From the IMG/VR virus record IMGVR_UViG_2808606954_000002, positions 18,730 through 82,729 of that record: DNA of 64,000 bases; one strand, given 5' to 3'. Every line of letters starts with the position of its first letter. Position 1 is the stretch's first letter. The stretch comes from a virus. Taxonomy: Duplodnaviria; Caudoviricetes. The notes under the pieces are model-generated. The model saw nothing but the letters and a program-made list of their open reading frames with translations. It was not told where the DNA came from and did not search any database. This document shows, in pieces, positions 1 through 64,000 of this stretch. A program made the translations under genes and the position numbers.

Positions 1-2
1 AC

Positions 3-1031
3 CGCACCGCCTATCACCTTATTGCCCTGCATTCAGCCGATGGCACTGCCCCGGAATGGCTGCACCTGCTGCCTGCGACATCTTTTAAAGGTGTCGATGG
101 TCGCGGACCTTATGCCGCGCCCGATGCGACTGCGCTTATCGGCCTGTTCAACTCTGAGGGCCGCAAGCTTCCCGTTGACGAAAACCACGCGATTGATCTG
201 GCTGGCAAGTCCGGTCATCCGTCACCAGCGCGCGGCTGGATTGTCGAGCTTCAATCTCGTGATGATGGTGTGTGGGGTCGGGTTGAATGGACCGATGAAG
301 GTCAGTCGCTCGTCGCTGGCAAGTCCTATGGCTATCTGTCGCCGGTATTTTTGCATTCAGCCGCCAAGCCCTATCGGGTCGACAAACTGTTGCGCGTGGC
401 GCTGACCAACGACCCCAATCTCAATTTTCTGACATCCCTTCATAGCCGACAGGAGACCGAAATGCTCGAAGAGCTGCGGAAGGCGCTTGGCCTTCCCGAA
501 ACTGCAACGGAGGCCGAGGTGCTGGCAACCGTTGCCTCCACCCATGCCGCCAATCAGGCCAATACGGCACTGATGGCGAAAATCCGAGAAGCCTCTGGCG
601 TTGATGCCACAGTAACGGGCGATGCGCTGGTGATTGCCCTTCAGTCTCGCGGCAAGCCAACCGCAACGGAAGCCGAAAACACTGAGCTGAAAACTCAACT
701 GGTCTCGCTGCAAGCGCAACTGACCTCGCTTGCGACGGATACTGCCCGCGAAAAGGCTGTGACCACGATTGAGGCGGCCATTGCAGGCGGCAAGATCGTA
801 CCTGCGCTGCGGGATCACATGGTGTCGCGCCATATGAAAAACCCCACAGAGGTCGAGGCCGAGATTGCCTTGATGCCGTCACTCAACGCAGGCGGGCTTG
901 GTGGCCGCAAGCAGGCAATCGACGGCGAAACCGCGATGACCGATGAAGACCAGCAGGTCGCTTCGATGATGGGCTTTGACCCGAAGGTCTTTGCTGAACA
1001 CTCCAAAGCCCTGCACGGGAAAGGCAACTGA
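3..1031 (+). CDS. Mu-like prohead protease/scaffold (I protein), 5'-partial
   Basis: Frame open from nt 3 (PEWLHLLP, GVDGRGPY, LPVDENH, PARGWI, GRVEWT, YLSPVF, ALTNDPNL), followed by a scaffold-like C-terminus. Confidence 0.85.
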   Translation, partial: RTAYHLIALHSADGTAPEWLHLLPATSFKGVDGRGPYAAPDATALIGLFNSEGRKLPVDENHAIDLAGKSGHPSPARGWIVELQSRDDGVWGRVEWTDEGQSLVAGKSYGYLSPVFLHSAAKPYRVDKLLRVALTNDPNLNFLTSLHSRQETEMLEELRKALGLPETATEAEVLATVASTHAANQANTALMAKIREASGVDATVTGDALVIALQSRGKPTATEAENTELKTQLVSLQAQLTSLATDTAREKAVTTIEAAIAGGKIVPALRDHMVSRHMKNPTEVEAEIALMPSLNAGGLGGRKQAIDGETAMTDEDQQVASMMGFDPKVFAEHSKALHGKGN

Positions 1032-1033
1032 TC

Positions 1034-1429
1034 ATGACGGCAACAGATGATATTCGCGCACTTCGCAAGCCCGGTCCTGATCGCTCTTACGCCTATCCGG
1101 TTCTTGCCGGTGTGGTTATCTTTGGCGGCACGGCGGTTGGCATTACCGCCAATCTGGAGGCCGTTCCGGCAGGCCATGCCTCGGCCGTCAAGCTCATGGG
1201 CTTTGCCGATCAGCGGGTTGATAACCGCGACGGTGCCACGGGCGATCTCTACGCCAAGATCGAAAAGGGCGTGCGGCAGATCCCGCTTGCCGGTGCCACC
1301 GCTGCCGACATTGGAGCCACGGTCTACGCCTCGGCCGATGACACGTTCACGCTCACTGCTGGATCGCTTCTGCCGATCGGCACCATTGATGCCATTGACG
1401 CCGAAGGCGTCTGGCTGAACACGCTTTGA
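1034..1429 (+). CDS. Capsid cement/decoration protein (DUF2190-like)
   Basis: 131 aa between protease and capsid genes; GATVYASADDT motif. Confidence 0.6.
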   Translation: MTATDDIRALRKPGPDRSYAYPVLAGVVIFGGTAVGITANLEAVPAGHASAVKLMGFADQRVDNRDGATGDLYAKIEKGVRQIPLAGATAADIGATVYASADDTFTLTAGSLLPIGTIDAIDAEGVWLNTL

Positions 1430-1439
1430 GGATCTGACC

Positions 1440-2333
1440 ATGGATATTAACGCCAGCACACTGCGCTCGATCTACACCGGCCTTTCCACGGCCTTTAACG
1501 CCCGCTTTTCGACGGTGCAGACCTATTACAACATCGTTGCCATGACGGTGCCCTCGACCACGGCGATGAACGAATATCCGCGCCTTGATGATCTGCCGGG
1601 ATTTCGTGAGTGGCTGGGTGATCGCGTCATTCATGATCTGGGTGCGCAGACCTACGTCATCCGCAACAAGACGTTTGAGAAGACCATTTCAATCAAGCGC
1701 GAACAGATCGAAGATGACCAGCTCGGCATCTTTGCACCTGTGTCCTCCCAGATGGGGCAGGATGCGGCCGAGTTCCCAGATCATCTGTGCTGGCCTTTGA
1801 TGAACAAGGGCGAAACGCTCAAATGCTATGACGGCCAGTATTTCTTTGACGCCGATCATCCCGGCTATGATGAGAACGGCAAACGGGTTTCTGTTTCCAA
1901 CTTCACGGCGGGTTCCGGGCCTGCCTGGTATCTGGTTGATGACAGCCAGGTGATGAAGCCGCTGGTCTATCAGACCCGCCGCCCGTTCGCGCTGACGCCT
2001 TTGCAAAGCCCCGATGATCCGAATGTGTTTTTCCAAGGCAAGTTTATCTGGGGCGTGGATGGCCGCAGCAACTCCGGCCTTGGTCTGTGGCAGCTTGCCC
2101 ACAAGAGCAAAGCCGTCTTGAACGAAGCCAACTTCATGGCGGCGCTGACGGCCATGACCACCATGCGCCGTCGTGATGGCTCAATCCTCAAAATCCGCCC
2201 GACCAAGCTTTTGGTGCCGTCTGCCTTGGAGCTGACCGCGCTGAAATTGATCAAGGCGGAACTGACGGGCGGTGGCGATACCAACGTATTGAGCAAGATG
2301 GTCGAGGTTATCTCCGTTCCTTACCTCATTTGA
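1440..2333 (+). CDS. Mu-like major head subunit (gpT family)
   Basis: 297 aa; FREWLGDR, CYDGQYFFDADHP and GVDGRSN..GLWQLA motifs. Confidence 0.9.
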   Translation: MDINASTLRSIYTGLSTAFNARFSTVQTYYNIVAMTVPSTTAMNEYPRLDDLPGFREWLGDRVIHDLGAQTYVIRNKTFEKTISIKREQIEDDQLGIFAPVSSQMGQDAAEFPDHLCWPLMNKGETLKCYDGQYFFDADHPGYDENGKRVSVSNFTAGSGPAWYLVDDSQVMKPLVYQTRRPFALTPLQSPDDPNVFFQGKFIWGVDGRSNSGLGLWQLAHKSKAVLNEANFMAALTAMTTMRRRDGSILKIRPTKLLVPSALELTALKLIKAELTGGGDTNVLSKMVEVISVPYLI

Positions 2334-2362
2334 CGCTTGATCCATTGTGATCGCTTTGCCCA

Positions 2363-2409
2363 TCCGCCGCCAGCGCTCCTCCCGGCTGGCGGCGGTTCCC
2401 TAAAAAAGC
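2363..2409 (+). terminator. GC-rich hairpin after the capsid gene
   Basis: Approx. CCGCCGCCAGC / GCTGGCGGCGG arms with no good U-tract; attenuator or mRNA-stability element. Confidence 0.35.
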
Positions 2410-2424
2410 AAACAGGAACCCGAC

Positions 2425-2799
2425 ATGTCTGATCTTAAAATCCAGATTATCTGCACCTCTCCTGGCATGCGGCGCAATGGCGTCGAGCATCCGGCATCGG
2501 CTCTTTATGCGCCTGATCGCTGGACCAAAAAGGAGCTGGATGCTTTTCGCGCTGACCCGAACTTTGTGGTTCGTGAGGTAACGGGTGCCGAAAGCACGAC
2601 CACGGACGCCGACATCGAGCTTCGCATTGAGGCCGAGGTTGAGAAGCGGCTGAAGGACAAGGCTGATGCCTTGCAGACCTCTTTTGAAGAGGCCGTAACG
2701 GAAAAGGCCAAAGAGCGCGTCGAGGCGCTGGAAGCCAAGGTGAGTGAGCTGAACGCCAAGCTGGACGCGGCCACCAAGAAATCGACCGCAAAATCTTGA
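2425..2799 (+). CDS. HI1506-like Mu head-region protein
   Basis: GMRRNGVEHP N-terminus and coiled-coil C-terminus; position after gpT. Confidence 0.55.
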   Translation: MSDLKIQIICTSPGMRRNGVEHPASALYAPDRWTKKELDAFRADPNFVVREVTGAESTTTDADIELRIEAEVEKRLKDKADALQTSFEEAVTEKAKERVEALEAKVSELNAKLDAATKKSTAKS

Positions 2800-2828
2800 A
2801 GCTTCAACCAAAACGCCGGAATTGATCC

Positions 2829-3266
2829 ATGTACGCCACTGTCACCCATATGATTGCCCGCTTTGGCGAGACGCATCTGATCCGTCTGTCTCGGCCAGAA
2901 GATCGCACGGCCGAGACGGTGGATGAGGCCAAGGTGAACACAGCGCTGGCGGATGCCTCGGCCTTGATCGATGGTTATATCCGTGGCCGCTACTTTGTGC
3001 CGATTGCTTCACCGCCTGACGAGATCATTCGCGCCGCCTGCGTTCTCGCCCGCTATGATCTCGCCCAGGGCGAACATATGGACCCATCCGAGGAAATGGC
3101 GAAAGCCCGCAAGGATGTGATCGCCTGGCTGGAAAACATCTCGCGCGAACTGGTCAATCTGGATGTGCCAGCGGCCCGGCCAACCGGCACCAATGCAGTT
3201 GGCTCCGGCCCGCGCGTCTCGGATCGGCCGCGCATTGTCACTCATGAGACGTTGCGAGGCTTTTGA
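2829..3266 (+). CDS. Mu gp36-like head-tail adaptor (DUF1320)
   Basis: MYATVTHMIARFG, ALADASALIDGY and ARYDL motifs. Confidence 0.85.
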   Translation: MYATVTHMIARFGETHLIRLSRPEDRTAETVDEAKVNTALADASALIDGYIRGRYFVPIASPPDEIIRAACVLARYDLAQGEHMDPSEEMAKARKDVIAWLENISRELVNLDVPAARPTGTNAVGSGPRVSDRPRIVTHETLRGF

Positions 3267-3267
3267 G

Positions 3268-3843
3268 ATGGACCTCTCCAGACAGCCCATTGCCCGCATG
3301 GAAGCGCTGATTAAAGAGCGCCTGCGCATTGCCTTTCCGGCCAAAACATTTGGCATTGAGCGGGTACCGCAAACCATGACGCTTGCCGAGTTCACCCGTC
3401 TGTCGCGGCTCACACCGTTTATCGGCCTGGCATGGACTGGCATGAAGCCGGACGGTGATGCCGGGCGTCGGTTGGACGGCAAAATGCTGTGGCGGTTGAT
3501 CCTGATTTACAAGGCTTCAAATGGTCTTGAAGCCCGCTTCAAAGGCGATGCCAAGGGCCTCGGCCTTGATGCGATGATTGATGTGTCGATGGCGCTTTTG
3601 CACGGCTGGACGCTGCCAGAGGTCGGGCGATGTGCGGTGACACTGGCCAACAGCGTCATTGCCGATGGCTTCACCGACGATGCCGTTGTGATTGCGCAAG
3701 TGGATTTCGAGATCCGCTTTGCCGCTCCCGTTGCCGACTATGACCTGATCACGCTTGCCGAGTTCCAGGCGCTGGCTGTGAGCTGGTCGCTGGACGGGGC
3801 AACCGACACGCTCACCGATACGATTTCACAGGAGGCACCATGA
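3268..3843 (+). CDS. Mu gp37-like tail terminator
   Basis: ATG 3268 immediately after the gp36 stop; synteny. Confidence 0.6.
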   Translation: MDLSRQPIARMEALIKERLRIAFPAKTFGIERVPQTMTLAEFTRLSRLTPFIGLAWTGMKPDGDAGRRLDGKMLWRLILIYKASNGLEARFKGDAKGLGLDAMIDVSMALLHGWTLPEVGRCAVTLANSVIADGFTDDAVVIAQVDFEIRFAAPVADYDLITLAEFQALAVSWSLDGATDTLTDTISQEAP

Positions 3844-4061
3844 CCACCCGATTTCTCAAACCCGCACCCGGCCGTCATGTTGACCAGCTGGACGGCACAC
3901 CCTGGCCAACTGATGGCATGAATGCGGCAAACACGCTTTTCGTTCGTCGCCGCCTCAAGGACGGCGATCTGATTGAGGCCGACAGACCCGTTACCGCGTC
4001 GTCGCCAGCAATCGCTGATCCGGTCACGACATCGGCCAAAACCACCCGGAAGGACACCTAA
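3840..4061 (+). CDS. DUF2635 family small tail protein
   Basis: LKPAPGR..RRRLKDGDL motif, immediately before the sheath gene. Confidence 0.75.
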   Translation: MTTRFLKPAPGRHVDQLDGTPWPTDGMNAANTLFVRRRLKDGDLIEADRPVTASSPAIADPVTTSAKTTRKDT

Positions 4062-4063
4062 TC

Positions 4064-5554
4064 ATGGATTTTGATGAAATCCCATATCAGTGGCGGCAGC
4101 CTGCTACACTGTTGGAGATCAAGCCCAACTACGCCAACAAGGGCCTTTTTGACTGGCCGGAACAGGCGTTGATCATTGGTCAGAAGCTTGCCACCGGCTC
4201 TATCGAAATTGGCAAGATTGTTGAAGTCACGCGCTGGCAGGATGGTATCAGCCTGTTTGGACGTGGCTCGGTCGGTGCCAAGATGGTGGAAGCCTATCGC
4301 AAGGCCAACAAGACAAGCCCGCTGTTCGTTATCGCTCTGGGTGATGCCGCAGGTGCCGTCAAGGCAACGGGTACCTTTACTTTTGCAGGAGCGATGAGCG
4401 CATCGGTGGTCTTGCGGTTTCGTATTGCAGGCCGCCAGATCCGCATCACGGCGCTGGCAACAGATGCACCAGCGACTTTGGCAACCAAGCTTGCTGCTGC
4501 CATCAATGCCGATGCCGATGCGGAAGTGACGGCAACAGCGGCCGACGCTGTTGTCACCTGCACCGCCCGGCACGGTGGCGAGGTTGGCAACGAGATTGAT
4601 CTGCGGGTCGATACCAGGGCGCAAGTCCTGCCTGCTGGTCTGACGATCACGGTTGCCGCTATGGCAGGCGGCACGGGTAATCCCGATCTTCAGGCAGCAC
4701 TCGATGTGATCGCCAACACATGGTTCACCACCATCGGCATTCCATGGGCCGATAGCACCAATGTTGGTATCTTCGCGCTCTGGCTCAAGGATCGGTACAC
4801 GGCCACAGCCCGGCGCGACGCGCATGGTTTTGTGTTCACCCATGGCACCTATGGTCAATTGAGCGCGTTCGGCCAGTTGACCAATTGCCAGCAGCTGACA
4901 GTCGGCGGCATGAAGGGCATGATGGAACCGGCTTATGTGCTGGCGGCTTCCCTCATGGGTGTTTGGTCTTTCCACCGCACCAATGATCCGGCCCGCCAGT
5001 TGCGGTCCTTGGTGGTGCCGAATGTCACGGCCCCTGATGCGGTGGATCAGTTCACCGACGAGGAAAAGAACCTGTTGCTCTATCGCGGCATCTCGACTTT
5101 CGAGTGCCTGGCCGATGACACGGTGACAATTGCCCGCCTGATCACGACCTATAAGAAAAGCAATCTGGGCGTTGATGATGATGCCTGGCTCGACATCATG
5201 GTGCCCGCCACCATGTCACGCATCCGCTATGATTTTGCGGCTTATGTGGCGGTGATGTATCCGCGCGCCAAGTTGGTGGATGATGACAGCATGGCGGCCT
5301 TTGCCACCACCGGCACGGCCAGTGGCGATAGTGCATCCAGCGCCGTGGTTTCGCCGGGGCGCATGCATGCCAGCTGGGCGGCCCGCTGTAAGCTGTACGG
5401 CGAAAAGGTCTGGATCATGGACACGGCAACCACGGTGAGACAAAGCGTGTTTGCCATTTCAGGCAATGACAAGAACCGGCTGGAAAGCCGCCAGCAGGTC
5501 AAGATCGTTGGCAATCTGATGGTGCTGGCTGGCAGCCTTGAGTTCCAGGTTTAA
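4064..5554 (+). CDS. Contractile tail sheath (Mu gpL family)
   Basis: 496 aa; FGRGS, ARHGGEVGN, TNDPARQL and ITTYKKS motifs. Confidence 0.9.
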   Translation: MDFDEIPYQWRQPATLLEIKPNYANKGLFDWPEQALIIGQKLATGSIEIGKIVEVTRWQDGISLFGRGSVGAKMVEAYRKANKTSPLFVIALGDAAGAVKATGTFTFAGAMSASVVLRFRIAGRQIRITALATDAPATLATKLAAAINADADAEVTATAADAVVTCTARHGGEVGNEIDLRVDTRAQVLPAGLTITVAAMAGGTGNPDLQAALDVIANTWFTTIGIPWADSTNVGIFALWLKDRYTATARRDAHGFVFTHGTYGQLSAFGQLTNCQQLTVGGMKGMMEPAYVLAASLMGVWSFHRTNDPARQLRSLVVPNVTAPDAVDQFTDEEKNLLLYRGISTFECLADDTVTIARLITTYKKSNLGVDDDAWLDIMVPATMSRIRYDFAAYVAVMYPRAKLVDDDSMAAFATTGTASGDSASSAVVSPGRMHASWAARCKLYGEKVWIMDTATTVRQSVFAISGNDKNRLESRQQVKIVGNLMVLAGSLEFQV

Positions 5555-5569
5555 GAAAGGAAACAAGAC

Positions 5570-5932
5570 ATGGCACAGACAGTCGGCATTATCGACATTG
5601 TGTGGAACGGCCGTTATCTCGCTTGCGAGAAAGGCTCAAAGGCCAAGCTTGGCGGCATCAAGAACAATCCCGTCACCCATGGCCGCAAGGTCAGCCGTGC
5701 GCAGGAATATCAAGGTTCGGAAATAGAGGCCACCGTGCCGTTTGAGCGCGGCATGACGCTTGCCGACATCTGGACGGAAGGCGAGGGCGAATTGCAAGTC
5801 CGCCTCGATACCGGGCAAACCTATGTCTGGAATGATGCATTCTTGAGTGGTGACCGCCCGACGATTTCGGAAGGCGAAGGCGGCAAGGTGCAGCTCAAAT
5901 GGTCTGGCGGAACCCCTGAGGAGGTGATCTGA
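5570..5932 (+). CDS. Tail tube protein (Mu gpM family)
   Basis: 120 aa directly after the sheath gene. Confidence 0.8.
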   Translation: MAQTVGIIDIVWNGRYLACEKGSKAKLGGIKNNPVTHGRKVSRAQEYQGSEIEATVPFERGMTLADIWTEGEGELQVRLDTGQTYVWNDAFLSGDRPTISEGEGGKVQLKWSGGTPEEVI

Positions 5933-6414
5933 TGAGCAAGGCTTTGACAGGCAAGAACGTGGCTATTGATCTTGATGAAGATGCGCCGGTAACAGCGCCA
6001 AGCCATTCGGATAGCGCTGTGGTTGATCTGGATGGTGGTGCATCACGTACAAGCGATATTGTCGATGAGGATGGTGATCCGCGTGACCGCTTGCCGGATC
6101 GGGCGGTGATCAATGCTGACGGCTCGGTGACATTGCCGCTTCTTTTTCCGCAAACCCTGACCACCAGAAAGGATGGCAAGGTGCGCGACAAGGAGTTCGC
6201 ATCATTGACGTTTCACCGGATGCGGGGCGCTGACCAGATGGCAATCTCGGCTGTGCCAGAGGAAAAGCAGATCTCGGTTGCCTTTGCCCGCTCGACGCGC
6301 ACACCGCAAATGGTGATGGACAAGCTTTATGAAAAGCTTGATCTGGAAGACATCACCGACGCAGGCCGGGTGCTGAACCATTTTTTGACGAGTGGCCGCA
6401 AAACTGGCCGGTGA
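5932..6414 (+). CDS. Tail assembly chaperone, with predicted -1 frameshift extension to 6545
   Basis: Between tube and tape measure; TTTTTTG at 6381-6387; -1 frame open to TAG at 6543-6545. Confidence 0.8.
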   Translation: MSKALTGKNVAIDLDEDAPVTAPSHSDSAVVDLDGGASRTSDIVDEDGDPRDRLPDRAVINADGSVTLPLLFPQTLTTRKDGKVRDKEFASLTFHRMRGADQMAISAVPEEKQISVAFARSTRTPQMVMDKLYEKLDLEDITDAGRVLNHFLTSGRKTGR

Positions 6415-6551
6415 TCCTTGGCGGTCTGGCTGATGGCTCCGGCTTCAGCGCCTCTGAGATCGGGGCGATGACCAAGGATCAGGCGGTGACATGGTGGAAT
6501 TGCATCATGTCGTTTCGCCAGGAAGTGCAGAAACAAACTGAATAGGTCATG

Positions 6552-6596
6552 CCCGCCCACGATGGCTGGCATGATCTTTTTGGCGCGCGCGCGATA
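6552..6596 (+). promoter_or_regulatory. Putative late-promoter motif, copy A
   Basis: CCCGCCCAC-N7-GGCATGA-N8-GCGCGCGCGCGATA upstream of the tape measure gene; identically spaced copy at 12141-12185. Confidence 0.55.
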
Positions 6597-6624
6597 GGTT
6601 GGACCGCCAATCTGGAGGCGGGCC

Positions 6625-9186
6625 GTGGCCAATCGCAATATGAACCTCGACGTGATCGTGCGCCTCAAAGACCTTTTAAGCGGGCCTTTAAGGGGTGTTA
6701 AAGCAGCGCTCGAAGGTGTCGCCAACATGGCGCGCAAGATCGGCATTGTCGGTGCGGCTGTTGCCGGGATCAGTTTCCTTGCACCCATTCAGGAAGCCGC
6801 AGCTTTCCAGCAACAGCTCCTCGATATTGCGGGCACCTCCAATCTCGTTGGCAATGCCGCCTTTGCCTATGTTGGCAAATCAAAAGAACAGTTCGAAACC
6901 TTGGCGCTGCAAATCGGCCAACTGTCTGACACGGTTGCCAAGGGTGCGGGGCAGATGATTGCAGCCGGTGTTGATCCCAAGTTGGTCGACGCCTCGGTCA
7001 GCAGCATTGGCCGTGCCGCCACTGCCGCGAACGCCGAATTTGCCGACATGGCGGGCGTTGCCACCTCCTTGCTCACCACGCTCAAACTGCCTGCCGATCA
7101 GCTGGACAGTGCGCTGGGCGGTCTTGTGGTGGCGGGCAAGGAAGGTGCGTTCGAGCTGAAGGACATGGCCAAGTATTTCCCGACGCTGACCAGCCAGATG
7201 GCGAAATTCGGCATCACGGGCCGCGAAGCCGTCAATTTCTTGGGTGCCGGTTTGCAGATTGCCCGCAAAGGCACGGCCGATCCGGCAGAAGCCGCCAACA
7301 ATCTCAAGAACTTCCTGAGCAAGGTTCTCGCACCCGCCACCATCAAGAATTTTAAGGACATGGGTGTCGACATAGAGGGCGTCATGAAAGATGCCGCCAC
7401 CAAGGGCATCAATCCGATTGAGGCGGTGGTGCAAAAGATCACCAAGCTCACCGGGATCTCGTCCAACGAGGTCGACAAGATGATGAAAAAGGCCAAGGCG
7501 GCGGGCATGACCGACGCTGAAGCTCTGAAAACCGTGCGCGAACAGATTGAAAAGACGGCAGGCGCTGGCAAGCTTGGGCAATTGTTCGGTGACATGCAGG
7601 TGATGGATTTCCTGCTGCCGATGCTGGGCAATATTGATGAATACCAGCGGATCAAGGGTGAGGTGGCGAAAGCGACCGGCTCTGTCATTGATGCCGATTT
7701 TGAAACCCAGATGCAGGGGCTAAACCGGCAGCTGACCACGTTTAAGGAAATCGGCGCGCAAGGTGCGCGCGAGGTTGGTTTTGCCTTTGGCACATGGTTG
7801 CCGATGATCAACGACAATCTGGCCGCTGCCCTCAAGTGGTTGCGCGAGCTGGACGCCTCCACGGGCGGCATGGTGAAAAAGGCGCTGGCTTTTGCGGGTG
7901 CTGGCGTTTTGCTGGCCGCAGCCCTTGGTGTGCTGGGCGTCATCTTGCCGGTTATTGGTGCCGGGCTTTCCATGATCGGCGCACTTCTTAGCCCGGTTGG
8001 GATTGTGCTTGCGTTGATCGCGGCGGCCGGTGTTGCGATTTATCGCAACTGGTCAAGCATTGGTCCGTCATTGCAGCGCATATGGGCTGGGCTTGGAGGC
8101 GTCTGGTCAAGCGTCATGGGGACGATGCGAGACGCTCTTCCTCGTCTCAAACAGATAGGCTCAGAAATCGTGCAGGCCGGTCGCGAGATGATCGACCGCT
8201 ATGGTCCTGTCGTGAGGCAGGGCTTTCAGGCGGCCTGGCGGGATGTTTCTGTCGGGTTTGCCAAGCTTGGTGATCTGTTCAAGGGCTTCTCGAAAGGCCT
8301 CAATCTTGATGCCATCATGTCAGGGCTGACCATCGACAATGCCAAAATTTTAGCATTCGGCGCTCTTGATGTTGCTCTTCGCGGTATTGCGACAGCTTGG
8401 GCTGCCCTGAAGGATTTTGGCTCTGGCTTTGCGCCTTATCTGTCTGGTATTGGCGAAAACTTAGGGGGCACAGTGAAAGCGATTGGCGAAATCGCCAGTG
8501 GACTATGGCGGCTCGTCAAAGCACTTGTGTCCTTGGTTTCATTCGATCCGGCCAAAGCCAGCGGCGTTTTTACATGGCTTGGCAGTTTTGCCGGAGGAGC
8601 GATTGAAGTTGCAACCTTTGCCATCCGCACCATGGCTGAAGCGTTTGCCCACCTTATCACAACGATGGCTGATCTGGCCGAAGGCAAGATCAGCTGGGAG
8701 AGCCTTATTCCGCAGGGGGTTTCGGAGGCGTGGAAAGATGCTTCAACGGCGGTGACGGGTTTTCTGACCTCTGCCAAGACGTTGGCGACCGATCTCTATG
8801 ATACGGGTGTGCAGGCAGGCAAAGCCATGGTCGATGGCATTATAGCGGCCTTTGATGCGCTCGTTGCGTGGTTCAAGGGATTGCCCGGCCGGATCAAGGA
8901 CGCCATTGGCAAGATTGATCTTTCCAGCATTATCAGCATGCCATCCTTGCCAAGCTGGCTTGGCGGTGGTGGTCCCAAGCCGCCCGCCGCTGCAAACCAG
9001 AATGCACTTCCAGCAACGGCTTTGCCCGCGCAAGCTTCGCCCACCGCACAGCCCGCTCAACAGCTGAACGTCAACACCACGGCAACGGTGAAGGTCGATG
9101 GCCCCGGTCAGGTTTCCAGCCAGGCAACCAGCGTGACCTCGCCATCGCCAAACGTCAACACGGGCCGAGTTGTCGGGAGGGACTGA
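6625..9186 (+). CDS. Tape measure protein
   Basis: 853 aa, Ala/Gly-rich and helical; AGKEGAFELKDMA motif; position after the chaperone. Confidence 0.9.
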   Translation: MANRNMNLDVIVRLKDLLSGPLRGVKAALEGVANMARKIGIVGAAVAGISFLAPIQEAAAFQQQLLDIAGTSNLVGNAAFAYVGKSKEQFETLALQIGQLSDTVAKGAGQMIAAGVDPKLVDASVSSIGRAATAANAEFADMAGVATSLLTTLKLPADQLDSALGGLVVAGKEGAFELKDMAKYFPTLTSQMAKFGITGREAVNFLGAGLQIARKGTADPAEAANNLKNFLSKVLAPATIKNFKDMGVDIEGVMKDAATKGINPIEAVVQKITKLTGISSNEVDKMMKKAKAAGMTDAEALKTVREQIEKTAGAGKLGQLFGDMQVMDFLLPMLGNIDEYQRIKGEVAKATGSVIDADFETQMQGLNRQLTTFKEIGAQGAREVGFAFGTWLPMINDNLAAALKWLRELDASTGGMVKKALAFAGAGVLLAAALGVLGVILPVIGAGLSMIGALLSPVGIVLALIAAAGVAIYRNWSSIGPSLQRIWAGLGGVWSSVMGTMRDALPRLKQIGSEIVQAGREMIDRYGPVVRQGFQAAWRDVSVGFAKLGDLFKGFSKGLNLDAIMSGLTIDNAKILAFGALDVALRGIATAWAALKDFGSGFAPYLSGIGENLGGTVKAIGEIASGLWRLVKALVSLVSFDPAKASGVFTWLGSFAGGAIEVATFAIRTMAEAFAHLITTMADLAEGKISWESLIPQGVSEAWKDASTAVTGFLTSAKTLATDLYDTGVQAGKAMVDGIIAAFDALVAWFKGLPGRIKDAIGKIDLSSIISMPSLPSWLGGGGPKPPAAANQNALPATALPAQASPTAQPAQQLNVNTTATVKVDGPGQVSSQATSVTSPSPNVNTGRVVGRD

Positions 9187-10427
9187 TGCGGCTGGATGAT
9201 CTCAATTCTGGCGATGGCCTGCTGCCCGGCATGTTTCGTGGCATTCCGATCAGCATATTGGATGCGTCCAGCGATCACGGGCGGCGCGTGCTGGAATATC
9301 TGTTTCCCGGTGTAGATCCTGCGGCTTACGATGATTTCGGGTTGGGGCCGTCCGGGATCAGCATCGAGGCGCTCTATATTGGCGATGATTATAAAGTGCA
9401 GGCCAGGCTTTTGGCCGCTGCTTTCGAGACGCCCGGTCCCGGCCTTCTGATCCATCCGTGGCTTGGTCCGATCTCGGTCATCATGGAAGAGCCTGGGCAG
9501 ATCCGCTTTTCCGAGCGTGAGCTGCGGGTGCTGCGCATCTCGGCCCGGTTCAAACGCGCGCCTGTTGTTGCGCTTGGGTTTGGCTTTTCCAGCCAGTTGG
9601 CGGATAGCATCACCGGGATGGTGAGCGCGATCACCGGGCTTGTCTCGATTATTGCCAGCGTGGTCTTGTCATCCACCCGGATCTCGGCCTCACGCCGAAG
9701 TGTGCGGGTGGTCAATGCGGTGGCGGCAAGCCTCACCACGCCACCGTCGGCGCGCAGCGCCTTGACTTCCGTTCGTGTGGCGCTGGCCACGTCCGCCCCG
9801 CAATCGCCTCTCGCGTTTGATGCTTGGATTGCCAGCGCCAGCGCCGTTATCTCAACGGTGATTGAGCTGTCGCCGGTGGGATCGGCCAGCGACAAGAAGG
9901 AAGAGCCATCACCACAGGCTTTGATGACCATCGGCTTGTCCATGGCATCCGGCCTGATTGCGCAGGTGAAGTCTGCGCCGTCTGCCATTGATCGCCTGTT
10001 GCTGGTCGTGGCCGCAGCGCGGTTTGTGTCAGATGTGGCGGCGCAATCGCCCTATGCCGAGTTCACGTCTCGCAATGAGGCGATGACGTTTCGGGCTTCG
10101 ATGACCACCGCTCTCTCGAACATCATTGATCTGGTTGAAGACAACAGCCCGGATACCATGCAGGCGGCAAGCCGAAAGGTTATTCGGGCTGGCCGCGCAT
10201 TATCGGCCGCACTGGTGACCGATCTCAATGAGGTGATTGGCACCTTGCCTGCGGTGCAAGCGATGACCACCACACGCTCAGTCGATGCCTGGGCGATTGC
10301 CCAGCATCTGGCTGGCGATACGCCGTCCAGACTTGAGGCGGTCTATGCTGATATTGTTGCCCGCAACGGGCCGGTGCATCCCGCCAATCTCACGTCCGGA
10401 CGTGTCGAGTTTCTGGAGCTGGATTGA
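9186..10427 (+). CDS. Mu gpN-like DNA circularisation protein
   Basis: FRGIP..GRRVLEYLFPG..D and LIHPWLG N-terminal motifs. Confidence 0.85.
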   Translation: MRLDDLNSGDGLLPGMFRGIPISILDASSDHGRRVLEYLFPGVDPAAYDDFGLGPSGISIEALYIGDDYKVQARLLAAAFETPGPGLLIHPWLGPISVIMEEPGQIRFSERELRVLRISARFKRAPVVALGFGFSSQLADSITGMVSAITGLVSIIASVVLSSTRISASRRSVRVVNAVAASLTTPPSARSALTSVRVALATSAPQSPLAFDAWIASASAVISTVIELSPVGSASDKKEEPSPQALMTIGLSMASGLIAQVKSAPSAIDRLLLVVAAARFVSDVAAQSPYAEFTSRNEAMTFRASMTTALSNIIDLVEDNSPDTMQAASRKVIRAGRALSAALVTDLNEVIGTLPAVQAMTTTRSVDAWAIAQHLAGDTPSRLEAVYADIVARNGPVHPANLTSGRVEFLELD

Positions 10428-11620
10428 TGGGTAAGAGCATTTCTCTCTATCTGGATGGCATTCTTTACGATCAATGGGAGAACGGCGAAGTCGAGCGCGA
10501 TCTCAAGGATTTTTCCGGCCGCTTCAGTTTTACCTTTCGAGATGCGGCGCGTTCAGCCGATGTGTTACCGTTTGCCACCATGAAAGCGGTCAAGCGCTTG
10601 AAGATCCAGATGCAGGCCAAAATCATGATCGGCCGCCGTGTTGTGCTGGTCGGCAACGTTGACACGGTTAATCCCGATCTGCGCGATGGTCAGGCAACGG
10701 TGCAGATCTCCGGCCGGGACAAGACCGGCGATCTGATTGATTGTGCCGCCCTGGTTGATGGCCCGGCCGAGCTGAAGAATGTAAAGCTTGAGGATGCCGT
10801 CAAGAAGATTGCCGAGCCGTACGGGCTGACAGTCAAAACCGAAGTGGACACTGGCGATGTGTTCGACCGCTATTCGGTTGACCTGGGCGAGACGGCATTT
10901 AGTGCCATTGAGAAAGGCACACGGTCGCGGCGAGTTCTGGTGCTGTCCGATGGTGTTGGCGGCATTGTGATCACCCGCACCGGCAAGACCAAGGCCCCAG
11001 CTCCCATCACCTTGCCCGGAAACGCCTTGTCATCCAGTGCGACGTTCTCAATCGAAGGTCGCCACAGCAAGACCATGGTGCGCGGCCAGTCTGAACGAGC
11101 AGGCAAATCGCGCAAATCGGCCAACCTTGACGCCAGCGCAGCACCTTTGACGGAGCGGACAGAGGGTAATGGCTCGGCACGGGACGCGGAGCGCAAAGGC
11201 ACGGTTGCTACGGGCATCGCCACTGATGGCGAGATCAAGCGTTATCGGCCGATTGTGCATCTGGCCCGTTCCAAGGCTGATGCCAAAGCGGCAAGCGATG
11301 AGGCCGACTGGCGCAATCGCACGGCGCGCGCCAAGGCTGAAGAATATACCCATAGCGTCAAAGGTCATACGGTTGATGGCACGTTGTGGATGGTCAACCA
11401 GATGGTGACTGTCTCGGATGACTGGCTGGAAGTTTACCGCGATCTTTTGATTTCCAAGGTCAAGTTTGTCGAAGATCAATCCGGCATGACCACCGAGATC
11501 ACCAGCTGTTCGCCGGAAGCCTTTGACACCGAGGCCACCGGCAAGCGGCGTAAAAACAAGCGCGGCAAGAAAAAAGCGAAAGCCACTGGCCCGCTGGACA
11601 GCACGGCAAAGGGGCTTTGA
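10427..11620 (+). CDS. Baseplate hub (Mu gpP/gp44 family)
   Basis: ISGRDKTGDLIDC, GETAFSAIEK and RYRP motifs. Confidence 0.85.
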   Translation: MGKSISLYLDGILYDQWENGEVERDLKDFSGRFSFTFRDAARSADVLPFATMKAVKRLKIQMQAKIMIGRRVVLVGNVDTVNPDLRDGQATVQISGRDKTGDLIDCAALVDGPAELKNVKLEDAVKKIAEPYGLTVKTEVDTGDVFDRYSVDLGETAFSAIEKGTRSRRVLVLSDGVGGIVITRTGKTKAPAPITLPGNALSSSATFSIEGRHSKTMVRGQSERAGKSRKSANLDASAAPLTERTEGNGSARDAERKGTVATGIATDGEIKRYRPIVHLARSKADAKAASDEADWRNRTARAKAEEYTHSVKGHTVDGTLWMVNQMVTVSDDWLEVYRDLLISKVKFVEDQSGMTTEITSCSPEAFDTEATGKRRKNKRGKKKAKATGPLDSTAKGL

Positions 11621-11627
11621 AGCGATT

Positions 11628-12140
11628 ATGAGAGAGCTTTACGGCAAGCTGCGCGGCATGGTCCGGCGCGTCACGGTCAAGAATATCAAGGATGATGGTC
11701 AGATGCAGACGGCCTCTGCCGAGGTGGCCGAGGGCATCTATCGCGATGATCTGGAAATCATGCAGCCCTATGGCCTGTTGTCGGTGCCTGATGATGATGG
11801 TGCGGTCGGCATCGCCCTTGCCATCGGAGGCGATGAGGGCGACATGGTGCTGTTGCCGCTTGGCAATCCCAGCCAGCGCATGGGCGGTCTGAAGAAAGGC
11901 GATGTGGGGCTTGCCACAAAGTTCGGTGATCGCATCATTTGCCGGGCGAATGGTACGATTGAAGTGCAGGCATCCAATGCGCTTGAAAGCAAGATCGGAG
12001 GATGCACGTTTCGGCAAACAGCGGCTGGCGTGGACATCACGGGCGGTTACCTCAAGGTCAACGGTGTTCGTGTCGACGACACCCACACGCACGGCGGTAT
12101 TGTTCGCGGTGGCTCCCAGACGGACCCACCTTCCAAGTAA
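11628..12140 (+). CDS. Baseplate spike (Mu gp45 family)
   Basis: QPYGLLSVP motif and C-terminal HTHGG metal-binding tip. Confidence 0.85.
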   Translation: MRELYGKLRGMVRRVTVKNIKDDGQMQTASAEVAEGIYRDDLEIMQPYGLLSVPDDDGAVGIALAIGGDEGDMVLLPLGNPSQRMGGLKKGDVGLATKFGDRIICRANGTIEVQASNALESKIGGCTFRQTAAGVDITGGYLKVNGVRVDDTHTHGGIVRGGSQTDPPSK

Positions 12141-12185
12141 CCCGCCCACCGCCACGGGCATGACGCGGTTCGCGCGCGCGCGATA
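12141..12185 (+). promoter_or_regulatory. Putative late-promoter motif, copy B
   Basis: Same three blocks and same spacing as 6552-6596; upstream of gp46. Confidence 0.55.
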
Positions 12186-12196
12186 TTTTCGCCGCC

Positions 12197-12664
12197 ATGT
12201 CCAGCTTTCTCGATCTCGCCCTGACCTATGATGCCGTGCAGCGCCGATGTGATCTGGCGCTATCAGATGATTGTGATCTGGTGTTGGATGAGACACCGAT
12301 CAGCGCCATCATTCTCTCGGTCGGTCTTGATCGCCGAGCCTCGCCTGATGACGAACTGCCTGAAGGCCGTTCCGTCATGCTGGCACCCGCGTCGTTTTCC
12401 GAGCGGCGTGGTGCGATTGTCGATGGGCTGGTGCAAACCGGCGATATGACCGGCTCCAAGCTTTGGCTGCTGGATCGTGCCAAGCAGACCGAAACCACCC
12501 GTCAGCTCTGTGAATATTGGCTGATCGAGGCGTTAGCCTGGGCGGAAAAGGAAACCGGCACACCGGCCCAGATCGAAGTGGAATGGGTGCGCCCGAATGT
12601 GCTGGGCTATCGTGTTCAGGTCGATGACAGCTCCCTCTCTTTGACCAAACGGGTGGCATCATGA
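12197..12664 (+). CDS. Mu gp46-like baseplate protein
   Basis: LSVGLDRRA, GSKLWLL and EALAW motifs. Confidence 0.85.
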   Translation: MSSFLDLALTYDAVQRRCDLALSDDCDLVLDETPISAIILSVGLDRRASPDDELPEGRSVMLAPASFSERRGAIVDGLVQTGDMTGSKLWLLDRAKQTETTRQLCEYWLIEALAWAEKETGTPAQIEVEWVRPNVLGYRVQVDDSSLSLTKRVAS

Positions 12665-13800
12665 CCTGGTCAATTCCATCGGCTCGAACCATCCTTGCCC
12701 GCATTGCCTCTGTGGCCGAGACCGGCCTTTTGTCGATCAAGCCGGAGGCATCATCCACGGCGATCTCGCGGGCGGTGCGCTCAACCAAGGGCGTGTTTGC
12801 GCAAATCTTTGGAGCCGTGGCACCAGAACTGAGCGAGGTGCATGACCATATTGCATGGTGGGCGCGGCAATATATGCCTGACAGCGCCGATGACGAGGCC
12901 ATGATCCTGCGCCATGCATCCATCTGGGGCATTGAGCAGCGCGAGGCGACTACGGCGGTCGGCACGGTTCTGATTTCGGGCACCGCAGGCACGGTGCTGG
13001 CCAGCGGCATAGACCTGACGGCATCCAATGGCGTGGCCTATATCACCACAGCTGGCGGCACGATCAGCGCGGGCGGCACTCTGACGGTTGCCGCTAAAGC
13101 GGTTGAGGCTGGCGGTAACAGTAATCTGGAGGCAGGCGTCAAGCTGTCGGTCACGCAGGCCAATCCTGACATTGCCACCGTCACCGTCGCAACCGCGTTT
13201 TCGGGCGGTGCCAATGCCGAGACCCCGCAAGAGATGCAGGTCCGATATCTAGAGCGCATTCGAGAACCACCAAAGGGCGGCGCTGCCAGCGATTATAAAG
13301 CATGGGTTGGCAAGATTGCCGATGTCTATGCCGTCAATGTGGTTGAGGACTGGATTGGTCGCGGCAGTCTTGGCGTTGTCATCGTCATGAAGGATGAGGG
13401 TGGCAATCCGCGTGTGCCCAGTGCGGCCGAGCTGGTGACGATTGGTGCATACTTAGGCGCACAAGGAAGTCAAACCGGCGTTCGGCCCGTAACGGCCCGC
13501 GTCATTCCCGTTGCGGGTGCACTGGTTGCTGTGCCGATTTCCGTGCGGCTGCGGCCCGATACCGGCACCACGCGCGCCGCTGTTGCTTCAGCTTTCGCCC
13601 GCTTCATTGCCACCATTGGCGATGATGACGACGACACCAATTCAAGCCCGATTGGTGCCGTGATTGAGCCGTCGCGGATCTCGGAAGCGATCTCGGCCGC
13701 TGACGGCGAATATGGTCATGACCTCATTGTGCCAGCGGCCAGATACACGCTGGCATCAAACCAGTGCCCGGTTGTTGGCACCATCACCTGGCTGAATTGA
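12661..13800 (+). CDS. Baseplate J-like wedge protein (Mu gp47)
   Basis: PDSADDE..RHA, PPKGGAASDY..W motifs. Confidence 0.9.
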   Translation: MTWSIPSARTILARIASVAETGLLSIKPEASSTAISRAVRSTKGVFAQIFGAVAPELSEVHDHIAWWARQYMPDSADDEAMILRHASIWGIEQREATTAVGTVLISGTAGTVLASGIDLTASNGVAYITTAGGTISAGGTLTVAAKAVEAGGNSNLEAGVKLSVTQANPDIATVTVATAFSGGANAETPQEMQVRYLERIREPPKGGAASDYKAWVGKIADVYAVNVVEDWIGRGSLGVVIVMKDEGGNPRVPSAAELVTIGAYLGAQGSQTGVRPVTARVIPVAGALVAVPISVRLRPDTGTTRAAVASAFARFIATIGDDDDDTNSSPIGAVIEPSRISEAISAADGEYGHDLIVPAARYTLASNQCPVVGTITWLN

Positions 13801-13814
13801 GGAGCGTTTGAACC

Positions 13815-14411
13815 ATGTCCAGAACCGCTTCAAATGTGTTTCAAAGCCTTCGCAACAAGATGGCGTCGGGCTTTGCGCTGGCCGCAAAAGACGGCGTGAT
13901 TGACGTGATCCTGTCGGCCTTCGCTGCCGTGATCGCCGATGCCGAGGCAAGCGCTGAAGCCCTGATGAACGAGACAGACCCTCGGCAGGCAAACCAGCTT
14001 TTGTCTGATTTCGAGCGCTGCCTTGGGCCTGATGCTTGCGGGCGCACCCTTGGGCCTTTGACGGTGGAGCAGCGCCAGAAACTGGCGTTTCAGCGCTGGA
14101 CCGCGCGCGGCGGCCAGTCGATCCCGTATTTTATTTCGGTGGCCAAGGCGCTGGGTGTGGACATCACCATTGAAGAGTTCTGGCCATCACGGGCGGGCGT
14201 GTTGCGGGCAGGTCAACGCCTGCGGCCTGAAGGCAGCCAGTTTGTCTGGCGCGTCAATATTCCCGGCCTTGTGAGCGTGGTGAAGTTTCGCTCAGGCGTC
14301 AGCCGAGCATCGCACCGCCTCGGTGTCTTTGAGATCAGCGCCATTGAATGCGAGTTGCGGCGTATCAAACCCGCCCACACCCATGTTGTTTTCAATTACG
14401 GAGAAGCCTGA
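13815..14411 (+). CDS. Mu gp48-like baseplate protein (DUF2313)
   Basis: DPRQA..LLSDFERCLG, GGQSIPYF and IKPAHT motifs. Confidence 0.85.
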   Translation: MSRTASNVFQSLRNKMASGFALAAKDGVIDVILSAFAAVIADAEASAEALMNETDPRQANQLLSDFERCLGPDACGRTLGPLTVEQRQKLAFQRWTARGGQSIPYFISVAKALGVDITIEEFWPSRAGVLRAGQRLRPEGSQFVWRVNIPGLVSVVKFRSGVSRASHRLGVFEISAIECELRRIKPAHTHVVFNYGEA

Positions 14412-16135
14412 TGGATCGCATCAATGGCGCGGACACTGTTGATATTGGCGGCGGCCGTCGCGGGTTTCGCGATGAAAACCTTGTGGCGGGTGTACCAGGC
14501 ACCGAGGTGACGGCAAGCTTTCTGAACGGGCTTCAGGAAGAGGTTTTGCAGGTCATCACCCAGGCGGGCCTTGCGCCGAGCAATGGCGACTGGACGCAGC
14601 TGTGGCAGGCGCTTCAGATTTTGGGGCTGTCCACGGGCGGGAAAAGTCGGCGCTGGCTGTCGGTGTTGTCGATGACGCTGTCCAGTGCGCCGGGGTCTCC
14701 AAGCGTGGGCGATGCCTATTTTATCCCTGCCGGTGCAAGCGGCATCTGGGCCGCAAACGCCGGGAAAATTGCCGAGTGGACCGGCGCGTCATGGTCCTAT
14801 CTGGCGACACCCAACGGCCATGGCTTCAGCCTGCCCGATGGACGTATTTTTGAGAAGATCAATGGCACTTATACCGAGTTGTTGGCATCTGAGACCCGTT
14901 CCGGACTGGTCGAGCTGGCAACGCCCGCCGAAGCCAAAGCCGGAACCAATAGCTTACTGGCTGTGACGCCACCCGGTCTTGTCGCAACAATCGCAGACAT
15001 CATGCCACCGAGGCCGAACCTGTGCCCGAACGGCGGGTTTGAGGATGGGCTTGCCGGGATTGAGTCGTTCAGCAACGGCGTCGCAAAAAGCTTTACAGTG
15101 TCAGATAACATGTGGGGCAGGAATCTTGTTGTATCCGGGCCGCATGCAGATGGTTGGACATCTATCGTATGGCCTAAATTCGCTGTAACTCCCGGTCTTG
15201 CTTATACAATCTCTGGTGACGCGGCTTTTTTTGCGGATGCCGGGACCGTTAAATACGAATTAATTTGGTACAGGGCCGATGGTACGGACTTAGCCTTCAG
15301 CGGCGGGGTGAAGCGCGGCACGGGCGATTTCGGTTACGCATCATCCGCACGTCAAGCCATGGCCATTTCGGTTGTCGCGCCTGCCGGAGCAGTAACAGCA
15401 AGACTAAGCTGTGTTTTCGAAAACGTAAAAAACGCAACAGTTATGTGCGCGCGGCTGGCCAAAGTCGAGTTTGGCCCGCTGCCAGCTACCGCTTATACGC
15501 CACCTACGGGTAAGTCTCGGCAGCCAGCGCTCTACACCTATGTAAACAGCGGCGTGTTTACAGCCCCAGAAGGTGTCTATTTCGTGCACCTGCGCGCTTG
15601 GGGTGGCAGCGCAGGTGGTGGCGGTGCTGGGCCAAATGGTGCAGGCGGAGGCGGCGGAGGCGGCGGTTATGCTGAGGGGATCGTAGCTGTTGTGCCGGGT
15701 CAAACATACCTGATCACGATTGGTCAAGGCGGCGCGGGCGGCGCAGCGGGTGGCGGCAAAGGCGGAGATGGTGGCACAACGTCATTTGGCTCATTGTTGA
15801 CCGCAACGGGTGGCCTTGGCGGTTACGGCGCGGCCAGTGGCTATGCAAATGGCGGCACTGGAGGTGTCGGTGTGGGCGGGCAAATACAGGTGCCTGGTCA
15901 GGCCGGACAGCGCTCTATTGCGCAACGAGACCCCATCAATGGCGACGGTATTGTTTGGGTTGGTGGCCCAGGCGGCGGGGCATTTGGGTCCGGCTCTACG
16001 CACATGCTCTATGGTTCATCCTCTGGCTGGGCCGGTTGGTCGTATGGCACCGGCGGATCAGGCGGTGCGGGCGACGGCACGAACGGTTATGCGGGTGGCG
16101 TTGGACCGTCTGGCTTCCTCGCAATCGATTTTTGA
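14411..16135 (+). CDS. Tail fibre 1 (Mu-type N-terminus, DUF2793-like segment, CBM-like domain, Gly-rich tip)
   Basis: ATG 14411 overlaps the gp48 stop; VGDAYFIPAGASG.W, GLVELAT..AVTP and NLCPNGGFE motifs; Gly-rich C-terminus. Confidence 0.85.
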   Translation: MDRINGADTVDIGGGRRGFRDENLVAGVPGTEVTASFLNGLQEEVLQVITQAGLAPSNGDWTQLWQALQILGLSTGGKSRRWLSVLSMTLSSAPGSPSVGDAYFIPAGASGIWAANAGKIAEWTGASWSYLATPNGHGFSLPDGRIFEKINGTYTELLASETRSGLVELATPAEAKAGTNSLLAVTPPGLVATIADIMPPRPNLCPNGGFEDGLAGIESFSNGVAKSFTVSDNMWGRNLVVSGPHADGWTSIVWPKFAVTPGLAYTISGDAAFFADAGTVKYELIWYRADGTDLAFSGGVKRGTGDFGYASSARQAMAISVVAPAGAVTARLSCVFENVKNATVMCARLAKVEFGPLPATAYTPPTGKSRQPALYTYVNSGVFTAPEGVYFVHLRAWGGSAGGGGAGPNGAGGGGGGGGYAEGIVAVVPGQTYLITIGQGGAGGAAGGGKGGDGGTTSFGSLLTATGGLGGYGAASGYANGGTGGVGVGGQIQVPGQAGQRSIAQRDPINGDGIVWVGGPGGGAFGSGSTHMLYGSSSGWAGWSYGTGGSGGAGDGTNGYAGGVGPSGFLAIDF

Positions 16136-16316
16136 TATTTTGAGGTATTGAGATGATAAAATATGCGCGCATACATGCTGGCATTGTCGTCGAGGTGATC
16201 GAGACTGACCACAAGATAGATGATCTCTATCACCCCGATATTGCCGCCTCATTTATGGAGGTGACGGACGATGTTGAGCCGGGCTGGACATATACAGACG
16301 GCAAGTTGGCCGCGCC
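14958..16316 (+). repeat. Direct repeat copy 1 (fibre tip plus 5' end of the next gene)
   Basis: Colinear with 59287-60645 (offset 44,329). Only C15295/T59624, G15313/A59642 and A15857/G60186 differ up to the fibre stop; identity is lower afterwards. Confidence 0.97.
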
Positions 16317-16713
16317 AGTTGTGCCATCAATACCAGCGCCGACGCTGGAAACCGTGCAGGCTGATCTGAAAGCCCGGATTGACAAACTGGCTGAGGTTGA
16401 GCGCCTGAAATACATCACAGGTGGCGTTGGGCAAGCCATGACCTATCAGCAAAAGGCGGCTGAGGCGATTGCCTATCTGGCCGCCACCAATCCGGTCGCC
16501 AAGGATTACCCTCTGCTCAGTGCTGAGGTTGGCCTGACGGGCAAAACATTGTCCGATGTTGCCACCACCGTGAAAGCGGCATTTGAGCAATGGCAGCTCA
16601 TTGGTGCCGCTGTCGAGAAAGTGCGCCTCGGTGCCAAAAAGGCAATTGGCGAGGCAAAAACATCTGAGGCAGCGCAAGCCGTCTTTGATGCTGTGGTCTG
16701 GCCATCGGCTTAA
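16153..16713 (+). CDS. Tail-fibre-associated/assembly protein 1
   Basis: Directly after the fibre; N-terminal ~56 aa homologous to 60482-60937. Confidence 0.65.
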   Translation: MIKYARIHAGIVVEVIETDHKIDDLYHPDIAASFMEVTDDVEPGWTYTDGKLAAPVVPSIPAPTLETVQADLKARIDKLAEVERLKYITGGVGQAMTYQQKAAEAIAYLAATNPVAKDYPLLSAEVGLTGKTLSDVATTVKAAFEQWQLIGAAVEKVRLGAKKAIGEAKTSEAAQAVFDAVVWPSA

Positions 16714-16747
16714 GCCGCTCAGTCATTTGAAAAATTAGGAGTCTTTC

Positions 16748-16969
16748 ATGTTCGTCAACAATTGGCGGCAAGTGCTTAAGCGCGCTTGGTCTGTCCGGCT
16801 GCTTTTGGCTGCTGGTTTCTTCTCCGGAGCTGAAGTCTTTCTGCCGCTCATCGACGGTCACATTGATATGCCGCGCGGCCTGTTTGCTGCCCTGTCCGGT
16901 TTGTCCGCAGCAGGGGCCTTTGTTTCCCGTTTTCTTGCTCAAAAGGATTTATCTGATGCCGATCAATAA
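16748..16969 (+). CDS. Holin/pinholin candidate
   Basis: 73 aa with two hydrophobic segments; NWRQVLKRAWSVR; stop overlaps the endolysin start. Confidence 0.7.
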   Translation: MFVNNWRQVLKRAWSVRLLLAAGFFSGAEVFLPLIDGHIDMPRGLFAALSGLSAAGAFVSRFLAQKDLSDADQ

Positions 16970-17546
16970 GCTTAAAGCCAGTAAGCGCGCAAAAACGGCC
17001 ATTGCTGCAATTGTGTTTGCCGCTGGCACTGGTGGGACAATCGCGCTTTTTCCGGGGCAAGAGCCAGTTCCGGCTGATGTCGCGCTTGCGATTAACGCGC
17101 TGGTAAAGCCGTGGGAAGGTCGCAGCCTCAAGGCTTATTACGATACGCTGCCCACAAGGCCAGTCTGGACGATTTGCGATGGTGATACCGATAACGTCAA
17201 GCCCGGAATGGTGGAAACCCCGCAAGGCTGTGACAAGCGGCTGGCAACCAAGATCGTGCGCGACTATCGCAAGCCTTTGACAGAGTGCATCTCTGGCTGG
17301 GACGGCAAGCCGCTGGCGTGGCGGGCGATGATGATTAGCCTGACCTGGAATATTGGCACCGGCGCTGCTTGCAGATCGACCGCTGCACGGTTGGGGCGCG
17401 AAGGCAAGTATCTGGAAAGCTGTAATGCTGCCACCGCCTTTAACCGTGCCGGTGGCCGCGTCATCATTGGTTTGGCCAAGCGGCGCGAAAACGGTGATGC
17501 GACTCGGATCGGGGAGGGAGAATTGTGCGTCTCCGGCCTGCAATGA
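16956..17546 (+). CDS. Endolysin, GH24 lysozyme family, probable SAR type
   Basis: N-terminal Ala/Gly-rich hydrophobic stretch; WEG..AYYD..WTICDGDT catalytic region; LAKRRE motif. Confidence 0.85.
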   Translation: MPINKLKASKRAKTAIAAIVFAAGTGGTIALFPGQEPVPADVALAINALVKPWEGRSLKAYYDTLPTRPVWTICDGDTDNVKPGMVETPQGCDKRLATKIVRDYRKPLTECISGWDGKPLAWRAMMISLTWNIGTGAACRSTAARLGREGKYLESCNAATAFNRAGGRVIIGLAKRRENGDATRIGEGELCVSGLQ

Positions 17547-18028
17547 GCTTGGTCGCGCTTGCGTTAAGTTGTCGCGGTGTTTTGCTAAAATGGCTGAAAA
17601 CATTTCTGGTCAATCTTTATGGCATGATCGGCATTGCCGGTTTTCTGCTGTTGGCGCTGTTGGTGTTCGAGGAGGGTGTGCCTTTCCTCGGCATCAATGG
17701 CCGGGTTGCCAATCATGCGGCCTCGCAGGTTGAGGCCGCAAAGGCGGGCTTGGTTGCGCAAGCCGATCTGGACGCTGCCAATGCCAAATTGACGGCCATG
17801 ACCTTGCGGTTACAGCAGGCGGAAATGCTGGCCGAACAGGCCCGCGCAATAGGCGAAAACATCATCAAAAAAGAAGGGCAGGTTAATGATGCGCTTAAAG
17901 CATCTGTTTCGGCTGACAATCGCGTTGATGGCGCTCGCTGGTCTGCCTCTGATATTGAGTGGCTGTCTCGCGAACGACAACGCCTCGGCCTCGCTGGCCA
18001 AGGCGGCGGCGCAAAAGGCGGTGGCTGA
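17543..18028 (+). CDS. i-spanin (Rz-like)
   Basis: N-terminal TM followed by coiled coil; after the endolysin. Confidence 0.65.
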   Translation: MSLVALALSCRGVLLKWLKTFLVNLYGMIGIAGFLLLALLVFEEGVPFLGINGRVANHAASQVEAAKAGLVAQADLDAANAKLTAMTLRLQQAEMLAEQARAIGENIIKKEGQVNDALKASVSADNRVDGARWSASDIEWLSRERQRLGLAGQGGGAKGGG

Positions 18029-18236
18029 AACAAAGGTGCCATTGCCGCCCTGGCCTGATTGGTGCAGGCAACACATGCGCCGCATCGTGCCGGTGGCTGG
18101 CGGATCGGCGGCGCATGATCAACTTGGCTGGGAGGTCAGTGCCAACCAGCAGGATGCCCGCACTGATGCGTGTGCGGAAATTTACGACACGCGGCGGGCT
18201 GAGTACGGGGGGGGCGCACATGGCACCGGAAATTGA
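17886..18236 (+). CDS. o-spanin (Rz1-like lipoprotein), overlapping Rz in another frame
   Basis: Signal peptide with LSGC lipobox; Pro-rich segment. Confidence 0.7.
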   Translation: MMRLKHLFRLTIALMALAGLPLILSGCLANDNASASLAKAAAQKAVAETKVPLPPWPDWCRQHMRRIVPVAGGSAAHDQLGWEVSANQQDARTDACAEIYDTRRAEYGGGAHGTGN

Positions 18237-18591
18237 CGCGGGTGTGCACCGGATGCTCGGTGAGCTGGTTGCAGAAATGCGCGGGCTGAAAGAAGACATT
18301 CAGGAAATTCGGGGCGCGCAAGTGCGCTCCGAGGATCGCGCAACCCAAAGCCGGGCGGTTGTGCACCGGCGCATGGATGAAATGGTGGATCGGGTTGGCG
18401 CGCTGGAAACCAACATCACCAATGTGCAGACTGATATTGCTGACATTAAGCCGGTGACCAATGAGGTCAAGCGTTGGAAGCTGATCGGCCTTGGCGCGCT
18501 CGGCATGATTGGCATCGGCGGGATCGCGCTTGGCGTATCCTTTGCTGATGTTTTGAAACGGGTTGGCGGTCTGCTGATTGGTCGGCTCTAG
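18220..18591 (+). CDS. DUF1515-like coiled-coil/TM phage protein
   Basis: RAVVHRRMDE motif and C-terminal TM; last gene of the lysis cassette. Confidence 0.6.
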   Translation: MAPEIDAGVHRMLGELVAEMRGLKEDIQEIRGAQVRSEDRATQSRAVVHRRMDEMVDRVGALETNITNVQTDIADIKPVTNEVKRWKLIGLGALGMIGIGGIALGVSFADVLKRVGGLLIGRL

Positions 18592-18614
18592 CGCATCATC
18601 AGGCAAAAGCAGAT

Positions 18615-18658
18615 AAGGCCGGAAAGTAGAATTCCGGCCTTTGCTTCTTTTCTTTTTT
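18615..18658 (+). terminator. Intrinsic terminator at the end of the late/lysis operon
   Basis: AAGGCCGGAA / TTCCGGCCTT stem followed by a T-rich tail. Confidence 0.75.
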
Positions 18659-18682
18659 ACAGATTCTCTAAAATGAAATAGG

Positions 18683-18928
18683 ATGCGACTCTACGTTAAT
18701 AATTCGGGGATGTGGATGACCGATCCTAATAGTGTATCTTTAAGCCTCACATGTTCATGTGGGGAGAAGTATAAAATTGGTGTAGCAGGATTGGATCTTG
18801 AGAGTATTAAATTTACATGTCCGGGTTGCGGTGTCGTAGACTCCCTTACACCTGACCAAATTAGCGCGATAAAATCCAAACATGAGGCAGTTGTTAATCG
18901 CCTGAAGGTGGCTTTTAAGGAATTATAA
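18683..18928 (+). CDS. AT-rich small Zn-ribbon-like protein (moron candidate)
   Basis: 81 aa with CSC and CPGC motifs; flanked by terminators. Confidence 0.5.
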   Translation: MRLYVNNSGMWMTDPNSVSLSLTCSCGEKYKIGVAGLDLESIKFTCPGCGVVDSLTPDQISAIKSKHEAVVNRLKVAFKEL

Positions 18929-18961
18929 TCAATATGCATGGTCACACGCAAATGCCATACT

Positions 18962-19000
18962 AAGCCCTGCTTGTTTGTTCAGGCGGGGCTTTTTTTGTTT
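18962..19000. terminator. Probable bidirectional terminator
   Basis: AAGCCCTGCTTG / CAGGCGGGGCTT stem plus T-run, between convergent genes. Confidence 0.65.
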
Positions 19001-19011
19001 TTACGGCTGGT

Positions 19012-19314
19012 TTATCCATCGCGTCTTGCTCTTCCAAGCATAAAGCTGTTTTGCTGCCGATTGCCGCATTTTGCGCAGCGCAGCAGCGGCTCCATCGATA
19101 TGATTGATCTGGCTTTGTGTTTGCGTTGCAGCTCCCAGCGATCCAAAGGCGAGGTATGGTCGCATCGCGCGCATTTCGCAAACAGGTTATACCATTGGGG
19201 CAGGTCTGCCAGCGTGGCGGAATGGTCGCGCTCCGGCACGATGATGCCGGTGGGCCTAGGTGGCAGGTTGTCGTTGCTGCTGCGGGTTAGGTCTAAGCCT
19301 CGACGATGCCGCAT
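19012..19314 (-). CDS. Small Zn-binding hypothetical protein
   Basis: 100 aa with CARC and CAKC motifs. Confidence 0.65.
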   Translation of the reverse strand: MRHRRGLDLTRSSNDNLPPRPTGIIVPERDHSATLADLPQWYNLFAKCARCDHTSPLDRWELQRKHKARSIISMEPLLRCAKCGNRQQNSFMLGRARRDG

Positions 19315-19347
19315 ATCGCCATCCTCTGGTTTTCACGCTTGACATTT

Positions 19348-19362
19348 GTTCTTAAAATGTTC
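19348..19362. promoter_or_regulatory. Alphaproteobacterial LexA (SOS) box
   Basis: GTTCTTAAAATGTTC = GTTC-N7-GTTC, just downstream of TTGACA (19339-19344), between divergent genes. Confidence 0.75.
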
Positions 19363-19404
19363 TCATTTTAAGAGGGTGTCAAGGCGGTGAATTTTGAGGT
19401 TGCG

Positions 19405-19746
19405 ATGACGGGCTGGTATGAAAAAAGACTGCATTGGGAAAGGTCGCGTCCCGGCGAAATCGACCCACACACGGGCACTTTTTACGAGGATTATGTTGCT
19501 TGGTATGATGGACGGCAAGCGGGCCGGATCACGCTGGTCCTTGGCAATATTATGGGTGAAACCTCGTGGCGCTGGTCGGGTGGTTACCCGGCGGGGTATC
19601 GCGGCAAGCCGCTAATGCCAAACACGGGTTATGTTGAAACGGCAAACCAAGCCTGTCGGATGGCTGAAGAGTATTGGTTTGCAATGCTGGCGGGTTGCAA
19701 ACCGGCAACGGATGATGATCGGCTCGGTCAGGGCGGCGCTGATTGA
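19405..19746 (+). CDS. Hypothetical protein (Trp-rich), probably SOS-controlled
   Basis: ORF divergent from 19012-19314 across the LexA box. Confidence 0.6.
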   Translation: MTGWYEKRLHWERSRPGEIDPHTGTFYEDYVAWYDGRQAGRITLVLGNIMGETSWRWSGGYPAGYRGKPLMPNTGYVETANQACRMAEEYWFAMLAGCKPATDDDRLGQGGAD

Positions 19747-19751
19747 AGCCG

Positions 19752-20960
19752 TCAACCATGCTGCCTCCCCTCCCCTTCTCCGTTTTGCTTCAACAGCGCC
19801 ATCAGTACCGGCCCCAGCGAGAACTCGCCCGCCTGCGCCTTGGCGGTCAGGCTGCGCAAATAGCCGCCCGCAGAATTGATCTGCCCTGCCCGCTCTAAAA
19901 TACAGGCCATGGTTATCGCAGCAGCCTCCGGCCCCATGGCCTCGCAGGCCTGCTGATAGGCCGATGGGCTGACGCCAAGCATGGACCGCACCACCACGGC
20001 GGCCGCCATCAGATCGCGCCAACCGGATACCGCGCCGCCCGGTCCATAATCGCCGATCTGCGGGCAGGCTTTCAACACCATGCTTAAGGGGTAGGTTTCC
20101 GGCTTGCGCTGTTTTGCCGGTTCCAGCCGTGCCGGTTCCGCCATCATATTTTCTTGGCCGTTTAATTCAAATTCATAGGTAGATTCGGTATTTGAATTCT
20201 GTATGTGTGCGTCATTGTGGTTGGCATTGGTGGGCATTTTTTCGGATTTTAATTGCATTTCCAGCCGGTTAACGACCTCTTCGCGCAAAAGCTCCATCTC
20301 GTCGCGGATCTCCATCACCTCGCCCATGGTGGGGCGGCGCGGCAAGCGGGCGAGAATGCTGATATAATGGTCCTCGGCTGCGGACCAATTGCCCTCGGCC
20401 CCCTCCTCAATGGCGGCGGAAATCAGCTTGCGCACATCGCGGCGGCAAATGGTGAGCGCTTCCTTTGCGCGTTTATAGGCGCGGGCCTCATCGGCCACGG
20501 CTTGCGCAAGCTGGGCCAGCTCACCCGCGCGAATAAGCAGCGGTGCCAGGCTAAAGCCGAAAGCGGCTTCAATCTCACCTGCCCGGTCGCGGTGGGCGTA
20601 GCGCTTGCCGTTTGGGCTATCGCGGCGCTCAATCAACCCCGCCTCAACCAAGGCCGCCAAGGCCCGGCGCAATGTGCTGCCTGATATGCCATGCGCGCGG
20701 ATGGAAAGCTGTGCGTTGCTTGGAAACACAACAAGCCCCATGTCCTCGGAAAGTTCGGTTTCAGGATAGAAGCTCAACAGCGCATTTAAAACCGCCATGG
20801 CTCTATCTTGCAGGCCAAGCTTTTCGCGCGCTTCGCAAGCATCACGAAACACCCGCCATTTATCCACCGCCCTGCCCGGCTTTGCTTCGGCCCGTTCCAT
20901 CTGGCCTTTCACCAAAGCAAGCTTCGCCGGTCGCCGCCCAAACGGCGTCGTGATCTGCAT
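19752..20960 (-). CDS. repC: Plasmid replication initiator RepC
   Basis: MQITTPFGRR, LVFPSNAQLS, RRDSPNGKRY, FGFSLAPL and INSAGGYLR motifs; AT-rich internal tract at about 20140-20260 (RepC origins lie inside repC). Confidence 0.97.
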   Translation of the reverse strand: MQITTPFGRRPAKLALVKGQMERAEAKPGRAVDKWRVFRDACEAREKLGLQDRAMAVLNALLSFYPETELSEDMGLVVFPSNAQLSIRAHGISGSTLRRALAALVEAGLIERRDSPNGKRYAHRDRAGEIEAAFGFSLAPLLIRAGELAQLAQAVADEARAYKRAKEALTICRRDVRKLISAAIEEGAEGNWSAAEDHYISILARLPRRPTMGEVMEIRDEMELLREEVVNRLEMQLKSEKMPTNANHNDAHIQNSNTESTYEFELNGQENMMAEPARLEPAKQRKPETYPLSMVLKACPQIGDYGPGGAVSGWRDLMAAAVVVRSMLGVSPSAYQQACEAMGPEAAAITMACILERAGQINSAGGYLRSLTAKAQAGEFSLGPVLMALLKQNGEGEGRQHG

Positions 20961-21029
20961 ATGGGTCATTGCTTCCTTCACCTTTCAAAAGGCAAAAGAA
21001 ATCCGCTCACCAAATGGCGTCAAAGACTC

Positions 21030-21058
21030 TTGACTATGATTCTTGGAAATGCGATTCT
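21030..21058 (+). promoter_or_regulatory. Promoter of the repABC counter-transcribed RNA
   Basis: TTGACT-ATGATTCTTGGAAATGC-GATTCT closely resembles the conserved ctRNA promoter of repABC replicons. Confidence 0.8.
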
Positions 21059-21064
21059 CTAACT

Positions 21065-21118
21065 GCTTACATCAGAGAGGGCTTCCACGGTTCGCCGTTT
21101 GGGGGCCTTTTTCTTTTT
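21065..21118 (+). ncRNA. repABC antisense ctRNA (incA/repE type); ends approximate
   Basis: Lies in the repB-repC spacer, antisense to the operon; GGCTTCC..GGGGGCC hairpin followed by a T-tract. Confidence 0.8.
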
Positions 21119-21123
21119 GCCGG

Positions 21124-22104
21124 TCAGTTTCCTTTGTTAAACTCGTCGTACAGTTCTGGCATGCGCGTCATCAGATACTCTGCAAACGCCTCATTTTGAG
21201 TCCTGTCAATCTCAATCCTGCATTGTTTGCCTCTGAGCGCCAAGGATGCAATCTCTTGCCCGTCGCGGCTTTTGGCAATTTGTGGGGCCTCGCTCTTTGT
21301 GGCGGGCCGCTGCTTGGCAGATGCAAGCGCGGCCTTGAAGCGGTCATCTGACGATTTATGCGCAAAGGTGCTGTCTTGCGTGGCCTTGCGCACTTGCGGC
21401 TCAACCGTGCCTGATTTGAGCAGATCGGCCAGCTCTTGCCAGCGCGGGCGGCCAATCTTTGGCGCGGGGCCAATGGCCTCAATCAGCCATTGCGGCACGA
21501 CCGCAGCCACGGCAATCAGCTTTGCCGCCTCGGCCCGATCCACCGCCAAAGCCGCCTGAATGTCAGACCGCTGAAAACCCGCGCTCTCCAGCCGGTGCGC
21601 AAAGGATGCGCGCTCAATAAAGCTTAAATCCTCACGCGCCGAATTTTCCACGCCTTGCGCGATTATCAGGCTTTGGTCATCCAGATCACGCACATAGGCT
21701 TTAACCGGGATGCCTAGCTCTCTAGCTGCCTGCGCGCGGCGATGGCCGTACGCAATCTGGTAGCGGCCTTGTGCGGTTGGGTGCGGGCGCACAAGGATGG
21801 GGATTTCCTGGCCATTGTCTGACAGCGATTGCTTAAGCTGTTCAAGGGCGGCTTTGTTGCCCGATGCCAAGCGATCCGCAAAAGGTGAGGGGTCCAGATG
21901 GGCGGGGTCCAAATCAGCGGCCTGCCCACCTTGCGCAAGCAAGCGGCGCAACTCTTCGTTTTCGGCCTCGATGCTGGTGAGTGAGCCTTTCATGGCCTGC
22001 ACCGCGCCGCTTGCCACGCGCTTTGATGTGGGACGGGCTTGCGGCTCTGTGCCTTCGTCGCCAGCCTTGAACATGCCGCGAATAGAATTCATGCGCGAAC
22101 TCAT
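21124..22104 (-). CDS. repB: Plasmid partition protein RepB (ParB family)
   Basis: GQEIPILVRPHP, YQIAYGHRR and ENSAREDLSFIERA motifs. Confidence 0.95.
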   Translation of the reverse strand: MSSRMNSIRGMFKAGDEGTEPQARPTSKRVASGAVQAMKGSLTSIEAENEELRRLLAQGGQAADLDPAHLDPSPFADRLASGNKAALEQLKQSLSDNGQEIPILVRPHPTAQGRYQIAYGHRRAQAARELGIPVKAYVRDLDDQSLIIAQGVENSAREDLSFIERASFAHRLESAGFQRSDIQAALAVDRAEAAKLIAVAAVVPQWLIEAIGPAPKIGRPRWQELADLLKSGTVEPQVRKATQDSTFAHKSSDDRFKAALASAKQRPATKSEAPQIAKSRDGQEIASLALRGKQCRIEIDRTQNEAFAEYLMTRMPELYDEFNKGN

Positions 22105-22121
22105 TGGCCTGCCCCTTTCAT

Positions 22122-22139
22122 TGTTGTCAGCTGACAACA
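22122..22139. promoter_or_regulatory. parS centromere-like site
   Basis: Perfect palindrome TGTTGTCAGCTGACAACA matching GTTNNCNGCNGNNAAC, in the repA-repB spacer. Confidence 0.85.
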
Positions 22140-22168
22140 TATCAAGTGTTTGATTTTATTGATGTGGG

Positions 22169-23386
22169 TCATTTTTTGCGACCCCACACCGCCTCGATCA
22201 TGTCAATCACTTCATTGTTGACGGCATTGATTGACTCCATGGCGCGCTCATAGACATTGCGGCCCACGGTGCCAGAGGTCAGCTCATAAAGCGACTGTTT
22301 GGTCAGGCCAGCGTTGGCGATGGCGGTGGATTTCCACGCGGTCGCAGTCATCACATCCTGCCCGAATACATCACGCAACAGCGAAACAATCTCTTGCTCT
22401 GGCACGTCGCGCGGGTCGTGGCGGGTCACCAAAAATCGCATGAAATCATAATCCAGCGCGCCGCCCGCCTCCTCAATCACGGCCACAAGGTCAGAGGTCA
22501 TCAGCAAAAACTGGCTCATGGATGCCACATCAACCATTTGCGGGTGCACGGTCACAATCATGCCGGTTGCGGCATTCAGTGCGCCCATGGTCAAAAAGCC
22601 AAGCTGCGGCGGGCAATCAATCACCACCACATCAAAATCGTCTTCGACCTCGGCAATGGCCGATGCCACGCGCCGAAAGAAAATATCGTGCGGGTTGCCG
22701 CGATTTTGCATCATGTAGCGCGGTGTCTGGTGTTCAAATTCCATCAGCTCCAGATTGCCCGGCACGATGCTAACGCCGGTAAAATAGGTGGGCCGGATAA
22801 TGTCACGCATTTTCACGCGCTCGTCGTCGTAACGAATGGCCGCGTAAAGAGTGCTATTTTCCGCAACGTCAAATTCTGGCTGATAGCCAAACATGGATGA
22901 TAAGGACGCCTGCGGGTCCAGATCGATCGCAAGAACACGCAAGCCTTGCAAGGCCAGCCCTTGAGCCAGATAAAGCGATGTGGTGGTTTTGGCAGACCCG
23001 CCCTTGAAATTGGCAACCGTGATGATTTGCAGCTTCTCACCGACCCGGCGTTGCGGCCAAAATTTCAACGCCTCTTTTGGCCGCGCCTCGGCCAGATAGG
23101 CGCGCAGCTCCATCACCTGGTCCAGCGTGTACGCGCGCCGCCCGGCCCGGCCAATCTCTGGCGCTGGGCCTAAGCCGTCCAGCGAGAGCTGACGCAAATA
23201 GCCGTCCGACACATTGACAATGTTTGCAACCTCGCCACTGGTGAAAGAGCGCAAGGTTTTTTGCGCCGATGGCGGAAAGGCGCGCTCACCAACGGCCCGC
23301 AAGCGCGCAGAAAGCGCCTCGGCGCGCTCGGTGATTTTCGATGCCGTGCTCATAGCTTGCGTACTCTCTACAGCGCTCATTTTCAT
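22169..23386 (-). CDS. repA: Plasmid partition ATPase RepA (start codon uncertain)
   Basis: NFKGGSAKTTT, IDLDPQASL and IDCPPQLG motifs; N-terminal HTH. Confidence 0.97.
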   Translation of the reverse strand: MKMSAVESTQAMSTASKITERAEALSARLRAVGERAFPPSAQKTLRSFTSGEVANIVNVSDGYLRQLSLDGLGPAPEIGRAGRRAYTLDQVMELRAYLAEARPKEALKFWPQRRVGEKLQIITVANFKGGSAKTTTSLYLAQGLALQGLRVLAIDLDPQASLSSMFGYQPEFDVAENSTLYAAIRYDDERVKMRDIIRPTYFTGVSIVPGNLELMEFEHQTPRYMMQNRGNPHDIFFRRVASAIAEVEDDFDVVVIDCPPQLGFLTMGALNAATGMIVTVHPQMVDVASMSQFLLMTSDLVAVIEEAGGALDYDFMRFLVTRHDPRDVPEQEIVSLLRDVFGQDVMTATAWKSTAIANAGLTKQSLYELTSGTVGRNVYERAMESINAVNNEVIDMIEAVWGRKK

Positions 23387-23497
23387 CTCAGACGTTTCTA
23401 GCTCGTTAAACGCATTATTTCCGTTTTCAAAATGCACACGATTCTAATGTGGTTGCAAGATGTTTTTCGTAAATGAATGGTAAACGCATTGATTTGA

Positions 23498-23541
23498 CAT
23501 GAAAAAGCCGCCTCAAAGGGCGGCTTTCTCTGTTTTGGGGC
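23498..23541 (+). repeat. 44-bp direct repeat / terminator, copy 1
   Basis: CATGAAAAAGCCGCCTCAAAGGGCGGCTTTCTCTGTTTTGGGGC, identical to 24880-24923. Confidence 0.95.
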
Positions 23542-23550
23542 GTGTGCCCG

Positions 23551-23976
23551 TTAGGCGGCTTGGCGAACTGACAAGACAATCTCTTGGCCAAGGGCCTCAA
23601 GCGCATCGGCCATAACGCCGATTTTAGAAGCGTGATCGGGGTCCAGTAACCGGCGCGCTTCATTTTCTGTTTTGCCAATGCGGCGCGCCAATTCCGTTTT
23701 TGAAATCCCCGCCTCATTGAACGCCTGGATCAGTGCAAGCTTTGCCGCCACATCGGCCACGACCGCAATGTCGTGGCCTTCCTGTGCCACAGGGGCGGGC
23801 AGGGGGCGGCCTTCCTGCATGATACCGCGCAGGGCAAGGCCAAGGGCTTCTCTGGCGCTTGCTACGGCTTCCTTCATTGTTTCCCCGTGGGTGATGGCCT
23901 CTGGCACATCGGCAAAGGTCACCACAAAGCCGCCGTCCGGATCTGTCTCAATTGTTGCTTTATAAGTGTATTGCAT
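23551..23976 (-). CDS. hicB: HicB-family antitoxin with C-terminal HTH
   Basis: GGFVVTFADVPEAITHGET..EA and KTELARRIG motifs. Confidence 0.9.
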   Translation of the reverse strand: MQYTYKATIETDPDGGFVVTFADVPEAITHGETMKEAVASAREALGLALRGIMQEGRPLPAPVAQEGHDIAVVADVAAKLALIQAFNEAGISKTELARRIGKTENEARRLLDPDHASKIGVMADALEALGQEIVLSVRQAA

Positions 23977-24034
23977 AGGTTGATGCCTTCTTTGTCACTT
24001 GATGATGATGATGTGGAATGAGGCGGGCTTGGCA

Positions 24035-24229
24035 TCATTTGATGCCAAGCTGTTTCTTGATAAGGCCTACATAGAGCGGGGTCATTTCGCCGGATTTTAT
24101 CGTGGTCGATTTTCCGTTGAGTGTTACCCGATAGTGAGAGCCTTTCCCGTTGTCTTCGAAAACCTCAAATTCCCAACCGTTGGATTTTGCTATTTTGCGA
24201 AGCTCTCTGAGAAGTTGTTCTCGCTTCAT
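24035..24229 (-). CDS. hicA: HicA-family toxin
   Basis: 64 aa; MKREQLLRELRK..GKGSH motif; SD AAGGAG upstream; precedes hicB. Confidence 0.88.
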   Translation of the reverse strand: MKREQLLRELRKIAKSNGWEFEVFEDNGKGSHYRVTLNGKSTTIKSGEMTPLYVGLIKKQLGIK

Positions 24230-24576
24230 TTCCTCTCCTTTCCTGCAATTATGTATCGCACATTTTTGTGCGTATTGCAAATAAAATCGCACAAATTTGT
24301 GCGTTTTATTTTGAAGAAAATGAGGGTGCCCCAGTATGCAGGCCAAGATTATCGCACTCCGACTGGCGTATTCATCTGCTCCACTGCCAATCGCGATCAG
24401 CGACAGAAAATTTCTGTTGCATCCATAAGGGAGGCAAGCTATTTTAGGAACAAGGCGTATTCTGAGTAGGTCACGAAACCGAAATTTTGAGCCCGTTCGA
24501 CGAACCTATGATCCCACGTTAGAGGGAGATTACGGTTCGTCCGTGTCTCCTGCTGTTTATTTATAAGGAGATACGC

Positions 24577-24765
24577 ATGAAAGATCGGAAAAAAAATTAT
24601 AGTAAGTTCCAAGCCAGCTTTGTTGCTGGCTGCGGCATTTGCGCGCTTATTATAGCAGTGGTGATTGCTGTTGTGCCTTTGCCAGGAGATACACGCTTAT
24701 TAGTGGCGATTTTCCAAGCATTCTTCTTACTGTTTGTGAACGGTAGCAAAGGATTATTGAAGTAA
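24577..24765 (+). CDS. Small two-TM membrane protein
   Basis: 62 aa with two hydrophobic helices; SD AAGGAG upstream. Confidence 0.55.
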   Translation: MKDRKKNYSKFQASFVAGCGICALIIAVVIAVVPLPGDTRLLVAIFQAFFLLFVNGSKGLLK

Positions 24766-24879
24766 GGCCGTGTTGAAAGGCGGCCAAGTGCTTGACAGCA
24801 TGTCACACTGTCACCTTCTTGGATCAAGCGAGGCCTTTCAGCTCTCATTCGTACACCAACGTTCAATGCATAGATTTCG

Positions 24880-24923
24880 CATGAAAAAGCCGCCTCAAAG
24901 GGCGGCTTTCTCTGTTTTGGGGC
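24880..24923 (+). repeat. 44-bp direct repeat / terminator, copy 2
   Basis: Identical to 23498-23541. Confidence 0.95.
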
Positions 24924-25046
24924 AGGGGAGGGGCATTCATGGCGGCGGTTTGCGGGCTTTATCCACTTTGGCCAGCCAGCGGCCAAGGCTTTCTGGGTTA
25001 TACCAACAAACCCAGATGATAGCGGAAATGGTGGTTACAAGGAACG

Positions 25047-25895
25047 TCATGGCTGGGCTTCCAATCCCTTGCGCCGTTCCAGCTCGGCAGCAATCATGGT
25101 TTCGGCTTCGGTTTCTGTTGCTGTGTCCACCTCAAAATTATCATCGCTATCAGCGTCAGGTGCCGGTGGCAGAAAAGCGTAATATCTGGTTTCAACAACG
25201 CCGCCCCGCGAATATTCCAGCACTTCGCCCGGTTCCAATTCCAGATTCTCGGCGATGCCGCCGGGTGATCTTGCGGCGGCCTCGCTGCTGGTGTCATCGC
25301 TCGGCCAATACCAATCGCATGCGGCCATTATCTTGGCTGTGGCGCTCGCTTGGCTTTGCAGCTCCGCTATCTGCTCGGTCTTATCAAACAACGCAGTTTT
25401 TAGACGAAAGATCATGCTGATTAGCATGTGGGCATCGATAGAGCTGATCACGGCTGTCTTGCCGCTATTGGGGTTGCCGACCTGTTTGACAATCTTTTCG
25501 ATGACCTCGGATGCTTTTCCCCAACTCTCACTTGTTGGCATCTGTGTGAGCTTTGTGGTCAACTCGTTGGCGTCACTGGTGGCGTTGAACTTGCGGATAA
25601 CGGCCTGCTCAAGATCAATATGCGCTGTGTAAGCCACAAGCGTGGTCGTGTGGATCACATCGGCCAGTTCGTCGGCCAGCTGCTCAAACGTAGCGCGTGA
25701 TCCGCGCCAGCCAAGGCGCTCACGCTCCAGCTTTTTGATAATGTTGCAGGCCTCGCCAACCTCTCCGGCCAGCTCATTGCCGCGAAAAGAGAGATCGGGC
25801 ATTTGATCCGGGCACCATTCCGCCTGACGCGCGGCGTGGGCGGCGGCGAGGTTGCGAAATGTCAGTGAGTTGAAAGCATCAAGGTTGCTTGTCAT
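25047..25895 (-). CDS. MazG-like nucleotide pyrophosphohydrolase with C-terminal extension
   Basis: ELAGEVGEACNIIKK..LADELADV motif; ATGA coupling to the upstream gene. Confidence 0.8.
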   Translation of the reverse strand: MTSNLDAFNSLTFRNLAAAHAARQAEWCPDQMPDLSFRGNELAGEVGEACNIIKKLERERLGWRGSRATFEQLADELADVIHTTTLVAYTAHIDLEQAVIRKFNATSDANELTTKLTQMPTSESWGKASEVIEKIVKQVGNPNSGKTAVISSIDAHMLISMIFRLKTALFDKTEQIAELQSQASATAKIMAACDWYWPSDDTSSEAAARSPGGIAENLELEPGEVLEYSRGGVVETRYYAFLPPAPDADSDDNFEVDTATETEAETMIAAELERRKGLEAQP

Positions 25896-26983
25896 GCTGC
25901 CCTCCTTGGGAAACCGTTGTGCTCGACGCCATCCAGCAAGCGACCGGCCTCGGACTTTTTGAGTTTGAGCCACATCGGGCCGTCTGGTGATTTCTTGCTG
26001 TCAAGCCAGCCAAACTTGTCGGATTTTTTCAGCCACCGATCATGTTTGTTGGAGGATGCGGCGGTGAAAAATACGCCGTCGCCGTGATCCTCGGCTGTGC
26101 CGCCAAGGTGTGCGCCCCATTGCTTAAACAAAAACGGCACCCCTGCGGCTGCGCATTGATCGCGCAATGACCGCGCCCAATCTGGATGCATAGGCCGGGC
26201 ACTTTTGCCGCTTTCGCCGCCTGCTACGACCCAATCAAGTCCGGGCTTGCATCGCTCATCGTGATGATGGTGCAGGTGGCGCGGGCAATCCGGTGTCCCG
26301 ATGCCATAATGCTCTCCGCCACAGCCACGTTGCCCGCCAATCCATAGCGTACCGCCAAGTGTGCTGACTAAATCAATTGGTCCCAACAGCGGCTCCGCGC
26401 TGATCCACCGCACGGCGGAGGGGGTGTCCAGCAAAATCGGAATGCGCTGATCTGCATGGCGTTGATCCTCGACCGATACGCCAAGCCAGACGTTTGGCAG
26501 GGGCATTTCGAGCGCTCCCTTTCTGTTGCCAAGCCCAAAGGGTATAAGGTTGATTGCCTTACAGAGCGCGGTATTGCCCATGCCGTTGCGGGAAACTAAA
26601 TATTCCCGCATACGCTCCGGCCTCTTGGTCAAAACCTGAAACGTATGCTGCGGTGCCAGCGCCATGACGGCAAAAATCTGGTCAAGCCAATCGTCTTTCA
26701 CGGCCTCGGCAAACAGATCGCCATGCGCGACAACGAAAACCATGCGCGGCTTGGACCATTGCAACGGCTGTAAAAGCCATTGCTCGTTAAACCGTACCTC
26801 GCCTGTCCAGACGTGCTTGCCGTTGACTTGCTGGGTCAGTCCCTCGCGGCTGGGGTGATTGCGCAGCCGTGTGCCAGCCAGATTCATCGCATAGCAATTT
26901 GTGCAGCCCGGCGATGTGATCTTGCAGCCGGTGATGACCTGCCAAGTGGCGTCGGTCCATTCGATCTTGCTGTTATCCGCCAT
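25892..26983 (-). CDS. Phage Gp37/Gp68 (DUF5131) family protein
   Basis: SKIEWTDATW, GC..SPGCTNCYA, FQVLTKRPERM, WISAEPLL and PFLFKQWG motifs. Confidence 0.9.
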   Translation of the reverse strand: MADNSKIEWTDATWQVITGCKITSPGCTNCYAMNLAGTRLRNHPSREGLTQQVNGKHVWTGEVRFNEQWLLQPLQWSKPRMVFVVAHGDLFAEAVKDDWLDQIFAVMALAPQHTFQVLTKRPERMREYLVSRNGMGNTALCKAINLIPFGLGNRKGALEMPLPNVWLGVSVEDQRHADQRIPILLDTPSAVRWISAEPLLGPIDLVSTLGGTLWIGGQRGCGGEHYGIGTPDCPRHLHHHHDERCKPGLDWVVAGGESGKSARPMHPDWARSLRDQCAAAGVPFLFKQWGAHLGGTAEDHGDGVFFTAASSNKHDRWLKKSDKFGWLDSKKSPDGPMWLKLKKSEAGRLLDGVEHNGFPRRAA

Positions 26984-27699
26984 CACCCAACCTCCTTGAT
27001 CTGATCTATGTTTTGTTTGATGACGCGGAATGTGTAGGCCGCAACCCATGGGTTAGGGTAAATGTAATGGGGTTTACCGCGATGCGTTTCTGTACGGCGG
27101 GTGCCGTCCCACGGAAAGCTCTCAAAATGGCTGATCTTGCCATCGCCGCCCGTCACTGGCTTCGGCTTGGTGTTGATGCTATTCCAGAGGATGGCATAGG
27201 CTTGCTTTGGGTTTGTCGCGTAATGGCTATCCGCATCCGTGCCGTAGTGGATCAATGGCCCGTCAAGCTTGTGAATGCCCTCTGCAATTGCATCCGCCTC
27301 ACTAATATCCTGCAAGCGCTCTATTCGCACGTCTGTGACAGTCAGTGTGATACGGCTGGCCCAACGCGGCATGAAAATGGATGGCCGCCAAGTATAGCCG
27401 CGCGCTTTCGCGTCAAGATCAGCGCAGGGGTCTGTTGCGGCAAAGCGCAGTTCGCACGGCTCGTGCTTGGTTGGTTTAAAATCGCCAAACGTCAGGCCTT
27501 GCCACGTTTCTTTGACCCAAAGCCGGTCGCCAACCTGATATTTGGTGTTAAACGCACCTGTTGCGACCTGGACTGAAATATCATCATCAAAATCAAATGG
27601 CGGCGGCGGGGTAAAGATTCGGCGGGTTTGCGTCTTTCGATCATCCAAGAGCGCGCGGACCATCGGGCCGCTAAAAAGGATTGGTTTATCGGCCATCAC
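26983..27699 (-). CDS. Phage ASCH/PUA-like protein
   Basis: PILFSGPMVRALL..RKTQTRR, WRPSIFMPRWASRI and NPWV motifs. Confidence 0.7.
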   Translation of the reverse strand: MMADKPILFSGPMVRALLDDRKTQTRRIFTPPPPFDFDDDISVQVATGAFNTKYQVGDRLWVKETWQGLTFGDFKPTKHEPCELRFAATDPCADLDAKARGYTWRPSIFMPRWASRITLTVTDVRIERLQDISEADAIAEGIHKLDGPLIHYGTDADSHYATNPKQAYAILWNSINTKPKPVTGGDGKISHFESFPWDGTRRTETHRGKPHYIYPNPWVAAYTFRVIKQNIDQIKEVG

Positions 27700-28103
27700 G
27701 CACCTGCCTTTTCTGAAAGCTTATGCTTGTCGATGGCCGCAATCGCATGGTCGTAGCCCGCCATGACTGCGCCTTTGACTTCGTTGCGCGCAATTTTGCG
27801 AGCGCGGGGCGTTGATAGGTCAAAGGCCTGCACGGTCATGATGGCCAGCGCTTCGCCGGTCATCATCCATAGGGCCGTTTGCAGCTGGATGGGGTCCAGC
27901 GAAAACTTGATGTTTGCGCTATTCACGCTTTCGACCACAGCGGCGGTCATAAAGCGACCGATGTGCAAGAGGCATCTTTCGTCTTCTGTCAGCGTCGTGT
28001 CTGGATCTTCAACCGACAGGGCCATCAAATCCAATATCTCATGGCCTTGCGCAAATTTATGATCAATCAGTTCAAAAAGGCCTTTCGTTTTTGTTGCCAT
28101 CAC
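27696..28103 (-). CDS. Hypothetical phage protein
   Basis: Translationally coupled within the early-left operon. Confidence 0.6.
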   Translation of the reverse strand: MMATKTKGLFELIDHKFAQGHEILDLMALSVEDPDTTLTEDERCLLHIGRFMTAAVVESVNSANIKFSLDPIQLQTALWMMTGEALAIMTVQAFDLSTPRARKIARNEVKGAVMAGYDHAIAAIDKHKLSEKAGA

Positions 28104-28303
28104 GCACCCCCCTTGATCATTTTAACCTTGCTGATTGCCAAGCCTTCGCGGCTCCCACGCTTGCGGGCCTCGGCTGGGTTTCCGGCGCTAACGTCTGCGG
28201 TTGAGCCGTCCGAAAAATGCAGGCGGAACGGGGTCAGGTTTTCGGGATTTGTGGGATAAGCCTCATTATGAGACTTGGCGTCTACTGTGCTTTGTTCTGC
28301 CAT
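28100..28303 (-). CDS. Hypothetical phage protein
   Basis: 67 aa; coupled to the next gene. Confidence 0.55.
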   Translation of the reverse strand: MAEQSTVDAKSHNEAYPTNPENLTPFRLHFSDGSTADVSAGNPAEARKRGSREGLAISKVKMIKGGA

Positions 28304-28821
28304 TTTCTGAAATCTTTCTTGAGGTTAGCCCATTTGTGCGCGGCGGCCTGGTCGTGGTCGAGGTCGCTGCGGGAACCGATATTGAGAATTGAGCGCACAC
28401 GGTTGGCGGCGGCGTCTTTGCCGGTGCTTTCCAGCCCGTGGCACTCGCGAAGAAAGGCTTGAAATTCAGCTTTTGCACAAAGCATGGCGCAATCACGCGC
28501 AAGCTTTGGGGCCTTGAGCTGGTCATTCTCGGCCTGCAACCTTGCGGCCTGTTGTTGGGCCTCGGCAACCTGCTGTGTGCGCCGGTCCAGCAACACCAAA
28601 AGTGCCGCCGCGTTGCGATAGGCATTGATGACCAATTCCGCGTCGTCAAACGGTGGCGACTTTGCCAGCCGCGCCACCGGCAAAGCCGGAAACCCATGGC
28701 CTTCGCGGGTCAAAATTGTCCGCTCACCGTTATGGTCCACAGCAACGGACCATTCCGGTGCGGCCAAGGCCACGGTTTGGCGGATTTTCGGCAACAGCGC
28801 GGCGGCCTGTTCTACGTTCAA
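28282..28821 (-). CDS. Hypothetical phage protein
   Basis: TTG start at 28821 overlaps the upstream TGA; SD GAGGAG. Confidence 0.6.
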   Translation of the reverse strand: MNVEQAAALLPKIRQTVALAAPEWSVAVDHNGERTILTREGHGFPALPVARLAKSPPFDDAELVINAYRNAAALLVLLDRRTQQVAEAQQQAARLQAENDQLKAPKLARDCAMLCAKAEFQAFLRECHGLESTGKDAAANRVRSILNIGSRSDLDHDQAAAHKWANLKKDFRKWQNKAQ

Positions 28822-29678
28822 CCGTTTGCCTCCTCGCTGGTTGCGGGGGCGGGCGGATGCGTCAGAAAATGCGCCGGTATGTCGGGAATGTCGCAGGCGG
28901 TCTGATGCGCGTAGAGGCCTATAAATTCCGGGCATTTATCGATCTGTAAAATGCTGACGCCTGCCAAATACGCATTGGTAGTCGGCTGCACACCACCTTG
29001 TTTTGCGGTGTGTTGCATATGCAGGGCTGACTTATGCAGCGCCGCAAAATGCTCGTGAATGCGGACAAAGGGAGCTGTTAGCGCCGGATTGAAGAACGAC
29101 TTGCTTCCTGTTGCATCGGGCGAGTTAAGCGCTTTGCGAAGTAATGCGCGCCAATTCCATTGGATTCCTGCACTAGCCCTGTAGTCCATACCGCTGTTGT
29201 GGTATCTGAAACTTGCTGATCTCGAGTAAAGGGCGGGCTGGAAATAGTTGTCCTCTTCCGCCCAATCAGGGTGCCGCATTTTGGGGCTGATGTGAATACC
29301 GGCGTCATAAAAATAGGCTGTGCCTGGCTGTGCCCATGCTGGCGCTTGCAGTGTATAACTTCCGCCTTCGAAGGTCATGAATGTCGGCTCTGGTCCTTTG
29401 GCAACATCATAGGCGGCCTCTGGGATGTCCAATGTCATTGGTTCGGTTGCACGGCCATCAGGATCGTGGATCACTGCTAGCGTAAGGCCGCACGTTGCCG
29501 TGAGATACACGCCGCCGATCTCTGCTGGCTCAATACTAAGCGCGCCTTTCCAGAGCCGCAGCTCATCGCCGTGACTGTTTGCTTCATCCACTATCGGTTT
29601 CAAAATGTGGAGATATTTCGCTTTTGTGAAAGCAAGTAGGCTTTTAACTTTCGTCTGTGGTTGCTTGGTTTCCGTCAT
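28818..29678 (-). CDS. Hypothetical protein, N-terminus reminiscent of a beta-clamp domain
   Basis: IEP..GGVYLTATCGLTLAV..D..G resembles the ATDGHRL strand of DnaN. Confidence 0.45.
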   Translation of the reverse strand: MTETKQPQTKVKSLLAFTKAKYLHILKPIVDEANSHGDELRLWKGALSIEPAEIGGVYLTATCGLTLAVIHDPDGRATEPMTLDIPEAAYDVAKGPEPTFMTFEGGSYTLQAPAWAQPGTAYFYDAGIHISPKMRHPDWAEEDNYFQPALYSRSASFRYHNSGMDYRASAGIQWNWRALLRKALNSPDATGSKSFFNPALTAPFVRIHEHFAALHKSALHMQHTAKQGGVQPTTNAYLAGVSILQIDKCPEFIGLYAHQTACDIPDIPAHFLTHPPAPATSEEANG

Positions 29679-29977
29679 GGTTCGTCCTTGAAATAGGGGA
29701 TTTGTCTTGGTGGGGCGGGAAGGGCCAAAAGCTCTTTGGCTTTGGCAATTCGTGGGCTTGGCCCTAAGGTTTTTGCGGCTTTGGCGGGGGGGGGTTCGGC
29801 TGCATCTTGCTCGGCCTGGGCCTGAGAGAGTTGGCGCAGCAATTCGCCAAGGTCGTAAGGATCGCGGGTTATAAGCTCCACTTTCAGGGTCGATTCAGTG
29901 CCCCTGCTGGTTTGCCGCGTGGCGGCTGAAAAGGTTTTCAGCCTTGTGCCGGGGTGGCTCCAATAAAGTATGCTCAT
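29675..29977 (-). CDS. Hypothetical phage protein
   Basis: 100 aa; ATGA-coupled. Confidence 0.55.
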   Translation of the reverse strand: MSILYWSHPGTRLKTFSAATRQTSRGTESTLKVELITRDPYDLGELLRQLSQAQAEQDAAEPPPAKAAKTLGPSPRIAKAKELLALPAPPRQIPYFKDEP

Positions 29978-30147
29978 CGGGCCAGTTCCATGCGCCGTTC
30001 GCGGTCTGCAATGGCCGCCACTTGCGCACCAATGCGCGCCACTGTGATGCGGTGGCCAAGCTTGGTGGTCATTTCAAAGCGGGGGATGGTGGCCGCTGTT
30101 TCGCGGCTGGGCAGGGTTGAGGGCTTTTTGGGCTTGCGGGGTTTCAA
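29974..30147 (-). CDS. Small basic hypothetical protein
   Basis: TTG start at 30147 preceded by AAGGAGGA. Confidence 0.45.
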   Translation of the reverse strand: MKPRKPKKPSTLPSRETAATIPRFEMTTKLGHRITVARIGAQVAAIADRERRMELAR

Positions 30148-30301
30148 GGCTTTCCTCCTTGTGGGTTGCAGACACAAACCGGCCATCGCGGCCCACGGCA
30201 TGGGCGCGTTGTGCGTGTTTTTGTCGGGTGGGTCCGTTCGGGAAACCGCAAGCGGCGGGCTTGCGGAAACCGGAAAGGGCCGGGTTAGACGGTTTCGCGG
30301 G

Positions 30302-30766
30302 TCATGCTGATGCACTCCCGACATTTGCCCGCCTTACGGAAATGCCCTTGAGAAAATCGCGAAAACTCAGATCGCTACTGTCGCTAAAGCGCAAAAAGGC
30401 TGCGTATTTGGCTGCCGACGCGCTTTTGTCCACCAAAACCATCGTGTGCGCGCCGTCGAGAGAAAGACGCGACCCAACTATGACCTCATAAGCTTTATGT
30501 GGATCTTTGATTTCTTTCAGGTGGTTCGAGAGCGCTTTGCGTCCAGCTTCGGTCACGTGGAATGCAGCCGTACCGTACGCATCATGCCTGCCCTTTTTCC
30601 AGTTTGGCGAGGCGGCGAACTGTCGCGCAAGGGTGCTATTCGTACTTGTGACAAAATAATTCCGTGCCGTTTCCCCCAATGGATCGAAAGGTCGGCCAAG
30701 GGCGTGATCAATATGATCCATTTCTTTGTCGTCAAGTGAGCGGTCTATGGATGGATTCGTCATCAT
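30302..30766 (-). CDS. Hypothetical phage protein, first gene of the early-left operon
   Basis: 154 aa; IDHALGRP..RNYF motif. Confidence 0.6.
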   Translation of the reverse strand: MMTNPSIDRSLDDKEMDHIDHALGRPFDPLGETARNYFVTSTNSTLARQFAASPNWKKGRHDAYGTAAFHVTEAGRKALSNHLKEIKDPHKAYEVIVGSRLSLDGAHTMVLVDKSASAAKYAAFLRFSDSSDLSFRDFLKGISVRRANVGSASA

Positions 30767-30921
30767 GCCGATGCTCTCTCAATGTTGTTGCGTGGTTCGG
30801 CGGCTGAAAAACGGCGCAGGAAATCCATCGGCAAGCGGCGCTTGCACGTTGAAATTCTACCCTGCTCGTGGTCTATATCGGTTTGGTTGTGGTGGTTTTG
30901 GGGTTGTTTTTCTGATGCAAG

Positions 30922-30950
30922 GAATAAGGGGAATTATTTCCCCATGTCAA
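30922..30950 (-). promoter_or_regulatory. PL-like promoter with operator
   Basis: Minus-strand TTGACA (30945-30950) followed by palindrome GGGGAA-N4-TTCCCC (30928-30943). Confidence 0.65.
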
Positions 30951-30996
30951 GAGGAGAAACTAGCCGCAGTAATAGAGAGATACTTCTGGAGGTTTT

Positions 30997-31491
30997 ATGG
31001 GGAGAAAATCTGTTGCGTTGCTGATTTTGGCGGCATCTTCGCTTTCTGTGGCGGGGCTGGCTAGTAGTGATGATCAGACGGACGCTAAACAGTCGGCTTT
31101 CAAGGAATGCCGCGCTCAAGGCTACTCTTACCTATCAGCATGTCTCAAAGTGTATATGAATGATGATAGCGTTGTGGCAGCCGATATGGGCAATCATCTT
31201 GATGTAGAGTTCACCACTCGGCCCCTAACAATCGACCTTTCAAAAAATGAGTATCTGCGAGATGTGAAATTTTATATTCCGCGCCTGTTCGACGTCTTCA
31301 AAGGTGCGGATAAAATCAATTTCACAATGTTTGCGCAAATGCGAACGGTTCAAGGAAATGACGTTACTATTAGGGCAATATCGACAACTATTTCTCGGAA
31401 AAAATCACTGAGTACAAACTGGCAAAATGTTGATATTAAAAAAATCCCTGCCTTTGCAGATGACTATTGGCAAGCGCCGTCCTATCGGTGA
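30997..31491 (+). CDS. Secreted/periplasmic hypothetical protein
   Basis: N-terminal signal-peptide-like sequence; AT-richer; opposite strand to its neighbours. Confidence 0.65.
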   Translation: MGRKSVALLILAASSLSVAGLASSDDQTDAKQSAFKECRAQGYSYLSACLKVYMNDDSVVAADMGNHLDVEFTTRPLTIDLSKNEYLRDVKFYIPRLFDVFKGADKINFTMFAQMRTVQGNDVTIRAISTTISRKKSLSTNWQNVDIKKIPAFADDYWQAPSYR

Positions 31492-31503
31492 CGGAATTAT
31501 CGT

Positions 31504-31881
31504 TTAGCTTTTCGCAATCTCCGTTGCTGTCGCGATAGTCCGCATTTTGCTGATCTGCTGCATTAAGATAGCCCTATCCCTGCCGCCTTGCTCTAACAGC
31601 ACACCCGCAGCGCAGGTTGCTTTCAACCGGCCAATGATTGGCGTGTCTGTTTGCGCTGTCAGCCACAGCGCAACAACAGCGTCGGGCACCGGTTCGGTAA
31701 CAGTTGCAAAAGCTACGTCCCCCGCGAAAAAGTAGGGTTCAAGGCTGGTATCAGGAATCACCACGGGAATTGGTTGTTCCTGGAAAAAGCTGCCTTTTGT
31801 CTCAGCGCTGGGTGCATTCTCATCATCTGAGTATTTCAGGTATTCCATTGCTTCCACGCGATTACCCCTTTCCATGGGCAA
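31504..31881 (-). CDS. Stand-alone S24-like domain protein
   Basis: DTSLEPYFFAGD resembles GDSMEP..GD; no HTH. Confidence 0.5.
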   Translation of the reverse strand: MPMERGNRVEAMEYLKYSDDENAPSAETKGSFFQEQPIPVVIPDTSLEPYFFAGDVAFATVTEPVPDAVVALWLTAQTDTPIIGRLKATCAAGVLLEQGGRDRAILMQQISKMRTIATATEIAKS

Positions 31882-32220
31882 AATGCCGGACGTTTTAATC
31901 GTACGTCAAGCACATCAATTGCGTGTGTTTTGCAACAATGGCGGGGCGGCTGTAAGCGGCTAAACCCTTGGTTATAAAAACTTTGAAAAATCAGCGTAGT
32001 TTATAGGATCATTTTTTAAGGATAACGTAAAATAGGTGTAACATGCCTATTTTTCTTTGTTTTTAGTTCTTTCTTATATTCCGAATTTACCCGATAATAT
32101 TCATGGGTTTTTCGGAGCAGGCCATGGCGGCGGTTGTAGACACCATAGTTGATATACTCGCGCACATGAGTGCCGATGAGCGCGCCGCCTATGAAATCTG
32201 GCTCGGCTGCGCGGCCTGTC

Positions 32221-32604
32221 CTATGCTGTCTGATTGCGATTTTGGGCAGCAATATGGCGAGCTTTTTGCAGCGCCATCGGCAGGCGCTCCGGCTCCTGCC
32301 GTGCCAGCCGTGCCAGCCCCGCAAAAATAGCCGCCAACTGCTCCAACTGCTCGGCAATCTCTTCGTCGCTGCCCGGTTCAATCAACCGCGCCACCGGCTT
32401 TGCGCTGTTGTGCGGGTTGACGGTCAAAAGCTCGTGGATCGTGCATTGCAGCGCTGCTGCCAGCTTTTCCAGCGTTCTGGCGCTTGGGTTTTCCACGCCG
32501 CGCTCAATATCGGATATGTGTTGCGCGCCAATTTCGGCGCGGGCTGCAAGCTGCTTTTGGGCCAGGCGGCGGAATTTGCGCCACTCGCGAACAAAATTTT
32601 GCAT
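32221..32604 (-). CDS. XRE-family HTH regulator
   Basis: LAQKQLAARAEIGAQHISDIERGVENPS..LEKLAAAL. Confidence 0.85.
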   Translation of the reverse strand: MQNFVREWRKFRRLAQKQLAARAEIGAQHISDIERGVENPSARTLEKLAAALQCTIHELLTVNPHNSAKPVARLIEPGSDEEIAEQLEQLAAIFAGLARLARQEPERLPMALQKARHIAAQNRNQTA

Positions 32605-32613
32605 GATTTGCGC

Positions 32614-33300
32614 TCACACGCCAAAATATTCGTTGTTGGTGACAACGCGATGCACCGATTTGACGGTTTCGCGCGGCAATTCCACCTGCGCGCCGGGCGG
32701 ATTGCGCTTGCCAATCAGCAGCATCTTCTCAGTCTCGCGCACAAAAATGCCCACAGATGCCTCAATATCGGCATGTTCGCTGTTTTGGGTTTGCACAACA
32801 ACGTTGTCGCCTGCCTTGTAAGGCCTGTGCGGATTGATCAGGATAAGATCACCGGCAAAATATTGCGGCTCCATGCTTTGGCCCACAACATAGAGGCCGT
32901 AAATATCGCGTTTGCCCATCAGGCCGGGCGGGCAGCGCACATGCTCAATCACGCCACCGGCAAGCTGAAACGCCCCACGCGCCAAAGAGCCTGCGGCTGT
33001 GCCAAGCACCGGGATGGTCTTTGGCCATTCCGATGTTGGTGGCAGTGCGGACACGGCTGCTGTTTTGCGGGCAATCTCATCATCGGAAATGCTATGGTCG
33101 CCGCGCAACAGCCACTCCGTACTGACTTGCAAAACGGCTGCGATTTTATCGATGTTTTCCCCGCGCGGCGATGAATTTGGATTTTTTAGCATCATCCGCA
33201 AATAGCTGCGGTCCCGCCCCATAGCAGCAGATACCTTGCCTGGGTTTAGGCCAAGCTCTTTTATGCGCTGTTTTATGCGCTCGTGGACCGGGTTTTTCAT
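32614..33300 (-). CDS. CI-like repressor (HTH plus S24 domain)
   Basis: ATG 33300; N-terminal HTH; AAG linker; VVGQSMEP..AGD; divergent from a cro-like gene. Confidence 0.88.
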   Translation of the reverse strand: MKNPVHERIKQRIKELGLNPGKVSAAMGRDRSYLRMMLKNPNSSPRGENIDKIAAVLQVSTEWLLRGDHSISDDEIARKTAAVSALPPTSEWPKTIPVLGTAAGSLARGAFQLAGGVIEHVRCPPGLMGKRDIYGLYVVGQSMEPQYFAGDLILINPHRPYKAGDNVVVQTQNSEHADIEASVGIFVRETEKMLLIGKRNPPGAQVELPRETVKSVHRVVTNNEYFGV

Positions 33301-33351
33301 AGGTCCATTATCATCTGCTTTGGGGAATTCTTGAACGGGATATATATTACC

Positions 33352-33380
33352 TTGACAATGAGGAATCTTTTCCCCATTCA
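33352..33380 (+). promoter_or_regulatory. PR-like promoter with operator
   Basis: TTGACA (33352-33357) followed by GAGGAA-N4-TTCCCC (33360-33375), same design as PL. Confidence 0.65.
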
Positions 33381-33387
33381 ATTCTCT

Positions 33388-33639
33388 ATGACCCTGAGAG
33401 ACCAAATCACAAAAGTTGCCGAACTCTACCTCGCTGTCAGCGGGCAAGGTCGCACGACTGTTTCCAAGCGCGTCTTTAACCGTGGCTCTCGGCTTGATGA
33501 AATCATCGGCGGCAAAGACCTCGCTACCCGCATTTTCGAACGCGCCATGCAGTGGTTTTCCGACAACTGGCCTGATGGTGCCGCTTGGCCTGCTGATGTT
33601 CCGCGCCCCGCCGTTCAAACTGTGGAGGTCGCGCAATGA
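33388..33639 (+). CDS. Cro-like regulator
   Basis: 83 aa divergent from cI; RTTVSKRVF..RL and AMQWFSDNWP motifs. Confidence 0.75.
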   Translation: MTLRDQITKVAELYLAVSGQGRTTVSKRVFNRGSRLDEIIGGKDLATRIFERAMQWFSDNWPDGAAWPADVPRPAVQTVEVAQ

Positions 33640-33949
33640 CAGGCTTTCGTTTTGTTCCCCCGACCGCGCCGGTTTCTCCTCCCGTTCGGCGCGGCAACTG
33701 CGACCGGGCTGGCGGACCTTTGGCCCGGTCGCCTTTTTATTCTCCAATAGCCCGGATGGTCTCCGTCCATGCATTCGGGCTTGCAGCAGGCCGGGGCCGC
33801 ACTCCCCGGTCTGCTTTTCCATTGCTGGCTGCATTGACTGTTTCTCCCCGGCTCTGCGCTGCCAAGGCACTTTTGCAGGTTTGCACTGCGGCAATCGACG
33901 GGAAATTTCAAAAAATCTTCCCGGTTTCCCTTTGATTTTCAGGAGTTTG

Positions 33950-34465
33950 ATGATGGCAAGGATCAAAAAAGAAGAGATGAAAAAGCAGCCATGGTTCCCG
34001 GCTGTCAAGGTTGCGCAGCGCGCTTTGATCAAGGCGGTTGGCGGCATCGAAAGTGCGGCCGATTTGCTGGGTTTGTCCTCGACGCAAGTGGGCCGCTACA
34101 ACAACAGCAACGACCCTGATCTGATGGCGCTGTGGGAAATCGTTGTTCTTGAGGATGCCATTGGCAAGGCCGTTCTCTCGCGCGCGCTGGCCATGCGGGT
34201 TGGCTCCATTGTTGTTGATTCGTCGGGTCCAGACTTTGGCGACGGCGGCGACCTCTCCGAAAACGCCATGAGCCTGACGGCATCACACGCGAAATGGTGG
34301 CTTGGCTTTTTGGAAGCGGCAGAAGACCACGTTTTCACCAATTCCGAAAAGCTTGGCCTGCTGCCGATGCTGCAAAGCGTCATCCAGACGGCAAGCACTA
34401 TGGAACGCAACATCATGAAAGAGCTTGGTGCGGCACTTGCCAAAGCGGACGGTGAAAAGCGATGA
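33950..34465 (+). CDS. CII-like HTH regulator
   Basis: SD AGGAG; LIKAVGGIESAA..LGLSSTQVGRY. Confidence 0.65.
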   Translation: MMARIKKEEMKKQPWFPAVKVAQRALIKAVGGIESAADLLGLSSTQVGRYNNSNDPDLMALWEIVVLEDAIGKAVLSRALAMRVGSIVVDSSGPDFGDGGDLSENAMSLTASHAKWWLGFLEAAEDHVFTNSEKLGLLPMLQSVIQTASTMERNIMKELGAALAKADGEKR

Positions 34466-34692
34466 GCGACACCCCGAACACCCTTTTCGAGCGCCCGCTG
34501 AGTGATGCTGCGCGGGCTTACTTGCGCAAGGTTAAACACCACGGCGGGCGGTTGGTCTTTACCGATGCGGAACCGCAAGGGCTGGCCGTTGAATGCCGCC
34601 GTGCTGGTTACGTGCATATCAGCGATTCGGGCATGATCCTGCTGACCGGGCTTGGTCAGGCCTATCTCGACCGGCTCATGAGGGCAAACTGA
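34462..34692 (+). CDS. Hypothetical phage protein
   Basis: ATGA-coupled. Confidence 0.55.
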   Translation: MSDTPNTLFERPLSDAARAYLRKVKHHGGRLVFTDAEPQGLAVECRRAGYVHISDSGMILLTGLGQAYLDRLMRAN

Positions 34693-34922
34693 TGGCTCTC
34701 GCGCACATGCAAAAGCTGCGGCGTGTTTCTGGCTGTCCTGTCTGTGCGGCGGTTGTGAGTGCGCGCGTGTCTGAGCCGGATCTTGAGCAGGTCTATTTTG
34801 TCTGTGGGCAGGCGTTTGGCGCGGACACCTCGTCGCCAATCTCGGCTGATGACTATTGCCGTAACCGCGCCGATCTGGCCGCAGACCTCTGGAATGTTGA
34901 GTGCAGCAAAGCCACGGCATGA
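34692..34922 (+). CDS. Cys-rich hypothetical protein
   Basis: CPVC motif; coupled start. Confidence 0.5.
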   Translation: MALAHMQKLRRVSGCPVCAAVVSARVSEPDLEQVYFVCGQAFGADTSSPISADDYCRNRADLAADLWNVECSKATA

Positions 34923-35062
34923 CACCGCGCCAACGTTACAAACTGCTGATCCGCTCATTGTGGGAGGATGGCACCAACACCACCGCCATCGCAGAGGCCA
35001 TTGGCCTGCCAGAACAGGCGGTTTGCGACGTGATTGAATCAGAATTTTTTGGGGGCAGATGA
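34919..35062 (+). CDS. 47-aa HTH-like protein (not in the ORF track)
   Basis: MTPRQRYKLLIRSLWEDGTNTTAIAEAIGLPEQAVCDVI..; ATGA overlaps at both ends. Confidence 0.5.
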   Translation: MTPRQRYKLLIRSLWEDGTNTTAIAEAIGLPEQAVCDVIESEFFGGR

Positions 35063-35289
35063 TGGCAACAGCGCGGGTGAGATTGCGGGTAACAAAGGTT
35101 TGCTGCCCTGCTTGCAAGGGGTCTGGAACGTATCTTTCGGCCTTTGTGTGCCACATATGCGGCGGTGAAAAGCGGGTAGAGCCAGTGGTCGCGTTTGATT
35201 TTATCAGGCGCATGACATGCTCGTGGCATCCTGACACTGCCGCAAAAGGTCGGCGGTTTTTGGATTGTTTGATGGGGCTGCCGCTATGA
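35059..35289 (+). CDS. Zn-finger protein
   Basis: CPACKGSG and CHICGG motifs. Confidence 0.6.
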   Translation: MMATARVRLRVTKVCCPACKGSGTYLSAFVCHICGGEKRVEPVVAFDFIRRMTCSWHPDTAAKGRRFLDCLMGLPL

Positions 35290-36758
35290 ACGCCATCACC
35301 CCAATCGCCACCGACGCCTCAGAACTGGCCACCACCATCGACCGCGCGCGCACCGCGCTTGACGCTGGCGATGTGCAGGTGGCTTTGCTGCTGTCATCGG
35401 GGGCCTATGAGCAAGCCAAGGCGGCGGGCGATTATGCCAAAAAGGTCAAAGCCAGTCATGATTTGATTGGCAAGGCGCGGCAAATGCAGGCTGACGCGCT
35501 GAAAATCGAAACCATGTGCACGATTGCAATGGCCGATTTTGTTGATGAAGCGCAGGCAGAAGGCAAGCTTTCGCGCGGGGGCAGGCCGCAAACGGTCCAA
35601 GATCAGGACCGTTTTTGTCTTGCGGACCTCGGCATTGATAAGCGCCGCCTGCTTGAAGCGCGCAAGCTGCGAAATGTGGAGCGCGCCAAGCCCGGCTTTA
35701 TTGACCGCATTGTTGCGGCACGGCTGGCAGAAGGCTTGGAGCCGTCACGGGCATCGCTGAAAAGTGCCGCAAGCCATGCCATTGGCACCAAATCGGCATC
35801 GAAGGAAGAGCGCGGCGCTGATCTGTATGAGACGCCTATTGAAGCGATAAAAACCCTGCTGGCGCTGGAAAGCTTCGGCCTGACCGTGCTTGAACCAAGC
35901 GTTGGGCGGGGTGCCATTTTGCGGCCATTGGAGGCGGCTGGCTATGAGGTCAGTATTGCCGATCTGGAAGATCGCGGCATTGCCACGCAATACGGTGAAA
36001 AACAGGCATTGGGTGATTTTCTCTTATCCAAGCGGGCAGGTGAGGGCTTCGATATTGTCACCAACCCCCCCTATGGCATTGCAAATGCTTACATTGCCCA
36101 TGCGCTGCGCGAACATAAGCCGCGCAAAATGGCCATGCTGCTCAACCTCAATTTTCTCGCGGGCTTCGAAGACCAGGACCGCTGCTATGTGATGGATGAA
36201 TGCCCGCCTTCGCGCGTCTACGTGTTCACGCGCCGCCTGCCAATGATGCACCGCGACGGCTGGGATGGCAACAAGGCCAGCAGCCAGATGAACACGGCAT
36301 GGTTCATCTGGGAGCAAAACGAAGACGGCTCTTATGGCAGCGGGTTTCCGCAGATTATTCGGGTGGATTGGGAAAAATTTGCCCATGCGGAACCGCTGAC
36401 GCCCGGCGCTGGCGGCAATATTTCACCGCTCACATTCGCGGAACCAGAAGAGGATTTTACGCGGGAAACGCCGCGCAAAACAATGGAAGAGCGAATCACA
36501 GAAGAGTTTGCGCGGGCGCTGGTTTTTGCCGGTGAGCGCAAGGGCAGCTTTGATTCTGTTGCTCTGCGACAAGGCATTGGTGTTCGGCCCACTGTGGCCG
36601 ATGCGCTGATTGATAACATGGCCGCCAAAGGCCTGATTGAGCCTGTCGAGGCCAATCATTGGGCCATAACTGACCACGGCTGGACGGTGCTGGAAGCCAC
36701 CGCCGCCGTGCTGCTGGGCGGCGAGATTTCAAAAATTGCAGAAAAGGGGGCGGCTTGA
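35286..36758 (+). CDS. Multidomain amino-DNA methyltransferase
   Basis: DLYETP, VLEPSVGRG and IVTNPPY motifs; extra helical N-terminal and wHTH-like C-terminal domains. Confidence 0.8.
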   Translation: MNAITPIATDASELATTIDRARTALDAGDVQVALLLSSGAYEQAKAAGDYAKKVKASHDLIGKARQMQADALKIETMCTIAMADFVDEAQAEGKLSRGGRPQTVQDQDRFCLADLGIDKRRLLEARKLRNVERAKPGFIDRIVAARLAEGLEPSRASLKSAASHAIGTKSASKEERGADLYETPIEAIKTLLALESFGLTVLEPSVGRGAILRPLEAAGYEVSIADLEDRGIATQYGEKQALGDFLLSKRAGEGFDIVTNPPYGIANAYIAHALREHKPRKMAMLLNLNFLAGFEDQDRCYVMDECPPSRVYVFTRRLPMMHRDGWDGNKASSQMNTAWFIWEQNEDGSYGSGFPQIIRVDWEKFAHAEPLTPGAGGNISPLTFAEPEEDFTRETPRKTMEERITEEFARALVFAGERKGSFDSVALRQGIGVRPTVADALIDNMAAKGLIEPVEANHWAITDHGWTVLEATAAVLLGGEISKIAEKGAA

Positions 36759-37045
36759 TGGATGATCTATCAGCTTTGGCGCGGCTGGAGCTTTGCAAGA
36801 GCGATGCGGATTTCGCGCGGTGGTTTTTGACGGAAAGCGATAGCGGTTTTTGTGCGGTTTTTGAGCAGGCAAATAACGAATTCCTGGCGGCGCAATTTGA
36901 CGATGGTTTGCGGGCGCTCGACGTTCGGCGGTATGCGCTCAATGCGCAACGGCTGTCTGACGGCAACCTGCCGCAAACCATTCTTATGCGCCTCGAAGAG
37001 CAAAAATCACGGATGCGCGAAATTGCATCAAAGGGTGGTGCGTGA
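36755..37045 (+). CDS. Hypothetical phage protein
   Basis: Coupled within the early-right operon. Confidence 0.55.
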   Translation: MMDDLSALARLELCKSDADFARWFLTESDSGFCAVFEQANNEFLAAQFDDGLRALDVRRYALNAQRLSDGNLPQTILMRLEEQKSRMREIASKGGA

Positions 37046-37701
37046 TGGCTCAATCTCTCAAGGTTTTGATTGGCTGCGAAACGTCTGGCGTCATGCGCCG
37101 GGCCTTTGCTGACCTCGGCCATGATGTTTGGTCTTGCGACCTGTTGCCCGCCGACGATGGCAGCAACCGGCATATTATCTGCGATGTGCGTGAGCTGCTG
37201 CAAGATGGCTGGGATTTGCTGGCCGTGATGCATCCGCCTTGCACACGGCTTTGCAACAGCGGTGTGCGGTGGCTGCATACGCCACCGCCTGGGCGAACCA
37301 AAGCCGAAATGTGGGCCGATCTTGACGCGGGTGCAGCCCTTTTTTCCGATTGCTGGAACGCGCCAATTGCGCGCGTGGCTATCGAAAACCCGATCATGCA
37401 CAGATACGCGAAAGAGCGGATTTTGAATTATCAACCGCCTGCGCAAACCGTGCAGCCGTGGTGGTTTGGCGATGAGGCATTCAAGGCCACATCGTTCTAT
37501 CTGCGCGGCCTTGAACCATTGCAGGCCACACATCGGCTCTCGCCACCGAAAAGCGGCACGGCTGAGCACAAGCGGTGGTCTGCGGTGCATCGCGCACCGC
37601 CGGGCGCGGATCGCTGGAGAATAAGGTCAAAGACCTTTCCCGGCATTGCGGCGGCTGCGGCGGCGCAATGGGGCGGCTATGCGCTGGAGGTGGCGGCATG
37701 A
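37042..37701 (+). CDS. Short C5-cytosine methyltransferase-like protein
   Basis: VLIGCETSG..AF, WSCDLLP, HPPCT and IENP motifs. Confidence 0.7.
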   Translation: MMAQSLKVLIGCETSGVMRRAFADLGHDVWSCDLLPADDGSNRHIICDVRELLQDGWDLLAVMHPPCTRLCNSGVRWLHTPPPGRTKAEMWADLDAGAALFSDCWNAPIARVAIENPIMHRYAKERILNYQPPAQTVQPWWFGDEAFKATSFYLRGLEPLQATHRLSPPKSGTAEHKRWSAVHRAPPGADRWRIRSKTFPGIAAAAAAQWGGYALEVAA

Positions 37702-38966
37702 GTTCGAAAGCTCGTTTTTCCATCATTCCCGGCTGGATCGTGACCGATTCGCGGTTGCGCGGAAAAGATTTGCAGATCCTGTGCTTGCTGGGTCGTCATA
37801 CGGATAAAGAGGGCTGGTGCCGCCGATCACAGGTTAAAATGGCCGGTGAATTGTCCTGCGCACGGTCTACCGTGCATGACGCGCTCAATCGTCTGATTGA
37901 GATCGGCGCTGTTGAGCGGCATGTGGTGAGCGTGGATAATGGCCGCGACACCGCGCATTTTTACCGCGTGATTTATGATCGGCCCGTGTCTGATAGCTAT
38001 GCGCTAGAGGCAGACCTCACAGATGACGATTTGGAAAATTATTCCAATACCCCTGTCGATGAGGCGGCACCCCCTGCCGGTATACCGGCACCCCCTGCCG
38101 GTCCAGAACCGGCACCCCCTGCCGGTCCAGAACCGGCACCTATTAATGATCCTCTTATAACGCCCCTCTCTAAAGGAAACGGCGGGCGTGGGCGCGACGG
38201 GCAGGAAGAGAAGAATATTTCTGCTTTTGTAAGCGGGCAAGAACCGCAAACGTCGCGTCGGGCTGATCGCGAAAAGGTCGAAAGGCAATTCCAGCAATGG
38301 CTCAAGACGTGGCCTGGAGTGGGCAATCTCGATTTTGCGCGGAATGCTTGGCAGGCCTTGTCTGCCGATCAGCGTACGGCCTGCATCAATCAAACGCCTG
38401 CGTACCTCTCATGGGCTGATCGCAAGATTACAGCACCCGCCGTCTATCTCAAAAACAGGGCTTGGGAAGACATGCCAGAAGATGCGGGCGAGGCTGCGCG
38501 AACCCATGCCTTGGCGGGCTTTTGCGGCAAGCTTTGGGTGGGTCGCTGGTTTCAAGTGGTACTTTCTCCGCCTGAGGTCAGCCCGCTAACCAAAAGCGAA
38601 AGCGCCATGATTGAGCGCGGACACATGACCCGCGAAGCTGTGTTGCTTGGCAAGCGCCTCCAAAATGGCTGGCCTGAGGCTAACCGAATGCTTGATCTGG
38701 CGCGTGAATGCAAAGGTGTTTCCGTATCTTTGGCGCTCAAGCCATTTGTTGCAGATTTTCAATCTGTTGGCCGTGACACCGATCTTTTCAAAGCATGGAA
38801 GCGACTGCATGAGCGGCGCGGCTGGCCGCAAATCAAGAGGCCAATGCCGAATATCTGGCTGCCTGCGGTCGATGCAGATGCGGTTGATCTTGATGCCGCT
38901 GTTGAGGTGGCGCTGGCGAATTTTGAACAGGCAATCAGCGAGGGGCGCGAAAATGATGCAGCATAA
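37698..38966 (+). CDS. Phage replication initiator (N-terminal HTH)
   Basis: FSIIP..D..L..LLGRHTD..GWC..SQ..MA HTH; internal iteron-like repeats. Confidence 0.75.
   Translation: MSSKARFSIIPGWIVTDSRLRGKDLQILCLLGRHTDKEGWCRRSQVKMAGELSCARSTVHDALNRLIEIGAVERHVVSVDNGRDTAHFYRVIYDRPVSDSYALEADLTDDDLENYSNTPVDEAAPPAGIPAPPAGPEPAPPAGPEPAPINDPLITPLSKGNGGRGRDGQEEKNISAFVSGQEPQTSRRADREKVERQFQQWLKTWPGVGNLDFARNAWQALSADQRTACINQTPAYLSWADRKITAPAVYLKNRAWEDMPEDAGEAARTHALAGFCGKLWVGRWFQVVLSPPEVSPLTKSESAMIERGHMTREAVLLGKRLQNGWPEANRMLDLARECKGVSVSLALKPFVADFQSVGRDTDLFKAWKRLHERRGWPQIKRPMPNIWLPAVDADAVDLDAAVEVALANFEQAISEGRENDAA
38065..38140 (+). repeat. Iteron-like tandem palindromes
   Basis: (A)CCGGCA-CCCCC-TGCCGGT units starting near 38065, 38086 and 38110, plus a partial at 38134; spacing 21/24/24 bp. 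Confidence 0.85.
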
Positions 38967-39585
38967 GGATGTTTCTGGCGTAGCTATCGGCGGGCCGGTT
39001 TCGTGTGATGATTTTGAGCGCATGATTCGGCTGGATACATTGCGTTTGGGCCACAGGGATTGTGGCCTTAAGCGCCGGTGGTTTGCTGTTGCCGTTGCTT
39101 CTGGCCGGGAAAAGGCTGTGGAAAACGATTTGCAGGCATTGGGTGTTGAGGCGCTTGTGCCTTTGCGCAAGATACCAAAACGCAAGCGCGGCCCTCGTGT
39201 CTTTCCTGAGCAATGGGTGCCTGTGATACATGGCTACATCTTGGTTTGCTTGCCTGCGCAGGTCGATATTTTGGCCGGTCTTTTGGGGGTCAAAGGGGTG
39301 CGCGGGCTGGTGGGTGGCTTTGAGTTTCCAAGGCCGTTGCTGACAGAAGAGGTCAATAATTTCAAAAGGCTGGCTAAGGCGGGCGCTTATGATGCCGATG
39401 TTGTTTGCGGCTTCACGTTGGCGCGTGATGAAAAGGTTCGCGTCAAGGCGGGGCCGTTTGCTGGCATGATGGCGGTAACGGTTACGCCATCGACGCGCGG
39501 CAAGGGTGAGGTTGTGGTTTTGATTGATCTGCTGGGTGCAATGGTGCCGGTCACGCTGCCTCTTGCGCTTGTCGAAAAACTGTGA
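38953..39585 (+). CDS. NusG-family antiterminator (late-gene activator position)
   Basis: WFAVAVASGREKAV NGN domain with GYILV; KOW motif VRVKAGPFAG. Confidence 0.85.
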   Translation: MMQHKDVSGVAIGGPVSCDDFERMIRLDTLRLGHRDCGLKRRWFAVAVASGREKAVENDLQALGVEALVPLRKIPKRKRGPRVFPEQWVPVIHGYILVCLPAQVDILAGLLGVKGVRGLVGGFEFPRPLLTEEVNNFKRLAKAGAYDADVVCGFTLARDEKVRVKAGPFAGMMAVTVTPSTRGKGEVVVLIDLLGAMVPVTLPLALVEKL

Positions 39586-39749
39586 CAGTCATTTGCTCAT
39601 GGATAGCTGATGATCCTCTAGCGAACCTCACAAACGCCTGAGAATGGCGGGTAGAAATACCGAGGGCGAGTCGCGGGTCAGCTACCAGCCTTGACGGTCG
39701 CAAGCGGCGACATCGACTCAAGGTCAGTGCGTAAGCTATGCCCAAATGA

Positions 39750-39995
39750 ATGAGTGAGCAGCAAGGCGGCCAATACGGTCGCCTTTTTGCGTATTTCAGG
39801 AGCTTTCCCATGTGCCGTTGTTCTGAGCGTCGTGAAATCATCCAGCATGTTGTTGATGCGGTTGCGGATGGCGACATTCAGGCAGCGGGCAATCAGGCGG
39901 CGGCTTTCGTGCAAACCGTGCGAAGTGACGCGGCGGACGCTGCGAGGGCGTCTGCCTCTGCCGTCCGAAATGCTATCGCGAGGCTGCGCGGATGA
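39750..39995 (+). CDS. Hypothetical protein
   Basis: 81 aa; ATGA-coupled to the next gene. Confidence 0.45.
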   Translation: MSEQQGGQYGRLFAYFRSFPMCRCSERREIIQHVVDAVADGDIQAAGNQAAAFVQTVRSDAADAARASASAVRNAIARLRG

Positions 39996-40561
39996 TTGGT
40001 GTATCGATCAAAATCAGCGGCCTTGATCGCCAGATCAAATGGGTTGGCGGTCTGACGCCAAAAACCAAACTGGCAATCCGCAGCGGTATGAGCAACGGCG
40101 GCGACAAGGTTCGCACCGATGTGCGCAAAGCGCTCCAAATCGTGAGCGGTGCGACCAAATACGCCTCTGTCGTCAAGCGCAGCCAAGGCTTTTACGCGCC
40201 GTCATCTGCTCGTGGTGGTGCCTATGTCTTGCGGATTGGTCGCGGCGATGGTGACAACAAAAGCGCATTGCCGTGGCTTAAGGCGGATGAGTTTAAGGAG
40301 AGGGTCTCTAAAGCTGGGATTATTGCATCGCCATGGGCTAAACCTCGCTTGCTGAAACGCTCGTTTGCCATCAAAGGCCGGGATGATGCCGACGCATACC
40401 GCGTCCGCCTGCCTGGACAACGCAAGACGCGGCGCATCTACGGCCCCAACCTTGCAAAAGAGTTCCTGACTGACATCCCGGCATACGTGGTCACGGGCAG
40501 CATCAAGACCCGCCTTGTCCCTGAGATCGGCAAGCGCCTCGATAAGGCATGGGGCATATAG
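39992..40561 (+). CDS. Basic phage protein (possibly gpZ-like)
   Basis: 189 aa before the terminase; RIYGPNL motif. Confidence 0.45.
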   Translation: MIGVSIKISGLDRQIKWVGGLTPKTKLAIRSGMSNGGDKVRTDVRKALQIVSGATKYASVVKRSQGFYAPSSARGGAYVLRIGRGDGDNKSALPWLKADEFKERVSKAGIIASPWAKPRLLKRSFAIKGRDDADAYRVRLPGQRKTRRIYGPNLAKEFLTDIPAYVVTGSIKTRLVPEIGKRLDKAWGI

Positions 40562-40697
40562 CCCCTCCCTACCCCCACCCCCCCCCCTTTGGGTCCTTCC
40601 CCCACCCCCACCCCCCGCGATGCCGAACGCAGGCCGGGATTTTGGTAGTTGCGGGGTTTGAAAAGTCATACACGCCCATGCACACCTGTGGGCAGGG
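40562..40697 (+). other. Putative cos/packaging-initiation region
   Basis: Non-coding C-rich tract around GGGTCCTTCC (40591-40600), directly upstream of the small terminase. Confidence 0.45.
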
Positions 40698-41252
40698 ATG
40701 CACACCATGCACGGTTTGGTCAATTTGAGCCGGGCGGCTGAGTTGCTGACGGAAGCAGGGGACTCGGTTTCGCGGTCCTCGCTGTCAAGGTATGTCAAGA
40801 AATATGCGGATGCGCTGTTGCCGACTGAGGATGGCGGCAAGACATTCGTGAATTTCGAGGATCTGGCCAAGCACCGCCGCCAGAATATCCGCCTGGACCT
40901 TGGGGCGGAAGCGCCGACACAGCGGCCATCAATCAACAGCAATCGGGCCGACGAAGCGGCGCTTAACACCCGTGCGCAACGCTTGATGCGCGAAATCGAG
41001 CTTGGCAAAGAGCTGAAATTGTTGGTGCCGCGTGCTGAGGTGGAAGAGGCCGCGCGGGCGTCTGTCATGGCCATGCGCAACGCGCTGAGCATGGCGCTCA
41101 ACGACACGGCGGAAGCCATTGCCGCCACGGCTGGCGTGGATGGCCGCTTGATCCGGCCACACTTGCGGGCCTTTGAACGCAAGGCGCTGGAAACCTTTAG
41201 ACGCGACCTGACTGCTCGCCAGATGCTGGTTGAGGGAGGTGCGCCGGAGTAA
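40698..41252 (+). CDS. Terminase small subunit (Nu1-like)
   Basis: N-terminal HTH; ELGKELKLLVPRAEV motif; precedes the large subunit. Confidence 0.75.
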   Translation: MHTMHGLVNLSRAAELLTEAGDSVSRSSLSRYVKKYADALLPTEDGGKTFVNFEDLAKHRRQNIRLDLGAEAPTQRPSINSNRADEAALNTRAQRLMREIELGKELKLLVPRAEVEEAARASVMAMRNALSMALNDTAEAIAATAGVDGRLIRPHLRAFERKALETFRRDLTARQMLVEGGAPE

Positions 41253-41259
41253 TGCCGGA

Positions 41260-43452
41260 ATGGAGGCGATTACGGACATCCTCGACCATGAGGAGCTGAC
41301 CGTTGAATATCTGCGCGGCGAGATGCCCAGCCTTGCCCATGGCGGGGCGGTTTTTTGCGCGGCGGTGATCAAGGCGGCGGAACCGGAAGAGGAATTGACA
41401 GTCAGCCAATGGGCTGACCGTTACCGCAAAGTCTCGGCGGAATCGGGATCGCCTTTCCCCGGCGATTGGAGCACAGATCGTGTGCCATACTTGCGCGAAC
41501 CGCTTGATTGTCTGCATGAGGACCATCCAGCGCGCCGAGTAACCCTGAAATTCTCCGCTCAAACCGGAAAATCAGAAGTTGGCGTGTGCTGGTTTGGCTA
41601 TATCGTCGATAGAGCGCCCGCGCCGATCCTCACGATCCTGCCGACGCTGGATGAAGCGGTGAAATACAACCGCGTCAAGCTCCAGCCTACCATTGACGCA
41701 AGCCCGAAAATTCGCCACCGCGTGAAGGCGGAAAACAGCCGCGACGAAGGGGCCTCTACCTCGTCTTTCAAGCGGTTTTCGAACGGATTTAACCAGATCA
41801 CCACGGCAACCTCCTCAAAAGGTTTGCAGATGATCTCGGTCAAATATCTCATCATGGATGAGGTGTCGGGTTATCCGGCTGACACCGATGGGCGTGGATC
41901 GCCGGTCGATCAGGCGCGGGCGCGTCAAAAGGCATTTGGTGAAAATTCGAAAGAATTGGTGGTTTCGACCCCCGGCGAGGTCGGCACCTGTCGTATCTCT
42001 TTGGAATATGATGCAGGCGATCAGCGGCGGCTCTACATGCCATGTTCGCAATGCGGCACATTCCAGCAATGGCCGTTTGAAAAGATGCGCGGGCCTGCGG
42101 CTGGTTCCAGCCGCCCACATTTTGTGTGTGATAATGGCTGTGTGGTTGAGCAAATCGACCGTGAGGCCATGTTGGCCGCACATCGCTGGGTGCCAACATG
42201 GGTTGAGGAGGGTGGAGAGCCTGTCCCGCAACTTATCGCGCCGGAAGACATCGACCATTGGGCTATCCCGCCTTGCACTGGGCGGGTGCGAGATAAGCAA
42301 CCAAGTTGGGCGCATTGGGCGGCATGGTCACCGTTTGAACCATGGGCGGCCATCTGGCAGCGCAGTGTTGAAGCGTTTGGCGATCCGGCAAAGCTCAAGG
42401 TTTTCACCCAGCAGGATCTTGGTGAGGCCTATGAGGCCAAAAGCGACACGCCGGATTGGGAAAAGCTGCTGGCCTGCCGCACCAATTACAAACGTGGTGT
42501 GGTGCCTTATCCCGCCTGCGTCCTGTATGGCTTCTTTGACGTGCAGGGCAACCGTTTCGAGTGGGGGCTTTACGCATTCGGGCCGGGCTTTCAGGCTTGG
42601 CCTGTAGATCGCGGCGTGATCAGCCACGATTACACCAGTGATGAGGCGTGGGAGGCCATTGATGCGATCACCTCGCGCACATGGCCCACGGAAAACGGCA
42701 ATGAGTTGGTCGTCAAACAATGGGGCATGGACACCGGCGCATACACGCAAACGCTCTATGACCGTGTTTCACGCCGGTCGCAATTGCTGGCTTGCAAGGG
42801 TGAAAAAAACAAGCAAGCCGCCCCACTGAAGCTGACCCGCGCCGATCTCAAGGATGAGCGCGGCAATGTGATTGCAGGGCGGCGTATCAATCTGGCTTTG
42901 ATCGGCAACTTTGATCTGAAATTTGCAGTCTATGACGGGTTGCGAAGCCTTGTTGAAGGTCAAAAACCTGACGGAACTTGGAAAAATAACACGCTCCACC
43001 TGCCTGAATGGTTTGGCGAGGATGAGCTGAAACAGCTCACGGCGGAAGTGCTGGTAGATACCCGCACGGAAACCAACCGCAACGGCAAACGCGCGGCGTT
43101 GATCCGCCCCGGCGATGCCCGCGAATGGCGCAAGCGGTTTGGCTGGGCAAACGAAGGGCTTGATATTGCCGTTGGCTGCCGGGCTTTGGCCTGGGGCGAT
43201 GGCGCGGGCCAGATCGACACTGCCCGCTGGCTGGAGCTGGTCGGGCAGGCCCATGGACTACAAGCAAAACAGTCCGCACAGATGGACCTTTTTGCCAAGA
43301 AACCACTGCCACAACAGGCCGATGAGGCCAAACAGGCGGCGCAAGCGCAACAACCACCACAGCCCGAACGCCTGCCGTTCCGGCCTGCCTCGGCAGGCCC
43401 AACCGCAGGGGGTGGCTTTGTGCCACGCCGTACAGGCTGGCTGCAACGATAG
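41260..43452 (+). CDS. Terminase large subunit (lambda gpA family)
   Basis: SQWADRYR, PYLREP, SAQTGKSE, MDEVSGYP, VSTP and DVQGNRFE motifs. Confidence 0.93.
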   Translation: MEAITDILDHEELTVEYLRGEMPSLAHGGAVFCAAVIKAAEPEEELTVSQWADRYRKVSAESGSPFPGDWSTDRVPYLREPLDCLHEDHPARRVTLKFSAQTGKSEVGVCWFGYIVDRAPAPILTILPTLDEAVKYNRVKLQPTIDASPKIRHRVKAENSRDEGASTSSFKRFSNGFNQITTATSSKGLQMISVKYLIMDEVSGYPADTDGRGSPVDQARARQKAFGENSKELVVSTPGEVGTCRISLEYDAGDQRRLYMPCSQCGTFQQWPFEKMRGPAAGSSRPHFVCDNGCVVEQIDREAMLAAHRWVPTWVEEGGEPVPQLIAPEDIDHWAIPPCTGRVRDKQPSWAHWAAWSPFEPWAAIWQRSVEAFGDPAKLKVFTQQDLGEAYEAKSDTPDWEKLLACRTNYKRGVVPYPACVLYGFFDVQGNRFEWGLYAFGPGFQAWPVDRGVISHDYTSDEAWEAIDAITSRTWPTENGNELVVKQWGMDTGAYTQTLYDRVSRRSQLLACKGEKNKQAAPLKLTRADLKDERGNVIAGRRINLALIGNFDLKFAVYDGLRSLVEGQKPDGTWKNNTLHLPEWFGEDELKQLTAEVLVDTRTETNRNGKRAALIRPGDAREWRKRFGWANEGLDIAVGCRALAWGDGAGQIDTARWLELVGQAHGLQAKQSAQMDLFAKKPLPQQADEAKQAAQAQQPPQPERLPFRPASAGPTAGGGFVPRRTGWLQR

Positions 43453-43461
43453 GAGATTGCT

Positions 43462-43713
43462 ATGGCTTGGACACAAGTTGATCTCGATGCGCTCGACAAG
43501 GCGCTTGCCATGGGTGCGCGGGTGGTTGACCACCCCACAAACGGCAAGGTCGAGTATCGGTCGCTTAACGAGATGATCAAGCTCCGCGAAATGATCTCGC
43601 AAAGCTTGCGGGGTGTGACTGATACGCTTGCCGATAATCGTGTCGTTTCGGGTATGAATTGCGGGTTCACACGCTCTTACAGCCTGTGTTCTAACGGGCG
43701 GCTGGTGCGCTAA
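43462..43713 (+). CDS. gpW-like head completion protein
   Basis: DLDALDKALA.G...VEYRSLNEM motif. Confidence 0.8.
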   Translation: MAWTQVDLDALDKALAMGARVVDHPTNGKVEYRSLNEMIKLREMISQSLRGVTDTLADNRVVSGMNCGFTRSYSLCSNGRLVR

Positions 43714-45290
43714 TGGTGTCCGCTCTTCTCCGTGCCGTTGCCCCGCGATTTGCGCTAAAGCGTGAGATCGCGCGGCAACAGCTGGACCAATTGTCCAGAC
43801 AAAAAAAGCGGCGCGACGGTTTTGACCCACGGGCTGGCTATGATGGTGCAACGCGCGGCCATCGCACGGCGGGCCGGTTGATTGGTTCCACCTCGGCAGA
43901 TCGCGAAATCTGGACTTCGCTTTCCAGACTGCGCGATGTGCATCGTGAGCAGGTGCGCAACAACCCTTATGCCGGTCGTGCTGTTCAAGTCATCGCCTCC
44001 AATGTTGTTGGAGGCGGTGTCACCATGGCCGTGAAACATAAAACCAAAAACAGGCAAGCGGTGCTTGAGGATTTGCTCAAGCGGCACATGCTCACCACCA
44101 AAATCGATTTTGCGGGCCGTCATAATCTCTATGGTCTGCAAAATCTGGTGGTGCGCACGGTAGTAGAATCCGGCGAGTGCCTGGTGGTGCGCAGACGCGC
44201 AAAGGCGTCTCGGAAATTGCCCTTGGCCTTTCAGGTCGAGGTGTTGGAGCCAGATTATCTGGTGTCCTACGCGAACGAAGGCGTAGGGGTTGCCAATGTG
44301 GCCGCTGGCAACACGGTTATTCAGGGTATCGAATATGATGCGGATGGCCAGCGGGTTGCCTATCACCTTTATAAGCACCACCCCGGCAGTCTTTATCGGC
44401 TGTTTGGTGCCGGAACGGTTCGGGTGCCTGCTGAGGATGTAATTCACGTCTATCGGCAGGACAGACCCGGCCAATCGCGCGGGGTGCCGTGGGGTGCCCC
44501 GGTCATTATGACCCTGTGGGATTTGGCCGATTATGAAGATGCCGAATTGATGCGGCAGAAAATCGCGGCCTGTTTCGCGGTGTTCTGGATTGACAGCAAC
44601 GGCACATTGAAACTCGGCTCGGATGGAAAGCCGGAAGCGCCTGAATATAACGCGGATATGTTAGAACCGGGCATGCAGCAACGTCTGCCGCCCGGCACGG
44701 ATGTGAAATTTTCGACCCCGCCCACCACGGCTGGTTATCCCGATTATCTGCGCTCGATGATCCGCAAAATCGCCATCGGTTACGGTGTGCCATACGAGGC
44801 CCTTGCCGGTGATCTCTCGCAGGTCAACTTTTCCAGCGGTCGCATGGGCTGGCTGGAGTTTCAGCGCACTATTACCCACTGGCAAAGCCAGATGCTCATT
44901 CCGCATTTTTGTGAGCGGGTGGCGGAATGGTTTCTGGATGCGGCCGATCTGGTTTCACCGGGGATTTCCGGTGGTGCCAGTGTGAGCCATACCGAACCGC
45001 GCCGGGAAATGATTGATCCGGCCAAGGAAATTCCCGGCATTCGTGACGCGATCCGGGCGGGCCTTATGTCCAGATCCTCGGCACTGCGGGAAATGGGCGA
45101 AAACCCGGAAGAAGTGGATGCGGAAATGGCCGCAGACAACGAGCGGGCTGATCGCCTCGGCCTGATCTATGACAGCGACGGGCGCAAGCCGATGAATGGC
45201 GGACAGCCAGCCCCGGCCAATGACGACACACCGCCCGACAAACAAAAGGACAGCAGCAATGCCGGAAAAAACAAGCCTGATAACGGCTGA
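43713..45290 (+). CDS. Portal protein (lambda family)
   Basis: RNNPYA, RPGQSRGVPW, GVPYEAL.GD.SQVNFSSGR and IDPAKE motifs. Confidence 0.93.
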   Translation: MVSALLRAVAPRFALKREIARQQLDQLSRQKKRRDGFDPRAGYDGATRGHRTAGRLIGSTSADREIWTSLSRLRDVHREQVRNNPYAGRAVQVIASNVVGGGVTMAVKHKTKNRQAVLEDLLKRHMLTTKIDFAGRHNLYGLQNLVVRTVVESGECLVVRRRAKASRKLPLAFQVEVLEPDYLVSYANEGVGVANVAAGNTVIQGIEYDADGQRVAYHLYKHHPGSLYRLFGAGTVRVPAEDVIHVYRQDRPGQSRGVPWGAPVIMTLWDLADYEDAELMRQKIAACFAVFWIDSNGTLKLGSDGKPEAPEYNADMLEPGMQQRLPPGTDVKFSTPPTTAGYPDYLRSMIRKIAIGYGVPYEALAGDLSQVNFSSGRMGWLEFQRTITHWQSQMLIPHFCERVAEWFLDAADLVSPGISGGASVSHTEPRREMIDPAKEIPGIRDAIRAGLMSRSSALREMGENPEEVDAEMAADNERADRLGLIYDSDGRKPMNGGQPAPANDDTPPDKQKDSSNAGKNKPDNG

Positions 45291-47262
45291 TAGCATCGTG
45301 CTTTATGGCGATGTGGGCGATCCTTATGGCTGGGGTGATGGTTTTACCCCGGCGCAAGTGCTGGAATCGCTGGCACAAAAAGGCCCCGGCCCTCTCGCTG
45401 TCCGCATCAATTCAGGCGGCGGTGTGGCCTTTGATGGCATGGCAATTTACAGCCTGCTGAAAGCCCATGACGGCGATGTGACCATTTATGTCGATGGTAT
45501 CGCCGCCTCTGCCGCCTCGCTGATTGCCATGGGCGGTAAGCTGATGATGCGCAGCGGCTCCATGCTGATGATCCATGATGCATGGGGCTTTTCGCGCGGG
45601 AACGCCGATGAAATGAAGGAAACGGCGGATATCCTCGACAAGCTCTCCGACAATTACGCCAATGTCTACGCCAAAAAGAGCGGCAAGACGGTGGCGGAAT
45701 GCCGCGAGATCATGAAGGCCGAAACATGGCTTTCGGCAGAAGATGCTGTGGCCATGGGCTTTGCCGATGGCATCATTGATGATGATGAGGCCAAGCCCGC
45801 CGCCCTGTTTGATTACAGCCAGTATGCCCGCGCGCCAGAGGCGTTTGCAGCCCGTGTGCGCAAGCCGCCAGCGCGGGAACCGGCACCACAAACACCAACA
45901 CCACCCAGCCAAGCAAAGGTTGCAGATATGCCGACTTCAAACCCTGTCACTCCTCCAGCTCCTCACGCATCCAATCCCGCACCCCAGCCAGCCGCCAAGG
46001 CTTGGGCCATTGAATTTTACACCTTGGCCGCCTCCAAGGGCCTGACCTTGGCCGATGCAAACACCATCGTGATCAATGCGGCTGATATTGGTAGCGCCAA
46101 AGATGCACTGATTGATGCGCTGGCCTCTCGCCAGTCCGGCAATTTGCCGGAAATGGGCCATCGTTCACCAGCCCATATCACGGCGGATTCGCGCGATAAA
46201 TTCCGGGCGGGTGTAACAGAGATGTTCCTTGGCTATGCTGGCATTGGCAAAGTCGATACCAAATCCGAATTTATGGGCATGAAGCCCATGGACCTGATCC
46301 GCGAATGTGCCATGAATGCGGGTATCCGCCCTTCGACCCGCGACCCGATGAAGCTGGTGGCGGCGGTGATGACCAATTCCAGCAGCGATTTTGGCAATAT
46401 CACACTGAATATTGCCGAAAAATCGATGCTGAAAGGCTATGAAGAGGCCCCCGAAACCTTTGACAAATGGACAGGCGTTGCCAGCCTGCCAGATTTCAAA
46501 CTGGCAAAGTCCATTGACCTCAACACGCTGCCCGAATTGCCAGCCCTGCCCGAACAGGCAGAATACAAATATCTGACCACCGGCGACCGTGGCGAATACT
46601 ATCAGGTTGCGACGGCTGGCGGTTTGTTTGCAGTGTCGCGGCAGGCCATCATCAATGATGATCTGGATGTGTTCACCAAACTGCCGCGCCGCCTTGGCCG
46701 GTCTGCAAAGCGCACAATCGGCAATTCGGTCGCAGGTGTGCTGGCCAGCAACCCGATCATGAGCGACGACAACCCGCTGTTTTCTGCGGTCCATGCCAAT
46801 GCGTTCACGGGCGCGGGGTCTGCTTTGAACACAGCTGGATTGCAGGCTGCTTGGCAGGCCATGGCGTTGCAAAAAGACCGCTCGGTTTCCACCAATATCC
46901 TCAATATCCGGCCAAAATACCTTTTGGTTCCGGTTGCTTTGAAAATGACTGCCTTGCAGCTGATCAAGTCGAGCGCAGCACTTGGGCAGAATAACGCGGG
47001 CGTCATCAACGCAGTCCAGAATCTGGTTGAGGAAATCATTGATGAGCCACGCCTCGATGCCATCAGCTCAACCGGCTGGTATCTCGCGGCAGATCAGCAC
47101 TCCACCGACACGGTAACGGTTGCGTATCTGAATGGCGTCACTGAGCCGGTGATTGAAGAGTTTACCGAACCCCGCGCCGATGGCCTGACCTGGAAGGTGC
47201 GGATTGATTACGGCGTCTCGGCCATGGGCTGGGAAGGTTTGAACAAATCGGCAGGCGCATAA
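45259..47262 (+). CDS. Clp-type prohead protease fused to major capsid protein
   Basis: INSGGG, DGIAASAAS, MIHDAW and ETWLSAEDA, followed by a capsid-like domain (SSSDF, P.YLLVP, KVRIDYG). Confidence 0.88.
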   Translation: MPEKTSLITADSIVLYGDVGDPYGWGDGFTPAQVLESLAQKGPGPLAVRINSGGGVAFDGMAIYSLLKAHDGDVTIYVDGIAASAASLIAMGGKLMMRSGSMLMIHDAWGFSRGNADEMKETADILDKLSDNYANVYAKKSGKTVAECREIMKAETWLSAEDAVAMGFADGIIDDDEAKPAALFDYSQYARAPEAFAARVRKPPAREPAPQTPTPPSQAKVADMPTSNPVTPPAPHASNPAPQPAAKAWAIEFYTLAASKGLTLADANTIVINAADIGSAKDALIDALASRQSGNLPEMGHRSPAHITADSRDKFRAGVTEMFLGYAGIGKVDTKSEFMGMKPMDLIRECAMNAGIRPSTRDPMKLVAAVMTNSSSDFGNITLNIAEKSMLKGYEEAPETFDKWTGVASLPDFKLAKSIDLNTLPELPALPEQAEYKYLTTGDRGEYYQVATAGGLFAVSRQAIINDDLDVFTKLPRRLGRSAKRTIGNSVAGVLASNPIMSDDNPLFSAVHANAFTGAGSALNTAGLQAAWQAMALQKDRSVSTNILNIRPKYLLVPVALKMTALQLIKSSAALGQNNAGVINAVQNLVEEIIDEPRLDAISSTGWYLAADQHSTDTVTVAYLNGVTEPVIEEFTEPRADGLTWKVRIDYGVSAMGWEGLNKSAGA

Positions 47263-47303
47263 GCGCCCGCCTCTGCTCCTCAAATCCTATACGGAGATTT
47301 AAG

Positions 47304-47654
47304 ATGAAAAATTACAGGCAGGAAGGCACCGTCGTGCCAATGACCGTCCCTGTGGGCGGCGTGGTGTCTGGGGTGCCGGTGGTGGTTGGCGATGTGGTGG
47401 TGATCCCGATGGCAACCGTCGCTTATGATGCCAGCCGCGTCCAGAAATTTCAGGCGTTGTTGGGTGGCGCGGTTGATCTGGCCAAGGCAACGGGCACGGC
47501 GATTGCTGAAGGTGCGGCGGTGTATTGGGATGCCACCAATAAGGTGGCGACAACCACGGTTGGGTCAAACAAAAAGATCGGTGCGGCCATTGATGGTGGT
47601 GCAACGGCGGCGGCAACCACTGTGCCAGTGCGTTTCTACTTCCAGAACGCTTAA
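47304..47654 (+). CDS. DUF2190 capsid cement protein
   Basis: MKNYRQEG and GAAVYWD motifs. Confidence 0.8.
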   Translation: MKNYRQEGTVVPMTVPVGGVVSGVPVVVGDVVVIPMATVAYDASRVQKFQALLGGAVDLAKATGTAIAEGAAVYWDATNKVATTTVGSNKKIGAAIDGGATAAATTVPVRFYFQNA

Positions 47655-47667
47655 GGGGGATTTGATT

Positions 47668-47889
47668 ATGGACGTCAAAATTACACGCCATCCCAGCTAC
47701 GCCACTCTTGATGTGCGCTTGCCGGATGGGTCGCCACTGCCTGCCAAGGGCGCGGTCGTTGATATTTCCGAGAAGCCTTATTGCGATCTTGTGTCGCGTG
47801 GGCTGGTTGTTGTGGATGCCGAATCTCTGGCGGCGGCAACCAAGGCGGCGGATGCTGCTGGGGATGGTGCTAACGGTGGCGCAAGCTAA
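47668..47889 (+). CDS. Small head-region hypothetical protein
   Basis: ATG 47668 with GGGGGA SD; stop overlaps the next start. Confidence 0.5.
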   Translation: MDVKITRHPSYATLDVRLPDGSPLPAKGAVVDISEKPYCDLVSRGLVVVDAESLAAATKAADAAGDGANGGAS

Positions 47890-48275
47890 TGTCAGCCTTT
47901 TCGGCAATGCATGCTGTGGCAGCGGGAACCATCCACAGTGTGCATGGGGAACCCTTTTTGCACATTCCCATGGCAAAGCCCGCTGACACGGGCATGGCAT
48001 CCGCGCTGGATGCCAGCCGCCCGCATGATCGAACGTTCATGGGCATATTTCATGTCGAGGATGTGAAGTCACTGGCTCCTCATGCCTATGATCCGAAAGC
48101 GCAGCATCGGCCCGGCATCAACGCCCCGCGCCAAACCATAACCATTCCGGCTGGCACGGATATTGTTGTGCGAACGGATGATTATCTGATGCGTGTTGCT
48201 GATGGCGTTAAATTTCGGGTGTCCAACGCCGACCCCAATGAGCTTGGCAGCATCATTGCCACCGTCAACTCCTGA
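47889..48275 (+). CDS. Head-tail joining protein candidate
   Basis: Position and size. Confidence 0.5.
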   Translation: MSAFSAMHAVAAGTIHSVHGEPFLHIPMAKPADTGMASALDASRPHDRTFMGIFHVEDVKSLAPHAYDPKAQHRPGINAPRQTITIPAGTDIVVRTDDYLMRVADGVKFRVSNADPNELGSIIATVNS

Positions 48276-48283
48276 GAAAAATC

Positions 48284-48994
48284 ATGCTGACAGCTTTGGC
48301 CTTGCGCCGGGCCGTGGTGGAGCTTTTAACTGGCTCCACCATAGCCGGAACGGCGGTTTATGACACCCGCCTGGATGAACTGGACCCATCAAGCGACATG
48401 CAGCCCGTGTTGGCCGTCTACACTGAGGATGATGAAGCCACGCCTCGGCAAAAAGAAGTCTATCCCGGTGAGCAGCATTTGACGCTGGTGGTTGAGGCCA
48501 TGTTGCTGGTCTCGACAAAAAACACCATCACCAAGCCGGATAAAACCACGGAGGAAATTGCCATTGGCGAATTTCTGGCGGCGGACGCGCAAACAGAAAT
48601 GCTGCTTGATGTGCTGTGCTATCAGGTTCGCCAGCGCGTTCGACTGGGTGGTACCGATCCGGCACAAGCCGCTTTTGCGGCGGTGGTCTTGTCGATCCTT
48701 GAGGTCCGTTCTTATCCGCTGCGCACACCGGATAAGCAGTCACGCATATCGCAACGTTCTATTCATTTTCGCATGAAGGTGCGCAATGATGAGGCGCTGA
48801 TTGAAAATGCACTCTTGCCAGAGCCGTTGGCGGCGGTGGCTGCACACCTCACCAGTGATAGCAGTAAGTCCATTATAGCTGCAATTGCACCGCTTATTTC
48901 ACGCCCCGCAACACCTGTTCGGCTGGAGCTTATCCACCTGACTGCGGATGTAGATGGCGACACTTTGAGCGGTCAAGTCAACACCACCACCTGA
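48284..48994 (+). CDS. Tail completion/terminator candidate
   Basis: VYDTRLD..PVLAVYTEDD motif; position. Confidence 0.5.
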   Translation: MLTALALRRAVVELLTGSTIAGTAVYDTRLDELDPSSDMQPVLAVYTEDDEATPRQKEVYPGEQHLTLVVEAMLLVSTKNTITKPDKTTEEIAIGEFLAADAQTEMLLDVLCYQVRQRVRLGGTDPAQAAFAAVVLSILEVRSYPLRTPDKQSRISQRSIHFRMKVRNDEALIENALLPEPLAAVAAHLTSDSSKSIIAAIAPLISRPATPVRLELIHLTADVDGDTLSGQVNTTT

Positions 48995-49003
48995 GGCCCT
49001 ACG

Positions 49004-49207
49004 ATGACTCCTAAATTTTTAAAACTGGCCGTTCCCGGCCAGCAATTCCCTATGCCCGGCGCTGCGGGCCAGTTTTTCCCGGCTGAGGGCATGACCGTCA
49101 ATGCTGACGATCCGCTTTGGGCCAATCTGCTGGCGGATGGATCGCTAATTGAGGCCAGCCCGCCCGCCTCCATCGCAACCACAACAAACAGTGAGGTGAC
49201 CTCCTGA
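49004..49207 (+). CDS. DUF2635-like small tail protein
   Basis: Immediately before the sheath gene; LLADGSL motif. Confidence 0.55.
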   Translation: MTPKFLKLAVPGQQFPMPGAAGQFFPAEGMTVNADDPLWANLLADGSLIEASPPASIATTTNSEVTS

Positions 49208-50745
49208 TGGTCGGATCTGCAAAAGTCTCGTTTAACAATATTCCCGGCTCCGGCCTTGTGGCTCCACTGTTTGCCTTTGAGGTCAATTCAGGCGGGGGCT
49301 ACACGTCCAATTCGCGCATGGTGCTGATTGGCCATAAGCTTTCCAGCGCTCCGGCGGCTTTCGATGTGCCGATGTTTATTGGCTCTCTGGATGATGCCGA
49401 CGCCAATTTCGGCGGCGGCTCGATGCTGCGCGAAATGTACCGCATCGCCCGCCAAAATGCGCCGGTGCAAGAAATCTGGTGCATGCCGGTGGCCGAATCT
49501 GGCACCGCGCAAGTCTGGACGCTCACGATTGGCGTGGGCGGCGTGGCAGGCGCGGCCTATATTGATATTCATGGTGAGCGCATTGCGCTAACCATCGCTA
49601 CCACCGACACGGCGACAACCATTGCCACAGCGCTGGCGGCTGCCATCAACGCCTATCGTAACGCGCTGACAGGCGCGATGCTGCCCTTTACCGCAACCGC
49701 CAGCACAAACACGGTGGTACTGACGGCGCGCCACGCAAGCGCGCTGTTTGCCGGTGAAGACCCGACCTATTTCCCGACGCGGGCGGATGGGGTGAGTGCC
49801 AATATCTTCACATCGACCACTGTGACCATTGCCAGCACCACGGCGGGCACGGGTATTCCCACACTCGCCGCAGCGCTTGCGGCGCTGGGCGATGATCAGT
49901 TTGATTTCATTGTGCAGCCGTGGGCGGATGCGGCCAGCCTTGGCGCGGTCACAACGGCTCTTGGTGATGTGTCTGGCCGGTGGGCTTACCTGCGCCAAAG
50001 CTACGGCCATCATTTTACCTGCTTTACGGGCGGTGCCTCGGCACTTACCACGCTGGGCCTATCGCTCAATGATCGCCATACCACGATCATTCCGCGCCTT
50101 GCGGGTGGGTCAACCGGCTCTGCTCACCCTGCATGGCTTTGGGCTGCGGCTGTTGCGGCACGGGTTGCGCCATGGCTAGGCGATTACGCCACCGGCAATG
50201 CCTCGCGCAATCAAAGCGGACTGGTTGTGCAGGGGCTTGCGCCGCCGCGTGATCGCGGCACATGGTGGGGTTATTCCGCCCGCAACAGCCTGTTGCAAAG
50301 CGGCATATCGACCTGGACGGCGGATGTTTATGGCAATGTCATCGTTGACAAGCTGGTGACCACCTATCAGCGCGGCACAAGTGGTCAGCCGGATGCAACA
50401 TTCCGCGATGTGCAATCCATGCTCCAGATCACCCATGCCTTGCGCTACATGCGCGCGGCGCTGGCCGATCAGCAAAGCAACAAAGGCATTGTTGATGTTA
50501 ACCCAGGCAATCTCGGTTCGCTCTGCACGGTGAAGGACATCAAGGCCACCATTGTTGGGGCCTGCATGGACCTGACAAACATGGGCATTCTGGAAAAAAC
50601 CGACTTTTCCCAAATCAACGTTGTGCGCGATCCAACCACGCCGCAGCGCGTGAATGTCATGGTGCCTCTGTCGCGCGTCAAGCCGCTGGATGTGCTGGCT
50701 GCAAACGCAACATTCTACAACGGCGCAGTTCCCACCGCCGCCTGA
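49207..50745 (+). CDS. Contractile tail sheath (Mu gpL family)
   Basis: FGGGSMLREM, LTARH, VTTYQ and DVQSMLQ motifs. Confidence 0.9.
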   Translation: MVGSAKVSFNNIPGSGLVAPLFAFEVNSGGGYTSNSRMVLIGHKLSSAPAAFDVPMFIGSLDDADANFGGGSMLREMYRIARQNAPVQEIWCMPVAESGTAQVWTLTIGVGGVAGAAYIDIHGERIALTIATTDTATTIATALAAAINAYRNALTGAMLPFTATASTNTVVLTARHASALFAGEDPTYFPTRADGVSANIFTSTTVTIASTTAGTGIPTLAAALAALGDDQFDFIVQPWADAASLGAVTTALGDVSGRWAYLRQSYGHHFTCFTGGASALTTLGLSLNDRHTTIIPRLAGGSTGSAHPAWLWAAAVAARVAPWLGDYATGNASRNQSGLVVQGLAPPRDRGTWWGYSARNSLLQSGISTWTADVYGNVIVDKLVTTYQRGTSGQPDATFRDVQSMLQITHALRYMRAALADQQSNKGIVDVNPGNLGSLCTVKDIKATIVGACMDLTNMGILEKTDFSQINVVRDPTTPQRVNVMVPLSRVKPLDVLAANATFYNGAVPTAA

Positions 50746-50801
50746 TCCGGTCGGGCAGCATTCGTGCTGCCTTCTTTCTCAATTTGTTAAAGAGGTGAAA
50801 A

Positions 50802-51170
50802 ATGTCCGACTTTGGCGGCATGATGCATGTAAATTTCGGCGGGGTGCCGCTGGTGTTGCGGGGTGCTTTCAAGCTCAACCCTGTGAACACAAAAACGGAA
50901 GTCAAAACCAATTTTGACGGCTCTATCGGTCGGGTTTTTACCCCTCAGGCCCCTATGGCTGATGTGACGCTGGAAGATACGCTACCGGCTGGCGTCACGT
51001 GGCAGCAGCTCATCATGGCCGCGCCCACCACGATCGCCATCATTGAAGACCAGATCGGTGTGATCCACACATTTGTCGGCGCGGTGATTGAGGGTGAACC
51101 AAGCGTCAATCGCGAGGATGGTGAGGTGAGCGGGCTTAAAATCCGTGGCGCGACCTATCAGAAAACTTAA
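50802..51170 (+). CDS. Tail tube protein
   Basis: 122 aa directly after the sheath gene. Confidence 0.75.
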   Translation: MSDFGGMMHVNFGGVPLVLRGAFKLNPVNTKTEVKTNFDGSIGRVFTPQAPMADVTLEDTLPAGVTWQQLIMAAPTTIAIIEDQIGVIHTFVGAVIEGEPSVNREDGEVSGLKIRGATYQKT

Positions 51171-51179
51171 GGCAAGCCG

Positions 51180-51542
51180 ATGCAAAACGAAATCTCAATT
51201 GACCTCCTCAACCCCATAACCGGCCTGCCGAACCCGGATGGTACGCCGACCACAATCACACGGGTGGTGCTGCGCGCGCCACGGCTGCGGGAATATGCGG
51301 CGATTGGTGACCTGGACAGTTATGCAAAAACAGCCGATGGCGCGATCTACATGACCGAAAATGATGGTGTGTTTGATCGCTACATCAGCGCACTTGCACA
51401 GGAGCCAAACAATCCCGCGCTTTTGAAAAACATCTCACTTGCAGACGCCATGCGGCTCAAGGATGCGCTGCGCGATTTTTTTACCAAATCCCGCGCGACG
51501 GGCCAGCCACGACCGGACGCAAGCGACAACCAGGCCTCCTGA
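51180..51542 (+). CDS. Tail assembly chaperone, with predicted -1 frameshift extension to 51664
   Basis: T7 run at 51476-51482; -1 frame open to TGA at 51662-51664. Confidence 0.75.
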   Translation: MQNEISIDLLNPITGLPNPDGTPTTITRVVLRAPRLREYAAIGDLDSYAKTADGAIYMTENDGVFDRYISALAQEPNNPALLKNISLADAMRLKDALRDFFTKSRATGQPRPDASDNQAS

Positions 51543-51672
51543 CGCGCATAGCCGATGGGCTGGTGTTTGGCCTCAAGGTGGCCAGCATTGGCGAGGTGGA
51601 TGATATGCCAATTCCCGTTTTGCTAAATTGGGCGGAACGGGCGGCGGCATGGAATAAAAGGTGAGCAAAGCT

Positions 51673-53913
51673 ATGAGCGAGAAAGTCTTATCCGCAAAGT
51701 TGGAAATCGCTGCTGTCGATAAGACCGGCAAGGTTTTCACCGACATCGGCAAAAAAATGCTCTCGATCAGTCGCTTGCAGAAATCCATCACGCAGGTGAA
51801 GGGCTTTCAGGGTTTGGAAAACCATGTCGAGAAGGCGGCGGGTGGTATTGACCGCATGACCTCCTCTGTCGAGCGACTGGCGTCGGCCCAACGGCGGGTG
51901 TCTGGTGGTGACTTTGTTGGTCTTTCGCGCGGCATGGATGCTGCCGCGCGAACGGCTGAGCGCATGGCTGGGCGGGTGGTAAAAGCCTATGACGCGCAAA
52001 CCCGGAAAGTGCATGAATTTCACGACGCGCTGAGAACCGTCGGCGGTGCTCTGGTGATCGGCGCTGGTGTTGCAACCCACAAGGTGGCCGAAAACGGGGC
52101 AGAGTTGCAGCATTCAGAGGTTGCGCTTCGCAAGGCCGGGATTTCGGAAGAGGAAATTAAAAAGGTCAAAACGGAAGCGATTGGCATTGTCAAAAACAAT
52201 CCGCAAATGACCACTGCGCAGACCTTGGAAATTTACAAGGAAGCGAGATCGGCACTTAAAACGCCAGAAGAGGCATTTGAGCTTTTACCCTTTCTCACAC
52301 GCGCTAAGGCGGTGATGGGGTCTATGGGTGTGGAGGGTGGAATTGGTGATGTGGTAAAGGGTGCGGAAAGCCTTGGCCTTGCCAATGATCATCATCGATT
52401 TGCTGCATATGTTGATGGTCAGATCAAGGCCATGGCTGTGATGGGCAAGACCATCACGCCGGAACAAATCTATGAGGCCGCCAAATATTCCAAATCGGCG
52501 GGTGCTGGCCTGAGTGATGAATTTATCAATCTGGTCATGCCTTCGCTGATTCAGGAAATGCACGGATCCTCTGCCGGTGATGCGCTGTCCATGCTGACAA
52601 AAACTTTACGCGGTGGCATGGCCAATAAGCATATGGCCGTGGAATTGCTCAATGATATCGGGCTGCTTGAGGAGCCGGATAAGATCAGACGGACATCCAC
52701 AGGCTCCATCAAGGGCTATACCGGGAAGGTGAAGGGTGACGCTCTGTTGAGCAGCGACCCGGATAAATGGTTCAACGAGGTTTTCAGGCCCTCAGCTGAA
52801 CAGGCGGGCTACAAAAACCTGACAGACCAAACCCGGCTGCTATCAATGGTCCTGCCATCCACGGCGGCCAACCTTGGCCGTATCCTATTGCAACAGCATG
52901 AGACGCTACAAAATCACCGCAAGCTTTATGAGGCTGCGCCCGGCGTTGATGGGCAGGCGGAACTTAATCGCCAAGACCCTATAGCAGCTGTTTCCGGCCT
53001 TGCGGGGTCGGTTAAAAACTTTCTCGAAATCCTCGCGTCACCAGCCATGACATCGGCTGCAACAGCGCTGGATAATGTGGCGCGGTCTATCAATGGCTTT
53101 GCTGAGAAGCTGAAGGAATGGCAGGATGCGCACCCGGAAGCCGCTAAAAATGCAGCCTATGGAACCATGGCGGTCGGCGGTGTTGTGGGTGGCACCGGCT
53201 CAATCATGGTAGCCTCACGGCTTGCGCGTGGCCTTGGCCTAATGGGTGGTGGTGCAGCTGTTGCGCCTGCCGCTGTTGCCGGTGAGGCCGGGGTGGCAGC
53301 AGGCGTTGTGCAAGCCGGTGTTGTTGCTGGGCTTGCAAGCCTTGGCGGCGCTGCGGCTGTTGCTGCCATGGCAAGTGCTGCGGCGCTTGGTCTGTTCAAG
53401 ATTTTCACATTGTCCAAAGAGCAGCGTGACGCTGAGCTGAAAGATGTGCGAGATCATTTCGAAAATCAGGATAAACGTGATCCGCTTAAGCAATATATAA
53501 ACCTTGAGAATCATCAGGGCTATATGAAAACCGCCAGCCGCAAGGATGATGATCTGTCGCCGGATGCGGCGGCGAAATGGTTATCGAAAGGTGATCGCGA
53601 AAAGCAGGAGGCTGACGCGGTTTTCAGGGAATTTGCAGATGGTCCAAGCTGGATGCGCTCAAATAGAGGTCTTCCGGTTGACGATATTGCTAACCCGGCT
53701 GATCGGCGTCGGGCTGATCCGGCTGCGGAAGCGGCCAGCATCCTGCCCGACATCAAAAACGCGCTGAATGGCGATGCGCGCATTACGGTTGAGGTCAAGC
53801 CCTCTCCCGACTTCATCACGCGCGTTGCTGATATGGTCAAATCAGGCATGTCTGGTTTTACCGTGTCCGGGCCGGGAAGTGCTGGGCAATCAGCTCCTGA
53901 TATACCTAGATAA
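51673..53913 (+). CDS. Tape measure protein
   Basis: About 750 aa, Ala/Gly-rich; IAAVDKT N-terminus; position. Confidence 0.8.
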   Translation: MSEKVLSAKLEIAAVDKTGKVFTDIGKKMLSISRLQKSITQVKGFQGLENHVEKAAGGIDRMTSSVERLASAQRRVSGGDFVGLSRGMDAAARTAERMAGRVVKAYDAQTRKVHEFHDALRTVGGALVIGAGVATHKVAENGAELQHSEVALRKAGISEEEIKKVKTEAIGIVKNNPQMTTAQTLEIYKEARSALKTPEEAFELLPFLTRAKAVMGSMGVEGGIGDVVKGAESLGLANDHHRFAAYVDGQIKAMAVMGKTITPEQIYEAAKYSKSAGAGLSDEFINLVMPSLIQEMHGSSAGDALSMLTKTLRGGMANKHMAVELLNDIGLLEEPDKIRRTSTGSIKGYTGKVKGDALLSSDPDKWFNEVFRPSAEQAGYKNLTDQTRLLSMVLPSTAANLGRILLQQHETLQNHRKLYEAAPGVDGQAELNRQDPIAAVSGLAGSVKNFLEILASPAMTSAATALDNVARSINGFAEKLKEWQDAHPEAAKNAAYGTMAVGGVVGGTGSIMVASRLARGLGLMGGGAAVAPAAVAGEAGVAAGVVQAGVVAGLASLGGAAAVAAMASAAALGLFKIFTLSKEQRDAELKDVRDHFENQDKRDPLKQYINLENHQGYMKTASRKDDDLSPDAAAKWLSKGDREKQEADAVFREFADGPSWMRSNRGLPVDDIANPADRRRADPAAEAASILPDIKNALNGDARITVEVKPSPDFITRVADMVKSGMSGFTVSGPGSAGQSAPDIPR

Positions 53914-53925
53914 AAAAGGTGAAAA

Positions 53926-55164
53926 ATGGCGCGTGATTGGTCGTCAACCCTTTGGCCTGCCTCGTTCATGGGCTTCCCGTTTCATGTGAGCCGGGATGAT
54001 CGGCAAGGCAAGCGGCGTTTAGTGGTGCATGAATTGCCACTCAATGATGTGCCGCTCATACAGGATATGGGGGCGGGTGCGACCAAGATCACGGTTGACG
54101 CCTATTTTCTGTCTGATAGCGCGGATGCACAAGCCAAGGCCTTTGAGGCCGTCTTGAAAGCGGGCGGGGTGGGGCCTCTGTCCCTGCCAACGCTTGGCAT
54201 CAAAAGCGCACGGGCGGAAGAGTGGAAGCCGTCCTTTGATGCGGAGAGGCTCGGCTATATCGGCTTTTCCATCACCTTTGTGCTTGATCCGGGTGGTTCG
54301 GCGCTCGGAAGTATCTTTTATGCGGTCGCGGAAATTTTCGCGGCGGCGGAAGGTTTGGCAAGTGTTGCAGGTGCCGTGATTGGCGCGCTGGAACTGGTCG
54401 GGCATATCGGCTCGGTGGTTGGTGCTGCGCAATCGGCGTTTGAAACCAGCCTTGCCACACTGTCAGTTATTTCAACGTCTGAAACTGTGAAAACGGACAC
54501 GCTGGCCACATTTAATTCCGGCTTGCAGACGCTCTATAATTCCACGGCCATCGGCCTGACTGCTTCGGGCGTTGACGGTGATCTTGGATCGTCGCTTGTT
54601 GATCTCGCGCGGATGCTTGGCGACGGCATGGGGGCCGATGATGCCGCCCGCGCTTTTGGCGCGTTGCTGGATAGTGAGCCAGCGTCAACGCTAACGGGGT
54701 CTGTGGCTGCGCTATCCTCTGCGCAACCATGGCTTGGCACGGTTGCGCAGCAGGCCATAAATCGCAATGCGGCGCGGTTTGATCTGGCGTTAAAACTTGC
54801 AGCCCTCGCGGCCTACGCGGAGGCAATCGGCAGGCAGGAATTTGCAAGTCGGCCTGAGGGTATCAATGCGCGGGCGCTGATGGCTGAGAGGCTGGATATT
54901 GCCCTTGCGGCGGCGGAAGGTGCGGAAATGGTCGATGTTTATGCGGCCATTGAAAGCCTGCAAGGGCAGTTGGCCGATTATCTGTCACGCAAAATCATCA
55001 CGCTTGCCCCGGTTGTTACGGTCACGGCGAATGCCAGTGTGCCAGCGCTGGTATGGGCTTGGCGGCTTTATGCCGATCCGGCGCGGGCTGATGAGCTGGT
55101 GGCGCGAAACAAGGTGATCCATCCTCTCTTTATGCCTCAAAATTTTGAGGCTCTGGAATCCTGA
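53926..55164 (+). CDS. Mu gpN-like DNA circularisation protein
   Basis: LWPASFMGFPFHV, RRLVVHE and LYADPARADEL..N..HPLF motifs. Confidence 0.9.
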   Translation: MARDWSSTLWPASFMGFPFHVSRDDRQGKRRLVVHELPLNDVPLIQDMGAGATKITVDAYFLSDSADAQAKAFEAVLKAGGVGPLSLPTLGIKSARAEEWKPSFDAERLGYIGFSITFVLDPGGSALGSIFYAVAEIFAAAEGLASVAGAVIGALELVGHIGSVVGAAQSAFETSLATLSVISTSETVKTDTLATFNSGLQTLYNSTAIGLTASGVDGDLGSSLVDLARMLGDGMGADDAARAFGALLDSEPASTLTGSVAALSSAQPWLGTVAQQAINRNAARFDLALKLAALAAYAEAIGRQEFASRPEGINARALMAERLDIALAAAEGAEMVDVYAAIESLQGQLADYLSRKIITLAPVVTVTANASVPALVWAWRLYADPARADELVARNKVIHPLFMPQNFEALES

Positions 55165-55166
55165 AA

Positions 55167-56246
55167 ATGATCAGTCTCGGCAATGCAGCCGCCCAGGCCA
55201 TAACGGTCACTGTGGGCGGCAAAACCTATGGCGGCTTTACCCGCGTTTCGGCCTCGGCCTGCCTTGATAAAGCGGCGCGGACATTTCAGCTCGTGGTGGC
55301 TGGTGAGCTGAATACTGTTGCAACAGCACGGCAATTTGCGGCGGGTACGCCGGTTGTCTTGCGCTGCAATGGAGAGGTGTGGCTGACGGGCTATGTTGAC
55401 TCTTATCGACCTCGGATAAGTGGTCGTGAGGCCTCGGTGTCGATTGCGGGTCGCTCAAAAGCGGCAGATGCGATTGACAGTGCTGTGGTGGATAAAACCA
55501 CGGGCTTTCAAGGCAAAACGCCTGTCGAGATTGCCAAGGCGCTCGACAAATTTGGCATTGGTTTTAAAGCCGTAGATGCCATGGAGGCCGTGCCGCGCTT
55601 TCACGTCACGCCGGGCGAAACCGTGTTTCAGGTTGTGGAGCGGCTGGCGCGTGATCAAGGCTATACGCTGCGCGGATTGGCGGATGGCGGCATTGAATTT
55701 TGGAACGCCAAAAAGACCACGAAGCGGCAGGCCGGGCCACTGATACAGGGCCTCAATATCCTGTCCGCAGATGCGGACCACAATTGGAGCCGCCGTCACA
55801 GCCATTACCATGTGCGCGGGCAAAGCGCCCATGGCATGGATAGTCACGCCACGGAAATGCAGGCGGTGGCGAAAGATGGCTCTGTGCAGCGTTATCGCCC
55901 AACCATGATCAATTGCGAAAACGACACCGATATCGGGCGTGTGCGCAAGCGGGCAACTCATCACCGCAACACGCGGGCAGGCCGCTCTCTCTCGGCCAAT
56001 ATTGAGGTGGTCGGCTATGTCGATCCGGGTGGCAAACTGTGGGAATGCGGCAATCTGGTTTACGTGGAAAGCCCTTTTTTAAACCTGCAACAAGACATGT
56101 TGATTGAGCAGGTCACAATCCGCGAAGACGGCGGCGGCATGACCACAAGCCTCTCGCTTTGCGACCCTGCTGCCTATTCCGGCAAAAAGCGCAAGGCCAG
56201 CAAAAGCGGCGGCGAATGGGCTGCTGAGAATGAGGAGGCAGAATGA
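55167..56246 (+). CDS. Baseplate hub (Mu gpP/gp44 family)
   Basis: GRSKAADAIDS, PGETVFQ and RYRP motifs. Confidence 0.85.
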   Translation: MISLGNAAAQAITVTVGGKTYGGFTRVSASACLDKAARTFQLVVAGELNTVATARQFAAGTPVVLRCNGEVWLTGYVDSYRPRISGREASVSIAGRSKAADAIDSAVVDKTTGFQGKTPVEIAKALDKFGIGFKAVDAMEAVPRFHVTPGETVFQVVERLARDQGYTLRGLADGGIEFWNAKKTTKRQAGPLIQGLNILSADADHNWSRRHSHYHVRGQSAHGMDSHATEMQAVAKDGSVQRYRPTMINCENDTDIGRVRKRATHHRNTRAGRSLSANIEVVGYVDPGGKLWECGNLVYVESPFLNLQQDMLIEQVTIREDGGGMTTSLSLCDPAAYSGKKRKASKSGGEWAAENEEAE

Positions 56247-56674
56247 ACCTTTTTCGGCGTGGCGTCCTCTCAGGTATTGATGTTTCCGGTGGTCAGCATC
56301 TGGCCAACCTCAAGGGATTTTACAACGAGGAGCTTGTGAATGTCCCGCGAATAAAAGAGTTCGGCTTTTCATCCAGCCCGCCTGCGGGTGCGACTGCGCT
56401 CATCATGGCCCTGAATGGGCGGGCTGACAATGCCATGGTGATGGGGCTGGATCACGGCAGCCACGGGCCGCGTGATTTGGGTGCTGGCCACACTGCCATT
56501 TACGATGCTTACGGCAATGTTGTGTCGTTGGTGCAGAACAAAGTCAGGATCGTCACGGCGGGGGCTATTGAGCTTGTCTCGGCCTCACTCACCCACAATG
56601 GCGTCAATATTGGCGCAACCCACGTCCACGGCGGCATCGTCAAGGGCGGAAGCGATACGGCGGTGCCACATTGA
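56243..56674 (+). CDS. Baseplate spike (gp45 family)
   Basis: EFGFSSSPP motif and HVHGG tip. Confidence 0.85.
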   Translation: MNLFRRGVLSGIDVSGGQHLANLKGFYNEELVNVPRIKEFGFSSSPPAGATALIMALNGRADNAMVMGLDHGSHGPRDLGAGHTAIYDAYGNVVSLVQNKVRIVTAGAIELVSASLTHNGVNIGATHVHGGIVKGGSDTAVPH

Positions 56675-57186
56675 TGTTGCGGGTGAGGATTAATGAGAGT
56701 GCGCGGACACAACCCGCGCTGCTGTGGGATACCGCGTGGGATGCTGCTGCGCGGTCTGGCAATTGGGTGCTTGTCGGTGGTGGTTTGCAGGCTGACAATC
56801 AGCTCCAAACCGCTGTTGTGTTGGCACTGTTTACCGACAGGCGCTGCCCACCTGATCACCCCTTGGCAAAATATGTCGAGGATGGTGACTTGCGCGGTTG
56901 GTGGGGCGATGGCGTGGATGTGCGCTCCGATCTGAGCGAGACGGAAATGGGGTCTTTGCTTTGGCTGCTGGAGCGCATGCCCCTCACCGATCAAACTGTG
57001 ATGTGGGCGCAAAGCCTTGCCGCTGAGGCGGTGCAGCCGCTTGTTGATCAGGGGGCTGTCGCAAAGGCTGTGGTGACGGCTGAGAAGGCCGATCACCGCA
57101 TCAATCTGGCCATCAATCTCTATGCGCGCGACGGCTCAAAAGCCTTTGCGCAACAATTCGACGTTTATTGGCGCTCGATCGGATAG
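56674..57186 (+). CDS. gp46-like baseplate protein
   Basis: LFTDRR, RGWWGD and GSLLWLLER motifs. Confidence 0.88.
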   Translation: MLRVRINESARTQPALLWDTAWDAAARSGNWVLVGGGLQADNQLQTAVVLALFTDRRCPPDHPLAKYVEDGDLRGWWGDGVDVRSDLSETEMGSLLWLLERMPLTDQTVMWAQSLAAEAVQPLVDQGAVAKAVVTAEKADHRINLAINLYARDGSKAFAQQFDVYWRSIG

Positions 57187-57189
57187 ATT

Positions 57190-58305
57190 ATGCTTACAAT
57201 TCCATCACTTAGCGAACTGGCCGAACAGATGCGCCAGAAGTTTCGCACTTATCTGCCCGGCTCTGATGCGTGGGTTTGGCCCAACAATGTCGGGGTCACG
57301 GCCAAGGTTTTGGCAGGGGGCTTGTATGCCCTGTATGCCAAGCTCGAATATGTCGAGCGGCAAGCCTTTGTGGTGACGGCTGAGGGTGAATATCTTCAGC
57401 GGCATGGCTCGGCGGTTGGTGTCAATATCCGGGCGGCATCACAGGCAAGAGGAAAAGTTGTCGTCACAGTGGATGGCGCAGCCTCTCTTGCGGCGGGCGC
57501 GATCCTTCAGCGTTCGGACGGTGTGCAGTTTTCGGTTCTGTCGGCTGATGCTCTGTTGGCGGCTGGAAATATGACTGTGCCTGTGCAGGCCCTGCTGGGT
57601 GGCGCAACAGGCACCACGCTTGCGGGCACTGGTTTGACCATTGTGTCAGGCTTGACCTTTGTGAGTGGCAGCGGTGTTGCAACAGCGGCGGTTGATGCAG
57701 CTGGCCTATCAGGCGGCTCGGATGTTGAGGATGTTGAGACTTTTCGCGCGCGAATCCTGTTTCGCAAGCGCCACCCCTATTCGGGTGGTGCTGCGGCGGA
57801 TTATGTCAGCTGGGCCATGAATGTGCCGGGCGTTACGCGAGTCTATGTTGAGCGGTTGTGGGCTGGCCCCGGAACCGTGCGCGTTTTCCCGGTCACGGAT
57901 GGTTTGACGCCGGGCGGTATCCCGTCGGCGGCAACGCTAAAGGCGGTCGAAAATGCGATAGCCCTTGAAGCACCGGCTGGTGCTGCGGTGACGGTTGCGG
58001 CTCCCACGCCAAAGACAATCAATCTGACAATCACCGATCTCCAGCCGTCCACCACGGCGGTGCAAGAGGCTGTGAAATCTGCGCTGGCGCAAGGCCTCAT
58101 AGATCATGGCGCGATTGCCGGATCGGACACGCCTGTCGCGGGCATGGATTTTCTGGCAACGCCGCGCAGCTTTTCGCGCTCATGGCTGTGGCAGGCTGTG
58201 GCCAATGCCAGTGGCAGTCAAAGGCATGTTCTGACGGTTCCGACTGCGGATGTGCCTTTGGCGGTGGGTGAAATGCCAGTGCTTGGCACAGTTAATTTTG
58301 CGTGA
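57190..58305 (+). CDS. Baseplate J-like protein (gp47)
   Basis: AEGEYLQRHG and GGAAADYVSWA..VPGV.R motifs. Confidence 0.9.
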   Translation: MLTIPSLSELAEQMRQKFRTYLPGSDAWVWPNNVGVTAKVLAGGLYALYAKLEYVERQAFVVTAEGEYLQRHGSAVGVNIRAASQARGKVVVTVDGAASLAAGAILQRSDGVQFSVLSADALLAAGNMTVPVQALLGGATGTTLAGTGLTIVSGLTFVSGSGVATAAVDAAGLSGGSDVEDVETFRARILFRKRHPYSGGAAADYVSWAMNVPGVTRVYVERLWAGPGTVRVFPVTDGLTPGGIPSAATLKAVENAIALEAPAGAAVTVAAPTPKTINLTITDLQPSTTAVQEAVKSALAQGLIDHGAIAGSDTPVAGMDFLATPRSFSRSWLWQAVANASGSQRHVLTVPTADVPLAVGEMPVLGTVNFA

Positions 58306-58311
58306 GGTGCT

Positions 58312-58935
58312 ATGGCTCAAGGTAACATATGCCCCGGCCTTGATGAGCTGATGCAAAGCCTTCTGGCTCTTTTGCCGCGTGGTCGCGCCTGGGGTGATAA
58401 CCACGCTGACACCTCACCGATTTATCGCTTCTGGCGATCCGTTGCCGCCTGCTTTTACGATTGGGAATTGCTGGCTTGCGCGTTGATTGAAGAGTTTTTC
58501 CCGTCAACCGCAAGAGCAACGCTTGACCTTTGGTATGCCGATTATGGTTTGCCAGATGGTTGCGACCCATACCCCAATCTCGTCGCCAAAGTGCGGGCGG
58601 CGGGCGGCTCAACATGCAGTTATTTTCAGGCCGTTGCTGCGGCGGCGGGCTGGTCCATTGCCTGTATGGCAGATCAAACACAGAGTGCTGGCCTTGCGTC
58701 AGCAGGTTGTAGTCAGGTGGGGCAAGGCATCCCGGCCTGTACATTGCTGATCCGCGTTTATCTTTCGCAGTCCCGTGCTTACAACGCGGCCAGCACACAG
58801 CTTGCAGCCATTGCTGGCTCAAATTGGACCGTCGGCGGCACACTTGGCTGCGGTCCCGATCTTACCCCCCTTTTTTGCCTGATGGCGCGGATGATACCCG
58901 CCCATCTGGCCGTTATCTATGAGGTTGTACCATGA
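58312..58935 (+). CDS. gp48-like baseplate protein
   Basis: LLALLPRGRAW, W.ADYGLPD.C and IPAH motifs. Confidence 0.85.
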   Translation: MAQGNICPGLDELMQSLLALLPRGRAWGDNHADTSPIYRFWRSVAACFYDWELLACALIEEFFPSTARATLDLWYADYGLPDGCDPYPNLVAKVRAAGGSTCSYFQAVAAAAGWSIACMADQTQSAGLASAGCSQVGQGIPACTLLIRVYLSQSRAYNAASTQLAAIAGSNWTVGGTLGCGPDLTPLFCLMARMIPAHLAVIYEVVP

Positions 58936-60464
58936 CGGATATTCTTGGTCCCGGCTCCAATGCCATGAATGTGGTAACAAGCCGCCCGGACGATAAGCGG
59001 ATAATGGGCCTGACAGACACCTGGTTCAAAAACTGCTCAAGCCCGGCGAATAACGATGGCACACGCATTGATGCCGACTGGCTGAATGGGCTGGTCGCAA
59101 ACCTGCGCGCGTTGGTGCGAAATTCAGGTGTAACGGTTGATCCGCTTGCAGACGATATGTTGTGGCAGGCACAAAAATTCTGGCTCGACAAAAAGGTTGA
59201 TATTGATCGCAAGGCCACAACTGACCAAACAGGCATTGTTGAGCTGGCAACCATCCCTGAAGCCAAAGAAGGCAAGAATGGACAGTTGGCTGTGACGCCA
59301 CCCGGTCTTGTCGCAACAATCGCAGACATCATGCCACCGAGGCCGAACCTGTGCCCGAACGGCGGGTTTGAGGATGGGCTTGCCGGGATTGAGTCGTTCA
59401 GCAACGGCGTCGCAAAAAGCTTTACAGTGTCAGATAACATGTGGGGCAGGAATCTTGTTGTATCCGGGCCGCATGCAGATGGTTGGACATCTATCGTATG
59501 GCCTAAATTCGCTGTAACTCCCGGTCTTGCTTATACAATCTCTGGTGACGCGGCTTTTTTTGCGGATGCCGGGACCGTTAAATACGAATTAATTTGGTAC
59601 AGGGCCGATGGTACGGACTTAGCTTTCAGCGGCGGGGTGAAACGCGGCACGGGCGATTTCGGTTACGCATCATCCGCACGTCAAGCCATGGCCATTTCGG
59701 TTGTCGCGCCTGCCGGAGCAGTAACAGCAAGACTAAGCTGTGTTTTCGAAAACGTAAAAAACGCAACAGTTATGTGCGCGCGGCTGGCCAAAGTCGAGTT
59801 TGGCCCGCTGCCAGCTACCGCTTATACGCCACCTACGGGTAAGTCTCGGCAGCCAGCGCTCTACACCTATGTAAACAGCGGCGTGTTTACAGCCCCAGAA
59901 GGTGTCTATTTCGTGCACCTGCGCGCTTGGGGTGGCAGCGCAGGTGGTGGCGGTGCTGGGCCAAATGGTGCAGGCGGAGGCGGCGGAGGCGGCGGTTATG
60001 CTGAGGGGATCGTAGCTGTTGTGCCGGGTCAAACATACCTGATCACGATTGGTCAAGGCGGCGCGGGCGGCGCAGCGGGTGGCGGCAAAGGCGGAGATGG
60101 TGGCACAACGTCATTTGGCTCATTGTTGACCGCAACGGGTGGCCTTGGCGGTTACGGCGCGGCCAGTGGCTATGCAAATGGCGGCGCTGGAGGTGTCGGT
60201 GTGGGCGGGCAAATACAGGTGCCTGGTCAGGCCGGACAGCGCTCTATTGCGCAACGAGACCCCATCAATGGCGACGGTATTGTTTGGGTTGGTGGCCCAG
60301 GCGGCGGGGCATTTGGGTCCGGCTCTACGCACATGCTCTATGGTTCATCCTCTGGCTGGGCCGGTTGGTCGTATGGCACCGGCGGATCAGGCGGTGCGGG
60401 CGACGGCACGAACGGTTATGCGGGTGGCGTTGGACCGTCTGGCTTCCTCGCAATCGATTTTTGA
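58932..60464 (+). CDS. Tail fibre 2 (own N-terminus, tip shared with fibre 1)
   Basis: From LAVTPPGL onward identical to fibre 1 except one T/A residue. Confidence 0.88.
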   Translation: MTDILGPGSNAMNVVTSRPDDKRIMGLTDTWFKNCSSPANNDGTRIDADWLNGLVANLRALVRNSGVTVDPLADDMLWQAQKFWLDKKVDIDRKATTDQTGIVELATIPEAKEGKNGQLAVTPPGLVATIADIMPPRPNLCPNGGFEDGLAGIESFSNGVAKSFTVSDNMWGRNLVVSGPHADGWTSIVWPKFAVTPGLAYTISGDAAFFADAGTVKYELIWYRADGTDLAFSGGVKRGTGDFGYASSARQAMAISVVAPAGAVTARLSCVFENVKNATVMCARLAKVEFGPLPATAYTPPTGKSRQPALYTYVNSGVFTAPEGVYFVHLRAWGGSAGGGGAGPNGAGGGGGGGGYAEGIVAVVPGQTYLITIGQGGAGGAAGGGKGGDGGTTSFGSLLTATGGLGGYGAASGYANGGAGGVGVGGQIQVPGQAGQRSIAQRDPINGDGIVWVGGPGGGAFGSGSTHMLYGSSSGWAGWSYGTGGSGGAGDGTNGYAGGVGPSGFLAIDF

Positions 60465-60645
60465 TTTTTTGAGGTGTTGAGATGATAAAATATGCGCGCA
60501 CACATGCTGGCGTTGTCGTCGAGGTGATCGAGACAGACCAGCCGATTGACGATCTGTACCACCCCGATATTACCGCCTCATTTATGGAGGTGACGGACGA
60601 TGTTGAGCCGGGATGGACCTATACAGACGGCAAGTTGGCCGCGCC
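59287..60645 (+). repeat. Direct repeat copy 2
   Basis: See 14958-16316. Confidence 0.97.
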
Positions 60646-60937
60646 GGTGGCACCCACGCTGACAGCGCCAACGCCTGAGCAAATCCGCGCGGCCATGCCC
60701 GCAGTGTCACCACGCCAGTTCTGGCTGGCGGCGTCACGCATCAATATCACCAAGGCCGATGTTTTGGCGCTGGTGGATGCCATGGAAGACAAGCAAGCGG
60801 CGGCCGACATGCGCATTGAAGTGACAGAGACGGTGAGTTTCCAGCGCACAAACCCAGCCGTCGATCAACTGGCGACCTTGCTGAACATACCGCCGGAGCA
60901 ATTGGACAGCCTTTGGACTTGGGCCGCCCAGTTCTAG
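60482..60937 (+). CDS. Tail-fibre-associated protein 2
   Basis: N-terminus homologous to 16153-16713; unrelated C-terminus (VSPRQFWLA..LDSLW). Confidence 0.65.
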   Translation: MIKYARTHAGVVVEVIETDQPIDDLYHPDITASFMEVTDDVEPGWTYTDGKLAAPVAPTLTAPTPEQIRAAMPAVSPRQFWLAASRINITKADVLALVDAMEDKQAAADMRIEVTETVSFQRTNPAVDQLATLLNIPPEQLDSLWTWAAQF

Positions 60938-61070
60938 CCGGGTGGTCAGGGTGCGATAACACCCTAACGACGGGCCAGATTTGCCGTCACGACCCGTCTG
61001 ACAGCAACACACGATAACTGTCACACCCGTACCCTGCAGGGCGGGGCCTTAGTGACTGAGTCGTGAGATT

Positions 61071-61889
61071 TTGGAAATGGTAAATCGTGAACTATCGCGT
61101 GATGTTCCCAACACCCAGCCGCCTGCCGCTTGGATTGGCGGCAAGCGCACCCTTGCTCCACGTCTGGTCAAGATGATCGAGCAGGTGTCACACAAGACCT
61201 ACGCCGAGCCTTTCGTCGGCATGGGTGGTGTGTTCTTTCGTCGTCGGCAAGCGCCCAGGACAGAAGTGATCAATGATCGTAGCGGTGATGTGGTCAATCT
61301 GTTCCGTATTCTTCAGCGGCACTATCCGCAGTTCATGGACACGCTCAAATTCCAGATCACCAGCCGTCGCGAGTTTGAACGGCTGAAGGCCTGCGATCCC
61401 GCAACGCTTACTGATCTGGAACGCGCTGCGCGCTTCATCTATCTGCAAAAGCTGGCCTTTGGCGGCAAGGTGTCGGGGCAGAATTTCGGGGTGCAACACA
61501 GTGGCAGTGCCCGCTTCAACCTGACGCGCCTGGCACCGCTGTTGGAAGATGTTCATGAGCGCCTCGCTGGCGTCGTCATCGAGAACCTCGACTGGCTGGC
61601 CTTCATCAACCGCTATGATCGGCCGGGCGTGCTGTTCTATCTCGACCCGCCGTATTTTGGCTCAGAAGATGACTATGGCAAGGCGCTGTTTGGGCGCGAT
61701 CAGTTCGAAGTCATGGCTGATCGGCTCAAAAGCCTTCAGGGCCGCTTTATTTTGTCGATCAATGATCGGCCGGAGATCCGCGACATCTTCGCAGGGTTTC
61801 CGGTGGAAGGTGCCGAGCTGACCTATTCGGTGTCGGGAGGCAAAGGGACCGAGGCGCGGGAGCTGATCTTCAAATCCGGGGTGGTTTGA
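61071..61889 (+). CDS. DNA adenine methyltransferase (D12/Dam-like)
   Basis: WIGGKR, YAEPFVGMGGVF, EVIND and FYLDPPY motifs. Confidence 0.92.
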   Translation: MEMVNRELSRDVPNTQPPAAWIGGKRTLAPRLVKMIEQVSHKTYAEPFVGMGGVFFRRRQAPRTEVINDRSGDVVNLFRILQRHYPQFMDTLKFQITSRREFERLKACDPATLTDLERAARFIYLQKLAFGGKVSGQNFGVQHSGSARFNLTRLAPLLEDVHERLAGVVIENLDWLAFINRYDRPGVLFYLDPPYFGSEDDYGKALFGRDQFEVMADRLKSLQGRFILSINDRPEIRDIFAGFPVEGAELTYSVSGGKGTEARELIFKSGVV

Positions 61890-62112
61890 ACGGGTTTCAA
61901 GGCGTCTTCAAATGGTCTTCGAAGAGGGTTTTAGAAATCGAAAAATCCTTCAAAAATGGCAGAATTTGAAGACGGCAATGGTTTTGCTCGGATGATTCGA
62001 TATTGCCGAGATGCAGCCAAAGCAGTTCTGTTGTGGCCGATCAAAAGAACCCGGTTGCTGGGCTTGGCGCGGGCGTGGAGCGATGGTGTGGTCATCAACA
62101 AAGGAGATGACA

Positions 62113-62334
62113 ATGAAAGATGAAAACAAAAACATCGCATTCAGCGCCATGATCAAGGCCATGCAGCACGAAGCGACGGACTTGATGGATAGGATCGACA
62201 TTGCCGCAGTCGATATGAGTGAGGGACGCCGCAACGGGGCGGTTGGGGCTTTATGCATCGTTGACGAAAGCTTGGAGCGTATTGCGTCCTTGCTATCCGC
62301 CGTCAGGGTTATTCACCGGATGACACCGTTCTGA
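62113..62334 (+). CDS. Small hypothetical protein
   Basis: SD AAGGAG; 73 aa; followed by a terminator. Confidence 0.6.
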   Translation: MKDENKNIAFSAMIKAMQHEATDLMDRIDIAAVDMSEGRRNGAVGALCIVDESLERIASLLSAVRVIHRMTPF

Positions 62335-62356
62335 GCCAACCCGGATTATTCAAACC

Positions 62357-62383
62357 AAAAGCCCCGGCATGACCGGGGCTTTT
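62357..62383. terminator. Intrinsic terminator
   Basis: AAAAGCCCCGG-catga-CCGGGGCTTTT. Confidence 0.85.
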
Positions 62384-62574
62384 ACGGAGAAAGGTATATT
62401 TTAAGACCTGTGGAAGGTGCTAGGCTGACATATAGATATCTAATGGCAGAGGTATCCGGGCGAAGGAACTGTCCTCCTGTTGTTATCGTTGTCGATCCAT
62501 ATAGAAGGTTAGACTCGCTTGTGATTATCGCTAATACTCTTGAAAATTGATTCTGGTCGTTTCGGGGGTGTAAA

Positions 62575-63501
62575 ATGGCAAAGGAAGTCACGAAGAAAAT
62601 ACTGCAAACCAAGCTTGCAATTTCTGAGCGGGCGTTTCGCACTAATCAAAATCCAAGGCTTTCCATTAAAGAGGCGATAGTCGCGATTAATGAAAAATTC
62701 AAAACACAGGCGGAGCGACGCGCTCCGTCCGGTGAGAGGATTGTTGAATGTCGCTCCTACAGGCCTGTAGAAGGAGTGCTAGGCATGTACCTGGTAGGGT
62801 ATGTTCCTGATGACAAGATGGGGATAGTGCCTCAAAATCAAGAGGCTCTCGATCTTTTGCCGGCACCCGAAGGCACGGAGTTCCTTGATGGAGAGCTTAT
62901 GGCACTTATAAGTGATGAAGCGGTTATAGTTTGTCGCTTGGGACTATATGAAAGTGCTTTAAATTCTTACATCGGCTTTTTGGGGCAAAAAGCTGGACTC
63001 GACAAAGACGACTCTGCCTTCATTTTCAAAAATCGCACAGACGTAGATAAACTTAAATTAATCAAAGATGACGGCGTTGCTTCAATTCGCTTTGACGGAG
63101 TTGCCAGTGAGGCTGCCATTAAAAATACTGATAACGGAGCGGATAAATCGTACGTTCAGAAACTAATGGCATCGGTATGGGAAGAGATTCAGGCGTTGAC
63201 ATATGGTGGTGAAACTGAACGAGAGATTGAAAACTTGAAATTAGAAGTTCTTTTGAAATTTGATAAACGTAGCGGCACTACAATTGATCAAGCAGAAATT
63301 CAGGATGTTGCTGAACATATTGCAGATGGGGATGATGGATTCACAATTACGACCCTTAGCGGTCGTACTATCAAACCGAATGATGTCCTTCTAAATAAAA
63401 AGGTGAGCTTAAAAAAGTATGGAAAGTCGGTCGCTTTCGAGGAAGTTTTTGGAGAGATGTTGAAATATCACAAAGAACTCACGGCACCAAATCAGGTTTA
63501 A
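62575..63501 (+). CDS. AT-rich soluble hypothetical protein (308 aa)
   Basis: Low-GC ORF, 1 nt before the next gene. Confidence 0.75.
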   Translation: MAKEVTKKILQTKLAISERAFRTNQNPRLSIKEAIVAINEKFKTQAERRAPSGERIVECRSYRPVEGVLGMYLVGYVPDDKMGIVPQNQEALDLLPAPEGTEFLDGELMALISDEAVIVCRLGLYESALNSYIGFLGQKAGLDKDDSAFIFKNRTDVDKLKLIKDDGVASIRFDGVASEAAIKNTDNGADKSYVQKLMASVWEEIQALTYGGETEREIENLKLEVLLKFDKRSGTTIDQAEIQDVAEHIADGDDGFTITTLSGRTIKPNDVLLNKKVSLKKYGKSVAFEEVFGEMLKYHKELTAPNQV

Positions 63502-63502
63502 T

Positions 63503-64000
63503 ATGCCTATACAACGAAGAAGAAAAATGCCGCTCATTTTCGGTGCGATCTCAATTGGGTTTGGGATTGCGGCGGCATGGTTTGGGCAAGACTTGATCCA
63601 TGATAACGATGATGCTCGCGATCTTATCGTTACTGTGTTTTCAATTCTCGCTGGTTTTCTTATTGCCGTCATGACCCTATTGGGTGACCAATCTTTATTG
63701 CCGGGTTCGTGGCGGTTCGCGCAGCTACAGCGGGATAACATAAGAGCGAAACTGATACGTCAGAAATGGCTCTTTTATTTTTATCTCATAACTTTGAGTT
63801 TGATTTTTATTCGTACTTTGATTGGAACTAGAGCTCCTGAACTGGCTTCATGGTTGGAAAGAGTTTATTTTGGCTTCGCTACCAGTTCATTCATTTTTTC
63901 ATTTTTGCTTCCTTCAACTCTGATGCAAGTTCAATCGGACCGTATTGATGCAGTGATTGGTGCCAGACGAGCAAGCGCGTCAAAATTGGATAAAAACTGA
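63503..64000 (+). CDS. AT-rich multi-pass membrane protein (165 aa)
   Basis: About four hydrophobic segments; stop at 63998-64000. Confidence 0.75.
   Translation: MPIQRRRKMPLIFGAISIGFGIAAAWFGQDLIHDNDDARDLIVTVFSILAGFLIAVMTLLGDQSLLPGSWRFAQLQRDNIRAKLIRQKWLFYFYLITLSLIFIRTLIGTRAPELASWLERVYFGFATSSFIFSFLLPSTLMQVQSDRIDAVIGARRASASKLDKN

Follow-up and report, generated by a model that had tools for sequence, protein, structure and literature searches.

How did two phages, each with its own head and tail genes, come to lie one within the other? We analysed a window of 64,000 nucleotides from an 82.7-kb IMG/VR record. As assembled, a complete 44-kb phage-plasmid interrupts a Mu-like prophage there and is bordered on either side by a copy of a shared fibre tip. 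Chromosomal genes (RpoD, MetH) lie on the flanks, in a contig of 568 kb, and each protein of the insert that was looked up occurs in a single contig of the assembly only. Either the one phage entered the other in a cell, or the join was made during assembly.

The genes of the outer element mark it as a Mu-like transposable phage. The transposase and MuB match phrog_310 (1.4e-154) and phrog_296 (7.5e-71) and adjoin the repressor at one end of the element, and its called genes carry the Pfam domains HTH_Tnp_Mu_2, DDE_2, Mu-transpos_C and Phage-MuB_C. The 18.7 kb upstream of the window hold the repressor, MuA, MuB, a Mor-like activator, lysis cassette 1, TerS/TerL, portal and MuF. The late genes have the Mu-type order, that is, late activator, lysis, TerS/TerL, portal, MuF, heads, sheath/tube, gp43-48 baseplate and fibre. 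Besides the features collected in the table, the late region holds the tube, the Mu gp43-48-type baseplate genes and a phage-specific N-terminal part of fibre A; Pfam domains in this tail are DNA_circ_N, GpP-like, Phage_Mu_Gp45, GP46, Baseplate_J and Phage_Mu_Gp48. No invertase was seen in the Mu-like element. In the element flanks we found no Mu ends, defined as TG...CA with an inverted repeat and a 5-bp duplication above background. Since the ends were not located, the placement inside a Mu prophage and the assignment of the Mu right end rest on synteny with relatives. From the repressor to the Dam methyltransferase at least 34.5 kb remain after subtraction of 44,329 bp, which is a normal size for a Mu-like phage.

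The inner 44.3 kb are, according to gene content, an integrase-less repABC phage-plasmid, which in the single assembly on record lies within a chromosomal contig. Its repC/repB genes have 82% nucleotide identity to plasmids of Agrobacterium vitis. The early/accessory region also contains a DUF5131 gene, and the late region also encodes TerS, a decoration protein, the tube, a Mu gp43-48-type baseplate and the N-terminal part of fibre B; the insert combines a lambda-gpA-type head with a Mu-type tail. Packaging, head, tail, lysis and immunity modules are all present, the lysis module on condition that the insert is closed into a circle through the repeat. Among the insert ORFs scanned, a set without a few ORFs below 130 aa, no integrase or recombinase was matched, and homology is therefore the only visible route into the chromosome.

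Table. Features of the window (positions are those of the window; +, -, strand;., no strand assigned)
Feature	Position	Strand	Remark
Mu-like prophage late region	1..14908	+	head genes to fibre A N-terminal part; PHROG and Pfam matches, synteny with Mu-like tails 60-93% identical
Mu-like sheath	4064-5554	+	PHROG/Pfam
Mu-like tape measure	6625-9186	+	PHROG/Pfam
Repeat copy 1	14909..16345 (core 14958-16136)	+	fibre A C-terminal 419 codons and start of next gene
Fibre-associated protein 1	16153..16713	+	186 aa, putative chaperone; N-terminus in repeat, C-terminal domain from 16346
Lysis cassette 2	16748..18591	+	four genes, listed next
Holin-like DUF7940	16748-16969	+	lysis cassette 2
Endolysin, Phage_lysozyme	16956-17546	+	lysis cassette 2; GH24-type lysozyme
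161-aa ORF	17543-18028	+	lysis cassette 2
DUF1515	18166-18591	+	lysis cassette 2
Bidirectional terminator-like hairpin	18615..18641	.	closes tail-to-lysis operon
repABC replicon	19752..23380	-	RepC 19752-20969, RepB 21124-22104, RepA 22169-23380
Phage-plasmid early/accessory region	23551..40561	.	genes listed next
HicB antitoxin	23551-23976		early region
CI/S24-type repressor	32614-34047	-	477 aa; early region
Two DNA methyltransferases	35265-36758, 37042-37701		early region
O-like replication initiator	37575-38966		early region
Antiterminator	38647-39585		early region
Phage-plasmid late region	40698..59237	+	TerS through fibre B N-terminal part
TerL, gpA-type	41230-43452	+	late region
Portal, lambda-type	43713-45290	+	late region
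ClpP-capsid fusion	45196-47262	+	late region
Phage-plasmid sheath	49207-50745	+	late region
Phage-plasmid tape measure	51661-53913	+	late region
Repeat copy 2	59238..60674 (core 59287-60465)	+	fibre B C-terminal part and start of next gene
Fibre-associated protein 2	60482..60937	+	151 aa; N-terminus in repeat copy 2
Dam, D12-class DNA adenine methyltransferase	61077..61889	+	assigned to Mu-like right-end module
CTTCAAA motif array	61895-61983	+	after Dam
Small ORF	62113-62334	+	after Dam
Terminator-like hairpin	~62360-62385	+	seen by eye; absent from hairpin scan list

Comparison of the window with itself (blastn) gave one long direct repeat, the fibre-tip pair. Its two copies align over 1437 bp without gaps at 96.8% identity (46 mismatches), and beyond both ends the identity drops to chance level (18-38%) within 50 bp. 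This confirms the original prediction of two direct copies of a fibre 3' segment with different flanks, 44,329 bp apart from start to start. The core of 1,179 bp has only three mismatches (99.75% identity), leaving identical runs of 337, 543 and 279 bp. The edges are diverged (17 mismatches fall within 14909-14957, 26 within 16137-16341). The repeat takes in the final 419 codons of the fibre A (14348-16135) and fibre B (58932-60464) genes and the first 64 or so codons of the genes that follow them, which have unrelated C-termini. The fibre tip is the only long sequence common to the two elements. The two tails have the same gene order, yet they are only 25-29% identical outside the tip. As far as sequences can tell, a near-identical fibre tip on divergent tails is a clear case of a very recent exchange of a host-range module between a transposable phage and a phage-plasmid, and this holds for a real and for an artefactual join. 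Among temperate phages, host-range genes are exchanged most frequently.

The partner-specific sequence switches at each repeat copy, and the insert is bounded by direct repeats, as a Campbell-type insertion would be. Which block belongs to which phage can be judged from relatives. Downstream of repeat copy 1, lysis cassette 2 begins 34 bp past the preceding gene; no convincing terminator lies between the two, only one weak hairpin match at 16796-16811. The cassette with its upstream spacer (16729-18642) has 80% nucleotide identity to a phage record with a gpA terminase and no MuA match (G001), where it is also found after the fibre genes. The Mu-like phage carries its own endolysin/spanin cassette upstream of TerS/TerL, portal and MuF, which makes lysis cassette 2 redundant for it. 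Downstream of copy 2, the Dam block (60936-61867) has 81% nucleotide identity to the right-end part of the closest Mu-like relative (G002), and 61942-62383 has 77% to the sequence downstream of the Dam gene there. The prophage concerned (Mu#1) has a MuA that is 84% identical at the amino acid level and an early region with 76-81% nucleotide identity to the left arm described here. The order tail, fibre, chaperone and then Dam recurs in 16 Mu-like loci of IMG/VR with A-type tails (50-67% amino acid identity), mostly near the record end, and this Dam occurs within 10 kb downstream of none of 31 B-type tails (about 50%). CTTCAAA arrays follow Dam in two further relatives (L034 and L035) too, and similar arrays lie to the left of the Mu-like element. 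The C-terminal domain of protein 2 with its spacer (60664-61086) has 86.5% nucleotide identity to a locus where a Com-like zinc ribbon and a GNAT-domain gene, possibly Mom-like, come next. These comparisons place the Dam module in the Mu-like lineage and group the lysis cassette after the fibre with a phage record without MuA match.

The C-terminal domain of fibre-associated protein 1, unrelated to that of protein 2, has homologues of 44-64% identity in many phages, sited before Dam or before an endolysin. Although the domain stands here beside lysis cassette 2, homologues of 55-64% identity stand beside Dam in Mu-like relatives, and thus it is no lineage marker.

Gene content agrees with the claim that a lysis cassette follows the Mu-type tail, and that a Dam-like methylase and no lysis genes follow the tail of the phage with the lambdoid head. 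Likewise, the rule that Mu-like phages carry lysis genes upstream of the heads and a modification gene after the fibres is borne out by the phage's own cassette and by Dam in the 16 loci. G002, with Dam at the right end, is the closest Mu-like relative, and no collection searched yielded a close relative of the phage-plasmid. Because the comparisons assign the Dam block to the Mu-like lineage and lysis cassette 2 to a phage record without MuA match, one crossover in the repeat would restore two complete elements. The predicted products, a Mu module with Dam and a circle with its own lysis genes, are supported by G002, the IMG/VR loci and G001.

These assignments make it very improbable that the two phages are independently integrated neighbours whose fibre tip was copied by gene conversion and whose downstream blocks were never exchanged. 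Tandem prophages do occur in this group, G002 having two Mu-like prophages in a row, and fibre-tip exchange is common between co-resident phages (PMC10879196). However, side-by-side integration leaves the Mu-like phage without Dam and right-end module and the phage-plasmid without post-tail lysis cassette and without any integration function. Moreover, the repeats sit exactly at both boundaries where the lineage assignment switches.

A different nesting would follow from a 5-bp direct repeat which flanks a TG and a CA 35,554 bp apart (AAAGC/TG at contig position 1781, CA/AAAGC at window position 18604). The Mu-like phage would then be the inner element, transposed into the other phage, lysis cassette 2 would be its own, and the repeat would testify to a past gene exchange. 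Mu-like phages insert almost at random, also into other mobile elements. But the proposed ends share no terminal inverted repeat, and only 37 bp separate the left end from the stop codon of the repressor, too few to hold transposase-binding sites. The proposed right end falls within the segment 16729-18642, over which homology to G001 is uninterrupted. By chance alone a 5-bp match is to be expected, as at least 12 TG/CA pairs with a perfect match exist in the outer flanks (contig -3700..1817 against 80600..83100). Further, the Mu-like phage would differ from its relatives in having a second lysis cassette and lacking Dam, and the integrase-less outer phage would still need a route into a chromosome with RpoD and MetH flanks. 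We regard this nesting as highly unlikely.

We suggest that a cointegrate could have formed in the following steps. A circular, integrase-less repABC phage-plasmid of 44,329 bp would meet a chromosomal Mu-like prophage, both with the fibre tip. A single RecA-type crossover inside the near-identical tip of about 1.2 kb would then yield a Campbell-type cointegrate. Its left part would consist of the Mu left arm and tail, the fibre A N-terminus and a repeat. The chaperone C-domain of the phage-plasmid, lysis cassette, repABC, immunity, head, tail and fibre B N-terminus would form the middle, and the second repeat, the Mu chaperone C-domain, Dam and the Mu right arm the right part. The join would be present in cells, possibly only in part of the population, and a second crossover would reverse it. 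Each fibre gene would adjoin the chaperone C-domain of the other phage. The composite of about 79 kb would exceed a Mu-type headful, so the Mu-like phage would be unable to package its two ends together as long as it carries the plasmid. That exactly one complete phage-plasmid lies between the direct repeats supports this cointegrate; its formation in a cell by homologous recombination has in our estimate a probability just short of even. More doubtful is an extended version, in which a unit-copy phage-plasmid moves in and out through the shared receptor-binding tip, silences its Mu-like competitor by doubling the length of that element beyond a headful, swaps chaperone C-domains and becomes chromosomal without an integrase; the core within diverged edges would be the trace of repeated exchange. 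Against the cointegrate, intramolecular excision is generally expected to outpace integration, so selection or chance would be needed to make the joined state the main form.

A cointegrate and a free plasmid with an intact prophage give the same assembly graph. An assembler might have threaded a free circular phage-plasmid of 44.3 kb through the collapsed repeat into an uninterrupted Mu-like prophage, and polishing might have restored the copy-specific bases near the flanks. We take such a mis-join seriously and rate it somewhat below even. The record belongs to contig VIVD01000003.1 (568 kb), one of several in a draft assembly. Assembled at k=31, the strain's run SRR9004765 gives contigs that are error-free, which would fit accurate short reads, and that break at the repeat edges. 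With 543, 337 and 279 bp, the identical runs are longer than the usual k-mers and nearly as long as inserts. Each of the three core mismatches is no more than about 360 bp away from a unique flank, so that short read pairs could phase them without information that spans the core. Since repABC replicons are usually near unit copy, unrolling of the loop by depth would favour passing through it once. The two parents, as reconstructed, are complete and look functional, which is the expected natural state. Against a mis-join, a collapsed repeat traversed twice normally gives identical copies, whereas here 3 core and 43 edge sites differ. Also, common short-read assemblers usually break at an unresolved repeat of 1.2 kb rather than thread a loop of 43 kb. 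Of the original prediction, the structure stands, with a Mu-like outer element, a phage-plasmid inside and the lineage of the downstream blocks; its claim that the join exists in the cell finds no support in a draft contig with identical runs of up to 543 bp. We note that no separate plasmid contig with these proteins is on record, as both the cointegrate and the mis-join predict.

If the join is real, it shows how an integrase-less phage-plasmid can become chromosomal, namely through homology between its host-range gene and that of a resident prophage, and it would show one prophage disabling another by insertion. This would help to explain integrated phage-plasmids which others have reported without a mechanism. 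If it is an artefact, whole phage-plasmids threaded into prophages via shared cassettes enter public assemblies and provirus catalogues, as in the 82.7-kb record, and inflate calls of 'giant' or 'chimeric' prophages, which is a useful warning.

The outer element can be compared to phage Mu, whose right end carries an invertible S/U fibre segment, gin and com-mom, and to Mu-like phages of the BcepMu type. All have transposase and B on the left, lysis genes ahead of the heads, then tail, fibre with a fibre-assembly gene, and a modification gene at the right end. Unlike in Mu, a Dam-type methylase takes the place of Mom, no invertase is seen, and 44 kb of another phage lie between fibre and modification gene.

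Campbell-type cointegrates between plasmid and chromosome are familiar from Hfr formation by F via shared IS elements and from rhizobial replicons which fuse via repeated sequences; repABC replicons are known to tolerate cointegration. Alike are the circular replicon, one reciprocal crossover, direct copies at the flanks and release by the reverse crossover. Here, however, the shared segment is a phage receptor-binding tip instead of an IS, the chromosomal partner is a transposable prophage and the plasmid is a complete phage.

Phage-plasmids of the repABC type have been described from Alphaproteobacteria, namely pLM21S1 of Sinorhizobium sp. LM21 (PMC5537653) and the Roseobacter phage-plasmids (bioRxiv 10.1101/2022.11.02.514943). 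Together with Agrobacterium pAtCFBP5507b (NZ_CP109971.1) they resemble the insert in that phage structural and lysis genes are joined to RepC/RepABC or ParA/ParB maintenance and an integrase is missing. pLM21S1 differs in its size of 117.5 kb and its unrelated structural genes. pAtCFBP5507b is closer, a circle of 46 kb with a gpA-type terminase of 44% amino acid identity and a contractile tail, then lysis, then Dam, but its tail has the P2 order and a ParA system replaces repABC. Pfeifer and Rocha (2024) reported 12 integrated P1-like regions and discussed integration as a fate of phage-plasmids (PMC10879196). In that case, too, members of a phage-plasmid lineage are found in chromosomes; the paper did not settle how they got there and suggested Cre-lox or a transposable element (PMC10879196). 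The phage-plasmid described here is of the repABC type, from an alphaproteobacterium and not P1-like, and its repeats point to homology with a prophage.

Self-comparison of the window finds a sole long repeat, in direct orientation, of 1,437 bp with 46 mismatches and no gaps. The original prediction had placed two direct copies of a fibre segment 44,329 bp apart, which is correct, and identity beyond the repeat edges is at chance level. The mismatches are unevenly distributed: 17 fall within the first 49 bp and 26 within the last 209 bp, leaving just three in a core of 1,179 bp with identical runs of 337, 543 and 279 bp. The repeat spans the final 419 codons of both fibre genes and about the first 64 codons of the gene that follows. 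The tail modules 5′ of the two copies are syntenic with a protein identity of only 25-29%. Thus, a nearly identical receptor-binding tip is common to two otherwise distant tails.

The window starts within head genes, which are followed by a Mu gp43-48-type tail (A-type). Together with the genes upstream of the window this identifies the outer element as a Mu-like transposable phage which has its own lysis cassette upstream of the head genes. The gene content switches at 16.7 kb, starting with a second lysis cassette. Among the ORFs scanned in the stretch that follows, we detected no integrase or other recombinase. Closed as a circle across the repeat, this stretch would be a complete 44.3-kb repABC phage-plasmid, as judged from its gene content. 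Its CI/S24-type repressor carries about 245 extra N-terminal residues which match no family, and a pair of 76-bp direct repeats, 87% identical and 1.4 kb apart, lies beside HicB, each repeat holding a strong GC-rich hairpin. Neither a free nor an integrated close relative of the phage-plasmid was found in phage records, PLSDB, IMG/VR, species genomes, metagenome contigs or 61 genomes from the genus whose RpoD is most similar. Across those collections the best matches are to the baseplate gene (about 50% amino acid identity), TerL (44%) and RepC (59%).

Features of the two elements and of the left flank (window positions unless stated; L001 and L162 are compared stretches, negative contig positions lie left of the record)
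Feature	Position	Strand	Content
ABC-3C-type cluster	L001:504-1700 and contig to its left, L162:10001-13621	minus (L001)	Hydrolase with CTD9 domain, MC5, AAA_23 ATPase
CTTCAAA/TTTGAAG copies, left of element	contig -3050 to -2017 (L162:13720-14750)		Several copies
Left-flank palindrome	contig -2944 to -2897 (L162 about 14598-14645)		Perfect, 18-bp stem
Mu-like early/middle genes	upstream of window		S24 repressor, Ner-like HTH gene, ParB-like gene, MuA, MuB, GemA, Mor-like activator
Lysis cassette 1	upstream of window		M15 peptidase endolysin, holin-like ORF, Rz-like spanin
Mu-like packaging/head genes	upstream of window		TerS, TerL, portal, MuF
Repeat, first copy	14909-16345		Core 14958-16136
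Lysis cassette 2	from 16.7 kb (16748-18591)		DUF7940, GH24-type lysozyme, DUF1515
Hairpin	3′ of lysis cassette 2		Predicted; could terminate both strands
76-bp direct repeats	23466-23541 and 24848-24923		
repC-repB-repA			82% nucleotide identity to Agrobacterium vitis plasmids; HicB in same region
Phage-plasmid early/accessory genes			477-aa CI-type repressor, two methyltransferases, O-like initiator, antiterminator
CI/S24-type repressor	32614-34047	minus	477 aa
Phage-plasmid late genes			TerS, lambda gpA-type TerL, lambda-type portal, ClpP-capsid fusion, decoration protein, second Mu-type tail (B-type)
Repeat, second copy	59238-60674		
Dam (D12-class methylase)	61077-61889		
CTTCAAA/TTTGAAG array	61895-61983		Directly after Dam

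We then asked to which lineage the blocks downstream of the two repeat copies belong. The Mu-like left arm is most closely related to the first of the two Mu-like prophages that lie in tandem in G002, with 84% amino acid identity for MuA and 76-81% nucleotide identity in the early region. G002 (L154-L156, L262, L263) is an 84-kb IMG/VR provirus record, and its MuA genes at 6608-8671 and 47876-49849 are 84% and 51% identical to that of the outer element. Beyond the left arm G002 matches the window only at 60936-61867, that is, Dam with its upstream spacer (81% nucleotide identity), and at 61942-62383 (77%). Sixteen IMG/VR loci whose tails are A-type (50-67% amino acid identity) show the order tail, fibre, chaperone, Dam, and in most of these Dam lies near the record end; among 31 loci with a B-type tail, the 10 kb downstream lacks this Dam in every case. 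Dam presence alone is not diagnostic because a Dam also comes after the lysis genes in the phage record G001 and in a circular 46-kb phage-plasmid of Agrobacterium; the assignment rests on the close similarity of Dam and spacer to G002. These comparisons support a Mu-like origin of the Dam block. At the nucleotide level lysis cassette 2 and the spacer before it (16729-18642) share 80% identity with G001, a record of 43.8 kb in which the terminase is gpA-type and MuA has no match, and where the cassette likewise follows the fibre genes; in the Agrobacterium phage-plasmid lysis likewise comes after the tail. The cassette is thereby supported as belonging to a non-Mu lineage. The original prediction that a crossover would return each downstream block to its own phage is therefore backed by the similarity of the Dam block to G002 and of lysis cassette 2 to G001.

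The C-domains of the putative chaperones were also considered as lineage markers and rejected, since the type at 16346-16713 precedes either Dam or endolysins: homologues of the C-domain of protein 16153 (55-64%) stand beside Dam in Mu-like relatives and beside endolysins elsewhere. The C-domain of protein 60482 with its downstream spacer (60664-61086) is 86.5% identical in nucleotides to locus L209, a phage with a P2-type tail in a related genome. At L209:10454-11914 a Com-like zinc ribbon comes next after C-domain and spacer, and then an ORF of 367 aa or longer with GNAT and ATPase-like domains, which may be part of a Mom-like DNA-modification module. The junction of this C-domain and spacer with a probable DNA-modification module thus recurs elsewhere.

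We suggest that a single crossover in the repeat would yield two elements: a Mu-like prophage that ends with fibre, protein 60482 and Dam, plus a circle in which the late operon would run tail, fibre, chaperone, lysis genes, terminator. That the two phages are independent neighbours whose fibre tip was merely converted finds little support, as each would be left without a module present in its relatives. A Mu-like phage as the inner element, ending at 18604, is likewise poorly supported: the proposed ends have no inverted repeat in common, and homology to the non-Mu record G001 continues straight across this position. Our preferred reading, held tentatively and with slightly less than even confidence, is a cointegrate present in the cell, where it may be in equilibrium with a free form. 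It is also quite possible, if somewhat short of an even chance, that the assembler joined a free plasmid into the prophage: with reads shorter than the 1.2-kb core, the assembly graph is identical whether the cell holds a cointegrate or a free plasmid plus an intact prophage. The core mismatches (15295, 15313 and 15857) are all no more than about 360 bp from a unique flank and could be phased from either side; phasing is thus possible without information across the identical run of 543 bp.

The 82,729-bp IMG/VR record, of which the window is bases 18730-82729, lies within contig VIVD01000003.1 (568,017 bp) of GCA_007993855.1. Chromosomal genes adjoin it on the left (rpoD, a GGDEF/EAL gene, yjbQ) and on the right (a SIMPL gene, two Omp25/31-type porins, metH). 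The far flanks have 54-57% G+C, similar to the phages, and short islands of low G+C (41-47%) border the phage genes on either side. Contigs assembled at k=31 from the strain's run (SRR9004765), recovered by exact-protein look-up, match the NCBI contig identically in the overlap. They end within both repeat edges (about 16255 and 60584), and hence give no linkage information, and also at the left-flank palindrome. Two other samples contain host proteins of both flanks, only on contigs of 1.4-2.6 kb which end before the element. The palindrome is a break point for k=31 contigs in two different samples, and the other sample is also without a 52-bp hairpin element seen in the left flank here. The two closest A-type tails (80-93% amino acid identity) come from one genome (IMGVR_UViG_2864993140_000001/2, L204 and L205); both contigs stop within the fibre gene, close to the start of the tip, suggesting that a repeated tip interrupted the assembly.

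A convincing Mu terminus was found neither by local alignment of the left flank against the inverted right flank, nor by comparing what follows Dam in 80 relatives, nor in an end search in two complete relatives. An exhaustive scan gave no TG...CA pair with inverted repeat and 5-bp duplication above background. A 12-mer inverted match in the compared records G004/G005 was dropped since it sits in conserved coding-like sequence. CTTCAAA/TTTGAAG motifs also occur just after Dam in the relatives L034/L035 and in G002 at 42705-43480; such arrays may be sites of transposase binding or relics of earlier right ends. The G002 homology ends exactly at the stop codon of the Mu repressor, so the left end may lie past the low-G+C ABC-3C-type cluster. 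This cluster of three genes (41-43% G+C) adjoins the repressor gene, and G002 has a different low-G+C block in its place. The site may be a variable cargo or defence slot at the Mu left end.

From repressor to Dam the composite measures about 79 kb, and at least 34.5 kb after removal of the insert. Mu-type headful packaging from the left end would enter the lysis/repABC region and not reach the right end, so that the Mu-like phage is not expected to be viable as long as it holds the plasmid. To become a circle again, which can be packaged cos to cos, the phage-plasmid in turn would depend on the reverse crossover.

Plasmid insertion by homology and its reversal is classical, as in Hfr formation and the rhizobial replicon fusions. 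Phage-plasmids of the repABC type have already been described (PMC5537653; bioRxiv 10.1101/2022.11.02.514943), and integrated P1-like phage-plasmids have been reported with the mechanism not given (PMC10879196). What is distinctive here is that the shared homology is a host-range determinant, common to a phage-plasmid and a transposable phage.

Follow-up and report, generated by a model that had tools for sequence, protein, structure and literature searches.

A repABC cassette in the probable genome of a temperate myophage assembled inside a Mu-like prophage

Nucleotides 16346-60674 of the window (the whole stretch of 64,000 nucleotides analysed here), or any other 44,329-bp frame running from repeat to repeat, probably make up the complete genome of a temperate myophage, with a lambda-type head, a gpA terminase, and a contractile tail of Mu type, in which a maintenance block replaces integrase and att. 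The window is part of an 82.7-kb IMG/VR "provirus", which itself lies inside a contig of 568,017 bp from a relative of Allorhizobium/Agrobacterium vitis. I infer plasmid replication, the logic of copy-number control, inducibility, and the recombination event considered below. The element is a fresh example of a kind already known, the phage-plasmids, and not a new kind. The observations of an earlier, sequence-only reading are in part confirmed by the present analysis, and its interpretation is in part supported.

The window contains two distinct myophages rather than a single circularly permuted genome. The unit is not the 16153-59286 of the earlier reading, which had not recognised that the flanking tail module is that of a second phage: nucleotides 1-16135 come from another phage, a Mu-like one. 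The structural proteins of the two are only 26-29% identical. Phage 1 has its late region at 1-14908 (+), with gpT head, sheath, tube, tape measure, baseplate, and fibre N-terminus (Pfam matches to Mu-like_gpT, Phage_Mu_Gp36, sheath, DNA_circ_N, GpP, Gp45, and GP46). Upstream of the window lies its early side, with MuA (DDE_2, Mu-transpos_C), MuB, GemA, Portal_Mu, and Mu_F; MuA, MuB, GemA, and the Mu-type head identify it as a Mu-like transposable prophage. At the position usual for Mu it already has an M15 peptidase (PF13539), which seems to belong to a lysis cassette of this phage. Phage 2 combines a gpA terminase with a lambda-type portal and a Mu-type baseplate, and is placed between two direct repeats in fibre genes.

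Nucleotides 60675-64000 (+) are probably the right arm of phage 1, comprising the C-terminus of chaperone B, a D12 adenine methyltransferase (61071-61889, +, PF02086), a small ORF, and low-GC cargo ORFs (62575-63501 and 63503-64000, both +, GC 0.45). Just beyond the window, at 64116-64190, is a conserved end-like element of 75 nt, followed by tRNA-Met. The assignment of the arm draws on A. vitis S00303 (G001), a related genome that shares the host flanks and has a Mu-like prophage homologous to this one: in its contig C12, the 3' end of a B-type chaperone is followed by a homologue of 61860-62030 and then by the 75-nt element. That element is present also in G002:C39, with no Mu genes alongside, and the termini assigned to the Mu-like prophage are provisional.

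The two repeat copies lie at 14909-16345 (A, +) and 59238-60674 (B, +), each spanning a fibre C-terminal tip and the start of a chaperone gene. They are 1,437 bp long, 96.8% identical, and in direct orientation, and their period of 44,329 bp defines the unit that replaces the one first proposed. Within them is a core of 1.18 kb (14958-16136 in copy A), about 99.8% identical, in which runs of 337, 543, and 279 bp match exactly. Over 419 amino acids the two fibre C-termini have 96% identity. Chaperone A (16153-16713, +, matching phrog_32459 and phrog_8983) and chaperone B (60482-60937) share 78% identity over their first 74 amino acids only, and their C-termini differ. What lies 3' of copy A is of phage-2 type, for in a non-Mu prophage of A. 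vitis S00303 (G001:C2) the lysis cassette comes after the fibre; what lies 3' of copy B is of Mu type, as in G001:C12 and C24. As assembled, then, phage 2 interrupts a resident Mu-like prophage at its tail-fibre and chaperone genes, with the 1.4-kb repeat at the borders of phage 2. Since host genes flank the whole phage region left and right on the one contig, the element was not assembled as a plasmid. Either homologous recombination has produced a cointegrate, or the assembler has threaded a path through the repeat.

Closed into a circle between the repeats, phage 2 reads terminase, head, tail, fibre, lysis, repCBA, hicBA, early-left, cI/cro, replication, NusG, which is the order the sequence-only reading gave. 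As judged by sequence, its gene set is complete for packaging, head, tail, lysis, immunity, replication, and antitermination. Matches in Pfam and PHROG bear out the identities earlier given to repCBA, hicBA, the cI-like repressor, the O-like initiator, NusG, and the late genes, that to hicA being weak. The lysis cassette (16729-18642, +) consists of a lysozyme (16863-17546, PF00959, phrog_7 endolysin), an ORF (17525-18028), a DUF1515 protein (17959-18591, PF07439), all on the plus strand, and a terminator (18615-18641); it is 80% identical at the nucleotide level to the post-fibre region of the prophage G001:C2, which also has a gpA terminase. The early-left operon and immunity region (24987-35229, -) encode, all on the minus strand, a MazG-like protein (25047-25973), a DUF5131 protein (25892-26983), phrog_874 and phrog_10379 proteins, an HTH protein (32221-32604), and a cI-like HTH+S24 repressor (within 32614-34047). 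By eye, the repressor seems to have glycine at the position where the catalytic lysine of S24 is expected.

The early-right operon (35265-39585, +), with matches to phrog_799, phrog_757, and phrog_270, carries on the plus strand two DNA methyltransferases, an O-like replication initiator (37575-38966), and a NusG paralogue (within 38647-39585, PF02357). The late operon (39992-59237, +) contains, likewise on the plus strand, the gpA terminase (41260-43452, PF05876/PF20454), the lambda-type portal (43713-45290, PF05136), a ClpP-capsid fusion (45196-47262, PF00574+PF25209), a cement protein (PF09956), the sheath (49207-50745, PF04984), and then tube, tape measure, Mu-type baseplate, and fibre N-terminus (DNA_circ_N, GpP, Gp45, GP46, Baseplate_J, Gp48).

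The maintenance block, repABC and hicAB, fills the slot that separates the late/lysis end from the early-left operon. The repABC cassette is, so far as its sequence can tell, canonical, regulatory RNAs included. All three ORFs, on the minus strand, are intact: repC (19752-20969), encoding a replication initiator of 405 amino acids in the families RP-C/RP-C_C (PF03428, 4e-66; PF11800, 8e-43); repB, of ParB type (21124-22140; PF07506, PF02195, RepB/ParB_N); and repA, a ParA-type ATPase (22169-23437; PF13614, PF01656) with an N-terminal MerR-like HTH. Inside repC, at about 20112-20290, is an AT-rich patch with a GC content of 0.40 in a 150-nt window, vs 0.596 for the whole gene. Within repB, at 22123-22138, the parS-like palindrome GTTGTCAGCTGACAAC matches GTTNNCNGCNGNNAAC perfectly. 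The repC leader is a predicted S-element (20967-21035, -; Rfam RF00490, 69.2 bits against a gathering score of 47, E 7e-11), and the repB-repC spacer contains a candidate antisense ctRNA, or incompatibility RNA (21076-21120, +; RF00489, E 2.7e-6), whose 39.2 bits fall below the gathering score of 50. Both are at the positions and on the strands expected for repABC.

The cassette's nearest relatives are found on ordinary mobilisable Allorhizobium plasmids. From end to end, 19756-23525 is 82.3% identical in nucleotides to a cassette on an A. ampelinum plasmid contig that has a relaxase, and also a hicAB pair not DNA-homologous to that of phage 2; RepC is 85-86% identical to RepC of Allorhizobium/Agrobacterium vitis plasmids. 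Phage genes adjoin the cassette. From the lysis terminator to repC there are two small phage-type ORFs (18938-19746, +), the second of which (19387-19746, phrog_12188) stops 6 nt short of the repC stop codon. Beyond repA comes the hicBA toxin-antitoxin module (23466-24923, -) and then the DUF5131 early operon. The module comprises hicB (23551-23976, -, PF15919) and a putative hicA (24035-24229, -), whose match to PF07927 HicA_toxin is weak (E 1e-4, under the Pfam cut-off), and it lies between two 76-nt repeats (D2), 87% identical to each other, each with a terminator hairpin.

No tyrosine or serine recombinase domain (PF00589, PF00239, PF07508) was detected in the 82.7-kb record by six-frame HMM search at E<=1, as the earlier reading had it, and the early ORFs of phage 2 gave no PHROG match of integrase type. 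That repABC stands in place of an integrase also holds up against the relatives, whose integrase lies at the provirus end there. Twenty IMG/VR records share the terminase at 28-68% identity; half of them (10/20) have integrases, mostly at record ends, and MesoLjLa5, a backbone relative, has one as well. None of the 20 encodes RepC, and repABC is absent also from MesoLjLa5 and from pAtCFBP5507b. This absence from relatives of the backbone had been named beforehand as counting against the phage-plasmid reading. Taken with the occurrence of the nearest cassettes on ordinary mobilisable plasmids, it marks repABC as an acquired module. No relative with more than 72% terminase identity is on record by which the acquisition might be dated, and the association of repABC with this backbone is known from one genome. 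The order DUF5131, repA-repB-repC recurs in two IMG/VR records, one of them with a distant gpA terminase.

I propose that in the lysogen the cI-like repressor silences the lytic genes, while repABC sees to one round of replication and segregation of the circle per cycle. RepC would initiate at an origin within its own gene, RepA, RepB, and parS would partition the copies, the ctRNA and S-element would keep their number low, and hicAB would penalise loss of the element. Upon induction, the O-like initiator would start lytic replication and the NusG-type antiterminator late transcription, after which the gpA terminase would package from cos. The most economical route into the Mu-like prophage would be a single RecA-type crossover between near-identical receptor-binding tips, reversible by the same route. 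What the earlier reading called a unit-copy repABC plasmid with toxin-antitoxin addiction has the canonical cassette, but as assembled it is not free.

An alternative view, which I consider possible though not probable, is that phage 2 exists in the cell as a free circular plasmid of 44.3 kb, that the cointegrate is an assembler path leading from chromosome through repeat, plasmid, and repeat back to chromosome, and that the Mu-like prophage is intact in the chromosome. All three exact runs in the repeat core, the longest included, exceed short reads. The run of the same strain was also assembled independently in Logan, and there the region is broken, contig _381 beginning within chaperone B; the assembly graph of a circle and a chromosome with one repeat in common is identical to that of a cointegrate. 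Were the insert taken out, the Mu-like prophage would measure about 41.5 kb between its provisional ends, close to the typical size of a Mu-type genome. However, both copies of the repeat retain their own variants inside the core, which suggests that the assembler phased them rather than collapsed them, and one contig passes through both.

It is unlikely that the element is a fossil, a plasmid or phage-plasmid that recombined into the prophage region and became fixed in the chromosome, with repABC, phage 2, or both no longer functional as a phage-plasmid. Its embedding in a large contig would fit, as would a repressor that is possibly non-cleavable and the single known instance; an 86-kb composite, moreover, would not be packageable by the Mu-type headful mechanism. 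Against it, all the inspected ORFs of repABC, hicAB, and the phage modules are full-length, with their expected domains, and the regulatory RNAs are conserved. The near-identity of the repeat core points to a recent event and still permits excision by recombination.

Very improbable is the idea that repABC is the replication module of a large replicon of the host, plasmid or chromid, flanked by chance by two unrelated prophages. Large rhizobial replicons are what repABC normally maintains, the contig is 568 kb, and the nearest cassettes are on ordinary plasmids; but phage genes come to within 6 nt of one edge of the cassette and about 100 nt of the opposite edge, the cassette is within the repeat-bounded unit and the unit within the Mu-like prophage, and the repC homologues of G001 (68%) are on contigs other than that of the shared flanks and Mu-like prophage. 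Least credible, and disfavoured, is transposition of the Mu-like phage into an integrated phage 2: a 5-bp direct repeat around TG...CA (AAAGC/TG...CA/AAAGC, right end 18605) would delimit an element of 35,554 bp, and homology to the Mu-like prophage of G001 begins 37 nt from the proposed left end, but the two ends have no 8-mer in common, the right one is 14 nt past the DUF1515 stop codon with the homology to G001:C2 continuing across it to 18642, the Mu-like phage would have two lysis cassettes and phage 2 none, and nothing would account for the repeat found at each border of the 44.3-kb unit.

Reading the element as a temperate phage that carries its own maintenance block places it among familiar systems. 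P1 and N15 lysogenise without integration, using their own replication, partition, and addiction modules, as proposed for phage 2. Their replicons (RepA/ParAB/Phd-Doc in P1; RepA/SopAB/protelomerase in N15) are unrelated to repABC, their hosts are enterobacteria, and N15 is linear.

The sequence-only reading knew of no characterised example with repABC, but phage-plasmids with RepC or repABC have been published: pLM21S1, RHEph10-like phages, B1VFA, and Roseobacter elements (PMC5537653, PMC12509600, PMC10090143). The Roseobacter elements, of 40-50 kb, carry 'ParABS and RepABC', and in them plasmid backbones and phage modules freely recombine (Shan et al. 2023, PMC10090143). The Tritonibacter mobilis A3R06 type resembles phage 2 in being an alphaproteobacterial temperate phage of 40-50 kb with independent replication/partition, a toxin-antitoxin, and a C1-type repressor, but uses parAB and a P4-type primase (PMC10090143). 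The hosts of the Roseobacter elements are Rhodobacterales and their phage backbone is different; they are closed circular plasmids (PMC10090143), whereas phage 2 is assembled inside another prophage. Closer in host are the Rhizobiaceae elements pLM21S1, RHEph10, RHph_N1_10, RHph_X66, B1VFA, and V1VFA-S, which encode RepC and for which plasmid lysogeny has been proposed; B1VFA and V1VFA-S, described as siphophages, also encode parA and parB (PMC5537653, PMC12509600). These Rhizobium/Sinorhizobium phage-plasmids are 115-122 kb (PMC5537653, PMC12509600), compared with the 44-kb myophage here, and in RepC they share only about 29% identity with phage 2.

For the phage backbone, a comparable element is pAtCFBP5507b of Agrobacterium salinitolerans (46,243 bp, deposited as circular, NZ_CP109971.1), in which no tyrosine integrase is annotated. 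It shares with phage 2 a gpA terminase (44% identity), portal, ClpP protease, contractile tail, NusG paralogue, XRE repressor pair, and DUF5131. Its tail module is in P2-type order, unlike that of phage 2, and in place of repABC/hicAB it has ParA with a small partner, a resolvase, and BrnT. For the maintenance block, the counterparts are the repABC plasmids of Allorhizobium/Agrobacterium vitis (NBZE01000003.1, VOLL01000024.1, and the 98-kb NZ_CP081839.1). They carry relaxases and other plasmid genes, with phage structural genes absent within the 21 kb examined; their cassette is 82% identical in nucleotides to that of phage 2, and on one contig of the group hicAB lies upstream of repA, just as it does in the phage.

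The 82,729-bp record that IMG/VR classes as a provirus, of which the window covers bases 18730-82729, lies, by exact-protein look-up, within a 568,017-bp NCBI contig (GCA_007993855.1, VIVD01000003.1), with host genes on both sides: YjbQ, GGDEF-EAL, HNOB, LysR and LysE on the left, and tRNA-Met, SIMPL, porins, EamA and a MocR-type regulator on the right. The flanking MocR protein shares 82% identity with its counterpart in Agrobacterium vitis S00303 and 79% with that in a Rhizobium MAG, and the host is therefore a relative of Allorhizobium/A. vitis, with host genes at the prophage locus only 75-79% identical between the contig's species and S00303.

Two distinct phages occupy this locus. On ORF maps, and in a comparison of all proteins against one another, there are two contractile-tail modules whose mutual identity is only 26-29%, except at the C-terminus of the fibre and the start of the next gene. 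Phage 1 runs from the start of the record to about 16 kb of the window, early genes first, then head, then tail, and its genes are those of a Mu-like phage: S24 repressor, Ner-type HTH, MuB, GemA, M15 peptidase, Mu Gp27, Mu portal, Mu F, Mu protease, gpT and tail, with a MuA transposase of 694 aa that carries the DDE_2 and Mu-transpos_C domains. Matches to PF02914, PF09299, PF09077, PF06252, PF06074, PF04233, PF10123 and PF10124 place it among the Mu-type phages and, being transposable, it has no need of an integrase. Phage 2 combines a gpA terminase and a lambda-family portal with a ClpP-capsid fusion, a cement protein, a sheath and a Mu-type baseplate. The fusion joins a ClpP-family head protease and the major capsid protein (Phage_capsid_4) in a single ORF of 688 aa (45196-47262), and it recurs, at 674 aa, in a relative with a terminase 72% identical.

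What the two phages share is the tip of the fibre. Their fibre C-termini are 96% identical over 419 aa, and the genes that follow are alike in their first 74 aa. At the DNA level, 14909-16345 (copy A) and 59238-60674 (copy B) form a gapless alignment of 1,437 bp with 96.8% identity. Differences are few in the core (14958-16136), where exact runs of 337, 543 and 279 bp are found, and identity falls off on both sides of it. The spacing between the copies is 44,329 bp. The sequence-only reading had closed a unit of about this size into a circle; a direct repeat does bound a 44.3-kb segment, but the window does not itself wrap round the circle.

Which flank belongs to which phage can be judged from A. 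vitis S00303, where the corresponding host locus is occupied by a homologous Mu-like prophage, with early genes 80-89% identical in nucleotide sequence, its left flank on contig C15 and its right on C24. On contig C12 of the same genome, the 3' end of a B-type chaperone gene is joined directly to a homologue of window 61860-62030, followed by a 75-nt element 96% identical to 64116-64190. The DNA 3' of copy B is therefore Mu-type. Contig C2 holds a distant non-Mu prophage (gpA terminase 28% identical, sheath 42%, an integrase about 17 kb upstream of the terminase), in which the fibre gene is followed by homologues of window 16848-18591 (56-76% in amino acids, 80% in nucleotides) and then by a D12 methylase. 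That stretch of the window is a lysis cassette, consisting of a PF00959 lysozyme and a DUF1515 protein. Since phage 1 apparently has a lysis enzyme of its own, the M15 peptidase at the usual Mu position, the DNA 3' of copy A is phage-2-type. The order is then: host, Mu-like left part, N-terminus of fibre A, copy A, phage 2 (lysis cassette, repABC, early genes, late genes, N-terminus of fibre B), copy B, Mu-like right arm, tRNA-Met and host. One homologous crossover between a 44.3-kb circle and the Mu-like prophage would yield this order.

I propose that phage 2 is a candidate repABC phage-plasmid, caught or assembled as a phage-in-phage cointegrate. A second view is that the cell contains a free circular plasmid and an intact Mu-like prophage, and that the cointegrate is a product of assembly. 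Those two molecules would give the same assembly graph as a cointegrate, and with the repeat containing identical stretches as long as 543 bp, a short-read assembler may have had no direct evidence for the joints. The two copies nonetheless retain distinct variants inside the core, which suggests phasing, and I regard an assembly product as possible but rather doubtful. Cointegrate or free, the unit reads as a circular phage-plasmid genome. A third view, that the Mu-like phage transposed into phage 2 and has its right end at 18605, fares worse: the proposed AAAGC/TG...CA ends have no 8-mer in common, and homology to the non-Mu prophage on contig C2 continues uninterrupted across the proposed end. 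A distant-mode DNA search of PLSDB with the Mu-like tail region (9200-16720) gave no match. An integrative lambdoid prophage does not fit either: no integrase was found, and the tRNA-Met gene, 32 nt past the right border, fails as attB, its 3' end not being repeated in the record or in the left flank. Circular permutation of a single genome is ruled out by the presence of two different phages with only the fibre tip in common.

The lack of an integration module extends beyond the borders. Profiles PF00589, PF00239 and PF07508, run against the entire 82.7-kb record in six-frame translation, gave no match at E<=1 but did match the control genomes, and no integrase, excisionase or transposase PHROG family was found among the unannotated early ORFs. 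The sole transposase in the record is MuA, which belongs to phage 1. The earlier statement that no recombinase could be recognised is thus borne out by profile searches for tyrosine and serine recombinase domains over all 82.7 kb.

In place of such a module stands a repABC cassette. By Pfam, repA, repB and repC are three consecutive minus-strand ORFs running from 23437 down to 19752, in which RepA is ParA-type with an N-terminal HTH, RepB combines RepB and ParB_N, and RepC combines RP-C and RP-C_C. Rfam finds an S-element (RF00490) on the minus strand at 20967-21035, which ends at the ATG of repC and, at 69.2 bits, exceeds the gathering score of 47, and an antisense ctRNA (RF00489) on the plus strand at 21076-21120, in the repB-repC spacer, with 39.2 bits and E 2.7e-6, below its gathering score of 50. 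The parS consensus GTTNNCNGCNGNNAAC has a single perfect palindromic match, GTTGTCAGCTGACAAC at 22123-22138; as 2.7 matches to the pattern are expected by chance at one mismatch or fewer, the weight of this site rests on its position and perfection. The replication origin of repABC plasmids is expected inside repC, and an AT-rich patch of 150 nt at codons ~230-290 of that gene (GC 0.40 vs 0.596 for the gene) is consistent with a candidate origin. Past repA come hicB (PF15919) and a 64-aa HicA-like ORF whose E of 1e-4 falls below the cut-off, the pair bracketed by two 76-nt repeats with one terminator hairpin in each.

The whole block is set tightly among phage genes. An ORF of the phage family phrog_12188 terminates 6 nt from the repC stop codon, and the early-left operon (MazG-like, DUF5131, phrog_874, phrog_10379) begins just past hicAB; no IS or transposase flanks the repABC-hicAB block. 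Its closest relatives are on plasmid-type contigs bearing relaxases. The DNA from 19756 to 23525 aligns throughout with the repABC of an A. ampelinum contig (NBZE01000003.1), at 82.3% identity over 3,778 bp; this contig has a MobA/TraI-type relaxase and its own hicAB upstream of repA, and the next RepC relative (85%) is on another relaxase-bearing contig, from A. vitis. The A. ampelinum block (stretch L200) is flanked at L200:6295-6704 and 11584-11855 by DNA 72% identical to window 61975-62383 and 61266-61537, a small ORF and a D12 methylase that are neighbours in the window. This suggests that the repABC lineage may earlier have been embedded in phage-type DNA, and phage-derived flanks around the same lineage on an ordinary plasmid hint at a possible conversion of phage-plasmid to plasmid.

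In the early-right operon of phage 2 are genes for two DNA methyltransferases, for an O-like replication initiator (phrog_270) and for a NusG paralogue. Phage 2 therefore has a system for lytic replication besides repABC, as is also the case in P1 and N15. The cI-like repressor (32614-33300) has the S24 serine motif GQSMEP and, by eye, Gly at the expected catalytic Lys (EASVGIFV), and may be non-self-cleaving. The true repressor is probably about 229 aa long, the 477-aa ORF being an over-call.

The borders of the Mu-like prophage deserve separate mention. The 75-nt element at 64116-64190, just outside the window (11542-11616 of stretch L003), contains three TTCCGG motifs and terminates in GCTACA. 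Contigs C12 and C24 of A. vitis S00303 and contig C39 of a second comparator genome, G002, have copies of it at 95-96% identity, sharply delimited at both ends; on C39 the element precedes a homologue of the lysis cassette without adjoining Mu genes. The element may represent an end of Mu type or else a promoter/operator cassette; neither a convincing inverted left partner for it nor a 5-bp target duplication was found. At the left border (L094:13740-14582, about 365.5-366.3 kb of the contig) there are two tandem copies of a non-coding element of ~420 bp, of which contig C15 of S00303 has one copy, 85% identical, in the same relative place. They may be a Mu-like left-end region; no inverted match to the right end was found. 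Between them and the Mu-like repressor gene, left of the window (L094:10001-13621; 366.4-370.1 kb of the contig; record 1-1700 and beyond), are genes for an AAA_23 ATPase (639 aa), then an MC5 and then a CTD9 domain protein, which look like defence-type cargo; the homologous prophage of S00303 has ~1.1 kb of unrelated DNA in their place. Near the other border, between the methylase and the right end, 62575-64000 has two ORFs without a Pfam family (308 aa and at least 165 aa). Both ORFs are missing from the homologous arm in S00303; they lie in a patch of 45% GC (~57% around it) that is flanked on either side by the motif GCGTCT(T)CAAATGG. That Mu-like prophages occupy the same host locus, from YjbQ/GGDEF genes to tRNA-Met, in two species (S00303 contigs C15/C24 and 365-451 kb of the present contig) is unexpected for a phage that inserts by transposition.

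What, then, is the state of phage 2? A full phage gene set and plasmid replication and partition genes are present on one element, which in the deposited assembly is inside the 568,017-bp contig. The proposal of a ~44-kb temperate myophage kept as a unit-copy repABC plasmid without an integrase therefore stands as to gene content, cassette and lack of recombinase, but the element is not assembled as a plasmid. A real cointegrate, a composite of ~86 kb, could not be packaged as a Mu genome, and recombination between the two repeat copies would free both partners. One can imagine, though I think it unlikely, that phage 2 alternates between two states, a free plasmid of low copy number and an integrated form, without having its own recombinase: RecA-dependent crossover at the recently exchanged, near-identical fibre tip would carry it into and out of a Mu-like prophage resident in the same cell. 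If so, shared host-range modules would double as portable att sites between unrelated phages.

The significance of all this is drawn from the sequence of one genome. Nesting through a shared receptor-binding tip would be a concrete case of recombination between a phage-plasmid and another phage, and would amount to an integrase-free route to integration. Much work has gone into the phage-plasmids of enterobacteria and, lately, of marine Roseobacter; from Rhizobiaceae, a RepC lineage of ~120 kb is the only one known to have been described. Phage 2 is instead a lambda-sized myophage with a textbook repABC, ctRNA and S-element included, in the integrase slot. Its lysogeny would fall under the same incompatibility system as the symbiotic, Ti and other plasmids of these bacteria, and a lysogen could displace resident repABC plasmids or be excluded by them.

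How does phage 2 compare with its relatives? The nearest terminases on record are at most 72% identical and mostly metagenomic, and the best among 401 sampled genomes of the host's family reaches 45%. Single-protein scans of viral and genome contigs gave no close relative of the terminase or of RepC. The sequence of the 72% terminase relative stops 2 kb upstream of the terminase gene, and that of a 67% DUF5131 relative stops before the maintenance slot. Twenty IMG/VR records share the terminase at 28-68% identity: none has RepC, and ten have tyrosine integrases, mostly at the record end. The Mesorhizobium "plasmid" MesoLjLa5 (56.7 kb, terminase 44% identical) has the same architecture as phage 2 plus an integrase. 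The circular pAtCFBP5507b of Agrobacterium salinitolerans (46.2 kb) has the phage 2 type of backbone (terminase 44% identical) and no tyrosine integrase, but unlike phage 2 it carries ParA, a resolvase and BrnT. Lysogeny in plasmid form is therefore already present among phages with this kind of backbone. Judged by these comparisons, the repABC of phage 2 is an acquired module, in the slot held in relatives by int or another plasmid system.

A pattern-limited scan found canonical RepC, 46-48% identical, in only three IMG/VR records. Two of them, IMGVR_UViG_2900261899_000001 (105 kb, stretch L217) and IMGVR_UViG_3300021060_000011 (125 kb, stretch L218), carry repA-repB-repC immediately after phage early genes of the DUF5131 type, a relative order shared with phage 2; a distant gpA terminase and a baseplate gene are present in one of the two, and both are candidates for further repABC phage-plasmids. 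Among GenBank phages, RepC is confined to the RHEph10/B1VFA lineage of 115-122 kb (~29% identity) and to a handful of short fragments that lack annotation. To say, as the sequence-only reading did, that no characterised example exists was too strong, as RepC phage-plasmids have been published: pLM21S1, a plasmid-like prophage of 117.5 kb with a RepC-type system, is related to RHEph10 (PMC5537653), and B1VFA and V1VFA-S, which encode parA, parB and repC, are proposed prophage-plasmids (PMC12509600). Phage 2 lies outside the RHEph10/pLM21S1 type, its RepC being only 28.6-29.7% identical and its size and backbone different. What is new here is the host group, the 44-kb backbone of lambda head and Mu tail, the canonical cassette with its RNAs, and the nesting within a Mu-like prophage.
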